This document shows positions 1 through 64,000 of a stretch of DNA of 64,000 bases, piece by piece. The stretch covers positions 37,928 to 101,927 of IMG/VR virus record IMGVR_UViG_3300036790_000386. One strand, given 5' to 3'. The position numbers and the translations under genes are program-made. The notes under the pieces were generated by a model, which worked only from the letters and a program-made list of their open reading frames with translations, was not told the DNA's origin and searched no databases. This stretch comes from a virus. Each line of letters opens with the position of its first letter. Position 1 is the first letter of the stretch.

Positions 1-651
1 GCTTTGAGTTACAGAATATGGAGCACTCTCATGTGCTCGGCCTAGTAAGGACAGAGCCATATGATGATCGCCCGATCCCAAGATAGCAGTTGTAATAAAA
101 CCGCCTGTAGCCTGAAGAAATTCACGACGAGCAATCCAAGCATAACCCGGATGAGCTAACTTGATGCTTTTTTTAACATGAGATGGAACATTTGGGCCTT
201 GAATAATGGCACGTCGATCTTTAATAGCTTTGCCAAAAGATTCATGTGTTTCAGCTACATTGCCATCAGGACCAAGATCTTGACAGGTTTCCCAAGCAGA
301 TGCAATATCGTGATCTTGAAGAATATCAATTGCATCACGAACCCAATGAGGATTTTGAAAAATGATATCTGCATCAAAGAAACCGATATAGTCAGAAGAA
401 TTATTTGAAAAAACGTAATCTAAGCCAACTTGAAATTGGCTTTCTTTTTGCCAACAGATTGTGGACGCAGAAACTGGAATGTGGTTAATTGCTGTTGAAG
501 TTAAAACGTGTTTTTCACCAACTCGATTGCATTCAACAACAGTTAAATCCACATTGGATTCAAGCATATGGCGTTCAAATTCAAGATAGCGAAGTAAACG
601 ATTTTTGTAGCCTATTGGATTGAAATATGTTGTTATAATTTGGAGACGCAT
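1..651 (-). CDS. Putative glycosyltransferase (GT-A-like), 3' end outside window; not in ORF track
   Basis: Manual translation from ATG at 651 (MRLQIITTYFNPIGYKNR...WQKES...IGFFDADIIF...HPGYAWIARREFL...GSGDHHMA) is open to base 1 and has a DxD motif. Confidence 0.65.
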   Translation of the reverse strand, partial: MRLQIITTYFNPIGYKNRLLRYLEFERHMLESNVDLTVVECNRVGEKHVLTSTAINHIPVSASTICWQKESQFQVGLDYVFSNNSSDYIGFFDADIIFQNPHWVRDAIDILQDHDIASAWETCQDLGPDGNVAETHESFGKAIKDRRAIIQGPNVPSHVKKSIKLAHPGYAWIARREFLQATGGFITTAILGSGDHHMALSLLGRAHESAPYSVTQS

Positions 652-659
652 AAAGTTTC

Positions 660-1127
660 CTAACCGTAGAGCAAGATAGAGCGTGTTAATACAAGCGCAT
701 CCGGTAAATTGTTAACCCTGTAGCTGATTGCTTCACGAATCATTGGATGTTCGTGTAAGTTATTTTCATCTTCCATAGCTACAATAAGAGGCTTGCGATA
801 AGCAAAAGCCCATGCAATTTCCATTACTGTGCCGATAGAAACGGTTGTCGCGCCGAGAAGGTTACATAGAATAAGATCAGAAGTAGAGCAGTCATAATGA
901 TCTCTAGTGTTAATGCCGCGATCGGTTGCTAAAGGATGACAGTCATATGACTGCGTTAAAACACCTTTGTCTTTTAAAAAGTTTTTCTTACGTAAAGGTG
1001 AAAATGCTTGTATTTCTGGCGAAATTGTCTCAAAGATCTTTTGAACACCTTCGCGCCAGTCTACAGCTTGTTCAAATGTCAGACCAGAAATTGGACCTGC
1101 TAAGTATACTTTAAATTTCTGGGTCAT
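660..1127 (-). CDS. Nucleoside 2-deoxyribosyltransferase-like protein
   Basis: VYLAGPI, SDLILCNL and SIGTVMEIAWA motifs. Confidence 0.8.
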   Translation of the reverse strand: MTQKFKVYLAGPISGLTFEQAVDWREGVQKIFETISPEIQAFSPLRKKNFLKDKGVLTQSYDCHPLATDRGINTRDHYDCSTSDLILCNLLGATTVSIGTVMEIAWAFAYRKPLIVAMEDENNLHEHPMIREAISYRVNNLPDALVLTRSILLYG

Positions 1128-1668
1128 TGTTTGAACCTATGTTGTAATGTTTTGGTTTTTTGTCTTTATGTGACTCTTTGATACGCTTCACATGTGGAGT
1201 TAGTTTATTGACAAGTTTAATATATCCACCTTTAACATTGCGATCGTCGTTCATTTTGTCTGCGGCTTCTGCATCAATGATGATTGCAATACAAGCCAGA
1301 GCGTGAGCAAGATGAGGAACACCAGAATCCGAAGCAAATTCTTCGCCCTCAAACCAAGCATTAAGGTGACGTTTACAAGCATCGATATAGATAGAAGGTC
1401 TAACTCCGATGGCTCTGAAATTGCCTCGACCGTATTTTAATGCTCCGTCCAACATACCTAAACAACCCATCGCTGTAGCTGTTTCAGGCCAAAGATGTAG
1501 TGGTAATTTATCTGAACCAATTATATCTTTTGGATTTGTTGGTTTTAATTCAGGCACAGATAATTGAGCACGCAACTGGTGCTTTATAGGAATTCGACTT
1601 ACCAAGTTAGTTCCCCTATTTATTTGTATGTCGTTTATTGCCCTTTTAAAGAACATCTCTTTGGGCAC
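1111..1668 (-). CDS. dATP/dGTP diphosphohydrolase-domain protein (DUF5664-like); true start may be further downstream
   Basis: NPKD..G..KLPLHL, GALKYG..N, RHL.AW.EGE and DSGVPHLAHA motifs. Confidence 0.8.
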   Translation of the reverse strand: MPKEMFFKRAINDIQINRGTNLVSRIPIKHQLRAQLSVPELKPTNPKDIIGSDKLPLHLWPETATAMGCLGMLDGALKYGRGNFRAIGVRPSIYIDACKRHLNAWFEGEEFASDSGVPHLAHALACIAIIIDAEAADKMNDDRNVKGGYIKLVNKLTPHVKRIKESHKDKKPKHYNIGSNNDPEI

Positions 1669-1712
1669 ATGCTATAAATAGAGGATTTGTTTGACTTTGT
1701 CAACAAAACTGA

Positions 1713-3122
1713 TCAGTGGCTTTCTTCAAACATTGAAGGATTTACAGTGTTACGCCCTACTTCACCATAATCTTGGTGTAGAATTATTGATTTCATATCT
1801 CGGATCGGGCGATAACCATTGTTATAATGCCAAGCATCTGGTGGCAATAAAACTCTAAAGCTTTCAACCGAGCAACCATTATAATCTTGTGATTGTTCAA
1901 TTGTAGACTGAGATTTACGATGGTGTATGTGGCCAGTCCACCAATAACGATGAATTGTTTTACCCCAAAGCTCAGATTGATCAGTAGCCATAAGTAGCGG
2001 TAAACGTTCCATCTTGACATCATGGCCGTGATGGGTGCCAATTAAGACTTTACCAAAGTTAAAGAAATGAAACGGTCTTGCACTTGTGTTAACAGTTACA
2101 CGGGGGTCGTTTTCATAGATATTTTTTAAGCATTCAGCTAAAAAAACTGAAGTATAAATATCATGATTGCCGATCTCAGTGATAATTGTAACATGGCTAT
2201 GTTTTCTCAAAGCTGCGCGGATTAAGTATCTGAGCGCTCTAATTGCGCTACGGATCATTTGAGGATATCTACCATCGGAATCAACTCTATTGCGATTCGT
2301 CGGGGTGACTGGCTCATGACTATCGTAATGAGTAAAATCACCAAGACATGCAATTAAGGCTTCTACGCAAGCAGGTGAATTATCAATAAGATAATCGATA
2401 GAATTGTATAGAAGCTTTTCGCTAAGCTCAATATTGAAATCGGTGCTGCTTTCTTCTTCTGTTGTTTTAAGACCTAAATGAAGATCACTGACAACATAAG
2501 CTGCCATGATTTTATTATTAAAGTCTTTAGGGCCGATTGAAATTTCAGCTTTTGGGAGTGCTTCAGCTAGAGTTTCTGAAAACTGTTTCCAAAGTTTTTC
2601 ACGATCTACATCTTCTAGTTTTTCTGAAACCCACTGTTGAGTTACTTTCCCTTGCTGATCATAAAGTGTTGCTGTTTTAACAATTTTCTTTGGATCAGGC
2701 AGCTGAACTGTTTCTTCTTTATCTCGGCCTTGAATTTTTGTTTTATTCCAATATTCTTGAACTTTTTTATTTCCATCATATTTGATAGAAGTTCCTCTAA
2801 GAGTTAAGCCATTAGGGATAGGATGAATTAAATCATATTGAGGTGCAAATCCCTGCTGTGCTGATAATCTTTCTTGTTCAGATTTTTTAGTTCTTTCAAA
2901 ATCTACGCTAGAGATGCCAACTGACGATAATTTGAAACGAGAAAGAACAGGAATTGGATCATTAACATCTAGTCCTGCATTTTTAATAAGGCGGATTCTA
3001 TCACATATTGACCTTCGATTAATATCTAATATTTTAGCAGCAACAAGTCTGTTATAATTGCTCTTTCTCAGAGTTTCAAGAGTGTATTTTAATACTTCTA
3101 GTGTTAAAGGTTTCCCTGACAT
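1713..3122 (-). CDS. N-terminal HTH fused to calcineurin-like metallophosphoesterase
   Basis: SDLHLG, GDFTH, GNHD, HHGH and GHIH motifs. Confidence 0.8.
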   Translation of the reverse strand: MSGKPLTLEVLKYTLETLRKSNYNRLVAAKILDINRRSICDRIRLIKNAGLDVNDPIPVLSRFKLSSVGISSVDFERTKKSEQERLSAQQGFAPQYDLIHPIPNGLTLRGTSIKYDGNKKVQEYWNKTKIQGRDKEETVQLPDPKKIVKTATLYDQQGKVTQQWVSEKLEDVDREKLWKQFSETLAEALPKAEISIGPKDFNNKIMAAYVVSDLHLGLKTTEEESSTDFNIELSEKLLYNSIDYLIDNSPACVEALIACLGDFTHYDSHEPVTPTNRNRVDSDGRYPQMIRSAIRALRYLIRAALRKHSHVTIITEIGNHDIYTSVFLAECLKNIYENDPRVTVNTSARPFHFFNFGKVLIGTHHGHDVKMERLPLLMATDQSELWGKTIHRYWWTGHIHHRKSQSTIEQSQDYNGCSVESFRVLLPPDAWHYNNGYRPIRDMKSIILHQDYGEVGRNTVNPSMFEESH

Positions 3123-3138
3123 TTATTAATCTCCACTA

Positions 3139-3167
3139 AAGCTACGCATGGTAGCAAGCGAAGTCAA
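3139..3167 (-). promoter_or_regulatory. sigma70-like promoter
   Basis: TTGACT-N17-TAGCTT upstream of 1713..3122. Confidence 0.45.
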
Positions 3168-3173
3168 AGCAAA

Positions 3174-3413
3174 CTAATGTATTTTATGAAAACTTAAATA
3201 GGCAAAGATAAATTCACCTACCCCAGCAAGTAATATAAAAAAGGCTCCCACTTTCATGAAAGCCCAAATAGCTCCTTTACCTAAAGATGCAATTTCTTTT
3301 AAGACAGATAGATCAGATTTAATTTGTTTTAGATCTTCTCTCATATCTTTATCGGATTGTTCTAAAAGTGCAAGGCGTTCACCATTTGTAAGATCATTCA
3401 ATTTAGCCTCCAA
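3174..3413 (-). CDS. Small membrane protein (holin/XhlA-like)
   Basis: Coiled coil followed by one C-terminal hydrophobic helix; lies after the tail genes. Confidence 0.45.
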   Translation of the reverse strand: MEAKLNDLTNGERLALLEQSDKDMREDLKQIKSDLSVLKEIASLGKGAIWAFMKVGAFFILLAGVGEFIFAYLSFHKIH

Positions 3414-3436
3414 TAGTTATTATTTATTTTAAATAA

Positions 3437-4312
3437 TTAAGAAATATTTATATTTCCAGCGCTGATATGTGAACCTGAGACAGCAATAGATTGAAAAGCA
3501 TAGCTGCCTACAATTGTAATTAGATTGGGACTGCTATTGTTAATACTAGATCCAAATTCACAACCACTAAAACCTGTAGTACGATGTTGTATAATTTTAA
3601 TTGGAGAACTAAAGACGCATCCATTAAAAAATGTTACTGCTGCTGTATTATTTCCGTCTTCAATTTCGACACTGCTTGTGTAGTTTCCAGTAAAATCACA
3701 TTGTGTAAAATGATTTTCACTCAATGCTTGACCTGAAACAGGAGATCCTTGCAAGAAACCACAATTAGCAGTATCACCTTCAGAATCAAATTTAACCCGA
3801 TGCCACCAATTAGCTCCATTTGAGGTAACTTGAGCGCTCCCAGTAGAATAACCAGCAAAGACATTTTCAAAGTAACAATCAATACCTTCAGTAAAAATTG
3901 CAGAGAATCCATAAAAGGCTGTAACGTCACGAACAAGACAACCAACACAACCAAGAGAAACAGTAAGCGAATTAGTTTCTGGATTTGGTCCTTGATAACC
4001 AAAAATACCGCAATTTTTTATTCCTGAATATAAAGAATTTGGAGCAAATTGCACAGTATTTGTATTGGAGCTTGCACCACTTTTGTTGGTGCTGGTAAAA
4101 ACTGTTACTTGTTGACCATCGCCTTCAAATATAACATCAGTTGGGATTACAATGCCTTCTGGTATAAAGAAAGTTTTAGCAGAATTAAAGCCTGTATAGA
4201 CCTTACCTCCCCCATTAGCTAATGCAGCATTAAATGCATTTTGAATTGCTGCACTATCGTCAGTATTGCCATCACCAACAGCTTGAAAATCTTTTAATGT
4301 AATTATACTCAT
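3437..4312 (-). CDS. Pectate-lyase-like beta-helix tailspike/depolymerase
   Basis: KDFQAVGDGNTDDSAAIQNA motif and beta-helix-like composition. Confidence 0.75.
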   Translation of the reverse strand: MSIITLKDFQAVGDGNTDDSAAIQNAFNAALANGGGKVYTGFNSAKTFFIPEGIVIPTDVIFEGDGQQVTVFTSTNKSGASSNTNTVQFAPNSLYSGIKNCGIFGYQGPNPETNSLTVSLGCVGCLVRDVTAFYGFSAIFTEGIDCYFENVFAGYSTGSAQVTSNGANWWHRVKFDSEGDTANCGFLQGSPVSGQALSENHFTQCDFTGNYTSSVEIEDGNNTAAVTFFNGCVFSSPIKIIQHRTTGFSGCEFGSSINNSSPNLITIVGSYAFQSIAVSGSHISAGNINIS

Positions 4313-4340
4313 ATATAGCTCCCGTGGAGTATAGTTAAAT

Positions 4341-6020
4341 TTACCACCTTATAATAACAAGTCCATTCGCACCTGAACCCCAAACTGATGAACTTCCAGC
4401 ACCAGCAGCACCACCCCCACCTGGAATTGTTGCGGCAGCTATAGCAGAAGTATTTGCTGTACCTCCCAATCCGCCACGAGGTGCATTTCCTCCTGGTGCA
4501 TTTGAATTAGATCCATCTAAGTCTGTTCCACTTTGGCCTGAAAGATTTAAATAACCACCAGAACCAGCACCACCAGGACCAGGACCAGCAGTGCCCCCTG
4601 TACCGCCAGTTGCTGAGCACATAGCGCCAAAGCTACTAGTTCCACCGTTAGCTGAAACAGTAGATCCACCAAGACCAACAGTTACAGTGATATGTGCTCC
4701 GGAAGTTACAGTAAAGATTCCTAAAGAATAACCACCAGCAGCGCCGCTAGCTCCATTACCGCCAAGCCCTGCACCACCACCACTCCACAATTCAACTTCT
4801 ACAACGGTAACACCAGAAGGAACTGTAAAAGTTCCACTATTGGTAAATACGCTATAATTTGCAAATACACCTGTAGCAACATATAGATTAGTTCCAGTTA
4901 CAGATCCAGTTACATCTAAAGTACCACCAATTGTTGTATTATCAGTAACCCCAAGAGAGTTGAGTGTTGTTGTACCTGCTACACTAAGATTTCCATTAAG
5001 TGTAGTATTACCAGTAACACTTAAACTAGAAGATAGATAAACAGCACCAGTGGTATTAAGAATTCCACTAAGTGTAGTATTACCAGTAACGCTTAGAGTT
5101 CCACCGACTGTTTGATTTAGTGTAACAGCAAAATTTCCAGAAGCACCCATAGTTGAAGCATCTGCTGCTACGATTCGAAGATTTGAGCCATCTGGTTCTA
5201 CTGCAATCCAACCTTTATTTGGAATAGTGATTGATGTTTGACCGTTGCTTGTAGTACCAATAAAGGCACCTGTTTGTGCTGTAACAATACTAGAATAACC
5301 GCTATAATTACCTATAACAACCGGACCATTAGCTGAATTAACGAAGCCGGTGGTAAAAGTTACAGTTAAACCATTGGCGCCTACATTGATATTTTTACCA
5401 CCATCACCAGCTATAACAGAATAATTTTGAGTGATAGTTACAGCACGGTTAGCGTAACCTTTTGCTGTAGTAAATCCTGGAGCAAAATTAGTTAGTTGCC
5501 ATTCTGTACCATCAAATACAAAAGTTGCATAACCATTTGCAATAAGTTCAGTGCCTATCAATGCTGTTTTAGCAATTGTAGTTACAGCTGCATTGCCATT
5601 ACCCATCCAATTTAAAGTTGTAGCTCCATTATTAGTTGCAGCAATTTGAACAGTAACAGCTAAACCAGCAACTGGAGCGGGGAAAGAAAGACCAGCTACT
5701 GGAACTGCAACAACAATTGCATTAGCTGTACCTGAATCTATAAAACTATCACCGAGAAGAAGTGATTGCCAAAATTGAGACCAAAAATCATCAAGAACGC
5801 CGTTGTCTAAAATATTTTGGTTTAATACATTGCCCATATAATTGGCAATTGCAGCTGAGACAAAGCTCGGCTGGCGAACAGCTTTGTTAACTTGAGTAGA
5901 TTGTGCAGTGCCTGTAACAAAGCCATTGGTGACAACGGTGTCAACTGCCCAATTAGCTTGCGACTCAACACCAGCACCATCACCAATAGCAAATGGCAAA
6001 AAGTCAATTTCAAGAGTCAT
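4341..6020 (-). CDS. Tail fibre protein with Gly-rich C-terminal domain
   Basis: N-terminal DFLPFAIG..A.VESQ anchor, G.L.VTG.TTL repeats, FTNSGTFTVPSGVT Gly-rich domain. Confidence 0.8.
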   Translation of the reverse strand: MTLEIDFLPFAIGDGAGVESQANWAVDTVVTNGFVTGTAQSTQVNKAVRQPSFVSAAIANYMGNVLNQNILDNGVLDDFWSQFWQSLLLGDSFIDSGTANAIVVAVPVAGLSFPAPVAGLAVTVQIAATNNGATTLNWMGNGNAAVTTIAKTALIGTELIANGYATFVFDGTEWQLTNFAPGFTTAKGYANRAVTITQNYSVIAGDGGKNINVGANGLTVTFTTGFVNSANGPVVIGNYSGYSSIVTAQTGAFIGTTSNGQTSITIPNKGWIAVEPDGSNLRIVAADASTMGASGNFAVTLNQTVGGTLSVTGNTTLSGILNTTGAVYLSSSLSVTGNTTLNGNLSVAGTTTLNSLGVTDNTTIGGTLDVTGSVTGTNLYVATGVFANYSVFTNSGTFTVPSGVTVVEVELWSGGGAGLGGNGASGAAGGYSLGIFTVTSGAHITVTVGLGGSTVSANGGTSSFGAMCSATGGTGGTAGPGPGGAGSGGYLNLSGQSGTDLDGSNSNAPGGNAPRGGLGGTANTSAIAAATIPGGGGAAGAGSSSVWGSGANGLVIIRW

Positions 6021-6039
6021 GGTTTATTGGCCCTTTGGG

Positions 6040-6663
6040 TTACATTGGCAACCAAGTTGCTGTTGGCGTCCCAGTATAAGTCACAATAATTTTATCATTT
6101 TGACTTACAGTTACGCAACCAGTTGTTGTGCCACAAGTAAAAGCAGCAGCGGAACCGCGCTTAATTTGAACAGTTGTTAGTGTTGTGCCTGCAAGATATA
6201 AAGAACCATATGCAGATGCAGTAAAAGTAAAAGGTGAACCAGTTAAAGATATAGTAGAAGGAGCAACTGGAACTGAAGGATTACCTAATCCAATGATTCC
6301 CCAATTAGCATTTGTTCCGGTTGAATTTGTAAGAACTTCTGCTTCAACGACTGCATATTGCGTGAGATTGAAAACAGCAGTTGTACTACTATTGATGGAA
6401 GCTCCACTAGCAGGAACTACTGTTGTTCCAGTGCTAGTAGTTGTTAATTGAACTCTAGAACCAACAATAGCAGTTGTATTTAGAGATATAACGAGATTAA
6501 CGCTAGTCATCTCTACTAGATTGCCAATATCTGTTAACGTTATAAGATAATTAGCAGATCGTGTATTGACTGTAACAGCGCGAACATATGTTGGATTTAC
6601 AGCAACAAAGCCACTTCCATTGACAATAATAGTTTGATTGTCGATGCTAACTGTACTTGACAT
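6040..6663 (-). CDS. Virion structural/fibre-associated protein
   Basis: T/S/V-rich beta composition; lies in the fibre cluster. Confidence 0.55.
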   Translation of the reverse strand: MSSTVSIDNQTIIVNGSGFVAVNPTYVRAVTVNTRSANYLITLTDIGNLVEMTSVNLVISLNTTAIVGSRVQLTTTSTGTTVVPASGASINSSTTAVFNLTQYAVVEAEVLTNSTGTNANWGIIGLGNPSVPVAPSTISLTGSPFTFTASAYGSLYLAGTTLTTVQIKRGSAAAFTCGTTTGCVTVSQNDKIIVTYTGTPTATWLPM

Positions 6664-6675
6664 TAGAATTTCCTA

Positions 6676-7209
6676 TTAAGAAATATATTGCCACTCAGTG
6701 CCATCAAAGCAGAAGCGATAAATACCACCACTAAGAATTGTTGTACTGGATAGCGCGCCTTTAGCTTGAGTTGTTACAGCAACTGCGCCATGACCCATCC
6801 AATTAAGAGTTGTTGCACCTGTATTAGAAGCAGCAATCAACACTAAAATTGAAGTACCAGCAACTGGAGCGGGGAAAGAAAGACCAGAAGGTTCTGTAAT
6901 AACGATGGTATTGGCTGAACCAGAATCTGTAAAATAATGGCTTTGCAGCATTGTTTGCCAAAACTGTACTTCTAAACCTGCAACACTGCCATTATCAAAA
7001 ACACTAGCATTAAGAATTTGAGAGGCTAAATTTGCCCAAGTAGCTGCAACAACAGATGCCTGACGAATAGCTTTATTAACCTGGATAGAAAGAGTAATTC
7101 CAGATTGAAATCCATTAGTAACTACAGCATCTGATACCCAAGCAGCTTGTGATTCTACGTTTGCACTTCCACCAATAGCAAATGGAAGAAAATCAACTGT
7201 ATTTGTCAT
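6676..7209 (-). CDS. Short paralogue of the tail fibre N-terminal region
   Basis: Colinear similarity to residues 1-177 of 4341..6020. Confidence 0.7.
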   Translation of the reverse strand: MTNTVDFLPFAIGGSANVESQAAWVSDAVVTNGFQSGITLSIQVNKAIRQASVVAATWANLASQILNASVFDNGSVAGLEVQFWQTMLQSHYFTDSGSANTIVITEPSGLSFPAPVAGTSILVLIAASNTGATTLNWMGHGAVAVTTQAKGALSSTTILSGGIYRFCFDGTEWQYIS

Positions 7210-7219
7210 AAAAATTTCC

Positions 7220-8035
7220 TTAAGTAGTGGAAACTAAACTAACCCAAGCGCCATGATCTAAACCTGACACAGTAACATTTTCAGCATCAAGCCCAAATAA
7301 TGGAGTTCCACCTAAAATACCACCTGGATAGACTGAAGGCATAGCCAAATAAACTGTAACACCAGCTGTGCCTAAAGCAATTGCACTACTTGAAAAAATA
7401 GCAGATACAATCGCATTTGGTTGTTGACCAGTTAAAATAAACATCATTTGCATATTGCCCATATCTTGAATTGCAATATAGGACAATTCACCAAATAAAG
7501 GTGCAATAACAGTTGAAACTACACCATTAACTGTTGCGACTAAAGTTAAAGGTGTTTTACCAGTTTGAAGAATAACTACTGGAACATTATCAGCGCCAAA
7601 AATTTGATCCCAAGAATTATAGGCTTGTTGAATTGTACCGTTCCAGTGATTTGCTACAACTTTCGCTTCAAGTAAAAGTCTATAATCACTATCATCAAGT
7701 TCAACAAGACCTGATTCTGGTGCTCCAGTAGTAAACCAAATTGCCTGATTAAACCCTAAACCAACTATATTAAAACTAAAATAAGAATTAATAGCTTCGC
7801 TTAGAAATCGTGTTACACCGATCCAAAGACCAACAGTATCAAGTTGTGTTCCAACTGCTTGGTCTAAATCAAAATTTGTAGGTAAGCTAAGTAAGACAGC
7901 TGTAAGATCAGCAAATGGTTGAACACAAGCAGATATCGTAGCCATAAAATTTGGCTGATTTTGATTTTGAGATGGTATTAAATTTGTATATGTAGTTATT
8001 GGAGCCGGCACAGTTGCATTTAATGATAAACTCAT
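7220..8035 (-). CDS. Baseplate wedge protein (DUF2612-like)
   Basis: FDLDQAVGTQLDTVGLWIG and LDDSDYR motifs; likely start MSLSLN. Confidence 0.8.
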   Translation of the reverse strand: MSLSLNATVPAPITTYTNLIPSQNQNQPNFMATISACVQPFADLTAVLLSLPTNFDLDQAVGTQLDTVGLWIGVTRFLSEAINSYFSFNIVGLGFNQAIWFTTGAPESGLVELDDSDYRLLLEAKVVANHWNGTIQQAYNSWDQIFGADNVPVVILQTGKTPLTLVATVNGVVSTVIAPLFGELSYIAIQDMGNMQMMFILTGQQPNAIVSAIFSSSAIALGTAGVTVYLAMPSVYPGGILGGTPLFGLDAENVTVSGLDHGAWVSLVSTT

Positions 8036-9477
8036 GCAACCACCACCGTAACACTTGCAGCTGTGCAAGAAGCCTCATAATTAAATGGAACGGTTAGATC
8101 TGCAACTCCATAAACAATAGCGCCAATTGAAACTGTGTTAGAAACAGGAATAGCTGGACTAAATGTTAAAATATTACCATTAACATTTGAAATAGTTGTT
8201 TGATATGTTGTACCGCCAGTTAACGTTATGAAAATTACTTCACCATCAACGTAAAGAGAGCCTTCACCGACAGTGATTGTAGTTGCAGAACCAGCAGCCG
8301 TCGCAGTCGTAACCATAAAATCAGTTCTTGCTTGTGCCACCGCATATGGCACAACTAAACTATAAGTATCTGAAATTAAGTCTAATGCTGATTGAAGTGA
8401 TCCAGTAGCTGTAGTTGCTGCATCACCATCAAGATTAGCTGGACCCCACAAACGACCACAATAAGAATTTTCACCAATAGCAAGCTCATTAACAGCATAA
8501 GCTATTGCAGCTTGAATATTAGATGCTGCATTTGAAGTATAACCTGTCAATGGATTAAGATTGACTAGAACTGCCACTGGTACATAAGCAAGTACAAAGA
8601 AATTAATTGTACTTGGGACACCAATAGAATCGTAAACTATTTCAGTTGTTGTTCCATAGGTTGAAACACCTGGTGATTTATATAGTGCAATTGTTTGAGC
8701 AATTTGTGTAGCACTTCCACCTGCAACAACAGCCGTAATTGAATGAGGCGGTGTTCCATTGGCATCTGTACTACCTGTATCGTTTTTATACATCGCAACA
8801 GCAGTAATGCCGGCAAGATTTTCAAGACCCCCTTGAATACCAGCTAAAACTGTTTGAGCTGGAAGTGAAACTGATCCACTCTGACGTTGACGTAGAGTAG
8901 CGTCTATTTCAACAGCAGTGCCAACAGAAACTGTATTAGAACCATTAGTTACAGTTTGCCATCCTGGAATTGGAGTTAAAATAATAGTTAAAGAATTGTT
9001 TGGCAGAGTTACATTGCCAGAAGTTGTACTTGTTGCTGTAACTTCGATTGTACCTGAATTTGGAATTACAGTTCCATTTGGAATTGACCACTGAGTTCCA
9101 AGATTCAAATTATCACCAATCAAAGCATTATCAATAGGTGTTCCGGCTTGACCTACAAGAGTAACAATAACTGAAGAATTTGATGAACTTTCACGTTGTA
9201 AACCATTAATTTTGACAACAGAAGAAAGACCAGCACCTATAGCTGTTGCTGGGCTGAATTGATTGTAAACAAAAATTGCAGTATCATTGCAATCATGAAT
9301 TGCTTGAGCAATAATACCTAACCACTGGCCATCTTGGCTATCTGGGCCAAGATAAACATCTGAACCATAAATGGATTGAAAACTGGACTGAAGAGATGCC
9401 AGAATCTGATCCATCGTTGGAGCAGAGATGCCGGTCGAACTGACAGTTGCAGCTAACGTTGTTAATGTCTGGCTCAT
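8032..9477 (-). CDS. Baseplate J-like protein
   Basis: YLGPDSQDGQ, E.DATLRQRQ and PPHSITAVVAGG motifs. Confidence 0.85.
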   Translation of the reverse strand: MSQTLTTLAATVSSTGISAPTMDQILASLQSSFQSIYGSDVYLGPDSQDGQWLGIIAQAIHDCNDTAIFVYNQFSPATAIGAGLSSVVKINGLQRESSSNSSVIVTLVGQAGTPIDNALIGDNLNLGTQWSIPNGTVIPNSGTIEVTATSTTSGNVTLPNNSLTIILTPIPGWQTVTNGSNTVSVGTAVEIDATLRQRQSGSVSLPAQTVLAGIQGGLENLAGITAVAMYKNDTGSTDANGTPPHSITAVVAGGSATQIAQTIALYKSPGVSTYGTTTEIVYDSIGVPSTINFFVLAYVPVAVLVNLNPLTGYTSNAASNIQAAIAYAVNELAIGENSYCGRLWGPANLDGDAATTATGSLQSALDLISDTYSLVVPYAVAQARTDFMVTTATAAGSATTITVGEGSLYVDGEVIFITLTGGTTYQTTISNVNGNILTFSPAIPVSNTVSIGAIVYGVADLTVPFNYEASCTAASVTVVVA

Positions 9478-9486
9478 TATCTCTTC

Positions 9487-9870
9487 TCAGGTAGTTGCTG
9501 GCGCAATAGTCTGAATAGATGGAAATGTAGTTGTGCCAAATACAGTATTTATATTTGAGCCTGAAACAGAATATGTTCGTGTAGATGCTGTATAATTGAC
9601 ATTCCAATTTTCAATATTAATTACACCAGGAACCGCCAATACAGCAGTCTTTAAAATTAATGCACCCATAGTTAAATTGCCATAACCAGCAATTTGAGTA
9701 TTATACGGGATGCCCGCTGAAAGATTTAAAAACCACTCTGTTTGCCATAATTTTAAACTGGTGCCAACGATTTGAGATACAGCAGCTGCACTATCAATAA
9801 GATAATTTGCTGAACCTTGCCCAAATGTCATATCACCAGTTGAGCTTAATGTTCTGACCCTAAGAACCAT
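9487..9870 (-). CDS. Baseplate wedge subunit (gp25/W-like)
   Basis: GDMTFG...LKLWQTEWFLN.SAGIPY; synteny. Confidence 0.7.
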   Translation of the reverse strand: MVLRVRTLSSTGDMTFGQGSANYLIDSAAAVSQIVGTSLKLWQTEWFLNLSAGIPYNTQIAGYGNLTMGALILKTAVLAVPGVINIENWNVNYTASTRTYSVSGSNINTVFGTTTFPSIQTIAPATT

Positions 9871-9903
9871 TGAATACCACGCTGCTGCTTAAATAGATGT
9901 AAT

Positions 9904-11523
9904 TTATAATTCTGCACTTGCTGTTACTGAGCATTCCATTAAACCTGCTCCTGAAGAGGTTATTAATGCTTGCAATATACATCCAGTATCAGATTCAAAA
10001 TTTACAGCACCTGTAGATGCATTAGTGTAAGCTGGAGATATTATACTAACACTAGGAGTTCCTCTCATCATCGCAGGCCACGTGAACCATTGAAAAATAC
10101 CACCACCAGGTCCATTATAACCTGGTACGATAACAGTTCCAAATTCACAATAATACCTTTGGCACGAAATAAATTCAGTTGCAATGCTACGCCGTTCAAA
10201 TGATGTAGCAACTGTACCTTTTTCAAGTTGAATATCTGTAGCGCCAATTTCGTTATTAATAGTTTCAGGCCAATTTGTACTTGTTGAACTACACAAATAA
10301 GAACCACTTTGCCATGAACCAAAAATGGATGTGGCATAAGTTCCAATAGTGTACGCACCTATAACAAGAGTCAAGCCTGTTGAAGATGAATTAGGAACAT
10401 TTGCTCCTGATGGTATAGATGTTACAGGAATTACTACTTTTTGAAACGCCCCAGATCCTGTATAGGAGAAGTTTTGAACAAACGAGTTTGTGCCAGTCCC
10501 ATCAAGCAAAGCAACGCTATATGTACCATTTACCGTTGCGTAAAAAATAAACGAAATAACAACTGGCTGACCAACAAGATCATAGCAGTTGGCTCCTTCA
10601 ATTCTCTGCTCTATGCCTCCAACATAATTTGTTCCAGTGAAACCAGAACAAGCAGAAATAGCTTGCAAATATATAAAATTGTGCGTTGTTACGCTGCCAT
10701 AACTGCCACCACTTGCTTGACTTTGATAAATGGTCCCAGATACTGCATTATTAATTCCAATAAACCTATCAGGACCACCATAAGCTGTTGTACCGTTGGG
10801 AAGTGAAACCGTACTTCGCTGAGCTACTCGACAATCACCGTTAATAATTCTATTTTTTAAAGTATTGAACTGGCTAACAGTTAAGCCCTGACCACTCGCA
10901 GTACCTGGTGCAATTTGAACAGTACCACCCCCTGAAATAAGATTCCAAGTAGAAGAAGTTGAACTATATTGCAACAATGCTGTATTGCTTGCAACAATTT
11001 CACCTCCTTGCAAAGTAGAGCCACCCATAGTTATGTTCTTAGCATCGCCGCCTGCATTAAATGTTGATGCTCCTATATTTGTATTAGCTGGATTAAACGA
11101 AACAAACATTCCATCAGTATAAGTTGTAATTGCAGGAGTTAAAGCAACAACATAAGCGTTAGCTGAGCCTGAATCTGTTGCTTGATAATTATATGAATTT
11201 TGTTGAATAACATTATTGAAATTAGTTAAAATTCCAGCAGTAACATCAGAATAAATTGTATCTCCTTCAACCCATTCTTGTGCAGTTGAACCTTCTTGTC
11301 CACGAAGAACAGTAAGATTTAAACCTGATATTGCTGTAACCCAAACAATTTCAAATATGCCAGCAGTTGCTGGATGAATAATTGTTAGAGATAAATAAGA
11401 TCCTGAAGGTATTGCCGGAAATCCAGAAACACTTGCTACAGAAACTGTAGTAACAGCATCATTAATGCCGGAAGTTAAATCTGTATCAATATTAGTTCCA
11501 AAAACAAAAACTTCTGTTGTCAT
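9904..11523 (-). CDS. Tail fibre/baseplate-associated protein
   Basis: TVLRGQEGS, DSGSANAY, KNRIINGD.RVAQR and QLEKGTVATSFERR...CQRYY motifs. Confidence 0.75.
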   Translation of the reverse strand: MTTEVFVFGTNIDTDLTSGINDAVTTVSVASVSGFPAIPSGSYLSLTIIHPATAGIFEIVWVTAISGLNLTVLRGQEGSTAQEWVEGDTIYSDVTAGILTNFNNVIQQNSYNYQATDSGSANAYVVALTPAITTYTDGMFVSFNPANTNIGASTFNAGGDAKNITMGGSTLQGGEIVASNTALLQYSSTSSTWNLISGGGTVQIAPGTASGQGLTVSQFNTLKNRIINGDCRVAQRSTVSLPNGTTAYGGPDRFIGINNAVSGTIYQSQASGGSYGSVTTHNFIYLQAISACSGFTGTNYVGGIEQRIEGANCYDLVGQPVVISFIFYATVNGTYSVALLDGTGTNSFVQNFSYTGSGAFQKVVIPVTSIPSGANVPNSSSTGLTLVIGAYTIGTYATSIFGSWQSGSYLCSSTSTNWPETINNEIGATDIQLEKGTVATSFERRSIATEFISCQRYYCEFGTVIVPGYNGPGGGIFQWFTWPAMMRGTPSVSIISPAYTNASTGAVNFESDTGCILQALITSSGAGLMECSVTASAEL

Positions 11524-11525
11524 TA

Positions 11526-12275
11526 TTATGATCCAGGGACAGGAGGTGCAGTTGTACCAGTACCAGGTTTAACACCATTGTGATCATGATTCTGTAGAGT
11601 AACAGAACCACCTGTACCGCTACCTGCTGTAACATCGCCACTTGCTGTAACGTTACCATTACTATCAACACTAAAAAATCCACCAGGAAATGCTAAACTA
11701 AAACCAGCAGGAGTTAAACTCATAGTAGCTGCGCTATCTGGAAGTGTTGCTACTAAACCTGATTTGCTAAAAGTTACTGAAGCTGTGCCATCATCAGAAC
11801 GAAGCTGAACTGTAGTATCACTAACATTATTAAGCAATCTAGTTGAATTGCGACCGCCTAGCTCAAAAAAGCCATCTGAAAGATCATGCTTGCGAAGAGA
11901 ACCAGAATTATTTGAGGCTAGTGTTGGTTGAACTCCACCAAGAAGCCACCAGTTATCAATACACCTAGATGAAAATGAAATTGTTCCTTCGTCACCTACA
12001 GCGACTGGAAACGTCATTGTATAACCACCACCGGATGGAAACTTAATCGGAACCATTGGCATAAGTGGCATTGGAAATGGAACCCAACTTACATTGCCGC
12101 TAGCGTCAACTTGTCTCAATAATGGTGTTATTGTAGATTGAACTGTAACATGCTGGCCATCATCTTCAATTGCTGTAACTATACAAGGCAACTTTGTCCA
12201 CATTCTACTTTGGAGATTGTCCAAAGCAGCATTCATTGCATTTTGTGGGTCTTCCCAGCGTTCATAATTTAACAT
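11526..12275 (-). CDS. Baseplate central spike (Gp138-like)
   Basis: TFPVAVGDEG, RCIDNWW, RKHDLSDG and C-terminal HDHNGV. Confidence 0.85.
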   Translation of the reverse strand: MLNYERWEDPQNAMNAALDNLQSRMWTKLPCIVTAIEDDGQHVTVQSTITPLLRQVDASGNVSWVPFPMPLMPMVPIKFPSGGGYTMTFPVAVGDEGTISFSSRCIDNWWLLGGVQPTLASNNSGSLRKHDLSDGFFELGGRNSTRLLNNVSDTTVQLRSDDGTASVTFSKSGLVATLPDSAATMSLTPAGFSLAFPGGFFSVDSNGNVTASGDVTAGSGTGGSVTLQNHDHNGVKPGTGTTAPPVPGS

Positions 12276-13372
12276 TAGGAACCACCACCATTTATTCCAG
12301 AATATGGTTGAACTTGCTGATAATTTTTTGGATTAGTTGAACCACCAACAGGAACAGCAGAAATAACAACTAAATCAGAATACCAATCATTTCCGCGAGA
12401 GTCGCCTCGATGCTCTACAACAAGAATAATATAAGTTCCATCAGCAGAAACATCCATAATGTAGTCAGAAATTCCAGGACCAGGAAAAATTGGCTCTTGA
12501 ATTCCTTGAATGCTATTGCCTTGCGCAGCTAATGTTTGATTAACTATTGTATTGTTAATTATAACTGGCCGTCGAATTCCATAAGAAGGATTTAAAAGTG
12601 TTCTAACTTCCAATCCATCAGATGTTGTTACTGGAAACCCAACCATACCAGTTAAAGAATTAATAATAAAAGCTGTTGTATCTGAAATCGATACATTAGA
12701 TGGAACTAAAACAAACTGTCCATTCTGTATAGACCACTCCATTGGCTGGCCACCAACGTATACAGACTTAGCTGTATTATCTAAAATTGGAGCAGACAGC
12801 CCATATTGAACAGTTGGTCGAGGTTGTATAGGAAGCACAGGGGCAGCAAGAACTTGACTACTAGGAACAGTTGTATCCCAAGGAGTTAAAGACTGAGCTA
12901 ATGCTTTAATTCTTCCTTGTGGTGTATTTGCAGATCCTATAAGTGTGCTTGATATAGTTGCATTATTGTAGGGTCTATCACCATCAGCTGCATCAATTTC
13001 TAAAAAGCTATCAACAGCCGTTTCGCCTCCAAATTTAATTTGACGAATTGTTCCATCGAAAATAACACCAAAACGGCCATTTAGATAACCAGCAGAAAGT
13101 GTAACTCTACGATACTGATTTTTAATCATAGTTACTAAATTATTACTAACATTATAAATTTTAATACTACAATAATTTGGAATACTTGCAGTTGTTTGAT
13201 GTACTTCAAAGACAATATGAAGCTGTTCTTCACCTGGAGCATCAGACCCAGCAGAAATTTGTGTTGCTACATTAGCTCCAGCCGCTGAATCATAAACAAC
13301 TACTGACCATTTTCGTAACCATTGGTCTGATACAGTTGAAGTTGATGTTGGAGTTGAATATGCTTGTGACAT
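12275..13372 (-). CDS. Baseplate hub protein
   Basis: IKIYN, LSAGY, IFDG.I and GDSRGNDWY motifs; synteny. Confidence 0.8.
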   Translation of the reverse strand: MSQAYSTPTSTSTVSDQWLRKWSVVVYDSAAGANVATQISAGSDAPGEEQLHIVFEVHQTTASIPNYCSIKIYNVSNNLVTMIKNQYRRVTLSAGYLNGRFGVIFDGTIRQIKFGGETAVDSFLEIDAADGDRPYNNATISSTLIGSANTPQGRIKALAQSLTPWDTTVPSSQVLAAPVLPIQPRPTVQYGLSAPILDNTAKSVYVGGQPMEWSIQNGQFVLVPSNVSISDTTAFIINSLTGMVGFPVTTSDGLEVRTLLNPSYGIRRPVIINNTIVNQTLAAQGNSIQGIQEPIFPGPGISDYIMDVSADGTYIILVVEHRGDSRGNDWYSDLVVISAVPVGGSTNPKNYQQVQPYSGINGGGS

Positions 13373-13376
13373 TCAG

Positions 13377-13460
13377 TTTCCCGCGCGCGTTGCGCGCCTC
13401 GCCGCCTTCGGCGGCTCGCACAAACACAAAGAAGAATTAAGATTTATTACACCAGGCCCC
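13377..13460 (-). repeat. Dispersed double-hairpin element, copy 1
   Basis: GGGGCCTGGTG...TTTGTGTTTGTGCGA-hairpin-GAG-hairpin-GGAAA; four other copies in the window. Confidence 0.85.
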
Positions 13461-13463
13461 GAA

Positions 13464-13766
13464 CTAAATTTGTCCAAAATCAGTGGTGAAGTATAAATAG
13501 CCATTTGACCCAAAACTTGCGTAAGTTAGCGGAGCATCTGGATCATTTGCAGTTTGAACAAAAAAATCACCGCCGCCTGCAATATCTAAATAGCCATATT
13601 GTCGAAGAAGACCAATACCTGTAACAAGAGCAATACCTGCGACGATTGGGTTGTTAGATGAATCATTGATATCCATAATCCACTCTTGGCCGATATTATT
13701 CCATACAATTTTGAGATTGTAGGTTTCACCTCCGAGGGAGATTGTGAATTGTTGTGGAACACCCAT
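13464..13766 (-). CDS. Small baseplate protein
   Basis: QQFTISL...WIMDI...GIALVTG..LL.QY.YL; synteny. Confidence 0.7.
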   Translation of the reverse strand: MGVPQQFTISLGGETYNLKIVWNNIGQEWIMDINDSSNNPIVAGIALVTGIGLLRQYGYLDIAGGGDFFVQTANDPDAPLTYASFGSNGYLYFTTDFGQI

Positions 13767-13767
13767 A

Positions 13768-14493
13768 TTAACCTACATTTGGAAAAGTGTTACTAGATAA
13801 AGGTACCGTAGAAGCACCTGTTTGAATTGGAATTGTTTGAGCATTTGAGGGGGATGAAGTGGGTGCTGTAAATACACTGTTATAGGAAGAGGAGTTTAAA
13901 GCTGAAGGTGGAGTAGTTGTTTGAGCACCATTATTAGTTGTTGGTAGAGATGATTGAGGATTTGATTGGTTAGCTGGGTTAGACGAGATTGTTGTTGTTT
14001 GTGTGTTGACAATGAAGACTTGTTGAAGACTCATTTCAACGCGAAGCGCCCATTCGGATGTTTCATCCGTTTCGACAACTAAGCTTTGCATGAGTATGTT
14101 TTGATAAACACGCTTGCCTGTATAAAGAGTGAATGGTGCACGATCTGCTTGAAATTTAAGCAAATCTAAATAGATAGAATTAATATAATAGGGATCAAAG
14201 TTAAATGGAGCAGAGTTTGACCAACCTAAACGAAGTTGAACTTGAGCCGGGCGTTTGTAAGCGTGATCTGAGATGTTTGCGCCGGCTTCGATTGGGTGTT
14301 CAGTTATATAAAGTTCATCTCTGTGTTCTTCGCTTTCTGTTACGTCTGCAACAAAGTATAAGCCTCCAGATGGGCCGCCTGGAGATTCTGGGCCAATGGC
14401 CCGAAAAGGTACTGATGGCGTTAGAAAGACGGGGCCGATAACGGTGCCGCCAATACCTTGACCTGTGTTTGCGGTTGTTCCAGCACCTGACAT
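13768..14493 (-). CDS. Dit-like/tube-initiator baseplate protein
   Basis: ITEHPIE.GA.ISDHAYKRP and TGKRVYQN motifs. Confidence 0.75.
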   Translation of the reverse strand: MSGAGTTANTGQGIGGTVIGPVFLTPSVPFRAIGPESPGGPSGGLYFVADVTESEEHRDELYITEHPIEAGANISDHAYKRPAQVQLRLGWSNSAPFNFDPYYINSIYLDLLKFQADRAPFTLYTGKRVYQNILMQSLVVETDETSEWALRVEMSLQQVFIVNTQTTTISSNPANQSNPQSSLPTTNNGAQTTTPPSALNSSSYNSVFTAPTSSPSNAQTIPIQTGASTVPLSSNTFPNVG

Positions 14494-14494
14494 T

Positions 14495-16639
14495 TTATGT
14501 CACTTGTGAATAAAAATTACGGTAGAGAGTTGAATTGGTTCTGCCAACCGCCTTAGCAACCTTTGAGCCAATTTCAGGCCCATTGACGCCATGAACGTGG
14601 ACTTCGGTATGTGGACTAAAGGCATAATGTGTATTTCCCATACCAGATATTGGAGCAAGACCATTAATGATATGTTTACCAAGATTGTGTAAAGGATCTA
14701 AATTAGGGGCAGCTTGGTGCTGGTTAGTTTTATCAAGATGGGATGCTGGTTTATATTCTGTTGCTTTAGCTTCAGGGATTATACCAAAAGCTGTATGAAG
14801 TTGTTTGGTAACAAAATTTGTTAGAGAAGCAGCATATTGAGTGAATGCTGGATCTTTAGCGCGCTCATATTGTTCCATAGCACGAGCAGCATCTGGTGCA
14901 GTTTTTGAAGTTTTAATAGCTGTTAGTGCTGCATTTTCAGTGCTGTTCATCTCATGCCAGATAAGTTCAAGCTGTTTGTTGAGGTCACCGCCTGTCTGTG
15001 TAGCTGCTGATCTACGAGAACCTAGCCACTGAGCTATACCATATGCACCGGATAGTGGATTAACTGCATTTGGGTTTAAGTTGGATTCTGCGTCTAGGCG
15101 AGCTACAACACCAACAGATTGATCTTTTGTTAATCCTTTGGATTCAAAGAATGCAACAGCTTTTTGAATATTTAGATCTTCTTGTTTAGACCCAATTTTT
15201 TGTCCAGCATTAGCTGGAAGTTGATCTTTTTCTTGTGGAGTTGCTGGTCCGGTAGCTGGACTAATCCCTAAAGATTGTTCAAGAGCTTTAGCAAGAGTTT
15301 GAACTTGATCTTCAAGCGCAGTTTGAGTGCTACCTGATTTTGGTTTAAGTTGAACAAATGGGATATAGCTTCCGACGCCGCGAAGCCAATTTAGAAAAAT
15401 AGGCCAAATTCCATCAGCAGCTGCAATTTCAACGTTAGGAGATTGAGTGACACCAGTAAGCCAAGTGTGCATTGGGTCCCAAATATAAGTTTTGATCCAA
15501 GCATTATCTTGTTTGGCTCTGTCAGCTGCTTGTTTGTCGAATTCTTGTTTATTTTGATCTAAATCACTTAAATTAGATTTAAAAGTATCTGAAAATAATT
15601 TGATCCATGGGCCAAAAATTGCAGCAGGAATTTTATTTATTTGCGCTGTTACTCCGCCAGGTGCTAGTGCTGCTTCAGTTTTATCGTGTGGTTGAAGCGC
15701 CCCAGATGAATAACCTAACATGTTTAAGAGTGCAGCAGTTTTGTTGCCAAAATCCACTAAAGATTGTATGAAATGCGTTAATTGATCAAATGCGTGTGGA
15801 AGCTGATCTGCAAGACCGTTGATTTGTGTTGTGTGTGTAGAAATATAATCGTTTAATTGGCCTAATAGGTGAATTAAAGTTGGAAAAGATTTTAGAGTAA
15901 AATCTGCAAGAGTAGCTTGCATTTGAGCATCAAGTGTATCGAGTTGACGCTGCAAATCTACTGCATTTTTTGCTCCACCTTGTGTTCCAAGATTAAGACC
16001 TGTTAGAGTCTTATGGTATTGCTCTATATATGGCGCTGTTTGATTAAGATTTTGGCCTAATTGACGAATAATATCAGGATCAATATTGAGAGTACTAAGG
16101 AGTGAACGCTCTGCGTATTGCTGTTGTTTGGTGAGACTGTTGTACCATTTAGCTAGATCGTGCAGAGCCTTTTCAGGATCTGTTTCATTGCCAATAATTT
16201 GCTTTAAGAGAGCATCTTTAGGTTGGTCGCGTAAAGCTTTAGAGACAGCTAAAAGTTGATCAGTTAAACCATTAACGCCAAGGCCAGCCAGTTGCGATTG
16301 CAACTGGATTTCCATTAAATCTTGAATGGGAACTTTGAAGGTAGAGTTTAGTTGCTGAGCAGTATAATAAAAACCTGTAAAGGTCTTCATTGTACTATCG
16401 ATGGCTTTAGCTATGCCACCAAGTGCTCCGCCAACGCCTATAGCATAAGTACTAAAACCTAAGAGACTTAAATCTAGAATTCCCTTCAAAATCTTTGAAG
16501 AGTCTCCAGTTTTGCCTACAAAAGCTTTAAAGCCTGCCGTGATATTGTCTTCACTTTTGGCTAAAGAACTGTCGTCTACGACGTATTTAATGGAAACGAC
16601 AAATTCTTTAATTACCTCACCGCCCGTAGTTGCTGGCAT
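14495..16639 (-). CDS. Tape measure protein with phage tail lysozyme domain
   Basis: Helical N-terminus; AESNLNPNAVN..GAYGIAQW...YER; follows the tail chaperone. Confidence 0.8.
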   Translation of the reverse strand: MPATTGGEVIKEFVVSIKYVVDDSSLAKSEDNITAGFKAFVGKTGDSSKILKGILDLSLLGFSTYAIGVGGALGGIAKAIDSTMKTFTGFYYTAQQLNSTFKVPIQDLMEIQLQSQLAGLGVNGLTDQLLAVSKALRDQPKDALLKQIIGNETDPEKALHDLAKWYNSLTKQQQYAERSLLSTLNIDPDIIRQLGQNLNQTAPYIEQYHKTLTGLNLGTQGGAKNAVDLQRQLDTLDAQMQATLADFTLKSFPTLIHLLGQLNDYISTHTTQINGLADQLPHAFDQLTHFIQSLVDFGNKTAALLNMLGYSSGALQPHDKTEAALAPGGVTAQINKIPAAIFGPWIKLFSDTFKSNLSDLDQNKQEFDKQAADRAKQDNAWIKTYIWDPMHTWLTGVTQSPNVEIAAADGIWPIFLNWLRGVGSYIPFVQLKPKSGSTQTALEDQVQTLAKALEQSLGISPATGPATPQEKDQLPANAGQKIGSKQEDLNIQKAVAFFESKGLTKDQSVGVVARLDAESNLNPNAVNPLSGAYGIAQWLGSRRSAATQTGGDLNKQLELIWHEMNSTENAALTAIKTSKTAPDAARAMEQYERAKDPAFTQYAASLTNFVTKQLHTAFGIIPEAKATEYKPASHLDKTNQHQAAPNLDPLHNLGKHIINGLAPISGMGNTHYAFSPHTEVHVHGVNGPEIGSKVAKAVGRTNSTLYRNFYSQVT

Positions 16640-16893
16640 TATTTTCTCCTACTAGGTGACGTAACTGAAGGTTTTGATGCGCGATATTGATTTTCAATTT
16701 TTGCATCAAGGTAGTCATTGGCATCTGCAAAATCACACAGACTGTAGTTAGAATCATTCATGTTCTCCCATCTAAGCATTCCTGCTTCAACAGGTCGCAT
16801 AAGAAAATCTAGGCCAGTGCCGGAATCAACTAGATTTACCGTGGACGCACTTGGGAAGCTAAAACTCCAGCTGCGCCCTGGCCTGGAAAAAAA
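16639..16893 (-). CDS. Tail chaperone C-terminal extension (gpGT-like) reached by -1 frameshift
   Basis: -1 frame from GGT TTT TTT is open to a TAA overlapping the tape measure ATG (...DFLMRPVEAG...DANDYLD...). Confidence 0.75.
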   Translation of the reverse strand, partial: FFSRPGRSWSFSFPSASTVNLVDSGTGLDFLMRPVEAGMLRWENMNDSNYSLCDFADANDYLDAKIENQYRASKPSVTSPSRRK

Positions 16894-17231
16894 CCGCCGA
16901 GGTTTTCCTTAAGAACTGCAACAACAATCTGAAAGATATCTTGTGCTTTTAGATCATCAAACATCAGTTGGTTTGTATGCTGGGCTGTTAAAGGTGACCA
17001 GACACCATCGGCAATCTTCTTGGAAACGATAGCCAAGCAAGGATCTACAATGGCGTCTACATCAGCGTCAGACATTTTAGCAACGTGTTCAGTGAACGCA
17101 GCGATAACTTGATCTTCTTCGCCTTTGAAAGCTAGAGAGAGCGGCGCAATGCGTCGCGCAATATGTAATTGTTGTTTTGGTGTAAGTTTTCCAATCCTGT
17201 ATGTAGTGCTCTCAATAACAATCTCAGCCAT
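16836..17231 (-). CDS. Tail assembly chaperone
   Basis: YRIGKL...QLHIARR and ENLGGFF; lies between tube and tape measure. Confidence 0.8.
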   Translation of the reverse strand: MAEIVIESTTYRIGKLTPKQQLHIARRIAPLSLAFKGEEDQVIAAFTEHVAKMSDADVDAIVDPCLAIVSKKIADGVWSPLTAQHTNQLMFDDLKAQDIFQIVVAVLKENLGGFFPGQGAAGVLASQVRPR

Positions 17232-17244
17232 TTAAACGCTCCAA

Positions 17245-17742
17245 TTAAAGCACCGACGCCACAGCGGCATTGATGAGGCCAACAAGGCCCTGACCCAACT
17301 CAGGCACGATATAGCCGGTGAATTCCCATTCATTCATGTTGCCTTCTGTTGCATAAACAACATCTGGGTGTTTAGCGAATGCCATATAGACACCGCCAAT
17401 ATTGTCACCCTGAACAGAGTTATTAATAGAAATGACGTTTTTACCCCAAAGAGCAGAACCACCAATACGTTGATAGTTGTAAAGAGAAGAAAGCATCCCG
17501 TTAACTGGAGATGCTTTCAGAAGACGGACAGTGATGGAACCAGTCATACCAGCGTGAAGGCTGTGCATGATAGAACCATCAGCGCCTGTAACGATTGTAT
17601 CCTTTGGATCTGTGTGAGCAAAAGTAATACCTTCAGCAGAAACGCCAGCACCATTTGCAAGACCAAAGTTTCCCCCTGGTCCTGTAATAGTGGCATTAAC
17701 GTCCTGAAAGGAATAGGTATATGCACCACTTGCAAGTGTCAT
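17245..17742 (-). CDS. Tail tube protein (DUF3277-like)
   Basis: YSFQDV.ATITGP, GADG..MHS and EWEF motifs. Confidence 0.85.
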   Translation of the reverse strand: MTLASGAYTYSFQDVNATITGPGGNFGLANGAGVSAEGITFAHTDPKDTIVTGADGSIMHSLHAGMTGSITVRLLKASPVNGMLSSLYNYQRIGGSALWGKNVISINNSVQGDNIGGVYMAFAKHPDVVYATEGNMNEWEFTGYIVPELGQGLVGLINAAVASVL

Positions 17743-17778
17743 TTTAGTTACTCCAAACTAAATTGAATTAAAGCTACT

Positions 17779-19641
17779 TTATTGGTTAATCAACATATTC
17801 ACGATGATATCGTGAACTGCTCCAGCTTCTTTTCCGAGAATCTGGATAGTCGGAGAAACACGAATATCACGCTGAGCCGCCGATTGAGTAGAAATTGGAG
17901 CAGCCCAAACATAGTAGCCGTTAGAAAGAGTTTGACCAGTTTGAACAGGACCAACAGCAGCTGAAGTCCAAGTACCTGCGGCAAGATAGCCATTGTTAAC
18001 AAATGCCTGGCAAGCGTTCTGGCAAACAGTTACCAGTTGAGCAATGCCTGCATCGGTCTGTGGAATTTTGGTGCCAGTAGAAACCATAAAGTTGAAGAGA
18101 TCAGTCTGAATGTAATTAACAAGACCATCAAGACCAAAAATTTCATCAACGAAAGCGCCAGCAGCCATTGTACCATTAACAACAATAGCAACACCATTGT
18201 TAAAAAGAGCATAATAGTTATAACGCTTGGCGTTAAGCGTAGCAGCGTTGTTTGGAGAAAGCGTTTCGTAACTGAAGCCAGAAAGCTGCTGCCACATTAA
18301 GGTAAGCATGGAATCTTCAGCAGCGAAGTTAACAGTTAGAAGCTTGCCATAGAGGCCGCCTACACCATATGGATTCTGAGAACTATACATATAGAACGTG
18401 CGCTGATAGCCTTGCGCATGAAGCTCTGAACCAATATCACTGGAACTTTCAGCATTAAGTGCTGAAGCTTCAGATGTAGTTAAACCAAAGATATGCGGAT
18501 TGCCGGTAGTAGCTGTACTTGCTTCAATATATGCTGCAATTGTAAGAGCATCAGCATCTGTAAAGTCTTCATTATTGGTGCCTGCTGCAAATTCAAGACC
18601 ATACCAATAGACGGTAAGATTGTCGAGAATTTCAACAGCTGCAAGTGGAGTTTCAGCTGCAACACCTGAAGAAGCATAACTTGCAAGTGCACTAGTACAA
18701 AGAAACTGAGACGAGATATCTGTACCAGTGCCAGCATTCGTCATGAAACTGACAGAAGAAGTTGTGCCAGTGGTGCCTGAAGTCAGAATGAATTCTGCTG
18801 CATTCAGATTCCAGAGGAAAGTGGCGCTTGTGCTGCCAGCAGTTGTAGCAGTATTGGTATTTGGAAGAGCAGCGCCAGAAATTAAGCCAGAACCTGGAAG
18901 TTGAAAGTGAGTTCCAATAGCAATTGGTGAAAGATTCTGTAAAGTTTCAGCACCAGTTGAGGATGCAATATAGCAATTCCAAGTTGTGACTTCTGGACCA
19001 TTTGCAGCTGGACTTGCAACTACAGGAACATTGTCAATAAGAATAAGCTGGCTCGCCTCAGCTGATGGCAAAGTTTCACCGTTAGCTGTATTATATGTTG
19101 TTTTAACATAGTACGTTGTTTGTGCAAGCGAACCACTGGTAGCGGAGGTAATAACAGGCAAAGCTGGAACAGTAACACCAGCAGACTGAATAGCAGATTG
19201 AACGGTGGAAGCAACGCCATTCAGATTGGTCTGAGCGCTGAAGTTCAGGCTAGAGATAATAAAGCTGGAACCATCAATCGAAACTTTAAAAGAACCAGCA
19301 GCAATTGAGGTCCAATTTGCTATTACTTGGTCAGCAGAAGACAAAGGACCAGATACAAGATCACCACTGGAAGCAGAAGATGCCCAACGACCAATATAAA
19401 GATATGTTGGTGATGGTGTTTGGTCAAAATAGATTTCAGCTGCAAGATATTCAGGTGTTGTGCCTGAAAAATCGTTTCCAACTTCAGCAAGAGACTGATA
19501 AAATCTAATACGCTGATAAGTGTCGATTACGTTACTATCACCAACAATCAGAAGCGTTTGCAGATTAAGAAAACTTGCTCCGATTGGAGTCAGCGATGCT
19601 GTTACATCGACAACTTGGGTAACAGGAAGACCCTGGGTCAT
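17779..19641 (-). CDS. Tail sheath protein (DUF3383-like)
   Basis: PEY.AA..YF.Q.P, YIGRW, KIPQTDAG and GAVH motifs. Confidence 0.9.
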   Translation of the reverse strand: MTQGLPVTQVVDVTASLTPIGASFLNLQTLLIVGDSNVIDTYQRIRFYQSLAEVGNDFSGTTPEYLAAEIYFDQTPSPTYLYIGRWASSASSGDLVSGPLSSADQVIANWTSIAAGSFKVSIDGSSFIISSLNFSAQTNLNGVASTVQSAIQSAGVTVPALPVITSATSGSLAQTTYYVKTTYNTANGETLPSAEASQLILIDNVPVVASPAANGPEVTTWNCYIASSTGAETLQNLSPIAIGTHFQLPGSGLISGAALPNTNTATTAGSTSATFLWNLNAAEFILTSGTTGTTSSVSFMTNAGTGTDISSQFLCTSALASYASSGVAAETPLAAVEILDNLTVYWYGLEFAAGTNNEDFTDADALTIAAYIEASTATTGNPHIFGLTTSEASALNAESSSDIGSELHAQGYQRTFYMYSSQNPYGVGGLYGKLLTVNFAAEDSMLTLMWQQLSGFSYETLSPNNAATLNAKRYNYYALFNNGVAIVVNGTMAAGAFVDEIFGLDGLVNYIQTDLFNFMVSTGTKIPQTDAGIAQLVTVCQNACQAFVNNGYLAAGTWTSAAVGPVQTGQTLSNGYYVWAAPISTQSAAQRDIRVSPTIQILGKEAGAVHDIIVNMLINQ

Positions 19642-19680
19642 TTTAGATACCTTTCACCAATTCTTTAATTAAAAGTTGAT

Positions 19681-20370
19681 TTAGGGACCAGGGACAACAA
19701 CAGTTGTCTCTCCTGTCATTATACTACTATTACCATCAGAGACTGAAGCAGAAATAGTAGCACCTAAAATATTTAAAATAGGATATTGACGCAGAATTGC
19801 GCGAGTAAATTTGTAGTTTCTATCAACTCGTCTTAACCAAGTATTTTTAATCAGCTGAGGAACAATTGTCTTTTTGTAATAACTGACAACACCCATAGAA
19901 GTTAATTGAAGAATTTCACGATTCTGTGGGATTTGAAGACCGTCTCTCAGCGCTGCATCATATTGATCAGCATTGGGGCCGTAAAATGAAACCAATAGAT
20001 TAAATGTTTCATATTGCTCCATGATATCACGACCACCATTTGCTCCATCGTGCATCACAACAGCCCAACCTGGGATAAGATCTTGTTCAGTTACGCCAAC
20101 AGCAGCCCATGTAACATTAGAAGGTGGAAGCACTGGAGGTTCTGGCTGCCAACGAGGCCAAACTAGAGTAGGATCTAGTGTAGAAATTCCTGCAACAAGC
20201 TGTTGCATAAAATCATCTAGATCCTGCCCCTCCATTGGCTTTGTGCCGTCAGAGTAGCCAGCATCAAGACCAAGACCAGGAACATCGAATTGAAAGCGAA
20301 AAAGACCAGGGCCTGGAGCAACAAATCCCTGTTGAGCCGATGTTTGAGCAATAACAGGGGTATTTGCCAT
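19681..20370 (-). CDS. Tail terminator/neck protein
   Basis: PRWQPEPP, SFYGP and LRDGL.IPQNR motifs; lies upstream of sheath. Confidence 0.7.
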   Translation of the reverse strand: MANTPVIAQTSAQQGFVAPGPGLFRFQFDVPGLGLDAGYSDGTKPMEGQDLDDFMQQLVAGISTLDPTLVWPRWQPEPPVLPPSNVTWAAVGVTEQDLIPGWAVVMHDGANGGRDIMEQYETFNLLVSFYGPNADQYDAALRDGLQIPQNREILQLTSMGVVSYYKKTIVPQLIKNTWLRRVDRNYKFTRAILRQYPILNILGATISASVSDGNSSIMTGETTVVVPGP

Positions 20371-20371
20371 T

Positions 20372-20824
20372 TTAGTACTCCAGTACAACCAATTCTTTGC
20401 TAGTGCTGATACCTAGAAGTTTAGTTGTAGTATTACGTTTGACAGCAGCAACAACTAGCGGATCACTAGAAGCAAGAAGCTTCTGAAGCGCGATGTGAGC
20501 AGCAAGCGTAACATTACGATTTTCAGCAGATGCTCGAATTTGCGCTGCTGCGAGAGTGTGCTTTACATGAGCTTCAGCATCAGATGAAGAACCAACGGCT
20601 CCAGCAATAAAACGTTTCTTACGAGCTTCGTTCAGAAGTGGCGCAGCTTTCAGTCGTTCCAGATGCCTTTTACTTGCAAGAGCAGCTTCTGCTTTCTTTT
20701 CCAATTTTTCGACTTCCAAAAGTAGTGAACGTTTCCCTTCAAGATTCGATGGAGCAGCGTGGATTTCTGCCAGCTTTTCATGCCACACCGCAGCAGGAAG
20801 CATTTTTGGACGCAACATATTCAT
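20372..20824 (-). CDS. Hypothetical helical basic protein
   Basis: ORF with RBS in the neck cluster. Confidence 0.5.
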   Translation of the reverse strand: MNMLRPKMLPAAVWHEKLAEIHAAPSNLEGKRSLLLEVEKLEKKAEAALASKRHLERLKAAPLLNEARKKRFIAGAVGSSSDAEAHVKHTLAAAQIRASAENRNVTLAAHIALQKLLASSDPLVVAAVKRNTTTKLLGISTSKELVVLEY

Positions 20825-20842
20825 TCTCCATTTTAAAATGCA

Positions 20843-21259
20843 CTAAGAATCAACTCCTTGAGGGGAATTGTCAATATAATCAAGTGAAACAGCGATCACC
20901 TTAACATAGCCAGGATTATAGTTGGAGTAGTCATCTAATGCTGTGACTAGATATTTATCGTTATTCCAAACTATAATATCAGGGCCATAGATATTTGGAT
21001 CATTAGGTCTTATCGCTGGACCCCGTAAAAGAAAAGGAGTTGTAATTGACAATGCTTTATATTCAGTTTGCATGTCAGTTTCGCGCCGCAAAGAGTCAGG
21101 CACAAATGGTGTTACAGTCCCACGAGCCGCAATTGGAAGAGATTGTTTAAAAACAGCTCTACCATTAGAATTAAGTGTTTGTGTTTGTCTGATAACTAAA
21201 AAGAAATCAAGAGTTTCAGGAGAAAGAATTGCATCCTTCATATCAAAAGGAACAACCAT
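20843..21259 (-). CDS. Head closure/head-tail joining protein
   Basis: PDIIVW...Y.V...DYS pattern; synteny. Confidence 0.6.
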   Translation of the reverse strand: MVVPFDMKDAILSPETLDFFLVIRQTQTLNSNGRAVFKQSLPIAARGTVTPFVPDSLRRETDMQTEYKALSITTPFLLRGPAIRPNDPNIYGPDIIVWNNDKYLVTALDDYSNYNPGYVKVIAVSLDYIDNSPQGVDS

Positions 21260-21268
21260 AGCAACTCC

Positions 21269-21880
21269 TTAAGGAATAATGTTGCGCCCAACTCTACGAA
21301 GCAGAGTTTGCGGACTAGCTGGAAGAATTTCTCTAAGTTTATCTGAGAGAAATACTCGTTGATTATTTCTATCGATCATATATGAAAGCGCATTGCGCAT
21401 TCGTCCGGTTTCAATAAGTGGTGTTGTTAAAGATATTCCAGCACGTAAACGATACCAAAGCGTTGCACCTGCAAGACCTCTAACTGCGCCAAATAAAATA
21501 TAAGCGCGTACAGCATTTCTACCAGTGCGCCCCATAATAATTAAGCTATCTCTAGGTGAACCTTTCGTTAAAACTTCTCTTATCGCTGGTCCCAAGAGTC
21601 TGATTATCGTTGGCATAGCAGAATAAATACCAGGTATCAGAGTTGGCCGAGGTGGAATATTTAACGCTGGATCGCCATATTCATTTATGTAAGCAAGTTC
21701 AGGATTAGTTGCAGTAACACCTTCACGACGAAGTTCGTCAGTAGCCATTACTTCACGTTCGCGGTATTCATATGGATAACCAATTTTAACTTGATATTGC
21801 TCAAGTTCTGAAAGCGCAGATCGAATCAAAGACATTTTATCAATAGTAACTTTTGTTCCGATCTGCGTTATAACTTTCAT
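21269..21880 (-). CDS. Neck/tail completion protein
   Basis: INEYG....IPPRP and PLIETG.MR motifs; likely start MKVITQ. Confidence 0.7.
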   Translation of the reverse strand: MKVITQIGTKVTIDKMSLIRSALSELEQYQVKIGYPYEYREREVMATDELRREGVTATNPELAYINEYGDPALNIPPRPTLIPGIYSAMPTIIRLLGPAIREVLTKGSPRDSLIIMGRTGRNAVRAYILFGAVRGLAGATLWYRLRAGISLTTPLIETGRMRNALSYMIDRNNQRVFLSDKLREILPASPQTLLRRVGRNIIP

Positions 21881-22422
21881 TAATAAATTCCTGAACCTGG
21901 AGAACCTGGAAGCCAAGGAGGTGGACCAGCCCAACCTGGGCCATTTTGTCCGCCAGTTGGATCACAGCCAATACCAATTTGAAGTGGAACTGCACCAACA
22001 ACACGAGCAAGACGAATAAATCGTCTGCCATACATTGTTAGGTTCCAATGGCCTGCATCTTTTTCAATACCACCATTAGAGTCATAGTTTACATTAACAC
22101 CATTTACAGTACGACCACTAATAGCACCGCCAACTGTGCCTGGAGTTGCATTAATAGAAGATGCATCTTGAGACTGAACTTCAAGAGCAAGGTTATGAGC
22201 AGTAAAAAGCTCAATACCATGATCCTGTAGAGAGCGAGGGCTAGAAGCTCCAGGTGGAGTATAGGTTCCTGGAGTTGTATCCCAAAAAGAAGTTCCATAA
22301 GCAGTTTGAGTCAGCATAAGATAAGCAATGCTGATCCAATATTGAACAGAAGATTGAAGAAATCTACCTTGGTTCGAAAATTCAGGATAATCTGCTACAA
22401 AATCTTCGTAACCGACGGTCAT
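21880..22422 (-). CDS. Head-tail adaptor (DUF4054-like)
   Basis: F..DYPEF, LFTAH.L and WNLT.YG motifs. Confidence 0.85.
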   Translation of the reverse strand: MTVGYEDFVADYPEFSNQGRFLQSSVQYWISIAYLMLTQTAYGTSFWDTTPGTYTPPGASSPRSLQDHGIELFTAHNLALEVQSQDASSINATPGTVGGAISGRTVNGVNVNYDSNGGIEKDAGHWNLTMYGRRFIRLARVVGAVPLQIGIGCDPTGGQNGPGWAGPPPWLPGSPGSGIY

Positions 22423-22425
22423 TGG

Positions 22426-23088
22426 TTAATCTTTCCCGTAAGACTCCGGTGGAACACCTGGACCTTCGACTGGATAGTCAGAAGGCAAAGAAGAAGGTGT
22501 TGAGGTGAAAGTCTCTGTTTCGCCCCAATAACGTTTATTTGCTGAGTTGACCTCAGAGAGGGACAAATCTTTCTTTTCGTAGGATGGTGCCACCGATGGT
22601 TTATCATAGCCAGACTTGCTTATTGACTTATCACTTGGTGAATTTATAAGTCCCATATTTGGGCGATATAGAGGATCTTCAATGCCTTTTGGCTCCAAGT
22701 AGCTGTGGACATTCTGACCTTCACCCATAGCACTCGGCATGGCTGATTCTGTTGGCATATCCATTCTAGAAGCTTCCATTGGATTTTCCAGCATAGAATG
22801 TTCGCCTTGAACAATTGGTCTCTCGCCTGGTTGCCAATTTTCAGGCTGACGATCCCCCCAAAATTCAGCATTTTTTTGATTTAATCCGCCAAGTGTTTCT
22901 GAACTTGGTTGTGTCTGACGAGTTCCATATTCAGGGACAGCTTTCATAGGCCCACCTGCACTTTCATCTGAATGGCGAGCTTTATTTAAAGCTGCTGCCA
23001 CAGCTTGTTTCTGAGGATGACCACTGTGAACCATCTCAGAAATATTGTGTGAAATAGTTTTTTGAGATTTTCCTTTACTCAGTGGCAT
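22426..23088 (-). CDS. Hypothetical protein with conserved phage N-terminal motif and low-complexity tail
   Basis: MPL.KGKS..TIS.NI.E...G.PQKQAVA.AL..AR. Confidence 0.6.
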   Translation of the reverse strand: MPLSKGKSQKTISHNISEMVHSGHPQKQAVAAALNKARHSDESAGGPMKAVPEYGTRQTQPSSETLGGLNQKNAEFWGDRQPENWQPGERPIVQGEHSMLENPMEASRMDMPTESAMPSAMGEGQNVHSYLEPKGIEDPLYRPNMGLINSPSDKSISKSGYDKPSVAPSYEKKDLSLSEVNSANKRYWGETETFTSTPSSLPSDYPVEGPGVPPESYGKD

Positions 23089-23099
23089 CTCTTAATTAC

Positions 23100-23405
23100 C
23101 TATTTGGTTGTTGTTTTTGTTGGTTTCAGCATTTCAGCTTGACGCTGAGCTTCTTTTGCTTCCTGTACTGCGGTATCTTCCGGCTTTACTGGTAAAGAAG
23201 CTGCAAGTTGATTATCTTCTGGATTTGGAACAGATGCTGGTTTGATTTTACCATCAACTGGAACTCTCCGACCAACAAAATCAAAAATTTTATTATGAGC
23301 AAGAATTTCGTCATCAACTTCCTGTTTACCAGGACCGTACCATGTAAAAACATTGGCCGGATGTTGGATGCGAACTTTTTTCGGGAAAAAGTATTCAGCC
23401 ATCAA
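23100..23405 (-). CDS. Hypothetical virion-associated protein
   Basis: ORF in head cluster. Confidence 0.5.
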   Translation of the reverse strand: MMAEYFFPKKVRIQHPANVFTWYGPGKQEVDDEILAHNKIFDFVGRRVPVDGKIKPASVPNPEDNQLAASLPVKPEDTAVQEAKEAQRQAEMLKPTKTTTK

Positions 23406-23802
23406 ACTTTACTCCTTGATAGGGATTAGAAATTTTAAACTCAGCTTCATCAATAAGGGTTGAAGTACCTCTATATGGCCAAGCACGTTTAATCGCCTCT
23501 GCAATTTCTTCTCTATTAACTGACGGGCACTCACGCAGCAATGCTATTACTGCGCGGCGCAAGTTCAGTTCGGTTAGATCTTCTCGTACAACTTTGATCC
23601 AGCCAAGTCGTGGAATCACCAATACAATTAGCTTTGGAAAATCAATTCCTTTTCTCTTTGCATTTTTACGGTGTTCTTCAATAAACTCCTGAATAGATAG
23701 AAGTTCATTGCTGTCTAGATCTTCACCTAACCAAGAAGATAGTCCCTCAGTTAGGCCGACCAATTCCATACACACAGCTGGATCATCTTCATCTTGATGC
23801 AC
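23395..23802 (-). CDS. Hypothetical protein
   Basis: ORF with RBS downstream of the major capsid gene. Confidence 0.5.
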   Translation of the reverse strand: MHQDEDDPAVCMELVGLTEGLSSWLGEDLDSNELLSIQEFIEEHRKNAKRKGIDFPKLIVLVIPRLGWIKVVREDLTELNLRRAVIALLRECPSVNREEIAEAIKRAWPYRGTSTLIDEAEFKISNPYQGVKFDG

Positions 23803-23829
23803 GTTAAAATCCTAACCAGTAAGTCAGTC

Positions 23830-24930
23830 TTAGATACCATCGCGATATGCGACAGTTTCAGGATACACAACTTCCAGCACGCCAAGACGGCAGAAATATG
23901 TGGACTTGTGATAGATACCATCGTACTGGATAGGTGTACGCTGAAGCAGAGTCATTGGATAGCGAAGGCGCTCTGGATCTTTGGTGTAGGCAACCATACG
24001 ATCGACTGTACCAAGAGTACCAACAGTACCACCAATACCGGCACCAATCAGCCACTTCAATGGAAAGATCTTCAACTTGGCAACGCCTGAAGAAGTCAGC
24101 AGATTGTTTTCAAGAAGATAACGCAGAATAGATACGTTACCAGCAGCAGAGACAATCTGAGTAGAAACATAGGAATACTGAGCAGGAGGCAGAAGCAGGC
24201 GGTTGGGTGGGAATGCCCAGCCAGAGGTTGCCCATGTATTATTCAGAATTTCATTAACGTCATTCAGAATTTCTGGTGGAGTCTTGTTAACCCATTGAGT
24301 GGCATTAGTAGCACCAACAGCAACAGTAGCAACATTGGAAACTTGACCAAGATTTGCACTGGAGTTGTTATAATTAACAACACCATATTCAGCAAACTCA
24401 GTATCGCCGTAATACACCATTTCGTCAATGTCCATCTGGTGCTTCAGCTGCATACCGAAGAACTTTTGCTGATCAATAGGACGACCAACAAGAGCAGATG
24501 ACTCAAGTTCAAGAATGGTATACTTCAGTTCCATTGACCAGGGACGCAGAGCATGGGGAATCTTAGCAATATCAACTGAGATACCAGTAATCTGCGTAGT
24601 ATCTTTGCCGACCCAAGATTTACCGTTGCCAATGCCAACGCCAGAGGTACCGATGTTTGCGCCTGCCGCAGAACCATAGGTGGACAGTGTAAAGCTGGAC
24701 ACCTCGTTTGCAATGGTCACATCTTCTCGAAGATCAATATCACGACCCCAAGTAACAGCAGCCAGTGGTTCATGCAAACGCAGGTCTAAGCGCTCAAGCT
24801 CGCCAACTAGAAATGAACCAGTGGAGTCAGCAACCTTGCCATCTGCCATCTTAACACGCATTGGCAAAGTTTTGCCTCGCATATTACCTTGCGCATCATG
24901 CGAATATTCGCGTCCATCAAAAGTCATCAT
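23830..24930 (-). CDS. Major capsid protein (DUF2184-like, HK97 fold)
   Basis: FLVGELERLD, TWGRDIDLRED and C-terminal YPET..Y.DGI. Confidence 0.9.
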   Translation of the reverse strand: MMTFDGREYSHDAQGNMRGKTLPMRVKMADGKVADSTGSFLVGELERLDLRLHEPLAAVTWGRDIDLREDVTIANEVSSFTLSTYGSAAGANIGTSGVGIGNGKSWVGKDTTQITGISVDIAKIPHALRPWSMELKYTILELESSALVGRPIDQQKFFGMQLKHQMDIDEMVYYGDTEFAEYGVVNYNNSSANLGQVSNVATVAVGATNATQWVNKTPPEILNDVNEILNNTWATSGWAFPPNRLLLPPAQYSYVSTQIVSAAGNVSILRYLLENNLLTSSGVAKLKIFPLKWLIGAGIGGTVGTLGTVDRMVAYTKDPERLRYPMTLLQRTPIQYDGIYHKSTYFCRLGVLEVVYPETVAYRDGI

Positions 24931-24959
24931 AATTAAATTCCTTTGCCTTTCAATTGGTC

Positions 24960-25490
24960 TTAAAGATTGAACGCGATTTCAGCAATGCCATTAGAGTCCG
25001 CACCTGAATTAAAATAAGTCTGACCATCAGCGCTCAAACCAATGCAACCAGCAGCGGAAGTTGCTTCAAATCCACCCTGTGTATGCACGCCCGAAGAAGC
25101 CGAGCACCAAACATAAACAGTACCGCCCTTGACTGGAGTACCGACAACTGGAGCCATAATATAGCCAGATTTCAGTACGTCCATTGCATTGGCTGGAGTT
25201 GGCCCATTGCCTGAAGTAAAGCCCTGAGCAAAATCAGCTTCACCCCAGTTTTCAGTTGCAGTAACCTGCTGAATAGGAAACTGACGAACCACAACACCAG
25301 AAACAGAAGAAGTACCTGTATCACCAAGCTGCATGACACGAAATGTACCAGTTGCAGTATAGATACCGCATGTGCCAAAATAAATAATAGGATAAGTAGA
25401 GTCATTAATATTAGGCTCGATAGAAGCTGGATGCGTGCGGTTCACGTCACCTGCAAACCCCGCTCCCATACGATATTGAAACGCAACCAT
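24960..25490 (-). CDS. Minor capsid/decoration protein
   Basis: YRMGAGFAGDV.R pattern; lies upstream of the major capsid gene. Confidence 0.7.
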   Translation of the reverse strand: MVAFQYRMGAGFAGDVNRTHPASIEPNINDSTYPIIYFGTCGIYTATGTFRVMQLGDTGTSSVSGVVVRQFPIQQVTATENWGEADFAQGFTSGNGPTPANAMDVLKSGYIMAPVVGTPVKGGTVYVWCSASSGVHTQGGFEATSAAGCIGLSADGQTYFNSGADSNGIAEIAFNL

Positions 25491-25526
25491 TTTAAATACC
25501 TTTCCTTACGAATGGAATAATTGAAA

Positions 25527-27179
25527 TTAGCGAGTCGAGCCGCCGGTGCCCCAGATTTCGCTGGATTTTTCGTCGATACGCTTACGCAGATCGGCAAGAG
25601 AAGAAACCGTCCCAGCTTGATGGGCTGCCGAGTGTGGATTACCGCCAGTAACCTGAACAAAGGCTTGATTATTACGGTCACGGTAGACAGAAGCCAACGC
25701 ACGATAAGTTGTTCCAATGGAATCGCAAGTCATGCGTCGCATGTCGGCTCCACCAGTAATATTTTCCAAATCAGTAGCTTTCTCCATATCATGAGAAACA
25801 TGATTCAAAATACGGCGACGGAAACCGCAAATAGCGGTAACAGCCGAAACTGGATTTGAACGAGAATCAAAAGTTGGAACGCGAACACCTGGAACAATGA
25901 TTTCAGCATCAGCTACAACTGCTTCCCAAAGACTCTGGAGACGTACAGCAGCATCAGCAGCGCGACGACGCTTATCACCAACTCCAGCATTAACTGCTGA
26001 AGAAGAACCGGCTGGAGCTTCTGCACCAAATCCGCGTGGAATTTTCTTTGACGCAACTGTCACCGGACCTGGATGATCGCTTTCAATTGCAGTGCCTTCG
26101 TTGTAATCAGCGCCTTCATAGATACCTTTATTAGGCTCATGATTATACTGAGGTGTTTCACGATGCAAATTAGCTTCATCTCCGAAATTACCCATACCAT
26201 CACCTTCGGTGTCTTCTCCGCCACCTTCGGCCCCAACTTCAAGCTCTCCACCTTCATTGCCTTCTTCACCAATACCAAGAGCTTGGCAAATTTGGCCTAC
26301 TTGGCTTTTTAGTGCTTCAACATCAGCTGCAACTGTCGCAAGATCAGCAGTTGGAGCAGCTGGTGCAGCAGCAGGCGCTGCCGCTGGAGTAGGTAAAGTA
26401 GAAGTATTTGGAACTGTAGGCGGCATAGCATCTTCTCCTGCAGAATGTGGGTGTAAATGAATATGAGTATGATCGCCGTCACCAGAAGTAAGTTCTGCTG
26501 CTTTCTTCTGACCTTCAACGGCCAAATTTGCTAATTCGCCGGCATCGGTGGTCTTTGTAGCTTTAGACAAAAGTTCACCGATCCAACCAAATTTATTCTC
26601 AGCTGGCATTGATTGATTCTCCACTTGAGTTGGTGCACTGTCGTAAATTCGACATTTTGGTCCACACCGAGCAGAATCAACCAATGCGACATGATTGCCG
26701 ATTATATTAATCTGCCTCGCTTTACCCGGACCCATTTGCTCGTATTCAGCATCATAGCCACAAGATAGCTCTCTCTTAGATTTATTGAGAACCATATCAA
26801 TAGCTAATTCATCAGTAATCAAAAGATCCGCTAGAACTACATCATCTTGTACTCCAGTCCCTCGGCGTGGATTTAAAACTACTCCGACAGCTAAATCACG
26901 CCAATTTTCAGGTGTAACATCAACTACTGAGCCATCTTGAGTTGGATGCTCAATAACAAATGGTTTACCTGAATAAGAGGCTAAAGACTCTGGTTTAAAT
27001 ACTTCTTCAGGCGGACGATCAACATGAATAAAACCATTACCATCTGGCTGAAATGGCATTTCGTCTGAAGTATAAAGTTGAACTCCTGTACGCGCTATAA
27101 TCGTATCTTTACACAGCAGAAAACCTTCTGGTGTTTTGAACATTTTATCGCTAAGTTGCTCAGTGAAATAAAATCGCAT
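25527..27179 (-). CDS. Prohead protease/scaffold (DUF2213-like)
   Basis: TPEGFL, ARTGVQ.Y, ELSCGY and NHVALV..ARCG motifs. Confidence 0.9.
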   Translation of the reverse strand: MRFYFTEQLSDKMFKTPEGFLLCKDTIIARTGVQLYTSDEMPFQPDGNGFIHVDRPPEEVFKPESLASYSGKPFVIEHPTQDGSVVDVTPENWRDLAVGVVLNPRRGTGVQDDVVLADLLITDELAIDMVLNKSKRELSCGYDAEYEQMGPGKARQINIIGNHVALVDSARCGPKCRIYDSAPTQVENQSMPAENKFGWIGELLSKATKTTDAGELANLAVEGQKKAAELTSGDGDHTHIHLHPHSAGEDAMPPTVPNTSTLPTPAAAPAAAPAAPTADLATVAADVEALKSQVGQICQALGIGEEGNEGGELEVGAEGGGEDTEGDGMGNFGDEANLHRETPQYNHEPNKGIYEGADYNEGTAIESDHPGPVTVASKKIPRGFGAEAPAGSSSAVNAGVGDKRRRAADAAVRLQSLWEAVVADAEIIVPGVRVPTFDSRSNPVSAVTAICGFRRRILNHVSHDMEKATDLENITGGADMRRMTCDSIGTTYRALASVYRDRNNQAFVQVTGGNPHSAAHQAGTVSSLADLRKRIDEKSSEIWGTGGSTR

Positions 27180-27185
27180 TGGAAT

Positions 27186-27521
27186 TTACTTTCTACCAGC
27201 TTCCGCTTTATGTTCAAATTTCTTAGTACCAAATTTCTTGCGGCCAATAGACGCCGCAAGACCAGCAGGATCAGAAATCCCTTTCTCATGACTCAACTTA
27301 GATTCAAGCTTTTTAAATCCAAGATGTTCATCTTGATTGTGACCGATACCTTTAAAAGTATCGCTAGCACCAGGCACTGCGGTTGTTGGCATAGCATGTC
27401 CACCACAACCGCAATCATGAACCGCCGGCTTAGCGACGTTCTTTGGCATTGGTGCACTATTCATAGGTGCACCACCTAGTTTGCCATTATAGAAATGAAG
27501 ATGAATATGGTGTTCTGCCAT
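27186..27521 (-). CDS. Small basic head-associated protein
   Basis: HHIHLH N-terminus; DPAGLAASIGRKKFG motif. Confidence 0.6.
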   Translation of the reverse strand: MAEHHIHLHFYNGKLGGAPMNSAPMPKNVAKPAVHDCGCGGHAMPTTAVPGASDTFKGIGHNQDEHLGFKKLESKLSHEKGISDPAGLAASIGRKKFGTKKFEHKAEAGRK

Positions 27522-27526
27522 CTAAC

Positions 27527-27994
27527 TTAATGATAATAAACATCAAGATGAGTAGCAGCGGTCAAAGTTGTATGATCACCATCAGCAATAGCAGAAGTCA
27601 CACAATACCCTGTAAATGGGCCAACACCATACTGGTCATTCAGAATTGTGCGGCTAACACCGGAAGGAATAACAACCAAAGCAGACACAGTTGTCAAGGA
27701 ACAAGTTGGCGCCGCAGTTGTGCCAGAATAGAAATGCACAAACTCTTGAGCACCAGCTGTTGCTTGAATATCATAAACTGCATTACCTGTCGTAGACAAA
27801 AGACTGGTAATTGTAACACCAGAAACTGCAACAGTATCCTGAATTTTCAACCCTGGACCAGTCGGTACAAGACCAAAATTCTGCTGAGGAGAACCAAGTG
27901 CTGGTGGAGTGTATGCATAAGCACTTGCTAGGCCAAAGCTGGTTGTAAGAGCCGCCATAGCAGCACCCACGCCAAAATTAAGAATTTTCGACAT
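27527..27994 (-). CDS. Beta-rich protein with signal-peptide-like N-terminus (paralogue A)
   Basis: Clear similarity to 28028..28507. Confidence 0.65.
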   Translation of the reverse strand: MSKILNFGVGAAMAALTTSFGLASAYAYTPPALGSPQQNFGLVPTGPGLKIQDTVAVSGVTITSLLSTTGNAVYDIQATAGAQEFVHFYSGTTAAPTCSLTTVSALVVIPSGVSRTILNDQYGVGPFTGYCVTSAIADGDHTTLTAATHLDVYYH

Positions 27995-28027
27995 AAAGAA
28001 TTCTCCTTTTGATCAGATTGGCGCTAC

Positions 28028-28507
28028 TTACTTGTAGTAAACATCTACATCATCGCCAGCAAGCAATGCTGTTGTGTCGCCATTAGCTGCAAGACCTGTT
28101 GCACAGAAACCAACACCGCCAGCAAAGCCAACACCATACTGGTCATTTAAAATGACACGCGTTGTTGCCGACGCTGGAAGCTCAACAAGAGCAGAAACTG
28201 TTGTCAATGAGCAAGTTGGCGCTGCTGTAACCCCAGCATATAGATGCAGCCAAACAGGTGAAGTACTAGGCACAAAACCTTCAACATCAAAAACAGTACC
28301 AGTCGAAGATTTAACAAGTACGGACATAACAGAAGTTGTGCTGACATTGTGAGTAACACTGAGACCAGAACCAGCAGGCTCAAGACCCATATTCTGCTGA
28401 GGCGAACCAAGACTTGGTGGTGTATAAGCATATGCGTTTGCAGTGCCCAAACCAACGGTAAGTGCTGCAACCGCAACGCCTTTACCAAAATTAAGAATCT
28501 TCGTCAT
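28028..28507 (-). CDS. Beta-rich protein with signal-peptide-like N-terminus (paralogue B)
   Basis: Shared KILNFG, AYAYTPP.LGSPQQN, AAPTCSLTTVSALV and ILNDQYGVG. Confidence 0.65.
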   Translation of the reverse strand: MTKILNFGKGVAVAALTVGLGTANAYAYTPPSLGSPQQNMGLEPAGSGLSVTHNVSTTSVMSVLVKSSTGTVFDVEGFVPSTSPVWLHLYAGVTAAPTCSLTTVSALVELPASATTRVILNDQYGVGFAGGVGFCATGLAANGDTTALLAGDDVDVYYK

Positions 28508-28534
28508 AATTTATTGCCCTTCAAATGAAACTCA

Positions 28535-28795
28535 TTAAACCCATGTGTTCCAATTTACAATAGAACCGCTTTTTGGATAAACTACAGGAAGCCCACTTAG
28601 TCCACGATTCCCTAGTAAGGTTGTAATTGGAAGAGTTCCACCAAAAGAATTTTGACCTTGGCCTGAACTCCGTGGAGTATTTCTGGGAATCTGCTGTATA
28701 TTGACAGCATTGAAACTCTTCTTTTCTGGAAGAATAGTGCGACTACGTAACCCTGGCCTACCAATAAAAGTCAAAGGACACGAGGGATACACCAC
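28535..28795 (-). CDS. Hypothetical protein
   Basis: ORF with AAGGAG RBS. Confidence 0.45.
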   Translation of the reverse strand: MVYPSCPLTFIGRPGLRSRTILPEKKSFNAVNIQQIPRNTPRSSGQGQNSFGGTLPITTLLGNRGLSGLPVVYPKSGSIVNWNTWV

Positions 28796-28804
28796 ACAAA
28801 CTCC

Positions 28805-28978
28805 TTATCGATGAAAGAAAGGATGAAAATAAAATGGAGGCACAACATAAACAGGAGGTGCAACATAAATAGGCGCGGAACCATAATTACACTCTGTTCC
28901 AACAAACGAAGTCTCACATTCTGCAACACAACCAGACAAAGCCAAGCTAAAAACAAGTAATACAAGAATTTCAGCCAT
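28805..28978 (-). CDS. Small putative lipoprotein
   Basis: Hydrophobic N-terminus with LSGC lipobox-like motif; Pro-rich tail. Confidence 0.4.
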   Translation of the reverse strand: MAEILVLLVFSLALSGCVAECETSFVGTECNYGSAPIYVAPPVYVVPPFYFHPFFHR

Positions 28979-29732
28979 ACTCAGGCTCCTTGGTGCCATT
29001 TTGTATGTCTCCTAATTCAATTTTATCGGACATACTCAAAATTTCAAAAAGAGCGTCAATTCCAGCTTCAACATGTACGCCATTTTTAATCAATGGCTTC
29101 ACTTTAGAGGCTGGAATAATCAAATCAACCTGACTTCCACTTCTCAAAAAACTAAAACGCTCATTCTGATGGAAATAAGCATTCTGTTTAGTCGAAAATG
29201 GTGTAATTGTATTAACTTCATCATCTGCAATTTGAACTACATAGTATTTGAAGCCTAAAACAGGGCAAAAAACTGTATTCACAAACCTTGCGTTATAGAC
29301 TTCATAGCCGGAATACTTAAAATTAACAATATCTTTTAAAATATCATTTTCAGTCATAAGCATCGGCGCGTTATAGCTCAAAATTGAAGGCAAAGCACGG
29401 TAATAGACAATTCCGTTTGTCGGCATACGATTAATATGCACATCGTAATAAGTCATAAAAATTCCAGCTACAAAATAGCTTTTTTCTTCAAGTTCTTCAT
29501 CAACTATTTCACTAATTTTGTGATGTTTTCCTTTGAATTCTATAGAACCGTCAGCTGAAACTTCTGAAAGATAAAGCAAAACACCATCAGCAGGTGAATA
29601 CAACACTGACGAGTCCATAATTCGGCTTCTGTATGGATCGCGAAAGAACAAAACCTCCGACATGAGCCTTTCAGAAACTGGATTAAATGCTTCACTGGTC
29701 TCTTTTGCCCAATCTTCAAGATTTTTAGCCAT
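28971..29732 (-). CDS. Phosphatidylserine decarboxylase-family (pyruvoyl) enzyme
   Basis: FFRDP, SPADG, IFMTYYDVHINRMP and SGSQVD (GS autocleavage site). Confidence 0.85.
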   Translation of the reverse strand: MAKNLEDWAKETSEAFNPVSERLMSEVLFFRDPYRSRIMDSSVLYSPADGVLLYLSEVSADGSIEFKGKHHKISEIVDEELEEKSYFVAGIFMTYYDVHINRMPTNGIVYYRALPSILSYNAPMLMTENDILKDIVNFKYSGYEVYNARFVNTVFCPVLGFKYYVVQIADDEVNTITPFSTKQNAYFHQNERFSFLRSGSQVDLIIPASKVKPLIKNGVHVEAGIDALFEILSMSDKIELGDIQNGTKEPEYG

Positions 29733-30645
29733 CTTCAGATCTGCCTGGTTGAAAATCAAAGTAATTTAAATGCATTACAAGACAAGAAAGAGCAGCACCA
29801 GACTTACCAAATTCAGAAATATTAAAAACAACAGAATCCATACTATTGTCAGCAGCAAATTTTCCAACAAAATCGACCAAATCACGTTCGACCTTGTATT
29901 TATCATCCGAAATCTTTAACTTTGAAATAGAAGAACCAACAACAACAAGACGCCTAACCCTAAGACAGTTTGTTGCTCCAGCTGCAACCAATTCTGAAGG
30001 AGCAGAAATGACTTCAGTGACTTTTTCAAGCTCTTTAAGTTCTTTTGCATCAATCTCTCCTATGGCTACAACTGTTTTCTCCTTTGTTAAAGGAAACAAA
30101 ACGCAGTCAAGGTGATATGCTTCAGGATTTTTAAGTCTAATTCCTATAATATTCATATTATAAGTTTCTTCAAACCATCTAATAGCAGCTGCATTTGTCC
30201 TCATGCCATAAGACATAGCATAATTATTGCCACCAAGATATTTACAGTCTGCTTCTCCTTCAAAATACTTTGGTGCAAGATCAACTACATCTTTAATTCC
30301 AAGCATTTTTAAGAATTCAAAGCCTGGTCTTGTTTCACCTTGACGCGGCGGTGAACGAAAATTCGCCACCACCACAGTGTACTCTGGCAAATGAGGCAAA
30401 ACCACACCAAGATTGGCCACAAAAGGTTGGTCCTGAAGACCAGCATATGAAGGAAGCAAATAAACAAGAGAAATAGAAGACAAAAAATTATAAAAATCGA
30501 GAAACTGCCGTAAAGCAATTGACTTATCAATCTTTCTCTCAGTTGGAGAAAGCTCTTGCATGAAAACATTATTAGGGCTTCCAGAGTCTAAAAAGAATGG
30601 AGGACTCATTAAGAAGCAAGGATAATTTACTTTATTAAAATCCAT
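29725..30645 (-). CDS. Amidinotransferase/guanidino-group-modifying enzyme (pentein fold)
   Basis: GLQDQPFVAN, RQGE, FEGEAD, YHLDC and SEFGKSGAALSCL (catalytic D/H/C). Confidence 0.85.
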   Translation of the reverse strand: MDFNKVNYPCFLMSPPFFLDSGSPNNVFMQELSPTERKIDKSIALRQFLDFYNFLSSISLVYLLPSYAGLQDQPFVANLGVVLPHLPEYTVVVANFRSPPRQGETRPGFEFLKMLGIKDVVDLAPKYFEGEADCKYLGGNNYAMSYGMRTNAAAIRWFEETYNMNIIGIRLKNPEAYHLDCVLFPLTKEKTVVAIGEIDAKELKELEKVTEVISAPSELVAAGATNCLRVRRLVVVGSSISKLKISDDKYKVERDLVDFVGKFAADNSMDSVVFNISEFGKSGAALSCLVMHLNYFDFQPGRSEDG

Positions 30646-30881
30646 TAGCGTTCCCAGCCCTTATATCTCTCATAAGCATCATACCAATTATTTAAGGCAC
30701 GCTTCCAATTAGAATGTAAAACTCGCAGATTATAGCTTAAATGATCAACTTGCCATCTTAACGCTATTGCCCTTGACCATCCATATTCTTTAACAAGAGC
30801 TTCAGTAAATTCACTGTCTGCTCTTTGAAGTAATACATACGCTTCTGATAATGTTTGCTTTGTTTGGGGCATTCTCATCAA
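30645..30881 (-). CDS. Hypothetical protein
   Basis: Translationally coupled ORF. Confidence 0.5.
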   Translation of the reverse strand: MMRMPQTKQTLSEAYVLLQRADSEFTEALVKEYGWSRAIALRWQVDHLSYNLRVLHSNWKRALNNWYDAYERYKGWER

Positions 30882-31381
30882 CCCATAAAAAAGGGCTTGA
30901 CGTAAAATTTTCCAGGATATGCAAAATTAAATTTACTATCCTCAAACAACTTAACAAATTTTCCTTGCTCTTCTAAAGACAAATGATGAAAGTAAAATTT
31001 AAAAGTATTAAACTGAGAAGCTTTACCAAAGAAAGGACGTTTATAAAAATTATTTATCATTTCTTCATCAGTAATATCTTCAGGAGCATATAACGATTTT
31101 ACCAATTCACCTTTGGCATTCTTTCTAAAGACTGGACCTGAACTAGATCCAATTTCAATAGTTTCACCATATTGTAGATTTGGTAAATTAACATAGGCTT
31201 TATAATTCTTATCTGTTGGAACTATTTTGTGACCAGCTTCAACTGCCCACAAAAATCTACCTGAACTAATTCCACCACAATAAGAACAAATATGTTCAAT
31301 GCTCCATTTATCTTTGTTTATAACACCACTTATAGCATTTTCAATTCTACGAGGGCAGGTAAACATTGAAGTTACTCCCAC
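30878..31381 (-). CDS. Hypothetical protein with Cys motifs
   Basis: CPRR, CSYCG, PTDKNYKAY and KFYF.HLS. Confidence 0.6.
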   Translation of the reverse strand: MGVTSMFTCPRRIENAISGVINKDKWSIEHICSYCGGISSGRFLWAVEAGHKIVPTDKNYKAYVNLPNLQYGETIEIGSSSGPVFRKNAKGELVKSLYAPEDITDEEMINNFYKRPFFGKASQFNTFKFYFHHLSLEEQGKFVKLFEDSKFNFAYPGKFYVKPFFMG

Positions 31382-31398
31382 GAAAAATTAATTTATAA

Positions 31399-31486
31399 TT
31401 TCATGCCGCCTTCGGCGGCCTCGGGCGCTTACGCGCCCTCGCACAAACACAAAAAGAAAAGATAAAATTTTATTACACCAGGCCCC
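31399..31486 (-). repeat. Dispersed double-hairpin element, copy 2
   Basis: Same flanks; hairpins GGGCGC-GTAA-GCGCCC and GCCGCC-GAA-GGCGGC. Confidence 0.85.
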
Positions 31487-31610
31487 AAATTAACCAGTCA
31501 CAACATCAGAGTTAGCCGAGGCTTCTGCCGCTGCAAGGATGTTATTAACAACATTGCCAACGTTAACAACATAGCAAAGAGCAAGAATTAAGAAAATTGA
31601 GCGCATGATT

Positions 31611-31820
31611 TTACTCTGAAATTGTATACAAGCAGTTACCACAAAATCGCTCTTTCATTAGCGGTTTGAAGTTCTTTTTGCATAAGGGACAAATTTTAGA
31701 TTCAATTGTAGGTTTTGCCTTGGAGGCTGCAACTGAAGCTGCATTATATGCTTCAGTTGCTTTAGTTTTAAGATGTTCAATCGTTTTTGGAAACTTTCTA
31801 TTAGACCGCTTTATTGACAT
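31611..31820 (-). CDS. Small zinc-finger protein
   Basis: CPLC...CGNC. Confidence 0.5.
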   Translation of the reverse strand: MSIKRSNRKFPKTIEHLKTKATEAYNAASVAASKAKPTIESKICPLCKKNFKPLMKERFCGNCLYTISE

Positions 31821-33981
31821 TGCCGATCTCCAACCAGCGCTTTAAGCCAGGGATATCAGTCTCACGAATTGAGAGAATGTTGCCGCCACCAGGATATGAA
31901 TTTCTGTACGCTGCAACAGCATCGGCGGAAGATTTAAAGCCAAGCATAATCTTGTGTTCATCAAAACTATTAGCATCGGCCCCAGATGTATTCATCTTGC
32001 CTTGGTTAACAATCCAAGCACGAGTTGAATCCGCATGCGGCCCCACGAAACAGTCCATCCCTTCACCAAATCCTTCGGCGGATCTGGTGTTTCTGATGTA
32101 TCCATAATCAGCTGCCAAAGGAGGAAACCCATCAAATCTAATCTGACCAATAAAGTTTTCTAAAAAGATAGGCAAACCTTGAAAATCAATTAAAGGCATA
32201 TTGTTAATAGCAGTAGCTACGTCATCGATGGCTTCTGTAAGCGAAGAAGTTGAACCGTTATTCATGATTCCTTTAGGGGATTCATATTTTTCATAAGTTG
32301 CATTAATGGTGCCTGGGTTTTCAATAGGAAGACCAGGACCTTCATTTACACCAAACGGACCTGTAGCAATATCATCAGTTGCGTCTGGCTTAACTTCAGG
32401 AGCAGCAGATGGAATTGGTGTTGATTCGCCAGACAACTTATTTAAGTGGCCCGGTTGAACGCCAGGAGCACCTGTTGGAGAACCATTATTAGGCGATTGA
32501 GTGCTATTTGCACCAGGCTCAGTTGGCGCTGTAGCTGCCATTGTTAGACTTGGCGGCATTTTACCTTTAGCCGCAGCAATTTCAGCATCAGTAATATTGG
32601 TCCACAAGCCATTAACAATAGATGCTTGTTTCAGTTCCTTCATGGCTGTAGATGCGTCAACTAGGCCAGCTTCCCAAGCAGAGAGTACGGCAGATGTTGT
32701 CTGAGCAGAAGCTGTTGCACGTTCTGTTTCAGAAAGCTGCCAAAGAGGATTGAAAACAAAATTAAAATCTTCAGGAATTGGAATACCTTCTGATTTTGCC
32801 ATCGCACGGTATGTGCGATCAATCATCGGGCGAAGTTCACGTTCCTGACGCTGGCGGATGCCGTCATAGTAGTTGCGCATGTCAGATTCGCCAGTTGAGT
32901 TTAAGCCGGCGGGAGACTGACCAAAAAGACGAACCAGTGGAATTTGCAGAGCACCCGAAATCTGCTGCCCAAAGTGAATAAGAGCATCAGCAATGCCGGA
33001 GAAAGATGTTCCAGCGCTAACTTGCGCAGCAAAATCATCTTCACTATCGATAAGTGTTATACCTTCAATACCTTGGTAACGGCGCATCATTTCAACGTAC
33101 TGTTGAAGCTGATTTACCTGCATGCCACCAGCAGCTACAATTTCTCTGAGGCGAGCAATCTTGAGCGTACGAATATATGATTTGTAAACAAGCTGTGCTG
33201 CGCCATTAGTTGCGGAGTCAAATGCGATAAGGCGATCGTAGAGTCTTTCCACAACGGAAATGCCCCACATATTCTCCATAACTCGTTGCCAGTAGGGAAG
33301 TCTAACACCTTCGTGACGCAAGACTCTTGAATGGTGGATACGCATACCTTCAAAAGAGACACCCGAACCTGACGCGATAACCCAGTAAGATCTTGGTACA
33401 AGCGAATCGTCCCCAACACCGCGAATCATATGTTGAAGATCTGGTTCGACCATCCAACGATCAAATACCATTAAGCCACGAAAAGAGCCACGACCGATGC
33501 GTTCAATATCAAGAGGATTACGTGGGTCTTGACCATCAATCATAATGGCAGATAAAGCTCCACCATAAAGACGACCCCAACGAATTGTATCGTTAATAGC
33601 GTACCAAATGCCCCACTTAGTAGCAGCCGCTTCAAGTTTTTTAATCGCGCCTGGAGGCATCTCAGAAGTAATAGTGATGCCCATCTTAGTCATATCATCA
33701 GCAATAGCATCAATCGCTACACCAACGATCCATGATCCTCTATGAATCCATTCTAAAAGAGTTCTGTCCCGCGTAACAGGAAGAAATCCATAAGTAGAAT
33801 CTGAAAGTGCGTTATTGGTACCAAGGCCAAGATTTAATGAAAAATTTTGGAAAGTATCACCGACTTTAGCACTAATTAATCCATCGGGATTGACGGTAGT
33901 CCCTTGTGCGCGAGTCTGTTGTTTATCAGACCGCGCTGAAACTCTATAACGAGGCTTTGTTGGTTTCTCTTCTTCAGCCAT
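31801..33981 (-). CDS. Portal protein (DUF1073-like) with C-terminal inorganic pyrophosphatase-like domain
   Basis: WGRLYGG and IPLVRLFGQSPAGLNSTGESDMRNYYD; C-terminal DYGYI..T, MDCFVGP and FDEHKIMLGF. Confidence 0.9.
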   Translation of the reverse strand: MAEEEKPTKPRYRVSARSDKQQTRAQGTTVNPDGLISAKVGDTFQNFSLNLGLGTNNALSDSTYGFLPVTRDRTLLEWIHRGSWIVGVAIDAIADDMTKMGITITSEMPPGAIKKLEAAATKWGIWYAINDTIRWGRLYGGALSAIMIDGQDPRNPLDIERIGRGSFRGLMVFDRWMVEPDLQHMIRGVGDDSLVPRSYWVIASGSGVSFEGMRIHHSRVLRHEGVRLPYWQRVMENMWGISVVERLYDRLIAFDSATNGAAQLVYKSYIRTLKIARLREIVAAGGMQVNQLQQYVEMMRRYQGIEGITLIDSEDDFAAQVSAGTSFSGIADALIHFGQQISGALQIPLVRLFGQSPAGLNSTGESDMRNYYDGIRQRQERELRPMIDRTYRAMAKSEGIPIPEDFNFVFNPLWQLSETERATASAQTTSAVLSAWEAGLVDASTAMKELKQASIVNGLWTNITDAEIAAAKGKMPPSLTMAATAPTEPGANSTQSPNNGSPTGAPGVQPGHLNKLSGESTPIPSAAPEVKPDATDDIATGPFGVNEGPGLPIENPGTINATYEKYESPKGIMNNGSTSSLTEAIDDVATAINNMPLIDFQGLPIFLENFIGQIRFDGFPPLAADYGYIRNTRSAEGFGEGMDCFVGPHADSTRAWIVNQGKMNTSGADANSFDEHKIMLGFKSSADAVAAYRNSYPGGGNILSIRETDIPGLKRWLEIGNVNKAV

Positions 33982-33984
33982 AAT

Positions 33985-34224
33985 TTATTCAGACTTTTCA
34001 ATCTTGTTAAAATCTACGTAGAAGAAATCACCATTTTTAAATTCTTTAAAAACAGTGGAATTGGTCACATACATTTCAATTGCACCAGATGATGTAGCTT
34101 CCATAAAGCGCTGGTCTTCAGGAATCAAAGGATCGTATTGAGGTACGAATTTAAAACTTTTTCTAGCTAAATAACCATGATAATCGGTAGTAGAAATAAG
34201 TTGGAATTTCGCACGAACAGCCAT
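33985..34224 (-). CDS. Conserved small phage protein
   Basis: VRAKF...ED..F..AT.SG.I.M...FYVDF pattern. Confidence 0.6.
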   Translation of the reverse strand: MAVRAKFQLISTTDYHGYLARKSFKFVPQYDPLIPEDQRFMEATSSGAIEMYVTNSTVFKEFKNGDFFYVDFNKIEKSE

Positions 34225-34235
34225 GTTTAGTTTCC

Positions 34236-34493
34236 TTACTTATTACTAGACTCAATAGATCTACCAGATTCGCTTTTGTGTTTGCGCCAGCGTGCTTTGG
34301 CAGCTTTGATAGCAATTTGTTTTCGACGGCCTGGTGCTAGTTTTGAAGCGCGAGCCATGCCACCAAAGTGCCCTAAAGTAGCTGCTGCTTCTCGGGCAGA
34401 AGCTTCAACATCAGTATCAACAACTTTAACTGAAAAAGGAATTTCAGTAAAACTGTTATCACTAAAGTGAATATGGATATGCTTGGTTGCCAT
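34236..34493 (-). CDS. Small basic protein
   Basis: A..LG..GG.ARA.KL...RR..IA.KAA.ARW motif; HIHIH N-terminus. Confidence 0.65.
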   Translation of the reverse strand: MATKHIHIHFSDNSFTEIPFSVKVVDTDVEASAREAAATLGHFGGMARASKLAPGRRKQIAIKAAKARWRKHKSESGRSIESSNK

Positions 34494-34521
34494 AGGATTC
34501 TCTCAGAAAAAGATCCGATAT

Positions 34522-37500
34522 TTAAATGTGTTTGTTTAAGGCTCGCGTACCTTTAGGTACGATCCAAGTTCCTGGCTTTAAGACTCTTTCTTCAAGATCG
34601 CACGGAAAAGTAATTTTTGATGGAGAAGATAAAAATAGAATTTCTTCATCAGCTTTCGGCTGTTCACGTCCACGACGAATTCTAATTTCATTCATGAGAT
34701 GAACTACCTTTGCAACCTCTACTCTTTCTTTCCAACTTTCATATCTTGCAGTTTGTATTGCAAGCTGTTGTTCTTTGTCAATTTTAGCTTTACGTGCAAG
34801 TTTCTGCCATGTGGCCCATGTGCCACGACATGAAGTGACAATAAGACCAGCAACACACCTAGCAAGGTAATCAGATCCAGAGGAAAATACAGAATCGCGA
34901 CCTGCTTTAGTTATTGAACGTTCAAGATCGCCCATTTGATTGAGCATCTTAGCGTTTTCTAAGAGTTCTACTTCACCAGCCGCCAAAATTGGCATGAAAT
35001 CACGATAGATTTCAGGAAGCGTTAAAGAAGTTGGACTATAGATGATACCGTGAACGGAGAAATATTCTTTGGGCCAATTTCCACCAAAGTGATCACCTTC
35101 AATCTTTGCGATGCCATAGCTGCGCATAATAGAGCATATGTCAGCAATAGTTTTTTCAAGACTTTCTTGAATCGAATAATCTTTAACAAAATCTAACATC
35201 GCTACATTATCTTCAGCCATATGTGCGATAGCAAATGCTGGCCTCTCTGACGTTGACCCCGGTACGGCGAAGAAAGCAGAGTAAACTATGTTATTTGAAG
35301 GTGGCAGTTCAAGCCGGCCTTCAACTACGCAACGACCAATAACCCCACGCGAAGCATAAGAGGATTTAGTGAAGCTAGCTTTAATTTCATTCCACTTATA
35401 GCGCGCAAACGCCAAAGAGCAAACACAATCATCGTAAAGACCCTCGGGTGCTGTATATTTGATACCAGCGCGAGTGATTTCATAAGTGAAATCCTGCATT
35501 TCAGATTTAATCGGACCATCAGGAAAATGCACTTCATGAGTCTGAACCGACATCGCCAAACCTTCCATGAGGTTTTGCTTGGATGACGGATTTAAAATAT
35601 AACCTTCAAAGTTTTCGTAACCACCTTCTTGGAGTGACTCTAAAACTGGATCACCTAGCCCTGAACCATCAACAACACAAGGAGTGAGGTCACCAACGAT
35701 TTCTCTAACGAGTTTAACTGACTCTTTCCAAGATTTATTTTTCCAGCGATCAAAGTGGCAAACATAGCCATCTCGATCAAGACCAATGATAACGAACCAA
35801 GTTTTTTTACGAGCTAGATCAACTCCCCAAGCCACAGGAGACTCAGAACTAAGATTAGCAACACAGCGTAAAATATGGTCTTCACCGAATGGATTACCGT
35901 AATCGTCACTCGGCTCTGCAAGATAAAGTTCACGAAATACCGCATCTGGAAGTTGCTCTTTTAGGGATTTAACTTCAGAGTCTGACATAACACCACCTTC
36001 GATGGCGTCAAAAATTGTCAGTTTTGCGTAATGTAAATCGCTATCTTCTTCGTCCATCGTGGACTCAGCAAGACGCGCCATATTATAGAACCAGTTACGC
36101 TTTCCTTTAACGTTACCAATAATGATAGCAGCGCCTTGAGTCGCTGAAAGCGTAGAGCGAACAGCGTGCCAGGATAATTCCTTTACACGCGAAGCTTCAT
36201 CAATAACAGCACCATAAACATCTTCACCGAAAAGAGAATCAGGATTATCACCTGATTTAAACCAAAGAACAGCGCCATTCATTAAAGTTATTGTTTTGCG
36301 TTGTTCGTTAGTCATATAGCTGCCAGGAGTTAAATAGGTCTTCAACCGGCGAAAGGCAATATCAGCTTGATCTGAAATTGGAGCAACCCACCAATAGTTT
36401 CTATTGGTTGGGCCAAGCAAAGCCATTTCGGTAATCCAAACAATGGAACCGACGGTGTTATGTGTTGGTACGAAACCATTTGTAAGATACAGGTGTCTTG
36501 TATCTTCAACTTCAATACATTGCGCCTCCGCAATTCTAGAAAATTCAATTTTATTGAAAAATCTATTTCCAGTCTTCTTCATAGGCTTCATTAATTGAAG
36601 TTTACGAGGAAGCCTAAATGGAATAAGATTAGATGGCAAAATTAAAACTTGACGATAACGACCTCTACCGTGGCGCAATGTTCCAATTGGACTGCAATAT
36701 GACGCAGACTCATCATAAGTCTGTTTAACCATACCTCCTAAAGATTCTACAAGTTCTTTCACATCTTTTGCAAGTTGTTCAGAACTTTGTTCTAAGATTG
36801 GTTGGCCATGTTTATTTACTGATCCATCTGAATCCATAATTCCCTGAAGAATAGAAATTCTAATTTCCGTGGAATTATAAAGATAGGATATCGGAATAAA
36901 TTTCTGGTGAGAATAACAACCCCACAATTTCAGATTTTTTAAATAGCTGGCTATGTGTTGTTTTGCCTCTCTTATTTTAGCGGCAAATTTTCCACATGTA
37001 ATATGATAATCATACTGGTCTACGTGCCGCAAAAAATGGCCAGCAGGTAAGACTTTTTTAATTTCTTCTAAAATTTCAAAATCAGCAGAAGAAACTCTCA
37101 CAACTTCAGTTGTAAAATTGCCATCGCCAATAAGAATCCCTAAAAGATAAGGATCAATATCTATAGATTTAATTTCAAATTCAACTGGAGCACAATCAGG
37201 AACATATTGATACCTGAGCCAGCTACTTTTAAGATCTAAAAGTTCAGAAACTGCCCTAATTCTTGGTTTACCTTGATTATTATGAACTTCCCAAAGATGT
37301 TCTTTGTCGCATTCAACAATAGTTCCATCAACAAAAGTTATAGCATAAATCTCGCGCAAACCTTGCGGATGTATGGCTACAATTTTAGTAGCTTTACCAT
37401 TAGCTCCAAAAACAAAATCACCTACTTTCAGGTCTCCCATAAGTTTGGGACCTGCTGGTGTATAAATTTTTGAATCTAAAGGTTGAGCTTTACCTGCTTT

Positions 37501-37590
37501 TGAAGTTGCTTCAACTAGGGTAAATCGTTTGCCCGAAAATAGAGCGGCCTCTTGTTTCGGATACAACCCTGGTCTTGAATATTCAGGCAC
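34522..37590 (-). CDS. terL: Terminase large subunit with intein
   Basis: Split Walker A (SKAGK|T), WWVAP, Walker B VIDEA, GVDLAR and YDDCV. Confidence 0.92.
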   Translation of the reverse strand: MPEYSRPGLYPKQEAALFSGKRFTLVEATSKAGKAQPLDSKIYTPAGPKLMGDLKVGDFVFGANGKATKIVAIHPQGLREIYAITFVDGTIVECDKEHLWEVHNNQGKPRIRAVSELLDLKSSWLRYQYVPDCAPVEFEIKSIDIDPYLLGILIGDGNFTTEVVRVSSADFEILEEIKKVLPAGHFLRHVDQYDYHITCGKFAAKIREAKQHIASYLKNLKLWGCYSHQKFIPISYLYNSTEIRISILQGIMDSDGSVNKHGQPILEQSSEQLAKDVKELVESLGGMVKQTYDESASYCSPIGTLRHGRGRYRQVLILPSNLIPFRLPRKLQLMKPMKKTGNRFFNKIEFSRIAEAQCIEVEDTRHLYLTNGFVPTHNTVGSIVWITEMALLGPTNRNYWWVAPISDQADIAFRRLKTYLTPGSYMTNEQRKTITLMNGAVLWFKSGDNPDSLFGEDVYGAVIDEASRVKELSWHAVRSTLSATQGAAIIIGNVKGKRNWFYNMARLAESTMDEEDSDLHYAKLTIFDAIEGGVMSDSEVKSLKEQLPDAVFRELYLAEPSDDYGNPFGEDHILRCVANLSSESPVAWGVDLARKKTWFVIIGLDRDGYVCHFDRWKNKSWKESVKLVREIVGDLTPCVVDGSGLGDPVLESLQEGGYENFEGYILNPSSKQNLMEGLAMSVQTHEVHFPDGPIKSEMQDFTYEITRAGIKYTAPEGLYDDCVCSLAFARYKWNEIKASFTKSSYASRGVIGRCVVEGRLELPPSNNIVYSAFFAVPGSTSERPAFAIAHMAEDNVAMLDFVKDYSIQESLEKTIADICSIMRSYGIAKIEGDHFGGNWPKEYFSVHGIIYSPTSLTLPEIYRDFMPILAAGEVELLENAKMLNQMGDLERSITKAGRDSVFSSGSDYLARCVAGLIVTSCRGTWATWQKLARKAKIDKEQQLAIQTARYESWKERVEVAKVVHLMNEIRIRRGREQPKADEEILFLSSPSKITFPCDLEERVLKPGTWIVPKGTRALNKHI
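36457..37488 (-). mobile_element. Class 3 (Ala1, WCT) intein with LAGLIDADG homing endonuclease, 344 aa
   Basis: Starts AQPLDS and ends PTHN before Thr; block B HLW, block F QCIEV; LLGILIGDG and ILQGIMDSDG. Confidence 0.9.
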
Positions 37591-37739
37591 TTAAATCAAC
37601 ATTACATTTGCGCAAGCAAATGAAAAAATGACCAATAAGCGACATAAGCGACAACAATAAAAACAACTACTGCAATCAGAGTTAATTTAAACATATTATA
37701 CTGCTTTCGACTCTTGATGCTGATTCTTAATAAATCAAT

Positions 37740-37777
37740 AAAAAAGCGGAGAACTGCGCACTGGCAATCCTCCGCTA
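37740..37777 (-). terminator. Intrinsic terminator
   Basis: AGCGGAG...CTCCGCT hairpin followed by a T run on the minus strand. Confidence 0.55.
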
Positions 37778-37957
37778 AAGGTCAACAGGGAGAGGAAACT
37801 AACGCACGAACCGCAACAAGAAAACCAACAAGCCGATATGGAAAAGAAGAAGCTTTCGCCTACAGATTTTCCCAATCTACAAATTGAACTTATACCAGAG
37901 TGGGAAAGGTGGCAATAAGATATGAGAGAAATCTTCAAGACAAACACTAAAAGTAGT

Positions 37958-38431
37958 CTAAGCGACATACGATCCTGCCATGAAATTAGCAATTCTTTTC
38001 GCCTGTTCTGGTTCAATTGAATAAGCAATGGTAAGTAATCCTGTATTATGTAAAGTTGCAATTCTTTTTCGGTTAGTTTTTAAAAGCTTAGCTAAACGAA
38101 CCCAAGAGTAAAGATGTTTACCTGATACTGGAGCTACTAAAGCTCGCGCATGAAGTATGCGGCGTACAGTTGGATCAGGCACAAGAAGAACTAAATCTAA
38201 GATATCATCAATGAATTTAATTTCGTGTCCACCTGGTGGATTTGATTTTAAATTTGAACCTGATTGTTCTAAATCTGATGTAGGCCAACAAGCAGTTGGT
38301 ATTGTAGGCCCTGGCTTTGATACCGGCATACAAAGAAGTTTTTCACCAGCCCATCTAAGCCATGTGTCTACTTCGTAGATTTGGACTATTAATTTTTTAT
38401 TTTTTGGTCCATCTGTCGGCTGCGTACCCAT
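37958..38431 (-). CDS. DUF6362-like HTH protein
   Basis: RRILHARAL.....HLYSW.RLAK. Confidence 0.6.
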   Translation of the reverse strand: MGTQPTDGPKNKKLIVQIYEVDTWLRWAGEKLLCMPVSKPGPTIPTACWPTSDLEQSGSNLKSNPPGGHEIKFIDDILDLVLLVPDPTVRRILHARALVAPVSGKHLYSWVRLAKLLKTNRKRIATLHNTGLLTIAYSIEPEQAKRIANFMAGSYVA

Positions 38432-38580
38432 GTTTTTGCTCCAGGGTAAAAATCAACTAACAATCCAAAAGTAGATGATTTAGTTGCATAATAACAAGCG
38501 GAACTTCCATTCAAATATTGAACTAAGATATAATCAGTTCCATTTTTACCATAATATCTTGCGACAATTTTCATTTATAA

Positions 38581-38664
38581 TTTCACGCGCGCGTTGCGCG
38601 CCTCGCCGCCTTCGGCGGCTCGCACAAACACAAAGAAAAAATGGATTAAATTGTAACCAGGCCC
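38581..38664 (-). repeat. Dispersed double-hairpin element, copy 3
   Basis: Core nearly identical to copy 1. Confidence 0.85.
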
Positions 38665-38708
38665 AAACTTTTAATAGATTATGTTGGTGCTGAGGTTAAG
38701 TGTTAGTT

Positions 38709-39125
38709 TCATTTGCAAAAGATAGTCATCTTGTTATTGTTTATGTTGAGGGAAATTTGTTTGATAGCAGATTCGCCGAAAAGTATAAATGGCATATCTG
38801 TATCGGTCATGGTAGCGGTGATATTGTATAAATTGCAGTTGCCTAATTTGAGTTCTTTTACTGTAACAAAGTATTCTGGAATTCGTGCGCCGTCTGCGGT
38901 GGAAGCTGACTGTGAAGAAAGAGCAGGAATGCTGATGTTTAAAGATTTTGCAAGATATAATGGAATATTGAGATAGGAGGCGCCAGAGTCAATTAGAAAA
39001 ACAACAGGTTTGTTGTTGATGGATGCATCAACAAAATAGACGCCTACATCTGGGTCTGGGGGAATGGAAAGTGAGGAACAAGAAGCTAAAGAGAGAAGGA
39101 GAAGAAATGGCTTTAAAATTTTCAT
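38709..39125 (-). CDS. Retropepsin-like aspartyl protease, putative lipoprotein
   Basis: FLIDSGAS, TADG and ILFG motifs; LASC lipobox. Confidence 0.8.
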   Translation of the reverse strand: MKILKPFLLLLSLASCSSLSIPPDPDVGVYFVDASINNKPVVFLIDSGASYLNIPLYLAKSLNISIPALSSQSASTADGARIPEYFVTVKELKLGNCNLYNITATMTDTDMPFILFGESAIKQISLNINNNKMTIFCK

Positions 39126-39653
39126 TTATGTTATCTTTGAATGGATCAACCATTGTAAAATGTTGGTTGAATTAGGCTTAGCTTCTGCAAGTGATTTTAT
39201 TGTTTTTACTTTTACATCTAGTGATAGATGTTTGCAGATTTGAATTCCGATGGGATCGTAGTTTAGTTTGAAGGCACAACGAACTACGGGAAGATAAAGG
39301 TTAGTTAGTTTTAAAGTTCCATCTGGGTTATATTTAAGTTTGCATTCAATGACTAAAAGAGGTAGAGGCTTGTCTGTAGTGTAGTTGGGGACAAGGATGA
39401 AGTCAGGAGCGCAGATAAGGCCGGCGTTATAAGTGAACCAGGTTTGATACCAGATGTCATATCCGGGAAATGTTGTCAGTTCTTTGTTTAGTTTACGTTC
39501 GTAGTTGAGGCCCACGGCGCCTAAAGTTGAGGTGGCTTTACTTGAGGCGAAGCCGGGCGGTTTAATTTGGTGGGCATCTGTTATTAACATGCGGATCTTT
39601 TTCCACCGGGGCGCAGATTTTCGCTTCCTTCGTTTGGGCAAGATTAAATTCAT
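39126..39653 (-). CDS. PD-(D/E)XK nuclease
   Basis: G..YE, PDF and IECK motifs. Confidence 0.65.
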   Translation of the reverse strand: MNLILPKRRKRKSAPRWKKIRMLITDAHQIKPPGFASSKATSTLGAVGLNYERKLNKELTTFPGYDIWYQTWFTYNAGLICAPDFILVPNYTTDKPLPLLVIECKLKYNPDGTLKLTNLYLPVVRCAFKLNYDPIGIQICKHLSLDVKVKTIKSLAEAKPNSTNILQWLIHSKIT

Positions 39654-40333
39654 TTATTTTCTGGATCGTTAGATTTCTCAACCAAAGATTTAATTGGAGT
39701 TTGGTCATCTGTGAAATCAAGATCGATTGGAGGCTTGACGTGCTCAATAGTTTTTTCTTGAGGTTTTTTATTGGATTCAGCAAAGCGCGGTGCTCCGATA
39801 TTGAGAGTTATTTGAGTTGGATTGGTTGTAATTTGAACTGAAGCTTTTGGAGGAGAAACTGTTCTATCTCCTCCCATTTCAACGATTTTGCGAAGTTCTC
39901 CGACTGGCATTGCGGTGCGAAGTTCTTCGTCTTCTAGCCTGTGATTAAGTTCATCAAGAGCTGTTTCAGCCGCTGATTTAAGTTTTTCGTGAATTCGTTC
40001 ACCGTCTTCGATTTGGGCGGTAGTCATTTGATCGTTATAGTAGGAGAGAAGTTCTTGAAAAGCCGGATCTGCTTGGAGTTTAGAGATTCTGGAGGTGCTG
40101 GAAGAGCAGAGTTTAGCAACTTCCATTGCTTTATAGCCTTGAGCTAGTAGTTGGGCCATACGATGGTGAATGGCTCTGATTGATTGGAGTGGTTTGTGAG
40201 ATAGAAGAGAACCTGTACCTACTCTTAAGATGTCGTCTGGCGTTAGTTCGCGCACTAATTCAAAGCTGAGGCTTTTGAAAGCTCCGCGCTTAGGTAGGAG
40301 GCTGCTGAAATCGAAGCTTTCGTTGTCTGACAT
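39650..40333 (-). CDS. HTH protein, putative terminase small subunit
   Basis: HTH-like segment (AQLLAQG...EVAK...RISKL.ADPAF); upstream of terL. Confidence 0.45.
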   Translation of the reverse strand: MSDNESFDFSSLLPKRGAFKSLSFELVRELTPDDILRVGTGSLLSHKPLQSIRAIHHRMAQLLAQGYKAMEVAKLCSSSTSRISKLQADPAFQELLSYYNDQMTTAQIEDGERIHEKLKSAAETALDELNHRLEDEELRTAMPVGELRKIVEMGGDRTVSPPKASVQITTNPTQITLNIGAPRFAESNKKPQEKTIEHVKPPIDLDFTDDQTPIKSLVEKSNDPENK

Positions 40334-40342
40334 ATTTGGATT

Positions 40343-40516
40343 CTAGTTTTCTTTTGGTTTGAAAGAGCCTGTGAGCAAGAATTTTAGAAAGTCTTCTGGA
40401 GTATAGGCTGCGTTGGAAGCGATGCTGAGTTCGGCTGCTGTGACACGAAGCTGAAGGATGTTGGAGGCTTCAGTTTGAGTTAGAAAGATTAGTTCTGGGT
40501 TGGAGTCGTTTTCCAT
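40343..40516 (-). CDS. Hypothetical 57-aa protein (not in ORF track)
   Basis: MENDSNPELIFL...KPKEN with AAGGA RBS. Confidence 0.45.
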   Translation of the reverse strand: MENDSNPELIFLTQTEASNILQLRVTAAELSIASNAAYTPEDFLKFLLTGSFKPKEN

Positions 40517-40550
40517 TTTAGTTTCCTTCGGTTTTAGTGGGTTTTTGTCC

Positions 40551-40604
40551 GCTTTAGCATTCTGTTCGCTTTAGCGTTTTGGCGCGCTATGCTTTAGCGC
40601 GCTA
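40551..40604 (-). repeat. CTAAAGC short-repeat array (left)
   Basis: GCTTTAGC at 40551, 40568 and 40591, plus variants. Confidence 0.65.
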
Positions 40605-40789
40605 TTTTTTGGTATGTATTGAAAATCTTGATAATTTTATTTTTGAAAATTTTTGTATGTCCTTAAAAAGTATGGTTTAAGAAATAAGTCTGTGGGGGCC
40701 GCCCGAACAACTTTAAAAAGATTTTCGCTCTAAACCTTCTTAATGACCGCTCTCGCGGAGCGGTCACTATAAAAACCATCAACAAAAGA

Positions 40790-40818
40790 ATAGTATCAAG
40801 CCGCCGGCGGAGTGTCAA
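40790..40818 (-). promoter_or_regulatory. sigma70-like promoter
   Basis: TTGACA-N17-TACTAT. Confidence 0.65.
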
Positions 40819-40829
40819 GTGAAAATCAA

Positions 40830-41075
40830 CTACACAGCAGATTTTAATTTAACAATATAATTTTTCAAATCGCACGGCTTTATGCTGCACATGTTGATAA
40901 CCTGTTGAACCGCTTTAACATGAGACGTGTTCAATTTAATCTGTTGACCGTCGATGAAAAGCAACTCGCCATCAACACCACGCACTTTAACAGCTTGAAT
41001 ATCTAAACTTGTATGCCAAGCGATGACAACGCCATCTATTAGTAAATCAGACAAGTGAGACATGTTTTGTGACAT
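40830..41075 (-). CDS. Hypothetical protein
   Basis: AGGAG RBS. Confidence 0.5.
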   Translation of the reverse strand: MSQNMSHLSDLLIDGVVIAWHTSLDIQAVKVRGVDGELLFIDGQQIKLNTSHVKAVQQVINMCSIKPCDLKNYIVKLKSAV

Positions 41076-41085
41076 GATCTAGCTC

Positions 41086-41271
41086 CTATTGCTGATTAAA
41101 CTGGCAGGCGCAAACCATACGATACTTCAATAAAGCCGCGCGCTTGCTGTAAACAGAATTATCAGCCATCGGCTTGTATTCTCTGCTGACACTAAAAGAG
41201 AGCGTCAGCCTGCCAAGTTTAACAAATCTTAGGCCGCCAACTTTGCGCGTGGAAAAATTGAAAATGCCCAT
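41086..41271 (-). CDS. Hypothetical protein
   Basis: AAGGAG RBS before MGIFNF. Confidence 0.5.
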   Translation of the reverse strand: MGIFNFSTRKVGGLRFVKLGRLTLSFSVSREYKPMADNSVYSKRAALLKYRMVCACQFNQQ

Positions 41272-41519
41272 TTGACTTGGCTCCTTTTGATATAAGAACC
41301 TTAAATCAAACAATTTAACTAATCAAGCTTTAAACTAAAGAACCAATAAAATTTTTATTGTTTTTATTATCAGTTTTTTAATTTAAAATAGATGTAGGTT
41401 TTTAAATTAAAATAGACACAGGATTCTCAGACTGTTACAATTGAAAAAATCTAAGAAAAATAAACTACAAAACAACAATAAAGCGGCGCTCTCGCGCCGC
41501 CCTAATCCAGCATCAAACC

Positions 41520-41741
41520 TTACCAGTGAAACAAGCCGTCAAAGCCCAAATCAGGATATAGAGGCTCACAAGGCTCCTGCGGAGCCTTCTCATACATCCG
41601 AGGTTCCTGCGTAGCTTTCTCATACACAGACTCTCGCTTCAATTCTTCCTTGCGTGCCTTCTCACGAATGACAACACAACTCTCAATCAAATCTCTGTCT
41701 TTTTTCGACAATCCGTCAAAAATTTCGCGTAACGTTCCCAT
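41520..41741 (-). CDS. Hypothetical protein with short internal repeat
   Basis: YEKA.QEP occurs twice; RBS present. Confidence 0.5.
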   Translation of the reverse strand: MGTLREIFDGLSKKDRDLIESCVVIREKARKEELKRESVYEKATQEPRMYEKAPQEPCEPLYPDLGFDGLFHW

Positions 41742-41781
41742 AATTTCAGTCTCCTTTATGCAAAACTATGTTGCGAGACAA

Positions 41782-41847
41782 AAAATAAAAGAAAGAATAA
41801 GGCGCTCAAGGCGCTCAAGGCGCTCAAGGCGCTCCCGAAGGAGCGCC
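41782..41847 (-). terminator. Intrinsic terminator with 9-bp tandem expansion
   Basis: GGCGCTCC-TTCG-GGAGCGCC, then (TTGAGCGCC)x3, then a T-rich tail. Confidence 0.7.
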
Positions 41848-41864
41848 CTAAACCAAATCAACCC

Positions 41865-42470
41865 TTACAGGTCATCAAGCGCCAAGGCATCACTCTTTTC
41901 AACCTTAACCGCAGCCTTCGCCGCATACTCTGCCCGAACCTGAGCCTCCAGTTCCGCAAGGCGACCCGCATGCTTCGGCGACCCACCGATATGCGCCTTC
42001 ATAGCATTGCGCTTATCAAGGCTACCCTTACCCTTGGGCACCGGCTTGCCAATCGCAGCCGAAATCTCATCCAACAGCGCATCAAGCGCCTCATCACGAA
42101 TAGCCTCATCACTCGGACCACGCCCACGTGGCGCACCCAACACATAATTATCATAATACTCAGCAGCGCTCGCCTCATCCCAAGTCTTCTTATTGCGCTT
42201 AGCAAGCGAAATCATATTCGAAGTGCAACGCGAGCGAATGAAATTCGAATAATGGCCGGCTTCGTCGCCCGTCATAACATGCCCTTCGGCATACTTATCG
42301 GGAGCCACAACCGTCAAAACCTTATCAACGCCATCAACGTTAACGGTAAACTTAATCGTTGCAACGCCGCTCTCGTCGAAATCCTCTTCGCCAAAATTCT
42401 CACCCAAATCAGCCGCAGTCTCCTCAACAGCGACTTCAGTCTCAGTCTCATGTTCATGTTTGCGCGACAT
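41865..42470 (-). CDS. Hypothetical early protein with acidic N-terminus
   Basis: Own promoter, RBS and terminator. Confidence 0.7.
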   Translation of the reverse strand: MSRKHEHETETEVAVEETAADLGENFGEEDFDESGVATIKFTVNVDGVDKVLTVVAPDKYAEGHVMTGDEAGHYSNFIRSRCTSNMISLAKRNKKTWDEASAAEYYDNYVLGAPRGRGPSDEAIRDEALDALLDEISAAIGKPVPKGKGSLDKRNAMKAHIGGSPKHAGRLAELEAQVRAEYAAKAAVKVEKSDALALDDL

Positions 42471-42540
42471 ATTAGTTTCCTATAACAAAAATTGAAATTC
42501 CATTTAGCGAGCTAGCCTTAAGTCTCTCGCCATAAAAAGA

Positions 42541-42569
42541 AACCTAAGCTAAACAAGAAAGTATTGCAA
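42541..42569 (-). promoter_or_regulatory. sigma70-like promoter
   Basis: TTGCAA-N17-TAGGTT. Confidence 0.5.
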
Positions 42570-42580
42570 GCAAAAAAGAA

Positions 42581-42666
42581 CACTAAAGCGCGCTAAAGCG
42601 CTAAAGCACTAAAGCGAACACAAACAAAATTAAAGCACGCTAAAGCGTTAAAACAACACTAAAGCA
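42581..42666 (+). repeat. CTAAAGC short-repeat array (right)
   Basis: Six exact CTAAAGC copies plus variants. Confidence 0.75.
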
Positions 42667-42832
42667 GGCAGAGGCAATCCAGCAAGCCAGCACAAAGCAA
42701 AATTGCCCCTATATATAAGGACAAGCTAGGCCGGCCTAGAAACGCCTAGAAAACCCTTCCTTTCCAGCCTGCCCTAGACAAAAAGAAACCCAGCCTAAGC
42801 CGGGTCCTTTCCTTTCACGCTACAGCCTAGAA

Positions 42833-43066
42833 CTATGCGGCCTTAAGCCGCCTCTTCCCCGGCTTTCCTGGCTTCCTCTTCTCTGCCTCCTGGCGCTCTC
42901 TTTCTAGCATCGCATTGTGCCTCTTCGTTTCCTCGCTCTCTTCCCACTCTTCCACCCTTCCCACCAAACAATAAACAGGCAACAGCACACTAGCAACACT
43001 TCCACAATAAAACGATCTATAAACAACCTCATTTTCCAAAACAAACGCTGGCAATCTATAACCCAT
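42833..43066 (-). CDS. Hypothetical protein
   Basis: ORF followed by a terminator hairpin at about 42781-42808. Confidence 0.4.
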   Translation of the reverse strand: MGYRLPAFVLENEVVYRSFYCGSVASVLLPVYCLVGRVEEWEESEETKRHNAMLERERQEAEKRKPGKPGKRRLKAA

Positions 43067-43307
43067 AACCCTAATCCTTCATTTAAACTTCATTAAAACC
43101 AAAAGCACAATAAACCAATCTTTAACAAAACACAAGTTAAACCCAACTAAACTATAATGATAGAAAGACTAACCTTCAAGGTTAGAACAACACAACCCAA
43201 CAAATCATCCAAAATTTAAAACAAAACACCAGCACGAAAGCTGACCCATAAATTCAAAACCAAGCTAAACCTTTGAAATCATTACAGAAAACAGCCCTAA
43301 TCGCTCA

Positions 43308-43551
43308 ATATATAGGTTGATGTTTAGTACAATTGACACTAGGGCATAGGCATGTGTGAGCGAGATTTGAGACACTATAATCTATCTTTCTATATATATA
43401 TCTATATTATATCTTCTTTTTTTTTTTTAGATAGTTTTTTAAAAGCAACTCCCTCCTACCGTGCTAACTCTGCCTTAGTCTCACGTGTCTCATTATCTAG
43501 AATTCATGCATATGCCACCCTTTCAATTGTACTAAACATCGACCTATATAT
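43308..43551. repeat. Long inverted repeat around AT-rich core (candidate replication origin)
   Basis: 29-bp arms at 43308-43336 and 43523-43551 with one mismatch, plus nested shorter arms. Confidence 0.8.
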
Positions 43552-43714
43552 CTACCTCAAAACCCTCTTTTCCCTAACCTTTTCAAAGGCTTACGGGTCA
43601 AAAAAATAAATGACCCAGCTTTGGCACTTGTGCGCTTGCTAAGCCTTCGCGCTTGTGCTAATTTCTCCTTTAAATACATACACTTAGAAAAATTTCTCTT
43701 ACTCTTTAAACCAC

Positions 43715-43743
43715 TTGCAACAAATCTAAATGAAGCCTATAAT
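43715..43743 (+). promoter_or_regulatory. sigma70-like early promoter
   Basis: TTGCAA-N17-TATAAT. Confidence 0.75.
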
Positions 43744-43795
43744 TTCAAGGCTTAGTTAACTCTAACGTGCCAGATGGCACAACAAGGTTTAAGCC

Positions 43796-45148
43796 ATGAG
43801 CGACACAACAGATTTAAGCCAAGAACAAAACCTAATTAAAGAACTAGCCAGACTAGAGCACGCCATTGGCGTGCCATCTTGGCAAGGTCTTTTAGCAAAC
43901 ATTACCGCTAACAATAGATTTAGCGTTCAAGCTTGGCTGACAACTAAAAAATTAAGCTATTCTGGCGTTTTTAAAGCACGCGATGCTTCATTGTTGCGAG
44001 CATACAATAACTACAATTATTTCAACGTTTGGCTTTCAAACGAACAAAATAGAACTCCAAAAACAACTAGCTCTCATTCAAATCAAACTCTAGATTTCTT
44101 TGACTTAGAATTTGACACAACAGCAGCTAGCAAAAAATCAACCTCTAATTCAAATGCCCTAGACGTTGAACAAATTGAAACAATCGCGCGCGAAGCAGCT
44201 AAGCATACAATCAAATTAGACGTCCCCGCGCTTGTTGCTGCTGAACTAGAGAATAAAAATGTTACAATAAGCGCCAACGTTAAAGCCCAAATCAAGGCTC
44301 TAGCGATAGCTGCTGCTATTGAACAAATCGAAGCTAACAAACAACCATCAACAATCGAAATTTATAACCCAGAAACGGAAACAAGAAAAAATATCGGCGT
44401 TCAACACTTCAAATTCCCTACTCTATTGCGTGCTTGCTGTGCTCGGCTTCCTAACGGTTTCCGGCCCAATGTTTGGCTGACCGGCCCAGCCGGTTCTGGA
44501 AAAACAACGGCTGCTGAAAAGGTTGCAGAAGCCTTAAATATGCCATTTGCAAGCAACGGCTCCTTAGACGCAGACTACAAGGTAGTCGGCTTTAAGGACG
44601 CAAACGGCAATTTTCAATCAACAGAATTTTTGTCAATTTTTGAAAACGGCGGAATTTATTGCGCCGACGAAATTGACAACTGGCATAGCGGAGCGCTTTT
44701 AGCCCTTAACGCTGGCCTAGCAAACGGCTTCATAGCCACGCCCCGAGGCATGATTAAACGCCACCCAGATTGCATTGTAATCGCATGTGCAAACACTTGG
44801 GGCTTAGGCGCTAACTCAGAATACGTAGGAAGAGTAAAGCTTGACGCAGCCTCTTTAGACCGCTTCTTTCCTAAAATCGATTGGCCGATTGACGAGCAAC
44901 TAGAACGCGCAATCGCCACCAAACTTAAATGGTGCAATCTTGTTCAAGCAACACGCTCTAAAGCAAAAAAACACGGCTTAAAAATTCTGATCACACCGCG
45001 CGCAACCTTTGCCGGGTGCGCTCTCTTAGAAGCCGGTTTCACGCTCTATGAAACAATCAATATGACACTGGCCGCAGGCCTATCCTCCCAGCAACTAACC
45101 TCTATCGGCCTGTCAGATGTAGCAGACTTAGAAGAATATCGGGATTAA
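43796..45148 (+). CDS. MoxR/CobS-like AAA+ ATPase
   Basis: GPAGSGKTT, ADEID, ANT.G.G and LDAASLDRF motifs. Confidence 0.85.
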   Translation: MSDTTDLSQEQNLIKELARLEHAIGVPSWQGLLANITANNRFSVQAWLTTKKLSYSGVFKARDASLLRAYNNYNYFNVWLSNEQNRTPKTTSSHSNQTLDFFDLEFDTTAASKKSTSNSNALDVEQIETIAREAAKHTIKLDVPALVAAELENKNVTISANVKAQIKALAIAAAIEQIEANKQPSTIEIYNPETETRKNIGVQHFKFPTLLRACCARLPNGFRPNVWLTGPAGSGKTTAAEKVAEALNMPFASNGSLDADYKVVGFKDANGNFQSTEFLSIFENGGIYCADEIDNWHSGALLALNAGLANGFIATPRGMIKRHPDCIVIACANTWGLGANSEYVGRVKLDAASLDRFFPKIDWPIDEQLERAIATKLKWCNLVQATRSKAKKHGLKILITPRATFAGCALLEAGFTLYETINMTLAAGLSSQQLTSIGLSDVADLEEYRD

Positions 45149-45152
45149 AGCC

Positions 45153-45968
45153 ATGTTGAAAAGATATGATAGCATTGCCGATTTAACTCAAGCTGCAATA
45201 AATTTCAATATCCGCAATAACTACGCATTCAAATCTAACTCAGATATGGGCTCATCTTGGTTCAATAACGAAACCATTGAACAGTGTTTAACCTACGCTG
45301 CTTTTGGTAACGACAATCTTGTTCCAGAAGCAGAACGCTACATCGAACAACTAAACACAGACATGGAAGTCAAGCGGCCGGAGTGGATACCTTCACCAGC
45401 CGGCGCTTTCCCTTCCGTGCCAGACTATTGCCGTGGCTTGCCTTGTTCAATGCGTCGGCAATCATTCGAACCAAACGACAACGCCAAAATAAACATAATT
45501 GTCACAACGACATGCAGCGGTGGCATTGACGCCAAAACACAAGCCAAACGCGGCGCGGCAATTCTAGCCCTAATCATAAAGCTAGCAGCTGCGCGCCCCA
45601 TTGCCCTTTACCATCTTGCTACAACGCACGGCGTAGACAATGGCGAAACTCTTCTCTTAACCGAACTAAACACCGCGCCACTAGACCTCGCCAGCGCCTG
45701 CTACGTGTTAACATCCGCTGGCTTTGACCGCTACATAACTCACCACGTCGCCTATCACTTAAACGGCTTCAATGGCTCTTGGCCTAAGAACTACGAGGGA
45801 AAAGAAGAGCAATTTTATCGTGAATTGATACCACGCCTCGGCTTCAATCCAGCCGACACAATTTTCGTCAAACCCACCTACTTAACTGATCCAATTGTCT
45901 CTAAGCCGCTTTTGTGGGTGACTGAACAAATAGAGCGTTTCAACAATCTAATTGAAGAGGAACAATAA
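45153..45968 (+). CDS. vWA-like partner of the AAA+ ATPase
   Basis: Adjacent to the ATPase; GAFPSVPDY..G.P.SM and degenerate MIDAS-like TTCSG. Confidence 0.55.
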   Translation: MLKRYDSIADLTQAAINFNIRNNYAFKSNSDMGSSWFNNETIEQCLTYAAFGNDNLVPEAERYIEQLNTDMEVKRPEWIPSPAGAFPSVPDYCRGLPCSMRRQSFEPNDNAKINIIVTTTCSGGIDAKTQAKRGAAILALIIKLAAARPIALYHLATTHGVDNGETLLLTELNTAPLDLASACYVLTSAGFDRYITHHVAYHLNGFNGSWPKNYEGKEEQFYRELIPRLGFNPADTIFVKPTYLTDPIVSKPLLWVTEQIERFNNLIEEEQ

Positions 45969-46278
45969 AATGACCTCAAACACGGACAAAAAATTAAAAA
46001 TGACCCCCGATATAAATACAGAGCTAGAAAGGCAAATTGCCGAAAAAATCCTAGCTAACGCTATCCAGGCCCGCAAGGTTCAAGCTTTTGATATGATATC
46101 CCTAATTTTGAGAGGCGACACCTATCTAGCAGCTGCTAGCTACAAAAACACAGCACAAACTATAGAAAGCATACATAACCACACAAATAGAGACATAAAG
46201 AAGTATAAAGACGAATTTTTAAAAAGATATCCAGACTAAAGACGGATTACATAAAACTGGCACTGGCGAAAACAATTC

Positions 46279-46365
46279 GGGGCTGGTGTCAATTTTATAC
46301 AATCTTCTTTTTGTGGTTGTGCGAGCGCGACTTGTCGCGCGAGGCCGCCGTAAGGCGGCGGGAAA
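46279..46365 (+). repeat. Dispersed double-hairpin element, copy 4 (opposite orientation)
   Basis: GGGGCTGGTG...TTTGTGGTTGTGCGA-GCGCGA(CTTG)TCGCGC-GAG-GCCGCC(GTAA)GGCGGC-GGGAAA. Confidence 0.85.
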
Positions 46366-46403
46366 TTAAACGAAAGTGAAATTATAGAACGGAGAAACCT
46401 AAA

Positions 46404-46925
46404 ATGACTAAAACCAAAAAAAGAGCTAAATTAAAAAATCATACAATAAATGGGACAAAGGATCTTTCTATGAAACCGTGTTCAGTTATTGGTAAAATTC
46501 TCACACCACTAGAACAGTCTACTAGACTGAAGCTAGAATCAATTCTTGAGGAACAGCGTCAAAAAGAAGCCGCACTCATAAAGCTTGAAATTGTTGTCAC
46601 TTTATCCCTCGACACAGGACAACTTATTTTCGACAATGGTAGACATTTAATTGAACACGAACCTGACGGTCCAACAGGCCAATATTTATTGGCTGCGTTA
46701 AGAAACCAGAAAAAACTATTCGATAAACAGCGCTCAGAGAGAATTTCAAAGCATACATCTATTTCAAAACATGACCCACAAATAGAAGTACAAACAAAAC
46801 TTGTTATTTCAAATTACGTCAATCTTGGGTCAGGCAAAGGTAAAGTAAGAATAGAAGAAAAGGTTTCTGGTTTAAAAAAACAGCCAATTGTAACGTTAGC
46901 TTTAAGTGACCTTTTAGAACTTTGA
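46404..46925 (+). CDS. Hypothetical protein
   Basis: GGAG RBS. Confidence 0.55.
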   Translation: MTKTKKRAKLKNHTINGTKDLSMKPCSVIGKILTPLEQSTRLKLESILEEQRQKEAALIKLEIVVTLSLDTGQLIFDNGRHLIEHEPDGPTGQYLLAALRNQKKLFDKQRSERISKHTSISKHDPQIEVQTKLVISNYVNLGSGKGKVRIEEKVSGLKKQPIVTLALSDLLEL

Positions 46926-47387
46926 TTAATAAATGTAGACATTGTGAGGCGCACCCTAACTTGCGCCTCCATATGTGTATGTTTGTTGATGCTTACCGCC
47001 AAGCTTCTTATTACCTCACACCAATTATAAGGAACAATCAAATGAAACAAGCAATAACAACAAGCCATCATACAACCTCCGACGGTAACACTAGAATAAC
47101 AGTTAAATGCTGGAGCGGTAAATTAACCGTTAACTATAATCAAGGTTTATGTTCTGAAATAAATCATTGGAATGCTGCGAAAGCTTTAATTCTAAAAATG
47201 GGCTGGGTTAGCGCTGATTTCTCTGGTAATTGGTTATGCGGTGAAACTCCAGAAGCAACTGGCTATGTTTATGTTTATGATGACGGAGACGATAAATATA
47301 CCAGATATGTTTATGATGATTCTGTATAAAAATTATTGATGCTCTAACTGCCAATATAATCTCAATCTATAACAGAAAGCCAATAAC

Positions 47388-47648
47388 ATGATCTATCCCA
47401 TTGTTAACCTTAACGGCACCAGCCGATCCGAACTCTTCGATCTCAATTACGAAGCTCTAAGAGTAATCGAAAAAGCTTTAAACACGCTTCAAAAAGCAGC
47501 ACCGCATTGGAGTGACTATCCCAACGGTGACTACCGTGGCGCAAGAGCCGAACATGATGAGCGATTCTTAAAGCTCTCCCACATGCAAAGCGATTTCACG
47601 GACCTCTGCATGAAACTTCACCCCAACAACAAATCTGACGGCGGTTAG
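47388..47648 (+). CDS. Hypothetical early protein (paralogue of 50053..50301)
   Basis: Shared P...N.T...EL, AAPH..DY and EH.ER..KL. Confidence 0.6.
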   Translation: MIYPIVNLNGTSRSELFDLNYEALRVIEKALNTLQKAAPHWSDYPNGDYRGARAEHDERFLKLSHMQSDFTDLCMKLHPNNKSDGG

Positions 47649-48783
47649 AGCTTAACGAGACCGGCCACATGGCGTAGCCATTTCTAGTCCGGTTTTATTA
47701 AACCCTATGCTTGCTGCTAACCTACAACAACCGGAGCCAATCATGACCGAAGAGTACAATTCAATTGCATTAACACCTGCTAAAACAGCTAAGCTTAAAA
47801 TCGGAGATAAAATTGTTTGCATTAAATCAGGTGACTTCAGATACTCTCTTGAAGTTGATAAAGTTTATGAAATCATTGGTTTTTATGAAACTAAAAATGG
47901 AAGACTAAAGTATCCTGCAATTAATATAAGTGGTACTTATCCGTGGAATTTTATTCTCAATGATATTGATTGTGGTTGCTTCTCAAATTTTGACTCCGAT
48001 GCTTGCCGGCAAGGGGATTAAATGACAAAAGAAGAAATTTTCAGAGCAATTCAAAATGAACAACGAATAGGTTTAATTATTATTGCAGATTTAATTAATT
48101 ATAACTCTGATGCAAAAACAGTTAATCAATTGTTGCGTTTCTACAAAGAAGTTAAAGAAGCAATGGAACAAGTAGAGCGTAATCTTGAATATTTTTTAAA
48201 AATGCTTGAAGATAAAAAGGAACAAATAAATGAAACAAACATTTTATAAAAACATTGCAACTGCTGTTTCAAATTTAGGAAAAGCAAATAAAAGTGTAAT
48301 CGCAATTCAAACTGATCCAATCTTTTTTTCTTACGAGCGAACCAAACAATATAAAACAACAACAGACAATTTAAGAGCATACCCAATACTAAGACTTTTA
48401 GCCTTGATTGCTTTTATCTTTGTGCTTCTATGTTTTTCACTTTCTAGTGCGTTGCTTGTGACTGTTTTGATTTTGCGCCAATTCTAAACAAAAAGGAAAT
48501 AAACAATGGCTGACGATAACATAAATATTATCTATATTGATACAGGTGAACGTCGAGATAAAACCTACCTCACTGATGGTGTTTATGTAGATCATGATGA
48601 CATGCAAATGTGGCTTTCAGCGGAACGCGACGGTAAACTGCATGAAATTGCAGTAGATCATAATGTTCTTAATGCATTGTTGAATTACGCAAGACGTTTA
48701 GGTTATTTCGGCACTTAAAGTTTAATGAAACTAAAGCTTTTATTCGCTTTAGTTTCGGTCAACTACAGACAAGGATTTAGGAT

Positions 48784-49134
48784 ATGAAAGCCTTAATTCT
48801 AATTTGCGGTTTAACGGCTATATCTATTCAACCAACACTAGCAACAACAACACAGTACAATCCAAACAACACAAGTGACTGGTGGGTTGAGTCGGATGTT
48901 GCTTTTGAATGTGTTCATCCTGCTTTAAGCCCAAATGATCTTTTAAAGTTTGAACAAACTCACGGCATGCATATACTAGCTGCCGGTGGTGGCAATGTTT
49001 TAAACGTTATTTATTGGTCACCGGGCGCAAATTCTGATCAAGATAATACTATGTATTTTCATAATCAGTCTGATTGTTTATATTACTATAATATACCTCA
49101 AACTCAACTGCCAGTGCAGCCATTAAATCAATAA
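48784..49134 (+). CDS. Putative exported protein
   Basis: Signal-peptide-like N-terminus. Confidence 0.5.
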   Translation: MKALILICGLTAISIQPTLATTTQYNPNNTSDWWVESDVAFECVHPALSPNDLLKFEQTHGMHILAAGGGNVLNVIYWSPGANSDQDNTMYFHNQSDCLYYYNIPQTQLPVQPLNQ

Positions 49135-49228
49135 TGCTTGCCGATAAGTGTATAAGTTATATTTTATTGTTTATTCAGATAACTAGCTCATTTTTATATC
49201 TGATATGCTAAATTTGATTAACTTATAA

Positions 49229-49317
49229 TTTCACGGCCGCCTTCGGCGTCCCTCGCGCTCTTTCAGAGCGCTCGCACAAACACAAAAAGAAGATAGAATT
49301 TTATCACACCAGGCCCC
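49229..49317 (-). repeat. Dispersed double-hairpin element, copy 5
   Basis: Same flanks; hairpin GCGCTCT-GAA-AGAGCGC. Confidence 0.85.
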
Positions 49318-49851
49318 AACGCAGTAGTTTAAATGGCTCTATATGAAATTGTAATTCATATTTAAATCCTTCTTAAGGCTTAATTTACTGGAGCCAAAGT
49401 GCTCCAGACTATTAAACCTTAATTTGAGCGGAGATATAAATGCTTAAGAAGTTAACACCAGATCAAACTGAAAGTTATAAATATTTTCTTCAAACTTATG
49501 AAGCAATGTATAATACATCAGTAACATTTGTAGAAAGAACAGAAGCCTTCTTTTGTGCAATTCACAAAGATAACAAACTTCCATGGTGGCTTGCACATTG
49601 TAAAGCTGTAACAGATGAATATTATCAGTACAACGTGCATAACCTCTATCCTGGAGATTAAAAACAATGGGACTTTCTAAAGCAGATAAAACAAGATCAA
49701 TATGGATGATTTCTTTTGAAAATTTTGTTATCTGTTTACTCCCAGAGCAGCGAGGTAAGGTTGAATGGGATAGTGCAGTGTTTTTCTACAACAGTGGTCT
49801 AACACCGTTACAAGCCGCAGACAAATATGTTTTATCAAGGAGCAAAAAGCC

Positions 49852-50016
49852 ATGACCAAAAAAGATTTTGAGCTAATTGCCAAAACGATTCAGAATATGA
49901 CTCTTGAAATTGATGACAAGGTAATAGTAGCGAGAGCATTTGCAATAGCGCTAAAAGAAACAAATGTTAATTTTAAAATTGACTTGTTTTTAGATGTAGC
50001 TCTCAAACAAGGCTAA
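49852..50016 (+). CDS. Small conserved early phage protein (not in ORF track)
   Basis: MTKKDFELIA...LKETNVNFKIDLFL; AAGGAG RBS. Confidence 0.55.
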   Translation: MTKKDFELIAKTIQNMTLEIDDKVIVARAFAIALKETNVNFKIDLFLDVALKQG

Positions 50017-50052
50017 TCAATTAACACTCATGCTTGCCGCTAAGGGGTATCA

Positions 50053-50301
50053 ATGCAAGTTCCATCTATTCATAATAACAGCACCGATAAACAAGAATTA
50101 TTTTATGGTTATCATACTGCGATGATAGCGGTGGAAACTGCGATTGAAGCAATACAAGACGCTGCACCTCATCCAAGAGATTATTATGTACAAGAAGCTG
50201 GAAGCTTTAGATCAGCTTTGCATGAGCACATGGAACGTTTAAATAAATTGTACCAAATAAAAGGAGAATTGAGTTTAATTATTATTGCAATTCAGCCATA
50301 A
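50053..50301 (+). CDS. Hypothetical early protein (paralogue of 47388..47648)
   Basis: DAAPHPRDYY motif. Confidence 0.6.
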   Translation: MQVPSIHNNSTDKQELFYGYHTAMIAVETAIEAIQDAAPHPRDYYVQEAGSFRSALHEHMERLNKLYQIKGELSLIIIAIQP

Positions 50302-52031
50302 GGACAGCAAAAATGATAATAGCAGATATTGATGGAAGAGAAATCACTTACAGTGAGGATACTGAATTTTTAATTCAAATTGGTAAAGGATCAAAAGGTA
50401 AATACAGAACCAAATATAAAATTATAGGAAATCTATATCAAGCTTATTTTTATTATAAAAGTATCAACATCGGTAATGGTTATAAGAAGCGACTATTAGT
50501 TCCAATATTTAATAAGCCATCACTGTTAAAACAGGTCAGTTTTTAATGCAAAACACAAAAACATATATCACAATATTTAACTATTTAGTTGGAGTTTTAC
50601 CTAATTTATCGAAAGATAAATGTTCTATGTTGGCTTCACAGTTAACAGCTAGATTGGCAATAATGGAGCCAATTAATGAAGTTAAAGCTGACGCCACTCT
50701 GGCTTGTTGTCTATTTTGAACTAATAGCGGTTATTATGGCTATATTTTACATTCTTTATTTGTTTCTATGACTTTGAATATACCAGAGAATTTAAATATT
50801 CTCTGGCGTATTGAGGGCCTAAAGAAATAATATAAATAAAGGAAATTGAAATGCACTCATTTTTTGAAGACAGGAAAATTTTTTACAAGGAAGATCATCC
50901 TAAAATTTTTGAAAGAGTTTTTTCTGAAATGATTAATTCTGGTTTAAGGACTCTTTTAGAGGCTCAAACAGCAATCATTGCCATTAAAGGTACTATAGAG
51001 AAACCAACTGAAATTATCTTCTATGATGAAGATGAATATCAAATCATTAATATTGTAAGATGTCGAATACATTAGTTGATTAATGTTTGTCGGTTAGGGA
51101 CACAAGGGGCTTAACAAATGAAACATAAACCAAATTTATTTATAACTATTCTTATAGTTTGGTTAGTGATTTATGGGATAGTTGTATTGTTGATTTAATA
51201 AAAAGAAAAAATATCTAATGAAAAAAGAATATATCAAAGCTATAGTTAGATTAAATATCTGGGATAGTGTTAAAGATTATGGTATTCCATATTCAGTGAT
51301 TTCAGATATAGCAAATAAAGTTTTACTAGATATGGAACACTCTCAGTTAACTGTGGAGAGAAAAGATGATAAACAACCCTAAAGATAAGCTTCAAATAAG
51401 GAAAATAATCATAAATACAATTTTTGAAGAGTCTGGTAGTGTAACTTATAAAGCAAGTGAGCGTATCGCAATTCAAATTCTTTATGCTCTTGAAAAATCA
51501 GGCTTTAAAATAATTAAAGCTCTATAAGAAAAGGTAATTTAATATGAGTCGCGTCAATTTAGCTAATATACCTACAGTAGATGTTGCTGCCTGTTTTATT
51601 TCTATTTTCTTTGTGTTTATGCTTTTTGTAGTCATCGCTGCTTTAGCAGCTGATAGTAATGATGATGATGAATGTTAATATTTGTTCTTTGAGAGAAGCA
51701 ATTCTTTCAGTAATTTGTGTATTTGGTTTTCTTTCTGCAATGACATATCTTGTTATTGAAGGAACTGAAACAAGCAGACAAATAAAAGCTTTATGTCATA
51801 TTAGAAAGAAGAAACAGAATGGATTTCAAAAAACCGCTAGAAAATAAGAAGCAAGAGGCAGCGGCTCAGTTGTATAATGTGACGCGACAAATACACACTT
51901 GTCATAACTCTGATATAGAATATGCTCGTTGGTGGGCTGTTTATCATCCTGGCGAGGTAGAGATGATGTTTAATGCTGTGCTTGCTAGTTACTCTAACTG
52001 GTTTCAAACCAAGTGAGTTGGAGTCAAAAGA

Positions 52032-52736
52032 ATGATCAAAACATCAGCAGATCGTATCGCAAAGCTTGAGGAAGCTGTAATAGACGCATTGAGTCATCTG
52101 GTTGCTGCGACTTCTTTACTAGAACACGGTGGGAAGAAAGCAGCACCATCTGATAAAATGTTCCAGCAAATGTTGCTTGACTATAACAACTCAATAAAAC
52201 GAGTTCGTAACATTCTCCAGCAGTCGCAGCAAGAGTCAACTCCATATGCAGGCCCCGCACGCGATGGCATCGAAGCCCAAAGAGGTTATAACGATATATT
52301 TCCAGGTGATTCTTATCCACCTGAAAATAAGCTGAAAGCAAGAGACGGCATCGAGGTCCAAAGAGGATTAAATGATGTTTTTCCCGGCGGCACTTACACG
52401 CTGCTGGGTGAAGTGAAAAAAATGTCGGAGTCTGATAAGCCCCTGGCGCTTATACCAGAAGGTCTTTACGAAGCTTCAATCGTCTCTGTGTATCTCACCA
52501 GATCAGGATATGGTGAATGGACTGGTATCAAGGTGTATATTCCTAAAATCTATCGGCATGTTACTGCAATGGCGCGCGGTGATTTAAGCAAACAGTGGGA
52601 TGCTGTTCATGCTGCTAATCCACTACTGATCGTTCGCATCATTCACCGTATGTCAACTCGACACCCAGACAGGATTTATACTAATGTCTTGATCGAAGAA
52701 GTGCGACACCGGCCGCAGGCAGAAGATTCATCATGA
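52032..52736 (+). CDS. Hypothetical protein, possibly a fusion, with internal 20-aa repeat
   Basis: ARDGIE.QRG.ND.FPG occurs twice. Confidence 0.5.
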   Translation: MIKTSADRIAKLEEAVIDALSHLVAATSLLEHGGKKAAPSDKMFQQMLLDYNNSIKRVRNILQQSQQESTPYAGPARDGIEAQRGYNDIFPGDSYPPENKLKARDGIEVQRGLNDVFPGGTYTLLGEVKKMSESDKPLALIPEGLYEASIVSVYLTRSGYGEWTGIKVYIPKIYRHVTAMARGDLSKQWDAVHAANPLLIVRIIHRMSTRHPDRIYTNVLIEEVRHRPQAEDSS

Positions 52737-52945
52737 ACAACCTTTGGTACAACATCAACGCCGTCTGCCAAGCCGTCATCTTCTTTATCGGTGGCATCCT
52801 CTACACCCATTTCCAGGGAACTTTCATCGGATACTTTATCGTAGGTATCGCTGGAGGCTACTGCTCATGTTTCCTTCGCTTCAAATTCTTCAATCGCTAC
52901 CCACGCCGCCATCGGAGTTTTTAACGATATATTTCCTGGAGATAA

Positions 52946-53497
52946 ATGTCCGCCATGACTGATTTAACAATAAAAGATACTATCATTAGACTTATTGCCA
53001 CTTATGATGGGATGACAGTAGAGCATGCAGTAAAACATCTAACTTTGACTAAAGCCGACTTACTTCCACCATGGCGACGTGTTGTAAATGAAGTTAATCT
53101 TATTTTTAAAGAGCAACATATAGCTCTTATATATGAAAATGAACGTTTGCGTGCTGCACTTAGCGTCAGCAAAGATCCTTGCATTTATTGCAAGTTGCCA
53201 GCGGAAGATTTCAATAAATGCGAATTTGGATTTCCTGGTTGCTCTCGTGCTGATGATATTCTTGGTTGTCCTCATCTTGGGGCAGCGCTGAATGCTGAAA
53301 TTAATCTCAAATGTGCAAAAGAGGTGGCCGAGAAACTTGGGCGTATGAAAGCTCTCGAAGAAATTTGTAGTCTAATGTTACCAGGCGCAGATCGTGCATT
53401 TGTTGAATTACTAATCACTCAAACTCAAAAAGATATTATTCAACTTGAAGGAACACAAGATGACAAAGCGGATGGAAATGGATATATTTCACAATAA
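52946..53497 (+). CDS. Hypothetical protein with Cys cluster
   Basis: CIYC...C..GFPGC.RADD. Confidence 0.55.
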   Translation: MSAMTDLTIKDTIIRLIATYDGMTVEHAVKHLTLTKADLLPPWRRVVNEVNLIFKEQHIALIYENERLRAALSVSKDPCIYCKLPAEDFNKCEFGFPGCSRADDILGCPHLGAALNAEINLKCAKEVAEKLGRMKALEEICSLMLPGADRAFVELLITQTQKDIIQLEGTQDDKADGNGYISQ

Positions 53498-53695
53498 TCT
53501 TCGTATCTTGCTGAATATTGAATTTCAAGAACTAGTCCAATTTAAAGTTTTCAATGAAGAAGACATAGATGTAAATTCAAAATGGACTGCCTTTCAACGT
53601 AATCCGTTTAAATTCTTTATCCGTGCTGATACTGAATCAGCTAACAAGATTTGGGGCTTAATTCAAGCAAGACAGCCAAAAAATAGAGAATAACA

Positions 53696-54118
53696 ATGGT
53701 AAAAGAAATTGAACTTACAGATACACCATCATTGGATGTGTGGCTTGCCCAAACCGTGCTAAAAAATCGTCAAATACCAAGGCGTGCTTGGCTCATATGG
53801 CGAGGCAAGATGGATGTATATATAAGAGTAACTGCTCGTGTTTTTGATCATGGCAACGAACGCATGTGCTGCATAGATATAGCCAATGTGCTCACTATCG
53901 AGAGTTACCGGGGGCAAGGACTCTTTTGGGCTTTGATTGAACACATTAAAGCTTCCTACCCGCACGAATACATTGTTATAGAAAGCATTCATAATAAACG
54001 TCTTTTAAGTAGTCTCTTAAATAAACAAGCTGAATTGTTGCCTTCTGATTTTTCAAAAACATCTGTGTTTTTGCGCCCAATTTCAGAGCCTATTAAGTGT
54101 TCTTTTTCTAGACTTTAA
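53696..54118 (+). CDS. GNAT-like acetyltransferase
   Basis: IDIANV....YRGQGLF motif. Confidence 0.6.
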   Translation: MVKEIELTDTPSLDVWLAQTVLKNRQIPRRAWLIWRGKMDVYIRVTARVFDHGNERMCCIDIANVLTIESYRGQGLFWALIEHIKASYPHEYIVIESIHNKRLLSSLLNKQAELLPSDFSKTSVFLRPISEPIKCSFSRL

Positions 54119-54399
54119 CATACATACAATACTAGGATTTTTTTAATGTCAAAAGAAAGTAAAGTTTGCTACCGTAACAGGCGCGTTGTGATTAGCAATC
54201 AAAGTAGGCCAGATTGCGGAGAAACAGGGCGTATCATAGAGGTATTTTCAACATTTGCGACCGTTAAACTTACGCCAACGGCAAATGTTTTGAAATATGC
54301 TTTAACCAATAAAGATAATTGTTTTATAGAATACAGAGACATTGATATAATGTGGGAAGAGCTTTGTTTGTTGCCTTAATTTAGCGGAAAGATAAACCA

Positions 54400-54837
54400 A
54401 TGAAAACTCTTGCAGGTTGTATTGCTACAGTAGAAAGTTCAAATAATCTTGATGCAATTAAATTTGAACGAAGGTTATTTGACAATACACCACCTTGGAT
54501 TTTAGACCAAGTACCGACCATTCAAAAATACAATAAGTGTGATGAAACAACTGCAATAGCTATCGGTTGCACATCTTACGGTGAATATCAGTTGCTTGGT
54601 GCCAACGTCTACGCTAAAGGCGCAGATACGTCAATTATCAGTTGGTGTTATTTAGTTTCTGAGCAAGAGGCAATATTTGAGGCATTTATTAAGACTAAAG
54701 GCTACGAACCTTATGAAGACATAACTTTATGGAATGATCAAAAATTTATTGACTTTGCTACATTTTATAATGGACCAGATGATGTAGAAAACTATGTCAA
54801 AGCAATGAAAGCAACGATACCAAATGGAACTGAATGA
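54400..54837 (+). CDS. N-acetylmuramidase-like (lysozyme fold) protein
   Basis: VES, FERR.F, TSYG.YQLLG.N and FA..YNGP motifs. Confidence 0.7.
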   Translation: MKTLAGCIATVESSNNLDAIKFERRLFDNTPPWILDQVPTIQKYNKCDETTAIAIGCTSYGEYQLLGANVYAKGADTSIISWCYLVSEQEAIFEAFIKTKGYEPYEDITLWNDQKFIDFATFYNGPDDVENYVKAMKATIPNGTE

Positions 54838-55053
54838 AGAAAAACACAGAAACTTTAAGCGTATATCTGCGGGGCGAGTTCAAGATATTACAAATAAACT
54901 TAGATTAATAGAAAATCTGAGTAGCTCAAATTATGATTTCACTGAAGACGAAATAGCTAAAATGTTCTCTGAAATCGATAGAATTTTATTTGCTGTTAAA
55001 GCTTCCTTCGTAAAACGCATAGAGCGCACGCACAAAGCACAACAAAGGAAAGA

Positions 55054-55515
55054 ATGATGGTTGCCTTATTGAAAGTTCAGTTAAGCTACAAAGATAAAGA
55101 ATTTTATAAAGGTCTTGAGTCTGAAGTTTATCAGAGGCTCCGTAAAATCACGCAAGCAGATGGACTAACCTTGAAACAAGAAGATATCAGCTATGTTGGC
55201 TATATAAAAGCAATCATTGAAGATACTGATATAGACTTTTTTCATGATCTTGGTTTTAATGTTGAAATAACAAAGTGGAAAAGTTGTTATCCTATCCAGA
55301 TTGCTGATGCAATGGGCACCAATTCAACAGTTCACATTCATTTACCGAATTTAGGTATCATGATGATTGACGAAGTAACTAATCTCGATGATGCTTGCAC
55401 AGATAATCTTCAAGATCATCTTAATCTAGGCTGGCGTATTATTGCAATTTGCCCTCCCAACGGTGCGCGCCGGCCTGACTACATTTTAGGGCGCACTAGA
55501 ATTAAAGAAGACTAA
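55054..55515 (+). CDS. Hypothetical protein
   Basis: DACTD.LQ..L..GWRIIAICP...RRPDYILGR. Confidence 0.55.
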   Translation: MMVALLKVQLSYKDKEFYKGLESEVYQRLRKITQADGLTLKQEDISYVGYIKAIIEDTDIDFFHDLGFNVEITKWKSCYPIQIADAMGTNSTVHIHLPNLGIMMIDEVTNLDDACTDNLQDHLNLGWRIIAICPPNGARRPDYILGRTRIKED

Positions 55516-55550
55516 AGACTAAACCTTTAACAGAAAGAACACAACCAACA

Positions 55551-55910
55551 ATGACTTCAAAAGCAATTAAGAAATCAAACGTTATTACCTTTATGAAGCC
55601 GGTAAAGCCACGTTTCAAAGACAGAATTTTCTTTGACAAAGAAGATGTAACTGTTGGAACTTCTTTGGCGCGCACCAGCCGGCGTGAGCCTATTAGTTTT
55701 TGGCAGGTGACTTCAATTTTGTCGCTATTCCGCGATAAGAAGGAAGGTCAGGTAAACTTCAGAGCAACTGATAAGCGTAAGGTTGCTCGCAAAGTTTTAA
55801 GCATTCGCCATTTTGGTGATAGGCTAACCATCAAAAATGAAAAAACAGGTGAGATGAGAACTCTTTCATTTGCTTATATCGTTACATCGGCAATTTGGCG
55901 TCTCAATTGA
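55551..55910 (+). CDS. Hypothetical basic protein
   Basis: ORF followed by a GC-rich hairpin. Confidence 0.5.
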   Translation: MTSKAIKKSNVITFMKPVKPRFKDRIFFDKEDVTVGTSLARTSRREPISFWQVTSILSLFRDKKEGQVNFRATDKRKVARKVLSIRHFGDRLTIKNEKTGEMRTLSFAYIVTSAIWRLN

Positions 55911-55921
55911 TACCAATCTCT

Positions 55922-55959
55922 GCCACGCCCGAAGTCTGGGGCGTGGTAAACTTTATTTT
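55922..55959 (+). terminator. Putative intrinsic terminator
   Basis: GCCACGCCCC...GGGGCGTGGT hairpin followed by a T-rich tract. Confidence 0.5.
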
Positions 55960-57500
55960 AAAAAGAGTTTAAAATTAAATGTCAGATAGTATTGTGTGGC
56001 GATGCGTTGCCTGTGGAAGCAAGACTTTTAGTCATATTAAAAATTGTTCTTATTGTGGTGAATTTAAACCACCTGAACCAGCGCCGCCCCCAAAAAAGTA
56101 GAAAGACAATTAAATGCAAAATGGAAGTTCCCAGAATCTTAGAAAAGGCGCTACAGCAGTATTGCCCCGTGATTGGGCAACTGGTTATCTAGATGTTTTA
56201 GCAAAACAAGGCTACAGAGAAGAATATGAAAGCGCTGAAGAAAATTGGCAAGTAAACTACGAAGCTGGGAGATTTACTGCTAGTCAAATATTAGCTTTAG
56301 GCTTTAAACTTCCATTGCTTCTTCAGTGGAATTTGGATGGCAATGTCTGCATACCAGAGGAATTATGTTTTATAATTCAACAATGTGGTTTACACCTCAA
56401 TCCTAGTTTGGTTATACCATTTCCAGAGGATAAATTACCGAATAATTCTAATTTAAAATTTGGAAATATATTAAGAGATTTAAAGAAAATAACTCCAAGT
56501 AAAAAAAGGAAAAGGTTCTGATTAATATGCCAAGTTATCGTGCAATATTTTTAAATATGATTCAATCAACTCTACTAAATCAAGATTATGAAGCTGAAAA
56601 TGATAGTGCAGCTTTAGATTTTGCTCGTTCTTCTAGCAAGTTTCCAATTCTTCTTTCTCGTGTAGCTCGCTATGGTGATCCAGACCCAAAAACAGGACAA
56701 AGAAATCTGTTTGAAATCAAACTCTCACCACAGCGTAATACTGTAGCTGATATCACGATTATAGATCACGGTGAATTATCATGAGTGAAAATGAAAAGAC
56801 TAACGTAAGAGCAACAGCAGCAGATGTGCGTAAAGAACTTTTAGGTTCAGCTTTATGCAACAACTTGCAAGATATTCTAAAGCAGCTAAATTATCTTTTA
56901 GCTGAAAGTGCTGTTGCAGCAGAGAAGCACACCAATTGTACTCTCTGTAATAGACCACACTACGATAACTTTGCGCTGCGCCTTGCGCGTAAAGATATAA
57001 CAGAAGCTGTTAAACAATTAAATAAGCTTCTGTCTTAGAAAGAAAGAATAAAGCTATGGCCATCACATTTGACAGATTAGACAATCTAGTCAAAGTAGTA
57101 AAGAACTATCAGTTTATGTTTGATATGCTGAGAGAACAAACTGATAGCATAACTAAATCTAAGTATCCAGCAGAGACAAAACTGAATATGCTGACAGAGT
57201 ATATTCAGACTCAAACTGTGCTTTCTCAAGAAATTTTAGAACTACAAATCAATGAACTATTTAAGCACAAAACTACAGTAAAACGTCTTAAAGAGGCTAA
57301 TTTAAGAGAAAGAAGAAGGCGTGGGAGTGAAGTGTTAACTATTGGTGAAGTTAAACGAAGTATCAATAAAGTTGAACAAGACTTAGATGATTCTGATGTT
57401 AATGATGAAGCATTTTAACAAGTTTAAAAGAGAGAAGTTGAAACAGAAAAAATTTCTCTCTTTGACCTTTTAAAAGAATTTTCTCCTAGCTAACAAAGTC

Positions 57501-57529
57501 TTGACAGAGCCTCAGACATATCATAAAAC
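57501..57529 (+). promoter_or_regulatory. sigma70-like promoter upstream of the HIRAN/ncRNA cluster
   Basis: TTGACA-N17-TAAAAC. Confidence 0.5.
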
Positions 57530-57598
57530 AGAAGTCAGCCATGTGGGATTGTATGTCCCTTGCTGGCCTAACCCCAACAATTGAACGGCCAGGAAATC

Positions 57599-58018
57599 AT
57601 GAGCGATACCAGCAAAACTGCTTCTTTTCACCCAGCACAGGTAAAGACTTTGCCTATTGTAGGTGCTTTTTGGCGCCCTCCAGCGAAAACAATACTTGAG
57701 AATTTGGCTCTAGATACAAAGCTTCATTTAATCCCAGAGCCTGAAAATCAGTATGACATTAACGCTGTTGCGGTGTATGTTCACCACAAAGATATTCCGA
57801 TTGCTTCTCTTAAGGCTCTTGAATCTCAACTTCCAGGTTGTGGTCATTCGCTTGAGTCACTTGAAGATTTGGTGATTATTCACCTTGGTTATATTCCGAA
57901 AGAGTTAGCCAAAATTCTTCGTGAGCGTGGCTTTAATGGTGCCGAAGGCACATTTCAGACCGGCGCAAAAGGCGGACCATACGTTGAGTTTGTCGATCCG
58001 ACAAAGAAAGTAGAATAA
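57599..58018 (+). CDS. HIRAN domain protein
   Basis: IVG..R, L.PEPENQYD.NAVAV and HLGYIP motifs. Confidence 0.85.
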   Translation: MSDTSKTASFHPAQVKTLPIVGAFWRPPAKTILENLALDTKLHLIPEPENQYDINAVAVYVHHKDIPIASLKALESQLPGCGHSLESLEDLVIIHLGYIPKELAKILRERGFNGAEGTFQTGAKGGPYVEFVDPTKKVE

Positions 58019-58128
58019 GATAAAACAGTTTAATTTTAAAATAATTCAGTTTATGGTGAATTAGTTGCGAGAAGGGCCTGTGATTAATTCCGTAAGTGCA
58101 GCTAGCCCCTGTAACCATAAAGTTTAAT

Positions 58129-58200
58129 AAATATGCAGTAGCGTAGATTAGAATTTCATCATTGTACGAAAGATTCTATTCGCTTAATCTCTGCATATTT
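58129..58200 (+). ncRNA. Y-RNA-like ncRNA 1 (minimal)
   Basis: Terminal stem AAATATGCAG/CTGCATATTT enclosing TAGCGTAGA...TAATCT. Confidence 0.65.
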
Positions 58201-58265
58201 AAATCTGAAATATACGAGCCAAGTACATAAGCAATAACTAGATAGTCGCGAAAGTGGCAATCTTA

Positions 58266-58335
58266 TCAAGCGGTAGCGTTAGATTGCAGTTACTTCAATG
58301 GATGAAAACAACTGTAATTGATTATTCTCCGTTGA
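58266..58335 (+). ncRNA. Y-RNA-like ncRNA 2 (minimal)
   Basis: TCAAGCGG/CCGTTGA stem, TAGCGTTAGA, inner ATTGCAGTT/AACTGTAAT, TTACTTC. Confidence 0.6.
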
Positions 58336-58856
58336 CTGAACTAGTGACCATATAGCGTCTGTGTGAGTTGCCATAGCCTATAATCAATTAAGACGCATTG
58401 GAAATTTAATCTACAAATGTATAATAATAACATTAGTAATGAAACCAGCAAGCAACACAAAAATAAATCAACAATTGTTTGCTGGTTCTTTTCAAACACC
58501 AATTTTAAATAACGCTGCAATAGCGTTCCACAGCGAGAATTCACTACTATAGTCAGTGCTTCTCTCTGTAGACAATCCTTTGCAAAAATCAAATACCACA
58601 GTATAAAGCGGATTTTTTAAAAATCGGCTAACGTGACTAGAAATCCGATTCATATCTTAACATACGTGTAATCGCTGCGTAATCTTTAAGTCATTTTTCT
58701 CTAAATCAGCCTATAGTTGTATTTCATCCTGTAAAGTAAAATTATAGAACGTAGTGCATCTATTGTACATACAATCCCTCTAGGCTTTCTGTAGAAGCTA
58801 TAATAACAGCCAGTTAGATATATGTTTCACTCCAACAATAGGCATAAACAAAACAA

Positions 58857-59063
58857 ATGGAATATAAAAAGATATCTCTAACTGACTTCAAAAATAAAGT
58901 TGGGCCAACTTTACAAGATGTAGAAAAGGCGCCAATCGCTTTAACTGCTTATGGCAGACCAGCTTACATGCTTCTATCGCTAGTTGAATACAACAGATTA
59001 AAAGAAGCTGAAAGCATTACAAATGAAATTTTCGGTAAAAACTTGAAAGAAAATAAAGTTTAA
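58857..59063 (+). CDS. Phd/YefM-family antitoxin-like protein
   Basis: ISLTDFK...PIALT.YGRP...LLS..EY. Confidence 0.75.
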   Translation: MEYKKISLTDFKNKVGPTLQDVEKAPIALTAYGRPAYMLLSLVEYNRLKEAESITNEIFGKNLKENKV

Positions 59064-59073
59064 AGATAAAATT

Positions 59074-59268
59074 TTGTGAGTAGCGTAGACTCTCGATTTC
59101 ATCGTAAACTTTTGTTTAATGCTGAAGTGGTTCGAATCCACCGTTAAATAAAGAAACCATTGATGAGAACCTCGTTCACAACGAAGTATTCAAAATGTGC
59201 TAACTTTTTTATTTAAACGGCTGCAAGCTTGGTGGGCAGCAATTTCGAGGTCGCATAATCTCTCACAA
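59074..59268 (+). ncRNA. YrlA-like RNA 3 with enlarged permuted tRNA-like domain
   Basis: TTGTGAG/CTCACAA stem, core motif, T arm GTGG-TTCGAAT-CCAC, long AU stem, D-like arm. Confidence 0.7.
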
Positions 59269-59378
59269 CTTCAAATGGAAAACACTATGAAAAAGTATTT
59301 TAATTGGATATTGCTCATTGTAAGCATATCTATAATAACAGGCTTTGTAAGTCACATTCACACCTCTTCGCATTAAGC

Positions 59379-59513
59379 GGGAAGCCGCAGATCAACTTGT
59401 AAACTGAAGCGTAAAGATTAGTAAACTAGACGCAATCCAGCAGCATTGATAACTTGATAGTTCCATGTTTCATTGTGTTTGATCTACACAAATATCAAGC
59501 GCGGCTTTCCACC
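59379..59513 (+). ncRNA. Unassigned structured RNA candidate
   Basis: GGGAAGCCGC/GCGGCTTTCC terminal stem followed by ACC; internal CTTGATA/TATCAAG and TTGTGT/ACACAA. Confidence 0.4.
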
Positions 59514-59528
59514 TAATATAAAGAAAAC

Positions 59529-59666
59529 TAATCAAGTAGCGTAGAAATGGATTTCTTCATGGTGACAATAGGTCGTTGGTTCAAATCCAACTAGCAAGGG
59601 ATACCTAGCTATAGCTCAGTCAGGTAGAGCGATTGTATAGAGCCTTTTCGTCTGATCTCTTGATTA
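59529..59666 (+). ncRNA. YrlA-like RNA 4
   Basis: TAATCAAG/CTTGATTA stem; T arm GTTGG-TTCAAAT-CCAAC precedes closed acceptor-like stem and D arm TAGCTCAGTCAGGTAGAGC. Confidence 0.85.
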
Positions 59667-59692
59667 AATTTAACTCCAACAAAAGTAACAAA

Positions 59693-59857
59693 ATGACAAA
59701 GAAAGAAGCTCTTAAATTAATTGACAACCACAAAAACAAACTTATTAATCCAACCGAAATGCTTTCTTGGGTATATTTGCGTGTCATCATTCTAAATCTA
59801 AATGATGAAGTCTGGAAAACAGCATATAACGAAGCTTTGAAAATTCTTTCAGCTTAA
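59693..59857 (+). CDS. Hypothetical protein
   Basis: ATG start downstream of RNA 4. Confidence 0.45.
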   Translation: MTKKEALKLIDNHKNKLINPTEMLSWVYLRVIILNLNDEVWKTAYNEALKILSA

Positions 59858-59860
59858 CTG

Positions 59861-59996
59861 CTCAAGTAGCGTAGATTAGAGTTACTCCTTTACATGGACG
59901 GGTTGCGGGTTCGAATCCCGCTTAGAGTTGCTAAGCGTCTCTAATAGTTTAATTGGATAAAATACGTAAAAGACTCTGATCGAATAATCTCTTGGG
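59861..59996 (+). ncRNA. YrlA-like RNA 5
   Basis: CTCAAG/CTTGGG stem; T arm GCGGG-TTCGAAT-CCCGC, TTAGAG/CTCTAA stem, D arm TAGTTTAATTGGATAAAAT. Confidence 0.85.
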
Positions 59997-60006
59997 ACTA
60001 AAGTTA

Positions 60007-60093
60007 ACAGATAGCGTAAATTAGAGATACTTCTAAACACTCAGTCTGGAAACATGATTTTTCATGTAAAACTCTAATTGATTAAACTTCTGT
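60007..60093 (+). ncRNA. Y-RNA-like ncRNA 6 (minimal)
   Basis: ACAG/CTGT stem, TAGCGTAAA, AATTAGAG/CTCTAATT, ATACTTC. Confidence 0.6.
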
Positions 60094-60195
60094 GAAGAGG
60101 TGGATTGACAACTGACACGAACCGACCACGCAAACGGGCACAGTGTTGGAATTGTAGATTAATTCCGCTTAAATCTTCATTAAAAATTGCTTAAA

Positions 60196-60272
60196 CTGCC
60201 TGTGGCGTAGCTTGGTAGCGCACTAGTTTTGGGTACTAGGGGTCGCAGGTTCAAATCCTGCCGGGCAGACCA
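60196..60272 (+). tRNA. tRNA-Pro(UGG)
   Basis: Cloverleaf; anticodon loop TTTGGGT; encoded CCA. Confidence 0.92.
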
Positions 60273-60340
60273 ACTAAAGAGTATCGTGACGATTTTATGC
60301 CTCTTGGTGTGGCGAAATCTAGCATAAATAGGTGCAGATA

Positions 60341-60523
60341 ATGAGCGAAACTCTCGCTGCATTTTCAGATGCGGAACTGAAAGCGGAGCTTAGCCGGCGA
60401 AAAGAACTTAAGGACCAAGCGCATTGGGACACCCGGAAGGCCAATGCAAAATATCTCTGCCTCGGCTGCGGAACACCGGATAGCTGGCACACTCGCGGTT
60501 GCCCCATCGATACTTCTGGTTGA
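60341..60523 (+). CDS. Small zinc-binding protein
   Basis: CLGCG...H..GC. Confidence 0.45.
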   Translation: MSETLAAFSDAELKAELSRRKELKDQAHWDTRKANAKYLCLGCGTPDSWHTRGCPIDTSG

Positions 60524-60829
60524 AAGGACGAATTATGAGGATCGTGGCGACATACCGACGCCAAGGCCATAGCGGGCAGGCGTGGCGGCTCCTGGAAAAC
60601 GGCGTCTGCCAGAGATGGTTTCCTCAGTTTTCGTTCTGGATTTACGCTAGAACATATGAAAAGTAGTCCGCATCATGAGCATTTTAGCCCGAACCACCTG
60701 TGACAGAAAGATCAAATAATTGAACCCATTCACGCCTTGGCAGCGTTTTACGTTGCGTGTGCTTATCTATTGGGATCGGTTCGTATGGGCGCTGTATCGG
60801 AAGCGCCAAGTTGATAGGAAGTACAATCC

Positions 60830-61093
60830 ATGAGCAAAATAACCAATTTAAGGCAGCGAACGATTTCCGAGAAACATGTAGTAGGGATTGCGTGTGACGC
60901 CTGCCAAAAAGAAATTTCGGACGCGTATTTTGACGTTGTGACCAGTCACAGTGATTGGGGGAATGACAGTATCGACAGCGTTGAAAATTTCGATTTTTGC
61001 TCTCTCGAATGTCTTATGCCGCACATGTCTGCGTTTTTTAAAAAAGCCGGCGGAACAGAGCAATATGAAATTGAGAGAAAGACGTACAAATGA
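60830..61093 (+). CDS. Small Cys-motif protein
   Basis: CDAC...HSDWGNDS.DS....DFCS..C. Confidence 0.6.
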   Translation: MSKITNLRQRTISEKHVVGIACDACQKEISDAYFDVVTSHSDWGNDSIDSVENFDFCSLECLMPHMSAFFKKAGGTEQYEIERKTYK

Positions 61094-61639
61094 GCCAACC
61101 AGAGCCTGGCATCATAAAAAAGATCTTTGATCGATTAGATGCTGGTTCTGCGCCAGGAGGTGGCGTTGCGTATTGCGCGCTTTGGCTGAGTGAGTTCAAA
61201 AAGACCATCCCATGGCAGTATTTTTTGAAGTGCGTACGTCGATGGGAATATCTTCGGAAAAATGCAAGGCAGTCCGTACCATGAGCAAAAAGGACGGTGC
61301 AGAAAAGGCGTTGGATGCCATCCTGAACGACCCGTCTCTTAGGGAAGAGTTAGAGGGCTCCATAAAGGAGGGAAACCGGCCAGATACTGACAAGACAAAA
61401 GCGATTAGGGATGCGCTCTCTAAAATGCGGGAAGGCAGTAAAAGGAAGTTAAACTAATGAGCGCCACAGAATGGCTTATTGCGGGCGTGGTCATATTCAT
61501 GATTTTGGTGTGGGTCTTTAGCGAACCAAAATATCCAATGGGCGTTGGTGAGCGGCCGAAAACGTCCAAGCCAATACCCGCGAAAGGATACATCAAATGA
61601 GCCAAACTTTGTTGGAGGTCGGACAAACCTGGGTTGCTG

Positions 61640-61915
61640 ATGGGTGTTAACATTTACATCGCCATCGAAGGATGGAATTCCTGCGCAAACGGCGGGATGA
61701 AAGAAATCTTTCGGAATGACGAGAAGTTCCCCAAGGTATATCGTCCATCTGTTCCAGGATCAGACCCTGGCGACTATGACGACGATTTCCGGCCATCCGA
61801 TTTCGTAAAATGGCGCGAATCAATCTTAGCGCAAAACATAAACGTCGAGATGTGGATGCGCGCCATAGACGCCATGGAAGCCGAGCCTGATCTATGGGCA
61901 GGGGCGTCGTCTTAA
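61640..61915 (+). CDS. Hypothetical protein
   Basis: RPSDF..WR pattern. Confidence 0.5.
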   Translation: MGVNIYIAIEGWNSCANGGMKEIFRNDEKFPKVYRPSVPGSDPGDYDDDFRPSDFVKWRESILAQNINVEMWMRAIDAMEAEPDLWAGASS

Positions 61916-61949
61916 CCGAATTCAACAACTGCCGCGCAGATAAATGAGC

Positions 61950-62024
61950 GCTGGATTAGCACAATGGCAGTGCAGTGGTTTTGTAAACCGAAGGTTGCGG
62001 GTTCGATTCCTGCATCCAGCACCA
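61950..62024 (+). tRNA. tRNA-Thr(UGU)
   Basis: GCTGGAT/ATCCAGC acceptor stem; loop TTTGTAA; encoded CCA. Confidence 0.88.
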
Positions 62025-62096
62025 AATTCTGCCAGAGACACCGATATCTGGGTAAGCAGAATAATTCGGTTATATCAACAGAGAGTAACTTAAAAT

Positions 62097-62462
62097 ATGC
62101 GTAAATTCTTTCTTGCAACTGCACTAGCTTCACTTTTTGGAACTGTCGCTCTTGCTTCGCCTCCTTCTTTCAATATCTCCAGTGGTAGTTCTCTTTCGCT
62201 TGGGTCTGGTTCTGAATCTATTTCAAGTGCTGAAGCAGGATCTCCAACGCAAACAACTTTTGCATTTTCTGGCAATATTGGCACGGGTACAACAACAATT
62301 TCCGCAGACAACCTTGGTGGAACTTCGACTTCGACTTCTTTCAATCTCGGCGGCAGTCTTGCATCTCCGGGTGCGAACGCCAATGAAAATGGTATCTCTT
62401 ATGGCCAAGCATCTCTGACAAATACTTTCAACACAAATCTTAACGGCTTCGCTCCTTTCTAA
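62097..62462 (+). CDS. Putative exported Ser/Gly/Thr-rich protein
   Basis: Signal peptide MRKFFLATALASLFGTVALA. Confidence 0.6.
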   Translation: MRKFFLATALASLFGTVALASPPSFNISSGSSLSLGSGSESISSAEAGSPTQTTFAFSGNIGTGTTTISADNLGGTSTSTSFNLGGSLASPGANANENGISYGQASLTNTFNTNLNGFAPF

Positions 62463-62540
62463 CTATCAATCAAACAACACCAAACAAAGGATTCGGCCGG
62501 AAGAAGACTATCTCTTCCGGCTATCTCAGCAGGGGACCAA

Positions 62541-63161
62541 ATGCGTAAAATTGTTATTGGCTCTATTCTAAGCCTCCTTTTAGCTTCTCCTTCATTCGCT
62601 TCATCAACAACAACTTCAACTTCAGGCTCCGAATCAGTAGGTGCTGCCAGCATCATTCAAAATTCTACTGGCGCTAGTGGTGTTAACTATTCAGGTGGCT
62701 ACACAGTTCGCAATACTCCAGATCTTGGAGGACTAACAGCTATTCCATCTGCCAATTGCATGGGTGTTGATGGTATTGGTCTTGTTGGTCCAGGTGGCGG
62801 CCTCCAGCTTCTTGGTTCCAGACGTGATAGTGTTTGTACTTGGGAAGGTAAAGTTAATATGGCTGTTCATACCGGCCAACCCCAAGTTGGTCTTGTTATG
62901 TGGTGTATTAATGACCCAGATTATCGCAAAGCTCGCGAAATTTTAAATGAGCCTTGCCCGATTGCAAGTTATCCAAAAGGGCAGCAAGCTAAACTCCTAG
63001 AACAGATTGCTAAAGTTCAAACTCCAGCACCACAGCCCAAACAGACAGTAATCATCGAAATTGTTCCGGTGCCTATGTCAATCAATAAAAAAGTTACAGC
63101 TGATGATCTCAATAGAGAAATGCTTCAAGATATAAAAAACAGTAAGCAGCACAACGAATAA
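62541..63161 (+). CDS. Putative exported Cys-containing protein
   Basis: Signal peptide; RNTP...NCMG...D..C pattern. Confidence 0.6.
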   Translation: MRKIVIGSILSLLLASPSFASSTTTSTSGSESVGAASIIQNSTGASGVNYSGGYTVRNTPDLGGLTAIPSANCMGVDGIGLVGPGGGLQLLGSRRDSVCTWEGKVNMAVHTGQPQVGLVMWCINDPDYRKAREILNEPCPIASYPKGQQAKLLEQIAKVQTPAPQPKQTVIIEIVPVPMSINKKVTADDLNREMLQDIKNSKQHNE

Positions 63162-63252
63162 AAAAAACAACGCATAAACTAGAATCTTCATGCCCAACGA
63201 AATTATATCTTAGTTGGGCATTTTAACCTATAGCAAAACTTAGGAAATTGAA

Positions 63253-64000
63253 GTGAAGAGCAATATAAAAAAGGAAACTGAAGTTAATTTTACACATGAA
63301 GGTGCGCGTGCAGCAAACATCAATGCAGAGCAGCAACTGCGCCGGTCTGTTATGAATTGCCTTCTCTTTGAGAAAGAATTCTACGAAGACGGTGTTGAAA
63401 TTGCTAATCGCATTAAATCTCTTGTTGCACAAGTTTCTCCGTCCAAGGTTGCAGCTATCGCAATCCAAGCCCGAGATGAAATGCATCTTCGCCATGTACC
63501 GCTCTACTTGGTTGCCTGCCTTGCAGGAGTTACCAGTGGCACAAATCTCGTATCCAACACGCTTGCACACGTTATTCAACGTGCTGATGAACTTTCTGAG
63601 TTTCTTGCCATTTATGCCAAAGTGAATGGAGTCAAGCCAAGCGAAATCAAACCGAAACTATCAAATCAAGTACGCAAGGGCCTTGCACAAGCTTTTACCA
63701 AATTCAGCGCTTACTCCCTAGGTAAATATAACCGAGACGCTGAAATCAAGCTTAGAGATGCGCTTTTTCTTTCACACGCTAAACCAAAAGACGCAGAACA
63801 AGCTCTCACCTGGAAGAAGCTAATAGACGGCACTCTTGAAACTCCTGATACTTGGGAAGTTTCTCTTTCCAGCGGAGCCGATAAAAAGGAAACATTTGAG
63901 CGATTAATTAAAGAAGGCAAGCTTGGCTATTTTGCCCTCATCCGCAATCTGCGCAACATGAGCGAAGCACATTGTGATTTTTCTTTGGTTCATGAAGCAA
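63253..64000 (+). CDS. Ro60/Rsr TROVE-domain RNA-binding protein (3' end outside window; not in ORF track)
   Basis: Manual translation from GTG: THEGARA...LRRSVMNCLLFE.EFYE...AR.EMHLRHVP...QRADEL...KYNRD...LRDALFLSHAKP...TPDTWEV.LS...LGYFALIRNLRNM. Confidence 0.92.
   Translation, partial: MKSNIKKETEVNFTHEGARAANINAEQQLRRSVMNCLLFEKEFYEDGVEIANRIKSLVAQVSPSKVAAIAIQARDEMHLRHVPLYLVACLAGVTSGTNLVSNTLAHVIQRADELSEFLAIYAKVNGVKPSEIKPKLSNQVRKGLAQAFTKFSAYSLGKYNRDAEIKLRDALFLSHAKPKDAEQALTWKKLIDGTLETPDTWEVSLSSGADKKETFERLIKEGKLGYFALIRNLRNMSEAHCDFSLVHEA

Follow-up and report, generated by a model that had tools for sequence, protein, structure and literature searches.

A ten-copy twin-hairpin element in a 102-kb phage genome, a candidate priming signal for a predicted RepB'-type primase

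What is the role of a structured repeat that lies scattered along the genome of a tailed phage? The question is raised by a 64,000-nt stretch of viral DNA (the window, which is the whole stretch analysed), part of the 101.9-kb genome of an uncultured phage, in which an earlier note described five copies of a double-hairpin element. That observation is real, and the family is larger than reported. All five copies lie at the positions given for them, and a search with a covariance model (R1) finds exactly ten in the genome, five inside the window and five outside it. The genome holds no decayed copies by this model, which recovers only the ten and is blind to the diverged copies of relatives. 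The five window copies are all intergenic, as described; genome-wide this does not hold, since two copies lie in frame within a primase gene. The element may be a cis-acting signal whose "sense" strand functions in single-stranded form, with a priming site as the leading candidate.

Each copy is ~90 nt long and consists of fixed sequence followed by two small stable hairpins. The order already reported (GGGG(C)CTGG, an AT-rich spacer, a core, hairpin 1, GA(G), hairpin 2, and G(T/G)GAAA) is present in every copy. All ten share the core TTTGTG(T/G)TTGTGCGAG, with the two GC hairpins directly 3' of it. The ..GTGCGA of the core is unchanging in the ten copies, and the CGA ahead of the hairpin and the first G-C pair of both hairpins are unvarying. 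The T of the GTG that lies 3' of hairpin 2, a candidate place for the primer to start, is found in only six of the ten. In the window, the 16-mer TTTGTGKTTGTGCGAG has five exact matches; with up to three mismatches it has nine, against 1.3 expected, a number reached in none of 100 shuffles. Five copies carry identical hairpins, and the commonest hairpin, GCCGCCGAAGGCGGC, includes CCGAAGG. Copy c2 (genome 5416-5500) is the same as c6 over 85 nt, on the opposite strand and 46 kb away.

Copy c6 (window 13373..13460, genome 51300-51387, minus strand, 109 bits) occupies the 91 nt that separate a 100-aa ORF from the baseplate-hub gene. Its GGGGCCTGG box is at 13460-13452 and its core 16-mer at 13430-13415, followed by hairpin 1 (GCCGCC-GAA-GGCGGC, 13415-13401) and hairpin 2 (GCGCGC-AAC-GCGCGC, 13397-13383). 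After hairpin 2 comes GGGAAACTGA and then an ATG at 13372. Copy c7 (window 31392..31486, genome 69319-69413, minus strand, 103 bits) follows the portal gene and a pair of small ORFs and precedes a 167-aa ORF. Its hairpins are GGGCGC-GTAA-GCGCCC and GCCGCC-GAA-GGCGGC, so that the latter module is hairpin 2 in c7 and hairpin 1 in c6 and c8. Copy c8 (window 38575..38664, genome 76502-76591, minus strand, 110 bits) has both hairpins of c6 and directly adjoins an ATG at 38574. About 0.8 kb downstream of it, ahead of the terminase gene, stands a strong hairpin-plus-T-run terminator (37776-37745).

The remaining window copies, c9 and c10, form an inverted pair 2.9 kb apart. Copy c9 (window 46279..46387, genome 84206-84314, plus strand, 76.5 bits) is sense to and upstream of a 173-aa ORF (ATG at 46404). 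It has a variant 5' box, GGGGCTGG, and a variant core, TTTGTGGTTGTGCGAG; its hairpins are GCGCGA-CTTG-TCGCGC and GCCGCC-GTAA-GGCGGC, and a second GTGAAATTATAG box follows at 46376-46387. Copy c10 (window 49223..49317, genome 87150-87244, minus strand, 90 bits) lies within a 305-nt gap, antisense to the flanking plus-strand genes. Its hairpin 1 is GCGCTCT-GAA-AGAGCGC, and its hairpin 2, GGACGCC-GAA-GGCGGCC, has one A.G mismatch. The imperfect GCCGCC-type stem that the earlier note placed in the copy at 46279 is in fact in the copy at 49229.

The stems vary between copies and stay paired, as had been noticed, and the full family bears this out strongly. When the ten genomic copies are aligned by the model, 99.1% of stem cells are paired, nine of the 11 stem pairs show changes on both sides, and one-sided changes are absent. 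None of the 110 pair cells holds a wobble or G-U pair. The covariation values are reached in none of 500 shuffles, and pairing in slid controls is 19-55%. The loops are strand-specific: G-N(-N)-A loops (GAA, GCA, GTA, GTAA, GGA-type) occur on the sense strand of the element in nine of 14 distinct hairpins and on the complement in none, and this bias of purine loops also holds for copies antisense to local genes. Nearest-neighbour energies show no difference between sense and antisense, because GNA mini-hairpins are not represented in the parameter sets. That the element is under purifying selection for a function is indicated by its invariant 16-mer, by stems that are perfect, and by loops specific to one strand.

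The element was proposed to be unrecognised and structured, and this description stands on the covariation of its stems and on searches of known families. Rfam at gathering thresholds returns only three tRNAs across the whole window, and at E<=5 it returns nothing overlapping an element in window 31000-50000, a span with four of the five copies. A terminator is rejected because no T run follows the hairpins on either strand; genuine hairpin-plus-T-run terminators occur elsewhere in the genome. A consensus scan for sigma-70 -35/-10 hexamers at 16-18 bp spacing calls none within the elements, and good promoters of the form TTGCAA-N17-TATAAT lie outside them, as at window 43715-43743. Sigma-54 and Bacteroidetes -7/-33 promoters were also rejected, as was a T7-like promoter, which lacks a polymerase: the 920-aa and 1018-aa ORFs encode glycine-rich fibre-like proteins, and every ORF above 400 aa is either otherwise assigned or of that kind. 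Six-frame searches reveal no sigma r2 or r4 domains. In IMG/VR, the exact core 16-mer has 34 single matches, all without hairpins and taken as chance, and the two-box pattern is found only in one relative (G001) and in two lysozyme-gene coincidences. Megablast and blastn searches of the region and the element against GenBank phages give no match.

A candidate reader of the element is encoded at genome 22978-23892. A profile of this protein and three homologues matches RSF1010 RepB' (3H20) at E=1.7e-15 with both domains covered, and the best Foldseek matches of its AlphaFold model are 3H20 and 3H25. The protein and its homologues all retain the catalytic DD, D, and R residues and the motif II Gln that is specific to the family (PMC5862659). 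By profile and structural model, the ORF is a RepB'-family primase, and it is the only recognisable primase of the genome. Six-frame searches of the genome for DnaG zinc-ribbon, Toprim, and Prim-Pol domains return nothing. The gene that PHROGs labels "primase" has a Pfam match to DUF3987 only, presumably a helicase-type domain, and contains no primase domain.

Two elements form an inverted pair ~340 bp apart within this primase ORF, one of them antisense. Both are in frame, with intact cores and with hairpins that are perfect and unique, and the protein segments that they encode are precisely the two modelled by AlphaFold with low confidence (residues 86-100 and 198-222). The insertions are common to a 47-49% identical homologue (P0003) and missing from a 46% identical one (P0006) and from every more distant homologue. 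Because two copies sit in frame in the sole recognisable primase gene, the signal may mark sites at which DNA copying is primed. The earlier note had listed a priming signal among several options; it gains real support because a RepB'-family primase is encoded and its gene holds an inverted pair of elements. This link concerns one locus and was spotted after the fact, and so carries a post hoc risk.

No primase family other than RepB' is known to require a signal made of a tail and a hairpin (PMC8567376), and RepB' primes only on ssiA and ssiB, an inverted pair on complementary strands (PMC8567376; PMC13037366). In the ssi site, the enzyme recognizes a sequence-specific 5' tail and the first base pair, whereas the GC hairpin is barely touched (PMC8567376; PMC13037366). 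The element follows a similar logic, with an invariant flank and first G-C pair and with stems that are free to vary but always paired. Like ssiA/ssiB of the IncQ plasmid RSF1010, it shares its replicon with a RepB'-family primase, joins a single-stranded flank of fixed sequence to a GC-rich hairpin that is free to vary beyond its invariant first base pair, and includes an inverted pair on complementary strands. A C-GAA-G triloop is also shared, within the heptamer CCGAAGG, and the CCGAAGG GAA-triloop of the ssi hairpin was confirmed in IncQ plasmid sequences. Unlike the element, the ssi site is 40 nt long with a single hairpin, and just two occur, at oriV. The element is ~90 nt long with an extra GGGGCCTGG box and AT-rich spacer, has two tandem hairpins (one in a relative), and is present in ten copies over 102 kb. 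By-eye comparison shows no likeness outside the 7-nt triloop segment. The RSF1010 tails face inward and the pair lies beside iterons, whereas the phage pair is inside the primase frame with its conserved tails pointing outward, and iteron-like repeats are found ~57 kb away, at window 40550-42666.

Taken with these likenesses, it is plausible, though still tentative, that the element is a single-strand priming signal for the phage RepB'-type primase, comparable to ssiA/ssiB. On unwinding of the duplex, both GC mini-hairpins, with their GNA/GNNA loops, would snap back, and the primase would read the invariant single-stranded ..TGTGCGA together with the invariant first G-C pair. A primer would then be laid down close to the hairpins. 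The inverted pair in the primase gene could resemble ssiA/ssiB in providing a start for both strands or a turn-around site, and the eight dispersed copies, five of them in the window, could let a site-specific primase start complementary strands along the 102 kb. The reading of the element by the primase, the base at which the primer starts, and the replication scheme are all inferred. Somewhat more doubtful is the wider proposal that a ~102-kb tailed dsDNA phage has a site-specific RepB'-type enzyme as its sole primase, dependent on a co-evolving genome-wide network of priming signals that includes an origin-like in-frame pair whose nucleotides double as protein linker and DNA signal. Ten sites per 102 kb would also leave very long lagging-strand pieces, which counts against priming. 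Orientation does not separate the readings, as a "follows genes" rule fits seven of the ten copies and a "lagging-strand template of co-directional forks" rule fits eight. Each of the three plus-strand copies has a minus-strand partner within 3 kb (p ~0.04 by our own estimate), which speaks for priming, as do the strand-specific purine loops and the absence of one-sided pair changes. Noise in the cumulative GC skew is too strong for an origin to be placed.

A close rival, itself rather doubtful, is a phage-specific promoter, of a middle or late class, whose 5' leader is structured. Here the 5' half (GGGGCCTGG, the T-rich spacer, and YYTGTGYYTGTG) would recruit the host RNA polymerase through a putative phage factor, and transcription would start near GCGAG. 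The hairpins would then be the extreme mRNA 5' end and shield it from 5'-end-dependent decay, or alternatively act as a put-like antitermination or processing signal, and the antisense early-region copies would give shut-off antisense RNAs. Gene orientation and start-codon proximity are what such a promoter or leader would show. Seven of the ten copies, and all three in relative G001, are gene-sense, usually with the hairpin end abutting the start codon; sense copies lie 9-47 nt from it with a Shine-Dalgarno sequence between. The late-region copies are all sense (4/4), and the three antisense copies are confined to early and middle regions. Among RNA tetraloops, GNRA and CUUG are classic stable examples as well, and leaders of T7 class III promoters resemble the element in having a ~20-nt fixed block, a stem-loop, an AT-rich leader, an RBS, and an ATG. 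The presence of copies in both early and late regions had been used as an argument against a promoter; it is a weak one, and observations from relatives keep a promoter or leader alive. In the early region of a related phage (G004), two of four core copies lack hairpins, and these TGTGYCTGTG cores are sense and 22-28 nt upstream of ATGs, which suggests that the core can function without hairpins and is start-associated, a point against priming. Copies are also retained at orthologous module boundaries of G001, whose proteins are 60-75% identical to those of this phage: diverged one-hairpin copies stand at orthologous gene junctions, including that of c6 and the post-portal junction of c7. One of them (copy c) has an ACGCC-GNA-GGCGG variant with an A.G mismatch, as in hairpin 2 of c10. 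However, the spacing from GGCCTGG to the core is 23 nt in one phage and 14 nt in the other, a 9-nt shift that a two-box promoter does not tolerate. The missing sigma-70-type promoter, phage RNA polymerase, and sigma domains count against a promoter and, with the missing terminator tail, for priming. A promoter also leaves unexplained the two intact in-frame copies in the primase gene, one of them antisense, and the stems without any G-U pair, and a transcript from c8 would meet the strong terminator after ~0.8 kb.

It is improbable that the element is a selfish or recombination-driven repeat, spread or homogenised by gene conversion, that marks the borders of exchangeable cassettes without serving priming or transcription in any dedicated way. 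The copies in the primase gene would then be tolerated insertions in permissive loops, for which Rickettsia palindromic elements offer a model. Consistent with this are the identical hairpins of five copies, the inverted identity of c2 and c6, and the lineage-specific in-gene copies in low-confidence model segments. Inverted copies also bracket variable cassettes: the c1-ORF-ORF-MazG-c2 block in this genome (G000) stands where G004 has a single 84-aa ORF, and c9 and c10 flank another variable block of eight genes. The contig of one relative breaks inside an element. Nevertheless, terminal inverted repeats, target duplications, and an associated transposase or homing nuclease are all absent, and there are exactly ten copies with none decayed. 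A MITE was rejected: the two ends, GGGGCCTGG and GAAATTATAA, do not form inverted repeats, and no target duplication is seen in the flanks. The small mobile element suggested earlier fares no better, as position and motif blocks are kept at the orthologous junctions of the relative, and the selection indicated by the 16-mer, stems, and loops points to a function. Very unlikely, finally, is a binding site, as extruded hairpins or duplex, for a nicking enzyme, a ParB-methyltransferase, or a packaging or recombination factor. T5 nick sites provide a model for the first of these. Fixed sequence beside structure-only hairpins would suit such a site, the phage encodes ParB-like/methyltransferase, PD-(D/E)XK exonuclease, and Sak4-like proteins, and c2 lies immediately 5' of the Sak4-like gene. 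However, none of these proteins is linked to the element, which contains no palindromic duplex site.

Other known signals share single features with the element. HK022 put also has two adjacent stem-loops, in the nascent transcript and sense to long operons; its stems are longer, with conserved bulges, and it occurs only just downstream of PL and PR. No similarity of the element to put was found, and the relative has one hairpin. PeSL cassettes of T4-type phages join a promoter-like block to a stem-loop and are repeated, intergenic, and found bracketing variable cassettes. Unlike the element, they have a sigma-70 early promoter after a terminator-like stem-loop; in the element the order is reversed, the sigma-70 consensus is absent, and copies are also found within late operons and within a gene. 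In Cluster K mycobacteriophages, SAS/ESAS are dispersed asymmetric repeats, nearly always in one orientation a short way ahead of start codons, often with an inverted repeat, conserved across subclusters and without an assigned function (PMC3203893). The element likewise is a dispersed asymmetric repeat, usually in one orientation upstream of starts, but the SAS box measures 13 bp, contains the RBS, and stands 3-7 bp from the ATG of non-structural genes only, whereas the element has its core 40-60 nt from the ATG, covarying hairpins, and copies in structural operons and a coding frame. Promoters of the N4 virion RNA polymerase have a 5-7 bp stem and a 3-nt purine loop (GGA or GAA) and are recognized as single strands (PMC13037366). 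They resemble the element in placing a short stem with a purine loop beside conserved bases. An N4-type promoter was rejected because it needs a giant virion RNA polymerase, for which there is no gene here; moreover, in N4 the template strand carries the hairpin, upstream of +1, an arrangement that here would direct transcription away from the downstream genes. In G4-type and phiX-type ssi, ssDNA-stable hairpins, including GCGAAAGC-type mini-hairpins, mark the primase start on SSB-coated strands (PMC13037366). Stable ssDNA hairpins are thus a shared feature, but these signals (G4, St-1, alpha3, and plasmid ssi) are single sites of different sequence on small replicons that use host DnaG or the PriA primosome, whereas the candidate reader of the element is a phage AEP-type primase.

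Complex hairpin signals are known as priming sites for RepB'-type enzymes solely in small two-site IncQ plasmids. If the priming reading is true, site-specific, "leading-strand-only" priming scales to 100-kb genomes with ten dispersed sites, and a defined enzyme-and-site pair becomes available that is easily tested in vitro. A cis signal would also be written into the reading frame of its own reader protein, a dual coding comparable to the lambda origin inside gene O. If the promoter alternative is true, the element defines a new class of phage promoter or leader that needs no known sigma factor or RNA polymerase, an outcome also useful for annotating uncultured phages. Either way, the element is a lineage marker and an assembly-breaking repeat.

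No relatives of the replication module are found in IMG/VR when the primase alignment, PolA, or the helicase is used as query. A scan of JGI metagenomes with the primase alignment yields 80 loci, all ~30% identical and from other kinds of replicon. Inverted repeats lie near the primase gene in four of 45 loci, and the pair at L093 looks ssi-like; a stricter hairpin-pair scan returns nothing.

The element is a signal of about 90 nt, and all five copies claimed for the window are present; five more lie elsewhere in the 101,927-bp genome. Its core, TTTGTG(T/G)TTGTGCGAG, has ten exact occurrences in the genome, and core matches with up to 3 mismatches are far above chance in the window. A covariance model trained on all ten copies scores them at 76-119 bits, and no other match exceeds 14 bits. 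Each element runs from GGGG(C)CTGG (a box absent from one of the ten) through an AT-rich spacer, the core, hairpin 1, GA and hairpin 2 to G(T/G)GAAA(T/C)T, often directly followed by ATAA. At c5, a copy outside the window, an exact inverted copy (CCAGGCCCC) of the GGGGCCTGG box occupies genome positions 36598-36614, 14 nt upstream of the c5 box; the two could form a 9-bp hairpin, which is unique to c5 among the copies.

The earlier note held that the stems differ between copies and stay paired, and the model-based alignment of the ten copies bears this out, with 99.1% of 110 pair cells Watson-Crick. Two-sided changes occur in 9 of 11 stem pairs and one-sided changes in none, and the first G-C pair of each helix is invariant. 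None of 500 shuffles attains the observed values, and pairing falls to 19-55% when the registers are slid. Eleven distinct hairpins are found in the ten copies, and stems are swapped as proposed, the GCCGCC-GAA-GGCGGC module being hairpin 1 in five copies and hairpin 2 in another. The genome has 40 GC-rich perfect hairpins, 19 of them within the ten elements. The element was also rightly called unrecognised, as no Rfam family matches it at gathering thresholds or, over window positions 31000-50000, at E<=5. No T-run follows 3' of the hairpins, and no sigma-70 consensus lies within the elements; ordinary sigma-70-like promoters, Shine-Dalgarno sites and hairpin-plus-T-run terminators occur elsewhere in the genome.

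The sense-strand loops are GAA, GCA, GTA, GGA-type, GTAA, CTTG and AAC. When the relatives are included, loops of the G-N(-N)-A type, with C-G or T-A as the closing pair, are present on the sense strand of 9 of 14 distinct hairpins and on the complementary strand of none. Such loops constitute the GCGNAGC/GCGNNAGC ‘mini-hairpin’ class (PMC13037366). The same rule is true of copies antisense to local genes. The confinement of these loops to one strand therefore indicates that the sense strand is selected to fold, as RNA or ssDNA, a preference that standard energy tables are unable to show.

Diverged copies are found in related phages. G001, a 40-kb fragment that is collinear with the structural module and shares 60-75% identity with it in protein sequence, has three, which read GGGGCCTGG, GGGA(A)TTTTTCC(C/T)-TGTG(T/C)CTGTG and GCGAG, followed by a single hairpin and GACAGCCAA. 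Two of these lie at junctions orthologous to those of the window copies c6, which precedes the baseplate hub, and c7, which follows the portal, and a second related fragment repeats one G001 copy. Thus, position and motif blocks are old and under selection, which argues against recent mobility and so against the small mobile element that had been offered as one option. A third contig, L141, starts inside an element hairpin (L141:1-30), so the repeats probably break metagenome assemblies of this lineage. G004, a 29.9-kb early-region fragment of the same lineage, contains four TGTGYCTGTG cores against 0.2 expected: one lies between convergent genes and has a hairpin, another is antisense, and the remaining two are sense and hairpin-less, 22-28 nt upstream of start codons. 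Comparison of filled and empty sites shows that the G004 junctions orthologous to c1 and c2 are without the element. In the phage itself, c1 (minus) and c2 (plus) flank a cassette of 1.1 kb that comprises MazG and two small ORFs (genome 4200-5514, outside the window), and G004 has a single unrelated 84-aa ORF at this position.

The phage encodes a RepB'-family primase of 304 aa (genome 22978-23892, outside the window), the only recognisable one because six-frame searches for DnaG zinc ribbon, Toprim and Prim-Pol domains found none. Compared with homologues, its catalytic DD, D and R are invariant, as is the motif II glutamine, which is specific to RepB' (PMC5862659). The AlphaFold model has a mean pLDDT of 81.7, and its top Foldseek matches are RepB' structures. 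The description of all copies as intergenic does not extend to the whole genome, since two copies lie within this ORF as an inverted pair (genome 23231, plus, and 23601, minus). Both are read in frame; their cores are exact and their hairpins perfect and unique. They encode exactly the only two low-confidence segments of the model, residues 86-100 and 198-222, one after motif I and the other in the interdomain linker; the insertions as a whole cover about residues 85-102 and 192-219. Both inserted peptides are shared with P0003 (a 47-49% homologue) and absent from P0006 (a 46% homologue) and all more distant homologues; the in-gene copies are thus lineage-specific insertions that have since been kept.

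RepB' of the IncQ plasmid RSF1010 is unusual among primases in initiating only on ssiA and ssiB, a pair of 40-nt repeats inverted relative to each other on complementary strands. Binding involves a 5' tail of six nucleotides together with the hairpin's first base pair, and synthesis starts at T32 just 3' of the hairpin (PMC8567376). The hairpin includes the CCGAAGG mini-hairpin, which has a GAA triloop and is not contacted by RepB' (PMC13037366). Like ssiA and ssiB, whose sequences were taken from an IncQ plasmid for comparison, the phage element has an invariant flank and first pair, stems that are free in sequence yet always paired, GNA loops, and an inverted pair at the primase locus. Unlike them, it has two hairpins rather than one and no conserved T 3' of hairpin 2, the conserved flanks of its in-gene pair point outward rather than inward, and it lacks sequence homology to them. 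In the soil-metagenome locus L093, which encodes a distant RepB' homologue, inverted repeats lie at 8480-8526 and 9106-9152, some 1 kb upstream of the gene for this primase. Each repeat consists of a conserved 20-nt flank and a GC hairpin of 12 bp that shows a compensatory change; the flanks point outward as in the phage, and the pair looks like an ssiA/ssiB analogue.

Tentatively, and at somewhat less than an even chance, the element may be a priming signal for the RepB'-type primase. This is suggested by the link to RepB' and the inverted pair that lies in frame in the primase ORF, by sense-strand loops retained even in copies antisense to genes, by the absence of wobble pairs from the stems, by three inverted pairs among the copies, and by the failure to find a recognisable polymerase or sigma factor in the phage. 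A promoter or leader is a possible and only slightly less probable explanation, consistent with copies that are co-oriented with genes and near start codons, with late-region copies that are all sense, and with the hairpin-less, start-proximal cores of G004. Orientation does not discriminate between the two explanations, since replication forks that travel in the direction of transcription would put lagging-strand sites on the sense strand; this lagging-strand model accounts for 8 of 10 copies versus 7 of 10 for orientation that follows the genes, and the GC skew of the genome is uninformative.

A selfish or recombination repeat is improbable, and a site for binding or nicking by another protein more so. 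No earlier account of RepB'-type signals dispersed through a phage genome was found in the literature. If they serve in priming, the elements extend the ssi kind by a further variant; if they are promoters or leaders, they represent a new class of either in phages.

The IMG/VR phage record, of which the window covers bases 37928-101927, has a 127-bp terminal repeat and the gene content of a tailed phage with a contractile tail; no close relative was found among GenBank phages. The minus strand carries the structural genes (terminase with a LAGLIDADG intein, portal, DUF2213 protease, DUF3383 sheath-like protein, tail lysozyme, baseplate hub and glycine-rich fibres), and the plus strand the replication and early genes (split PolA, DUF3987 helicase, PD-(D/E)XK exonuclease, Sak4-like ATPase, MazG and ParB-methyltransferase). 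The presumed large terminase (window 34522-37590, minus) matched no terminase family and is named from its position beside the portal. It is 1022 aa long because it carries the LAGLIDADG-type intein (Pfam LAGLIDADG_3; NCBIfam intein C-terminal region), and its G001 orthologue, without an intein, is 678 aa. At its C-terminus, the portal protein (window 31801-33981, minus) carries an inorganic pyrophosphatase-like domain (PF18823, E=3e-19). The iteron-like sequence (C/T)GCTTTAG(C/T)G is repeated in clusters of six copies (window 42581-42666, minus) and three copies (40550-40599, plus), inverted to each other and about 2 kb apart within the divergent early control region; these could be operators or origin iterons. 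Three tRNA genes (window 59860-59929, 60196-60269 and 61950-62021) lie among long non-coding stretches (58000-62100), and the gene at genome 85-759 has the PHROG annotation ‘RNA-binding protein’.

Follow-up and report, generated by a model that had tools for sequence, protein, structure and literature searches.

The window, the whole stretch of 64,000 nucleotides that was analysed, comes from a phage genome of 102 kb, in which a pair of enzyme genes lies between the portal and head-protease genes:

23830-24930, major capsid protein
24960-25490, cement protein
25527-27179, DUF2213 prohead protease
28971-29732, minus strand, PSD-like protein P0003, 253 aa, N-terminus MAKNLEDW..., ATG start at 29732
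29725-29732, minus strand, 8-nt overlap of the pentein stop and the PSD-like start, ATGGCTAA, read from the sequence
29725-30645, minus strand, pentein P0001, 306 aa, ATG start
31801-33981, portal protein (PF06381, 2e-95)
34522-37590, large terminase

An earlier note on this DNA had described two overlapping genes with intact motifs between the portal and prohead protease genes, and both the layout and the conservation of the catalytic residues bear this out. In the ORF list, the PSD-like frame extends to an upstream TTG (28971-29759); the ATG at 29732 is almost certainly the true start, judging by its agreement with the N-terminus of 27 homologues. The resulting 8-nt overlap reads as translational coupling of the pentein and PSD-like genes, and the pentein ATG itself uses the A of the TAA stop of the preceding ORF (TAATG). 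No further gene is conserved alongside the two, the small flanking ORFs at 30645-31381 being absent even from a sibling phage, and a scan of 10 non-structural ORFs of this phage detected no other polyamine gene.

P0001 has no match in Pfam, the amidinotransferase family included, and matches phrog_12759 at 1.5e-53. Its NCBIfam scores fall far below the respective cut-offs, with 61.6 bits for DDAH (NF045659, cut-off 300), 49.3 bits for the ArgZ domain (NF052232, cut-off 450), and 46.6 bits for NF052231 (cut-off 1025). In a Foldseek search with the AF2 model of P0001 (pLDDT 93.4), the best matches were ArgZ and AgrE (E 1e-21, TM 0.79-0.89), followed, after a gap of eight to nine orders of magnitude from ArgZ, by DDAH at E 1e-13 and, behind both, by the amidinotransferases SxtG, HsvA, and AGAT (E 3e-11 to 8e-9). 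The pentein family profile, compared with 177,635 PDB sequences, recovered ArgZ/AgrE only (6e-30 to 3e-26), reaching neither DDAH at E 0.01 nor any agmatine deiminase. These results displace the label of amidinotransferase that the protein had been given, with the actual amidinotransferases ranking ten orders of magnitude lower by fold.

The AgrE residues N22, D65, N71, R90, E93, E118, D122, R139, H168, D170, E254, and C264 align, respectively, with N26, D72, N78, R101, E104, E129, D133, R149, H178, D180, E278, and C288 of P0001. Across 29 homologues, all of these active-site residues but D133 are invariant or at least 90% conserved; D133 is kept in most homologues and falls outside the list of conserved columns. 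C288, H178, D180, and N78 (AgrE C264, H168, D170, and N71) are invariant in the pentein family, and the mutations in PDB 6juz, 6jv1, and 6lrh affect N71 and C264. D72, R101, and R149 correspond to AgrE D65, R90, and R139, which we take to hold the alpha-amino and alpha-carboxylate groups of the substrate in the DDAH and ArgZ structures. The DDAH counterparts of the two arginines presumably bind the alpha-carboxylate, so their retention suggests that the substrate of P0001 is still an amino acid and that the dihydrolase would act first. Furthermore, N78 matches ArgZ N71, at a position where deiminases and DDAH have Asp, which points to full dihydrolase chemistry. P0001 is a stand-alone ArgZ/AgrE-like pentein, and we propose that it is an L-arginine dihydrolase.

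The characterized relatives, ArgZ (Synechocystis Sll1336) and AgrE (Anabaena Alr4995; PDB 6juy-6jv1 and 6lrf-6lrh for the two), share with P0001 the pentein fold and the active-site residues, including Asn71 and Cys264, all of which align to conserved residues of P0001. The identity is only about 22%, however, and P0001 is a single domain that lacks the two-domain architecture with the fused C-terminal domain and has, ahead of the catalytic Cys, an additional helix of some 25 residues. ArgZ and AgrE are cyanobacterial, whereas the P0001 family occurs in phages and in many non-cyanobacterial phyla. The AgrE dihydrolase is fused to an ornithine-consuming enzyme (title of PDB 6lrg), and P0001 is likewise coupled to a second enzyme, by gene pairing; the partner is a cyclodeaminase in AgrE and a decarboxylase here.

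P0003 matches PF02666 at 2.8e-21 (76.5 bits, cut-off 22) over profile positions 7-193 of 198, and phrog_12670 at 1.3e-34; this score, and for P0001 the Foldseek match to ArgZ, place both family assignments far beyond chance. D49, D97-V-H99, and G199-S200 are the same in all 28 homologues and correspond to D90, D142-x-H144, and G253-S254 of E. coli PSD, for which the roles of D90, D142, H144, and S254 have been described (PMC7952604). P0003 is predicted to self-cleave at G199/S200 and, on the evidence of these motifs, to be a true pyruvoyl proenzyme of the PSD family, for which we propose L-ornithine decarboxylase activity. The model of P0003 is of moderate confidence (pLDDT 76), and a Foldseek search with it returned nothing below E 1e-3; in VIA-align comparisons, Z was 10-11.3 for the beta chain of E. 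coli PSD, 8.4 for PsiD, and 8.1 for the Aspergillus arginine decarboxylase. The protein atlas describes the PSD-like protein as 'PSD family, mostly viral' and nothing more, and phage records in GenBank annotate it as PSD.

The bacterial PSDs, namely the E. coli enzyme (PDB 6l06, 7cnw) and the short type (PRK05305/TIGR00164), share PF02666, the beta core, and the Asp, Asp-x-His, and Gly-Ser residues with P0003. What P0003 lacks is their means of attachment to membranes, as had been surmised in the earlier note. Its Kyte-Doolittle (KD) maximum in 19-residue windows is 1.26, inside the beta core, its first 27 residues are hydrophilic, and residue 28 corresponds to residue 69 of E. coli PSD, leaving no counterpart of helices H1-H3. 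In E. coli PSD, three amphipathic membrane helices occupy residues 1-45, and the enzyme requires the acyl-chain contacts made by the N-terminal helices, being inactive on soluble analogues (PMC7952604). The canonical short-type PSD of a genome bearing the two-gene module has a transmembrane hairpin (KD 1.83) where P0003 has none. Compared with the short type, P0003 also has a 4-residue deletion before Asp-x-His and extra residues mid-protein. The motif DVHxNRxP was considered as a signature of the PSD-like subfamily and rejected because HxNRxP is also found in a canonical short-type PSD (Hoeflea).

That P0003 would nevertheless be a genuine phosphatidylserine decarboxylase (PSD) raising host phosphatidylethanolamine, with an unrelated pentein next to it, is hardly credible. 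Such a role would account for the score above the PF02666 cut-off, for the GenBank label, and for the HxNRxP and FFRDP motifs common to P0003 and the short-type bacterial PSDs. However, apart from the missing membrane-binding N-terminus, the NCBIfam PSD equivalogs are far from reached, the best score being 66 bits against a cut-off of 183 and the others worse, and the PSD-like gene almost always lies beside the pentein gene. Moreover, in four of the five bacterial module genomes checked, a canonical PSD (150-197 bits, compared with 80-95 bits for the PSD-like proteins) coexists with the PSD-like gene, which by these scores is a paralogue; one canonical-PSD ORF (L171, high GC) was left out as a wrong-frame call. 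A lipid substrate for P0003 is very unlikely. The suggestion that the two genes form a functional pair with a task other than ordinary phosphatidylethanolamine synthesis is thus upheld, by the adjacency of the genes, the missing anchor, and the coexisting canonical PSD.

The pair is found together in hundreds of phages and in many bacterial phyla. The earlier note had proposed a survey of co-occurrence, naming a pair not conserved together as evidence against its reading; the two genes proved to be conserved together: of 161 loci, those of Fletchervirus excluded, 153 have them next to each other. A single-sequence query of viral contigs retrieved the Fletchervirus copies only, and the wider set came from an alignment query. 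Of 80 viral loci, 78 have the genes side by side on the same strand, as do 74 of 80 bacterial loci. The order differs between the two groups: in all 78 adjacent viral loci, the pentein gene comes first and touches or overlaps its neighbour, whereas the PSD-like gene comes first in 73 of the 74 adjacent bacterial loci. In both gene trees, a single branch separates all phage copies from the bacterial ones (SH-aLRT 90 and 95). The pentein and PSD-like genes have co-evolved.

The reading that we favour, at a probability of roughly 0.55, is that the pair carries out a two-step, PLP-independent conversion of arginine via ornithine to putrescine. In this phage, the two genes would be expressed with the late head genes. 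In the first step, the pentein would act on free L-arginine in the manner of the ArgZ/AgrE N-terminal domain, as its homology suggests, the Cys-His-Asp site hydrolysing the guanidino group fully to yield L-ornithine, CO2, and 2 NH3. In the second step, the PSD-like proenzyme would self-cleave between G199 and S200 to form the pyruvoyl cofactor, and the soluble enzyme would decarboxylate ornithine to putrescine. Polyamines are needed for phage replication and provide much of the counter-charge of packaged DNA. At the late stage of infection, the phage would probably gain a supply of polyamine, as counter-ion for its replicating and packaged DNA or for use in translation. What the two enzymes act on, in which order, and to what advantage for the phage are points that we infer from the data above.

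The second step parallels two soluble PSD-family decarboxylases of free amino acids, PsiD, which acts on L-tryptophan (PMC11929908; PDB 8x4q), and Ao-ADC1 of Aspergillus oryzae, which acts on arginine and has no PSD activity (PMC12904898; PDB 9jer, 9jf5). With their PSD fold and a pyruvoyl group formed by self-cleavage, these enzymes are mechanistic precedents for P0003. They differ from it in being fungal proteins of 440-480 aa with large N-terminal regions, at 12-13% identity and Z of about 8; neither uses ornithine and neither has a pentein partner.

A large lineage of marine T4-like phages shares the head-module position that the pair has in this phage. Replication genes surround the pair in Bacteroides phage DAC19 and Fletchervirus (Campylobacter phage NCTC12673), so a capsid-module position, as claimed before, holds for this phage and the marine lineage and is rejected as a universal feature. 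Because these copies are outside the capsid module, a capsid-specific or DNA-condensation role can be no more than inferred. The two kinds of location, together with the unusual DNA of Fletchervirus, in which dG is replaced by dI (PMC13091555), might speak for modification of phage DNA or virion protein, for example decarboxylation of a base-linked amino acid or deimination of capsid arginines. We regard this as highly improbable: the pair recurs alone, with no hypermodification transferase, kinase, or glycosylase alongside, the pentein retains residues that presumably serve a free amino acid as substrate, and the bacterial version is chromosomal, follows taxonomy, and is coupled to exporters and polyamine genes, without coupling to DNA enzymes. 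A link to the deoxyinosine of Fletchervirus was dropped because bacteria, and many phages in which nothing points to dI, have the pair as well. Of the products considered in the earlier note, the polyamine type is the best supported, whereas modification of virion DNA, protein, or host lipid finds no support, given the exporters and polyamine genes beside the bacterial copies.

Downstream of the bacterial pair there is usually an exporter, of the MATE or ABC type, and it is of the MATE type in 36 of 80 loci. Three loci of Hyphomicrobiales show the order AguA-like, PSD-like, pentein, SpeE-like aminopropyltransferase, ABC exporter, ArgB. In Verrucomicrobiales, the pair precedes a MATE exporter and a PotD/PotF-like binding protein, and it also occurs beside a binding-protein/sensor-kinase pair; in a Thermoflexus MAG, three GNAT acetyltransferases come after it. 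Other polyamine genes were seen in the neighbourhood of the bacterial copies only. The notion that module-bearing genomes lack the canonical ADC/ODC fails as a general rule, since most of the 30 genomes surveyed, many of them incomplete MAGs, contain SpeA-sized PF02784 ORFs, and only four, all from Verrucomicrobiales, have a single LysA-sized match.

Some of these neighbourhoods would suit another small amine made by the same two-step logic, such as N-carbamoylputrescine formed from arginine via citrulline, or a cation, exported as a metabolite or signal, that derives from a modified or non-protein guanidino amino acid. The coupling to MATE and ABC exporters, the acetyltransferases of Thermoflexus, and the fact that the equivalog cut-off of no known enzyme is reached are consistent with such a product, and the binding-protein/sensor-kinase neighbours of Verrucomicrobiales would fit a secreted signal. 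We nonetheless consider it quite unlikely, because N78, by its match to ArgZ N71, points to the full dihydrolase reaction, the adjoining SpeE-like and PotD/F-like genes fit putrescine itself, and the phages lack an exporter.

An unlikely alternative, although one with a clear precedent, reverses the two steps: the PSD-like protein would be a pyruvoyl arginine decarboxylase, and the pentein would convert agmatine to putrescine, as an 'agmatine dihydrolase', or to N-carbamoylputrescine. Ao-ADC1, matched in fold at Z 8.1, is the sole known PSD-family enzyme for a basic amino acid, and it takes arginine, not ornithine; the bacterial gene order, with the PSD-like gene first, and the AguA-like (agmatine-deiminase-like) gene adjoining the Hyphomicrobiales cluster, which suggests agmatine there, point the same way. 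By contrast, the pentein keeps D72, R101, and R149, aligned with the residues that presumably hold the amino-acid end of the substrate in ArgZ/AgrE and DDAH, none of which an agmatine enzyme would need, and the search with its family profile recovers ArgZ/AgrE and not a single agmatine deiminase. Furthermore, SpeA is already present in many module-bearing genomes, and E. coli PSD (Z 10-11) is nearer in fold to P0003 than is Ao-ADC1.

Viral genes for putrescine-type amines, with PLP-independent pyruvoyl decarboxylases as proposed here, are known from the pathway of chlorovirus PBCV-1 and from phages, where pyruvoyl ornithine and arginine decarboxylases derived from SpeD are established (PMC9992855, PMC10407285). 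The phage enzymes have the AdoMetDC fold rather than the PSD fold and come without an arginine dihydrolase, and these two papers mention no PSD-family or dihydrolase genes. A systematic survey of the polyamine enzymes encoded by viruses, in 2023, did not notice the pentein/PSD-like pair; our literature search for the pair returned nothing relevant, and the arginine-to-putrescine route appeared in no paper found.

Taken together, the data allow a broader and tentative proposal, possible though short of probable, in which the pair would constitute a PLP-independent way of making putrescine from arginine that has escaped recognition, with an ornithine decarboxylase new to the PSD fold. At least 10 bacterial phyla would have it in an exporter-coupled form, possibly secreting polyamine, and at least four unrelated phage lineages would have long kept a distinct, reordered version, together with head or replication genes, to supply a counter-ion for DNA. 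If the arginine-to-putrescine reading is correct, it would add a new two-enzyme route to putrescine and extend the PSD fold to a class of substrates not covered by the two fungal cases, and in uncultured T4-like phages of the sea the module would rank among the more widespread auxiliary metabolic modules. At present, the database labels are 'phosphatidylserine decarboxylase' and 'amidinotransferase/DDAH', labels of a kind that surveys of ocean AMGs interpret as metabolism of lipids or creatine (PMC11360552). Whether polyamines are secreted is a separate question, prompted by the coupling of the bacterial version to exporters. Both genes are carried by cultured phages, namely Fletchervirus of Campylobacter and the DAC phages of Bacteroides thetaiotaomicron, and these two systems make the idea directly testable.

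The pentein gene (P0001, 306 aa) and the gene of the protein resembling phosphatidylserine decarboxylase (PSD-like; P0003, 253 aa) belong to a late operon that runs on the minus strand from the terminase to the major capsid protein of the source phage, a 101,927-bp IMG/VR virus contig with direct terminal repeats, of which the window is a part. Both ORFs were found where the earlier note had placed them, between the portal and the prohead protease.

Late operon of the source phage, from terminase to major capsid protein
34522-37590, minus strand, large terminase with LAGLIDADG-type insertion
between large terminase and portal, minus strand, two small ORFs
31801-33981, minus strand, portal
between portal and pentein gene, minus strand, three small ORFs
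29725-30645, minus strand, pentein gene (P0001)
28971-29732, minus strand, PSD-like gene (P0003)
between PSD-like gene and DUF2213 prohead protease, minus strand, five small ORFs
25527-27179, minus strand, DUF2213 prohead protease
24960-25490, minus strand, cement protein
23830-24930, minus strand, major capsid protein

The sole convincing terminator-like site is upstream of the terminase, so that the pair appears to be co-transcribed with the head genes. The PSD-like ORF as called begins with TTG at 29759; an ATG at 29732 yields the N-terminus MAKNLEDW, common to 27 homologues, and overlaps the pentein stop by 8 nt. The pentein start shares its A with the TAA stop of the upstream ORF (TAATG). 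A sibling phage (L088), with a capsid protein 90% identical to that of the source phage, has the same order of terminase, portal, pair, protease, cement and capsid, and lacks the small ORFs at 30645-31381.

Several other genes of the operon have features of their own. The large terminase (1022 aa) contains an internal LAGLIDADG/Hom_end homing-endonuclease region (approximately residues 232-291) that resembles an intein; since the sibling terminase aligns over 644 residues only, it seems to lack the insert. The portal carries an additional domain at its C-terminus (residues 598-718), with matches to Pfam PF18823 'InPase' (2.8e-19) and to minor-head and giant virion-protein families of PHROG. 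Two ORFs of ~155 aa that separate the pair from the protease together with other small ORFs (27527-27994 and 28028-28507, minus strand) are mutual paralogues, duplicated likewise in the sibling phage, for which no family was found.

A Pfam scan of P0001 gave no match, and its NCBIfam scores (DDAH, 61.6 bits; ArgZ dihydrolase domain, 49.3 bits) are weak and far below the cut-offs, so that it does not qualify as an equivalog-level ArgZ family member. A profile of 29 pentein homologues searched against all PDB sequences retrieved ArgZ and AgrE chains only (6e-30 to 3e-26). The AF2 model (pLDDT 93.4) matches the folds of the ArgZ N-domain and AgrE (E 1e-21, TM up to 0.89), compared with ~1e-13 to 1e-10 for DDAH and 3e-11 to 8e-9 for amidinotransferases. 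Counted along HMMER alignments, AgrE N22, D65, N71, R90, E93 and E118 correspond to P0001 N26, D72, N78, R101, E104 and E129, and AgrE D122, R139, H168, D170, E254 and C264 to P0001 D133, R149, H178, D180, E278 and C288. All these P0001 residues are either invariant or conserved to 90% or more across the pentein family, with the exception of D133, which most sequences conserve but which is off the list of conserved columns; according to the entry titles, the deposited ArgZ/AgrE structures carry mutations at C264 and N71. In DDAH and ArgZ structures, two arginines and the first aspartate presumably hold the alpha-carboxylate and alpha-amino groups, and their conservation suggests that the pentein substrate is still an amino acid. 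Profile, fold and residue evidence thus favors ArgZ/AgrE, and 'arginine-dihydrolase-like' is a better label for P0001 than 'amidinotransferase', the name used in the earlier note.

P0003 clearly belongs to PF02666 (76.5 bits). Its D49, D97-x-H99 and G199-S200, invariant across 28 homologues, align to D90, D142-x-H144 and G253-S254 of E. coli PSD, the residue roles of which were taken from PMC7952604. Confidence in the P0003 model is moderate (pLDDT 76); VIA-align Z values are 10-11.3 for the E. coli beta chain, 8.4 for PsiD and 8.1 for Aspergillus oryzae arginine decarboxylase. P0003 lacks the membrane-binding part: E. coli PSD residue 69, to which its residue 28 aligns, already lies beyond the three amphipathic helices, and no hydrophobic segment was detected outside the beta core. 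The FFRDP and HxNRxP motifs are common to the PSD-like family and to the canonical short-type PSD of a Hoeflea genome that bears the module; where the canonical enzyme has a transmembrane hairpin, the PSD-like family has a hydrophilic helix. Four of five module-bearing bacterial genomes encode a separate canonical PSD, scoring 150-197 bits versus 80-95 for the PSD-like copy. The PSD-like protein is a neofunctionalised paralogue, and we rate true PSD activity as the least probable reading of all. Soluble PSD-family decarboxylases of free amino acids include PsiD, which acts on tryptophan (PMC11929908), and Ao-ADC1, an arginine decarboxylase devoid of PSD activity (PMC12904898).

We propose, with a probability of roughly 0.55, that the pair runs from arginine through ornithine to putrescine: the pentein dihydrolase would convert arginine to ornithine, which the PSD-like pyruvoyl decarboxylase would convert to putrescine. 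This route is preferred because it is the only sequential scheme that fits a pentein with amino-acid-binding residues and a decarboxylase partner; AgrE, a fusion of a dihydrolase with an ornithine-consuming enzyme, provides a natural analogy. The phage might gain counter-ions for DNA or support of translation. No further polyamine gene was seen among 10 non-structural ORFs scanned in the source phage. The pair probably represents phage polyamine biosynthesis assembled from known superfamilies with a new activity. PSD-family and dihydrolase genes are mentioned neither in a systematic survey of virus-encoded polyamine enzymes (PMC9992855) nor in a paper on SpeD-derived pyruvoyl ornithine/arginine decarboxylases (PMC10407285), a literature search for the gene pair found nothing, and GenBank and IMG label the products 'phosphatidylserine decarboxylase' and 'amidinotransferase' or 'DDAH'.

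The two genes form a unit. A tblastn search of cultured phages matched both to an identical set of 39 Campylobacter phage records and to 6 phages of Bacteroides thetaiotaomicron; those Campylobacter records that carry names, among them NCTC12673, CP8, CPX and CP81, are Fletchervirus. A scan with an alignment as query yielded 217 confirmed PSD-like genes from IMG/VR and 146 from GTDB species genomes; around the best 80 of each, on which the locus counts rest, a pentein gene adjoins on the same strand in 78/80 viral and 74/80 bacterial loci, the two remaining viral loci being cut at contig ends. The pentein gene comes first in 78/78 adjacent viral loci, and the PSD-like gene in 73/74 adjacent bacterial ones. 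This bacterial order, together with a nearby AguA-like gene, favors the main rival scheme, in which arginine is decarboxylated at the outset, as by Ao-ADC1, and agmatine is the substrate of the pentein, but the conserved arginines of the pentein argue against it, and we consider it unlikely. In maximum likelihood trees of both proteins (72 non-redundant rows each, sampled from the best 80 hits; quick searches; long branches of Fletchervirus and Bacteroides phage DAC19), a single branch (SH-aLRT 90 and 95 in the two trees) separates all phage copies, from the marine T4-like lineage, the source phage and its sibling, Fletchervirus and DAC19, from all 53 bacterial copies. Within bacteria, the PSD-like tree largely tracks taxonomy, which argues that the module genes there are chromosomal, not prophage cargo.

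The marine T4-like lineage supplies most of the viral loci (best 80 of 217), in the order gp21-type protease, gp23 capsid protein, pentein, PSD-like, PhoH. The location inside a capsid module, as originally claimed, holds for this lineage and the source phage, but not for DAC19, where the pair is flanked by primase/dUTPase and homing endonuclease genes, among replication genes, nor for NCTC12673, where gp41 and gp45 flank the pentein gene and the PSD-like gene is ~43 kb off. DNA or virion modification was also weighed, and is a very improbable role. Fletchervirus (L002-L007, L181), the only lineage seen with a split pair, carries both genes ~43 kb apart in every matching record; its PSD-like gene adjoins homing endonuclease and GroES genes, and its pentein gene has its own annotated terminator.

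In bacteria, a MATE exporter follows the pair in 36/80 loci (best 80 of 146) and an ABC exporter in others; a different amine product or a secreted signal is, in our estimate, distinctly unlikely. Three Hyphomicrobiales loci (L037, Hyphomicrobium; L040, Hyphomicrobiales; L063, Hoeflea sp. TYP-13) encode, in this order, AguA-like (agmatine-deiminase-like), PSD-like and pentein proteins, a SpeE-like (spermidine-synthase-like) aminopropyltransferase (PF01564 and PF17284; TIGR00417, 175 bits), an ABC exporter and ArgB (acetylglutamate kinase; over the cut-off on TIGR00761). This cluster looks like a complete arginine-to-polyamine-and-export operon. In Verrucomicrobiales loci (L033-L078, e.g. L034:9956-13887), the next gene after the pair encodes a MATE exporter and is on the opposite strand; genes for a PotD/PotF-like binding protein and for a hybrid sensor histidine kinase come after it, and the whole could be a circuit to make, export and sense a polyamine. 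These bacterial neighborhoods link the pair with the metabolism of arginine and polyamines on grounds other than homology. Among the module-bearing genomes compared for complementarity between the module and canonical decarboxylases, many of them incomplete MAGs, SpeA-sized genes are present in most, and only four, all Verrucomicrobiales, have a single LysA-sized alanine-racemase-fold decarboxylase.

Two bacterial loci (L071:4350-5381 and L072:1322-2428) have a pentein-sized gene (344 and 369 aa) after the PSD-like gene; neither product matched the pentein at E 1e-5, the 369-aa one had no Pfam match, and they may be divergent or replaced partners. The sole 'bacterial' locus with phage-type order, pentein first, is in a Thermoflexus MAG (L068, 1-8204), where the pair is followed by a tandem of three GNAT acetyltransferase genes and by two genes for ABC transporters; the locus may represent a variant for acetyl-polyamines, or else a viral fragment that was binned with the MAG. 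The actinomycete Allokutzneria oryzae TBRC 7907 carries three separate copies of the module in one genome (L073, L082, L083).
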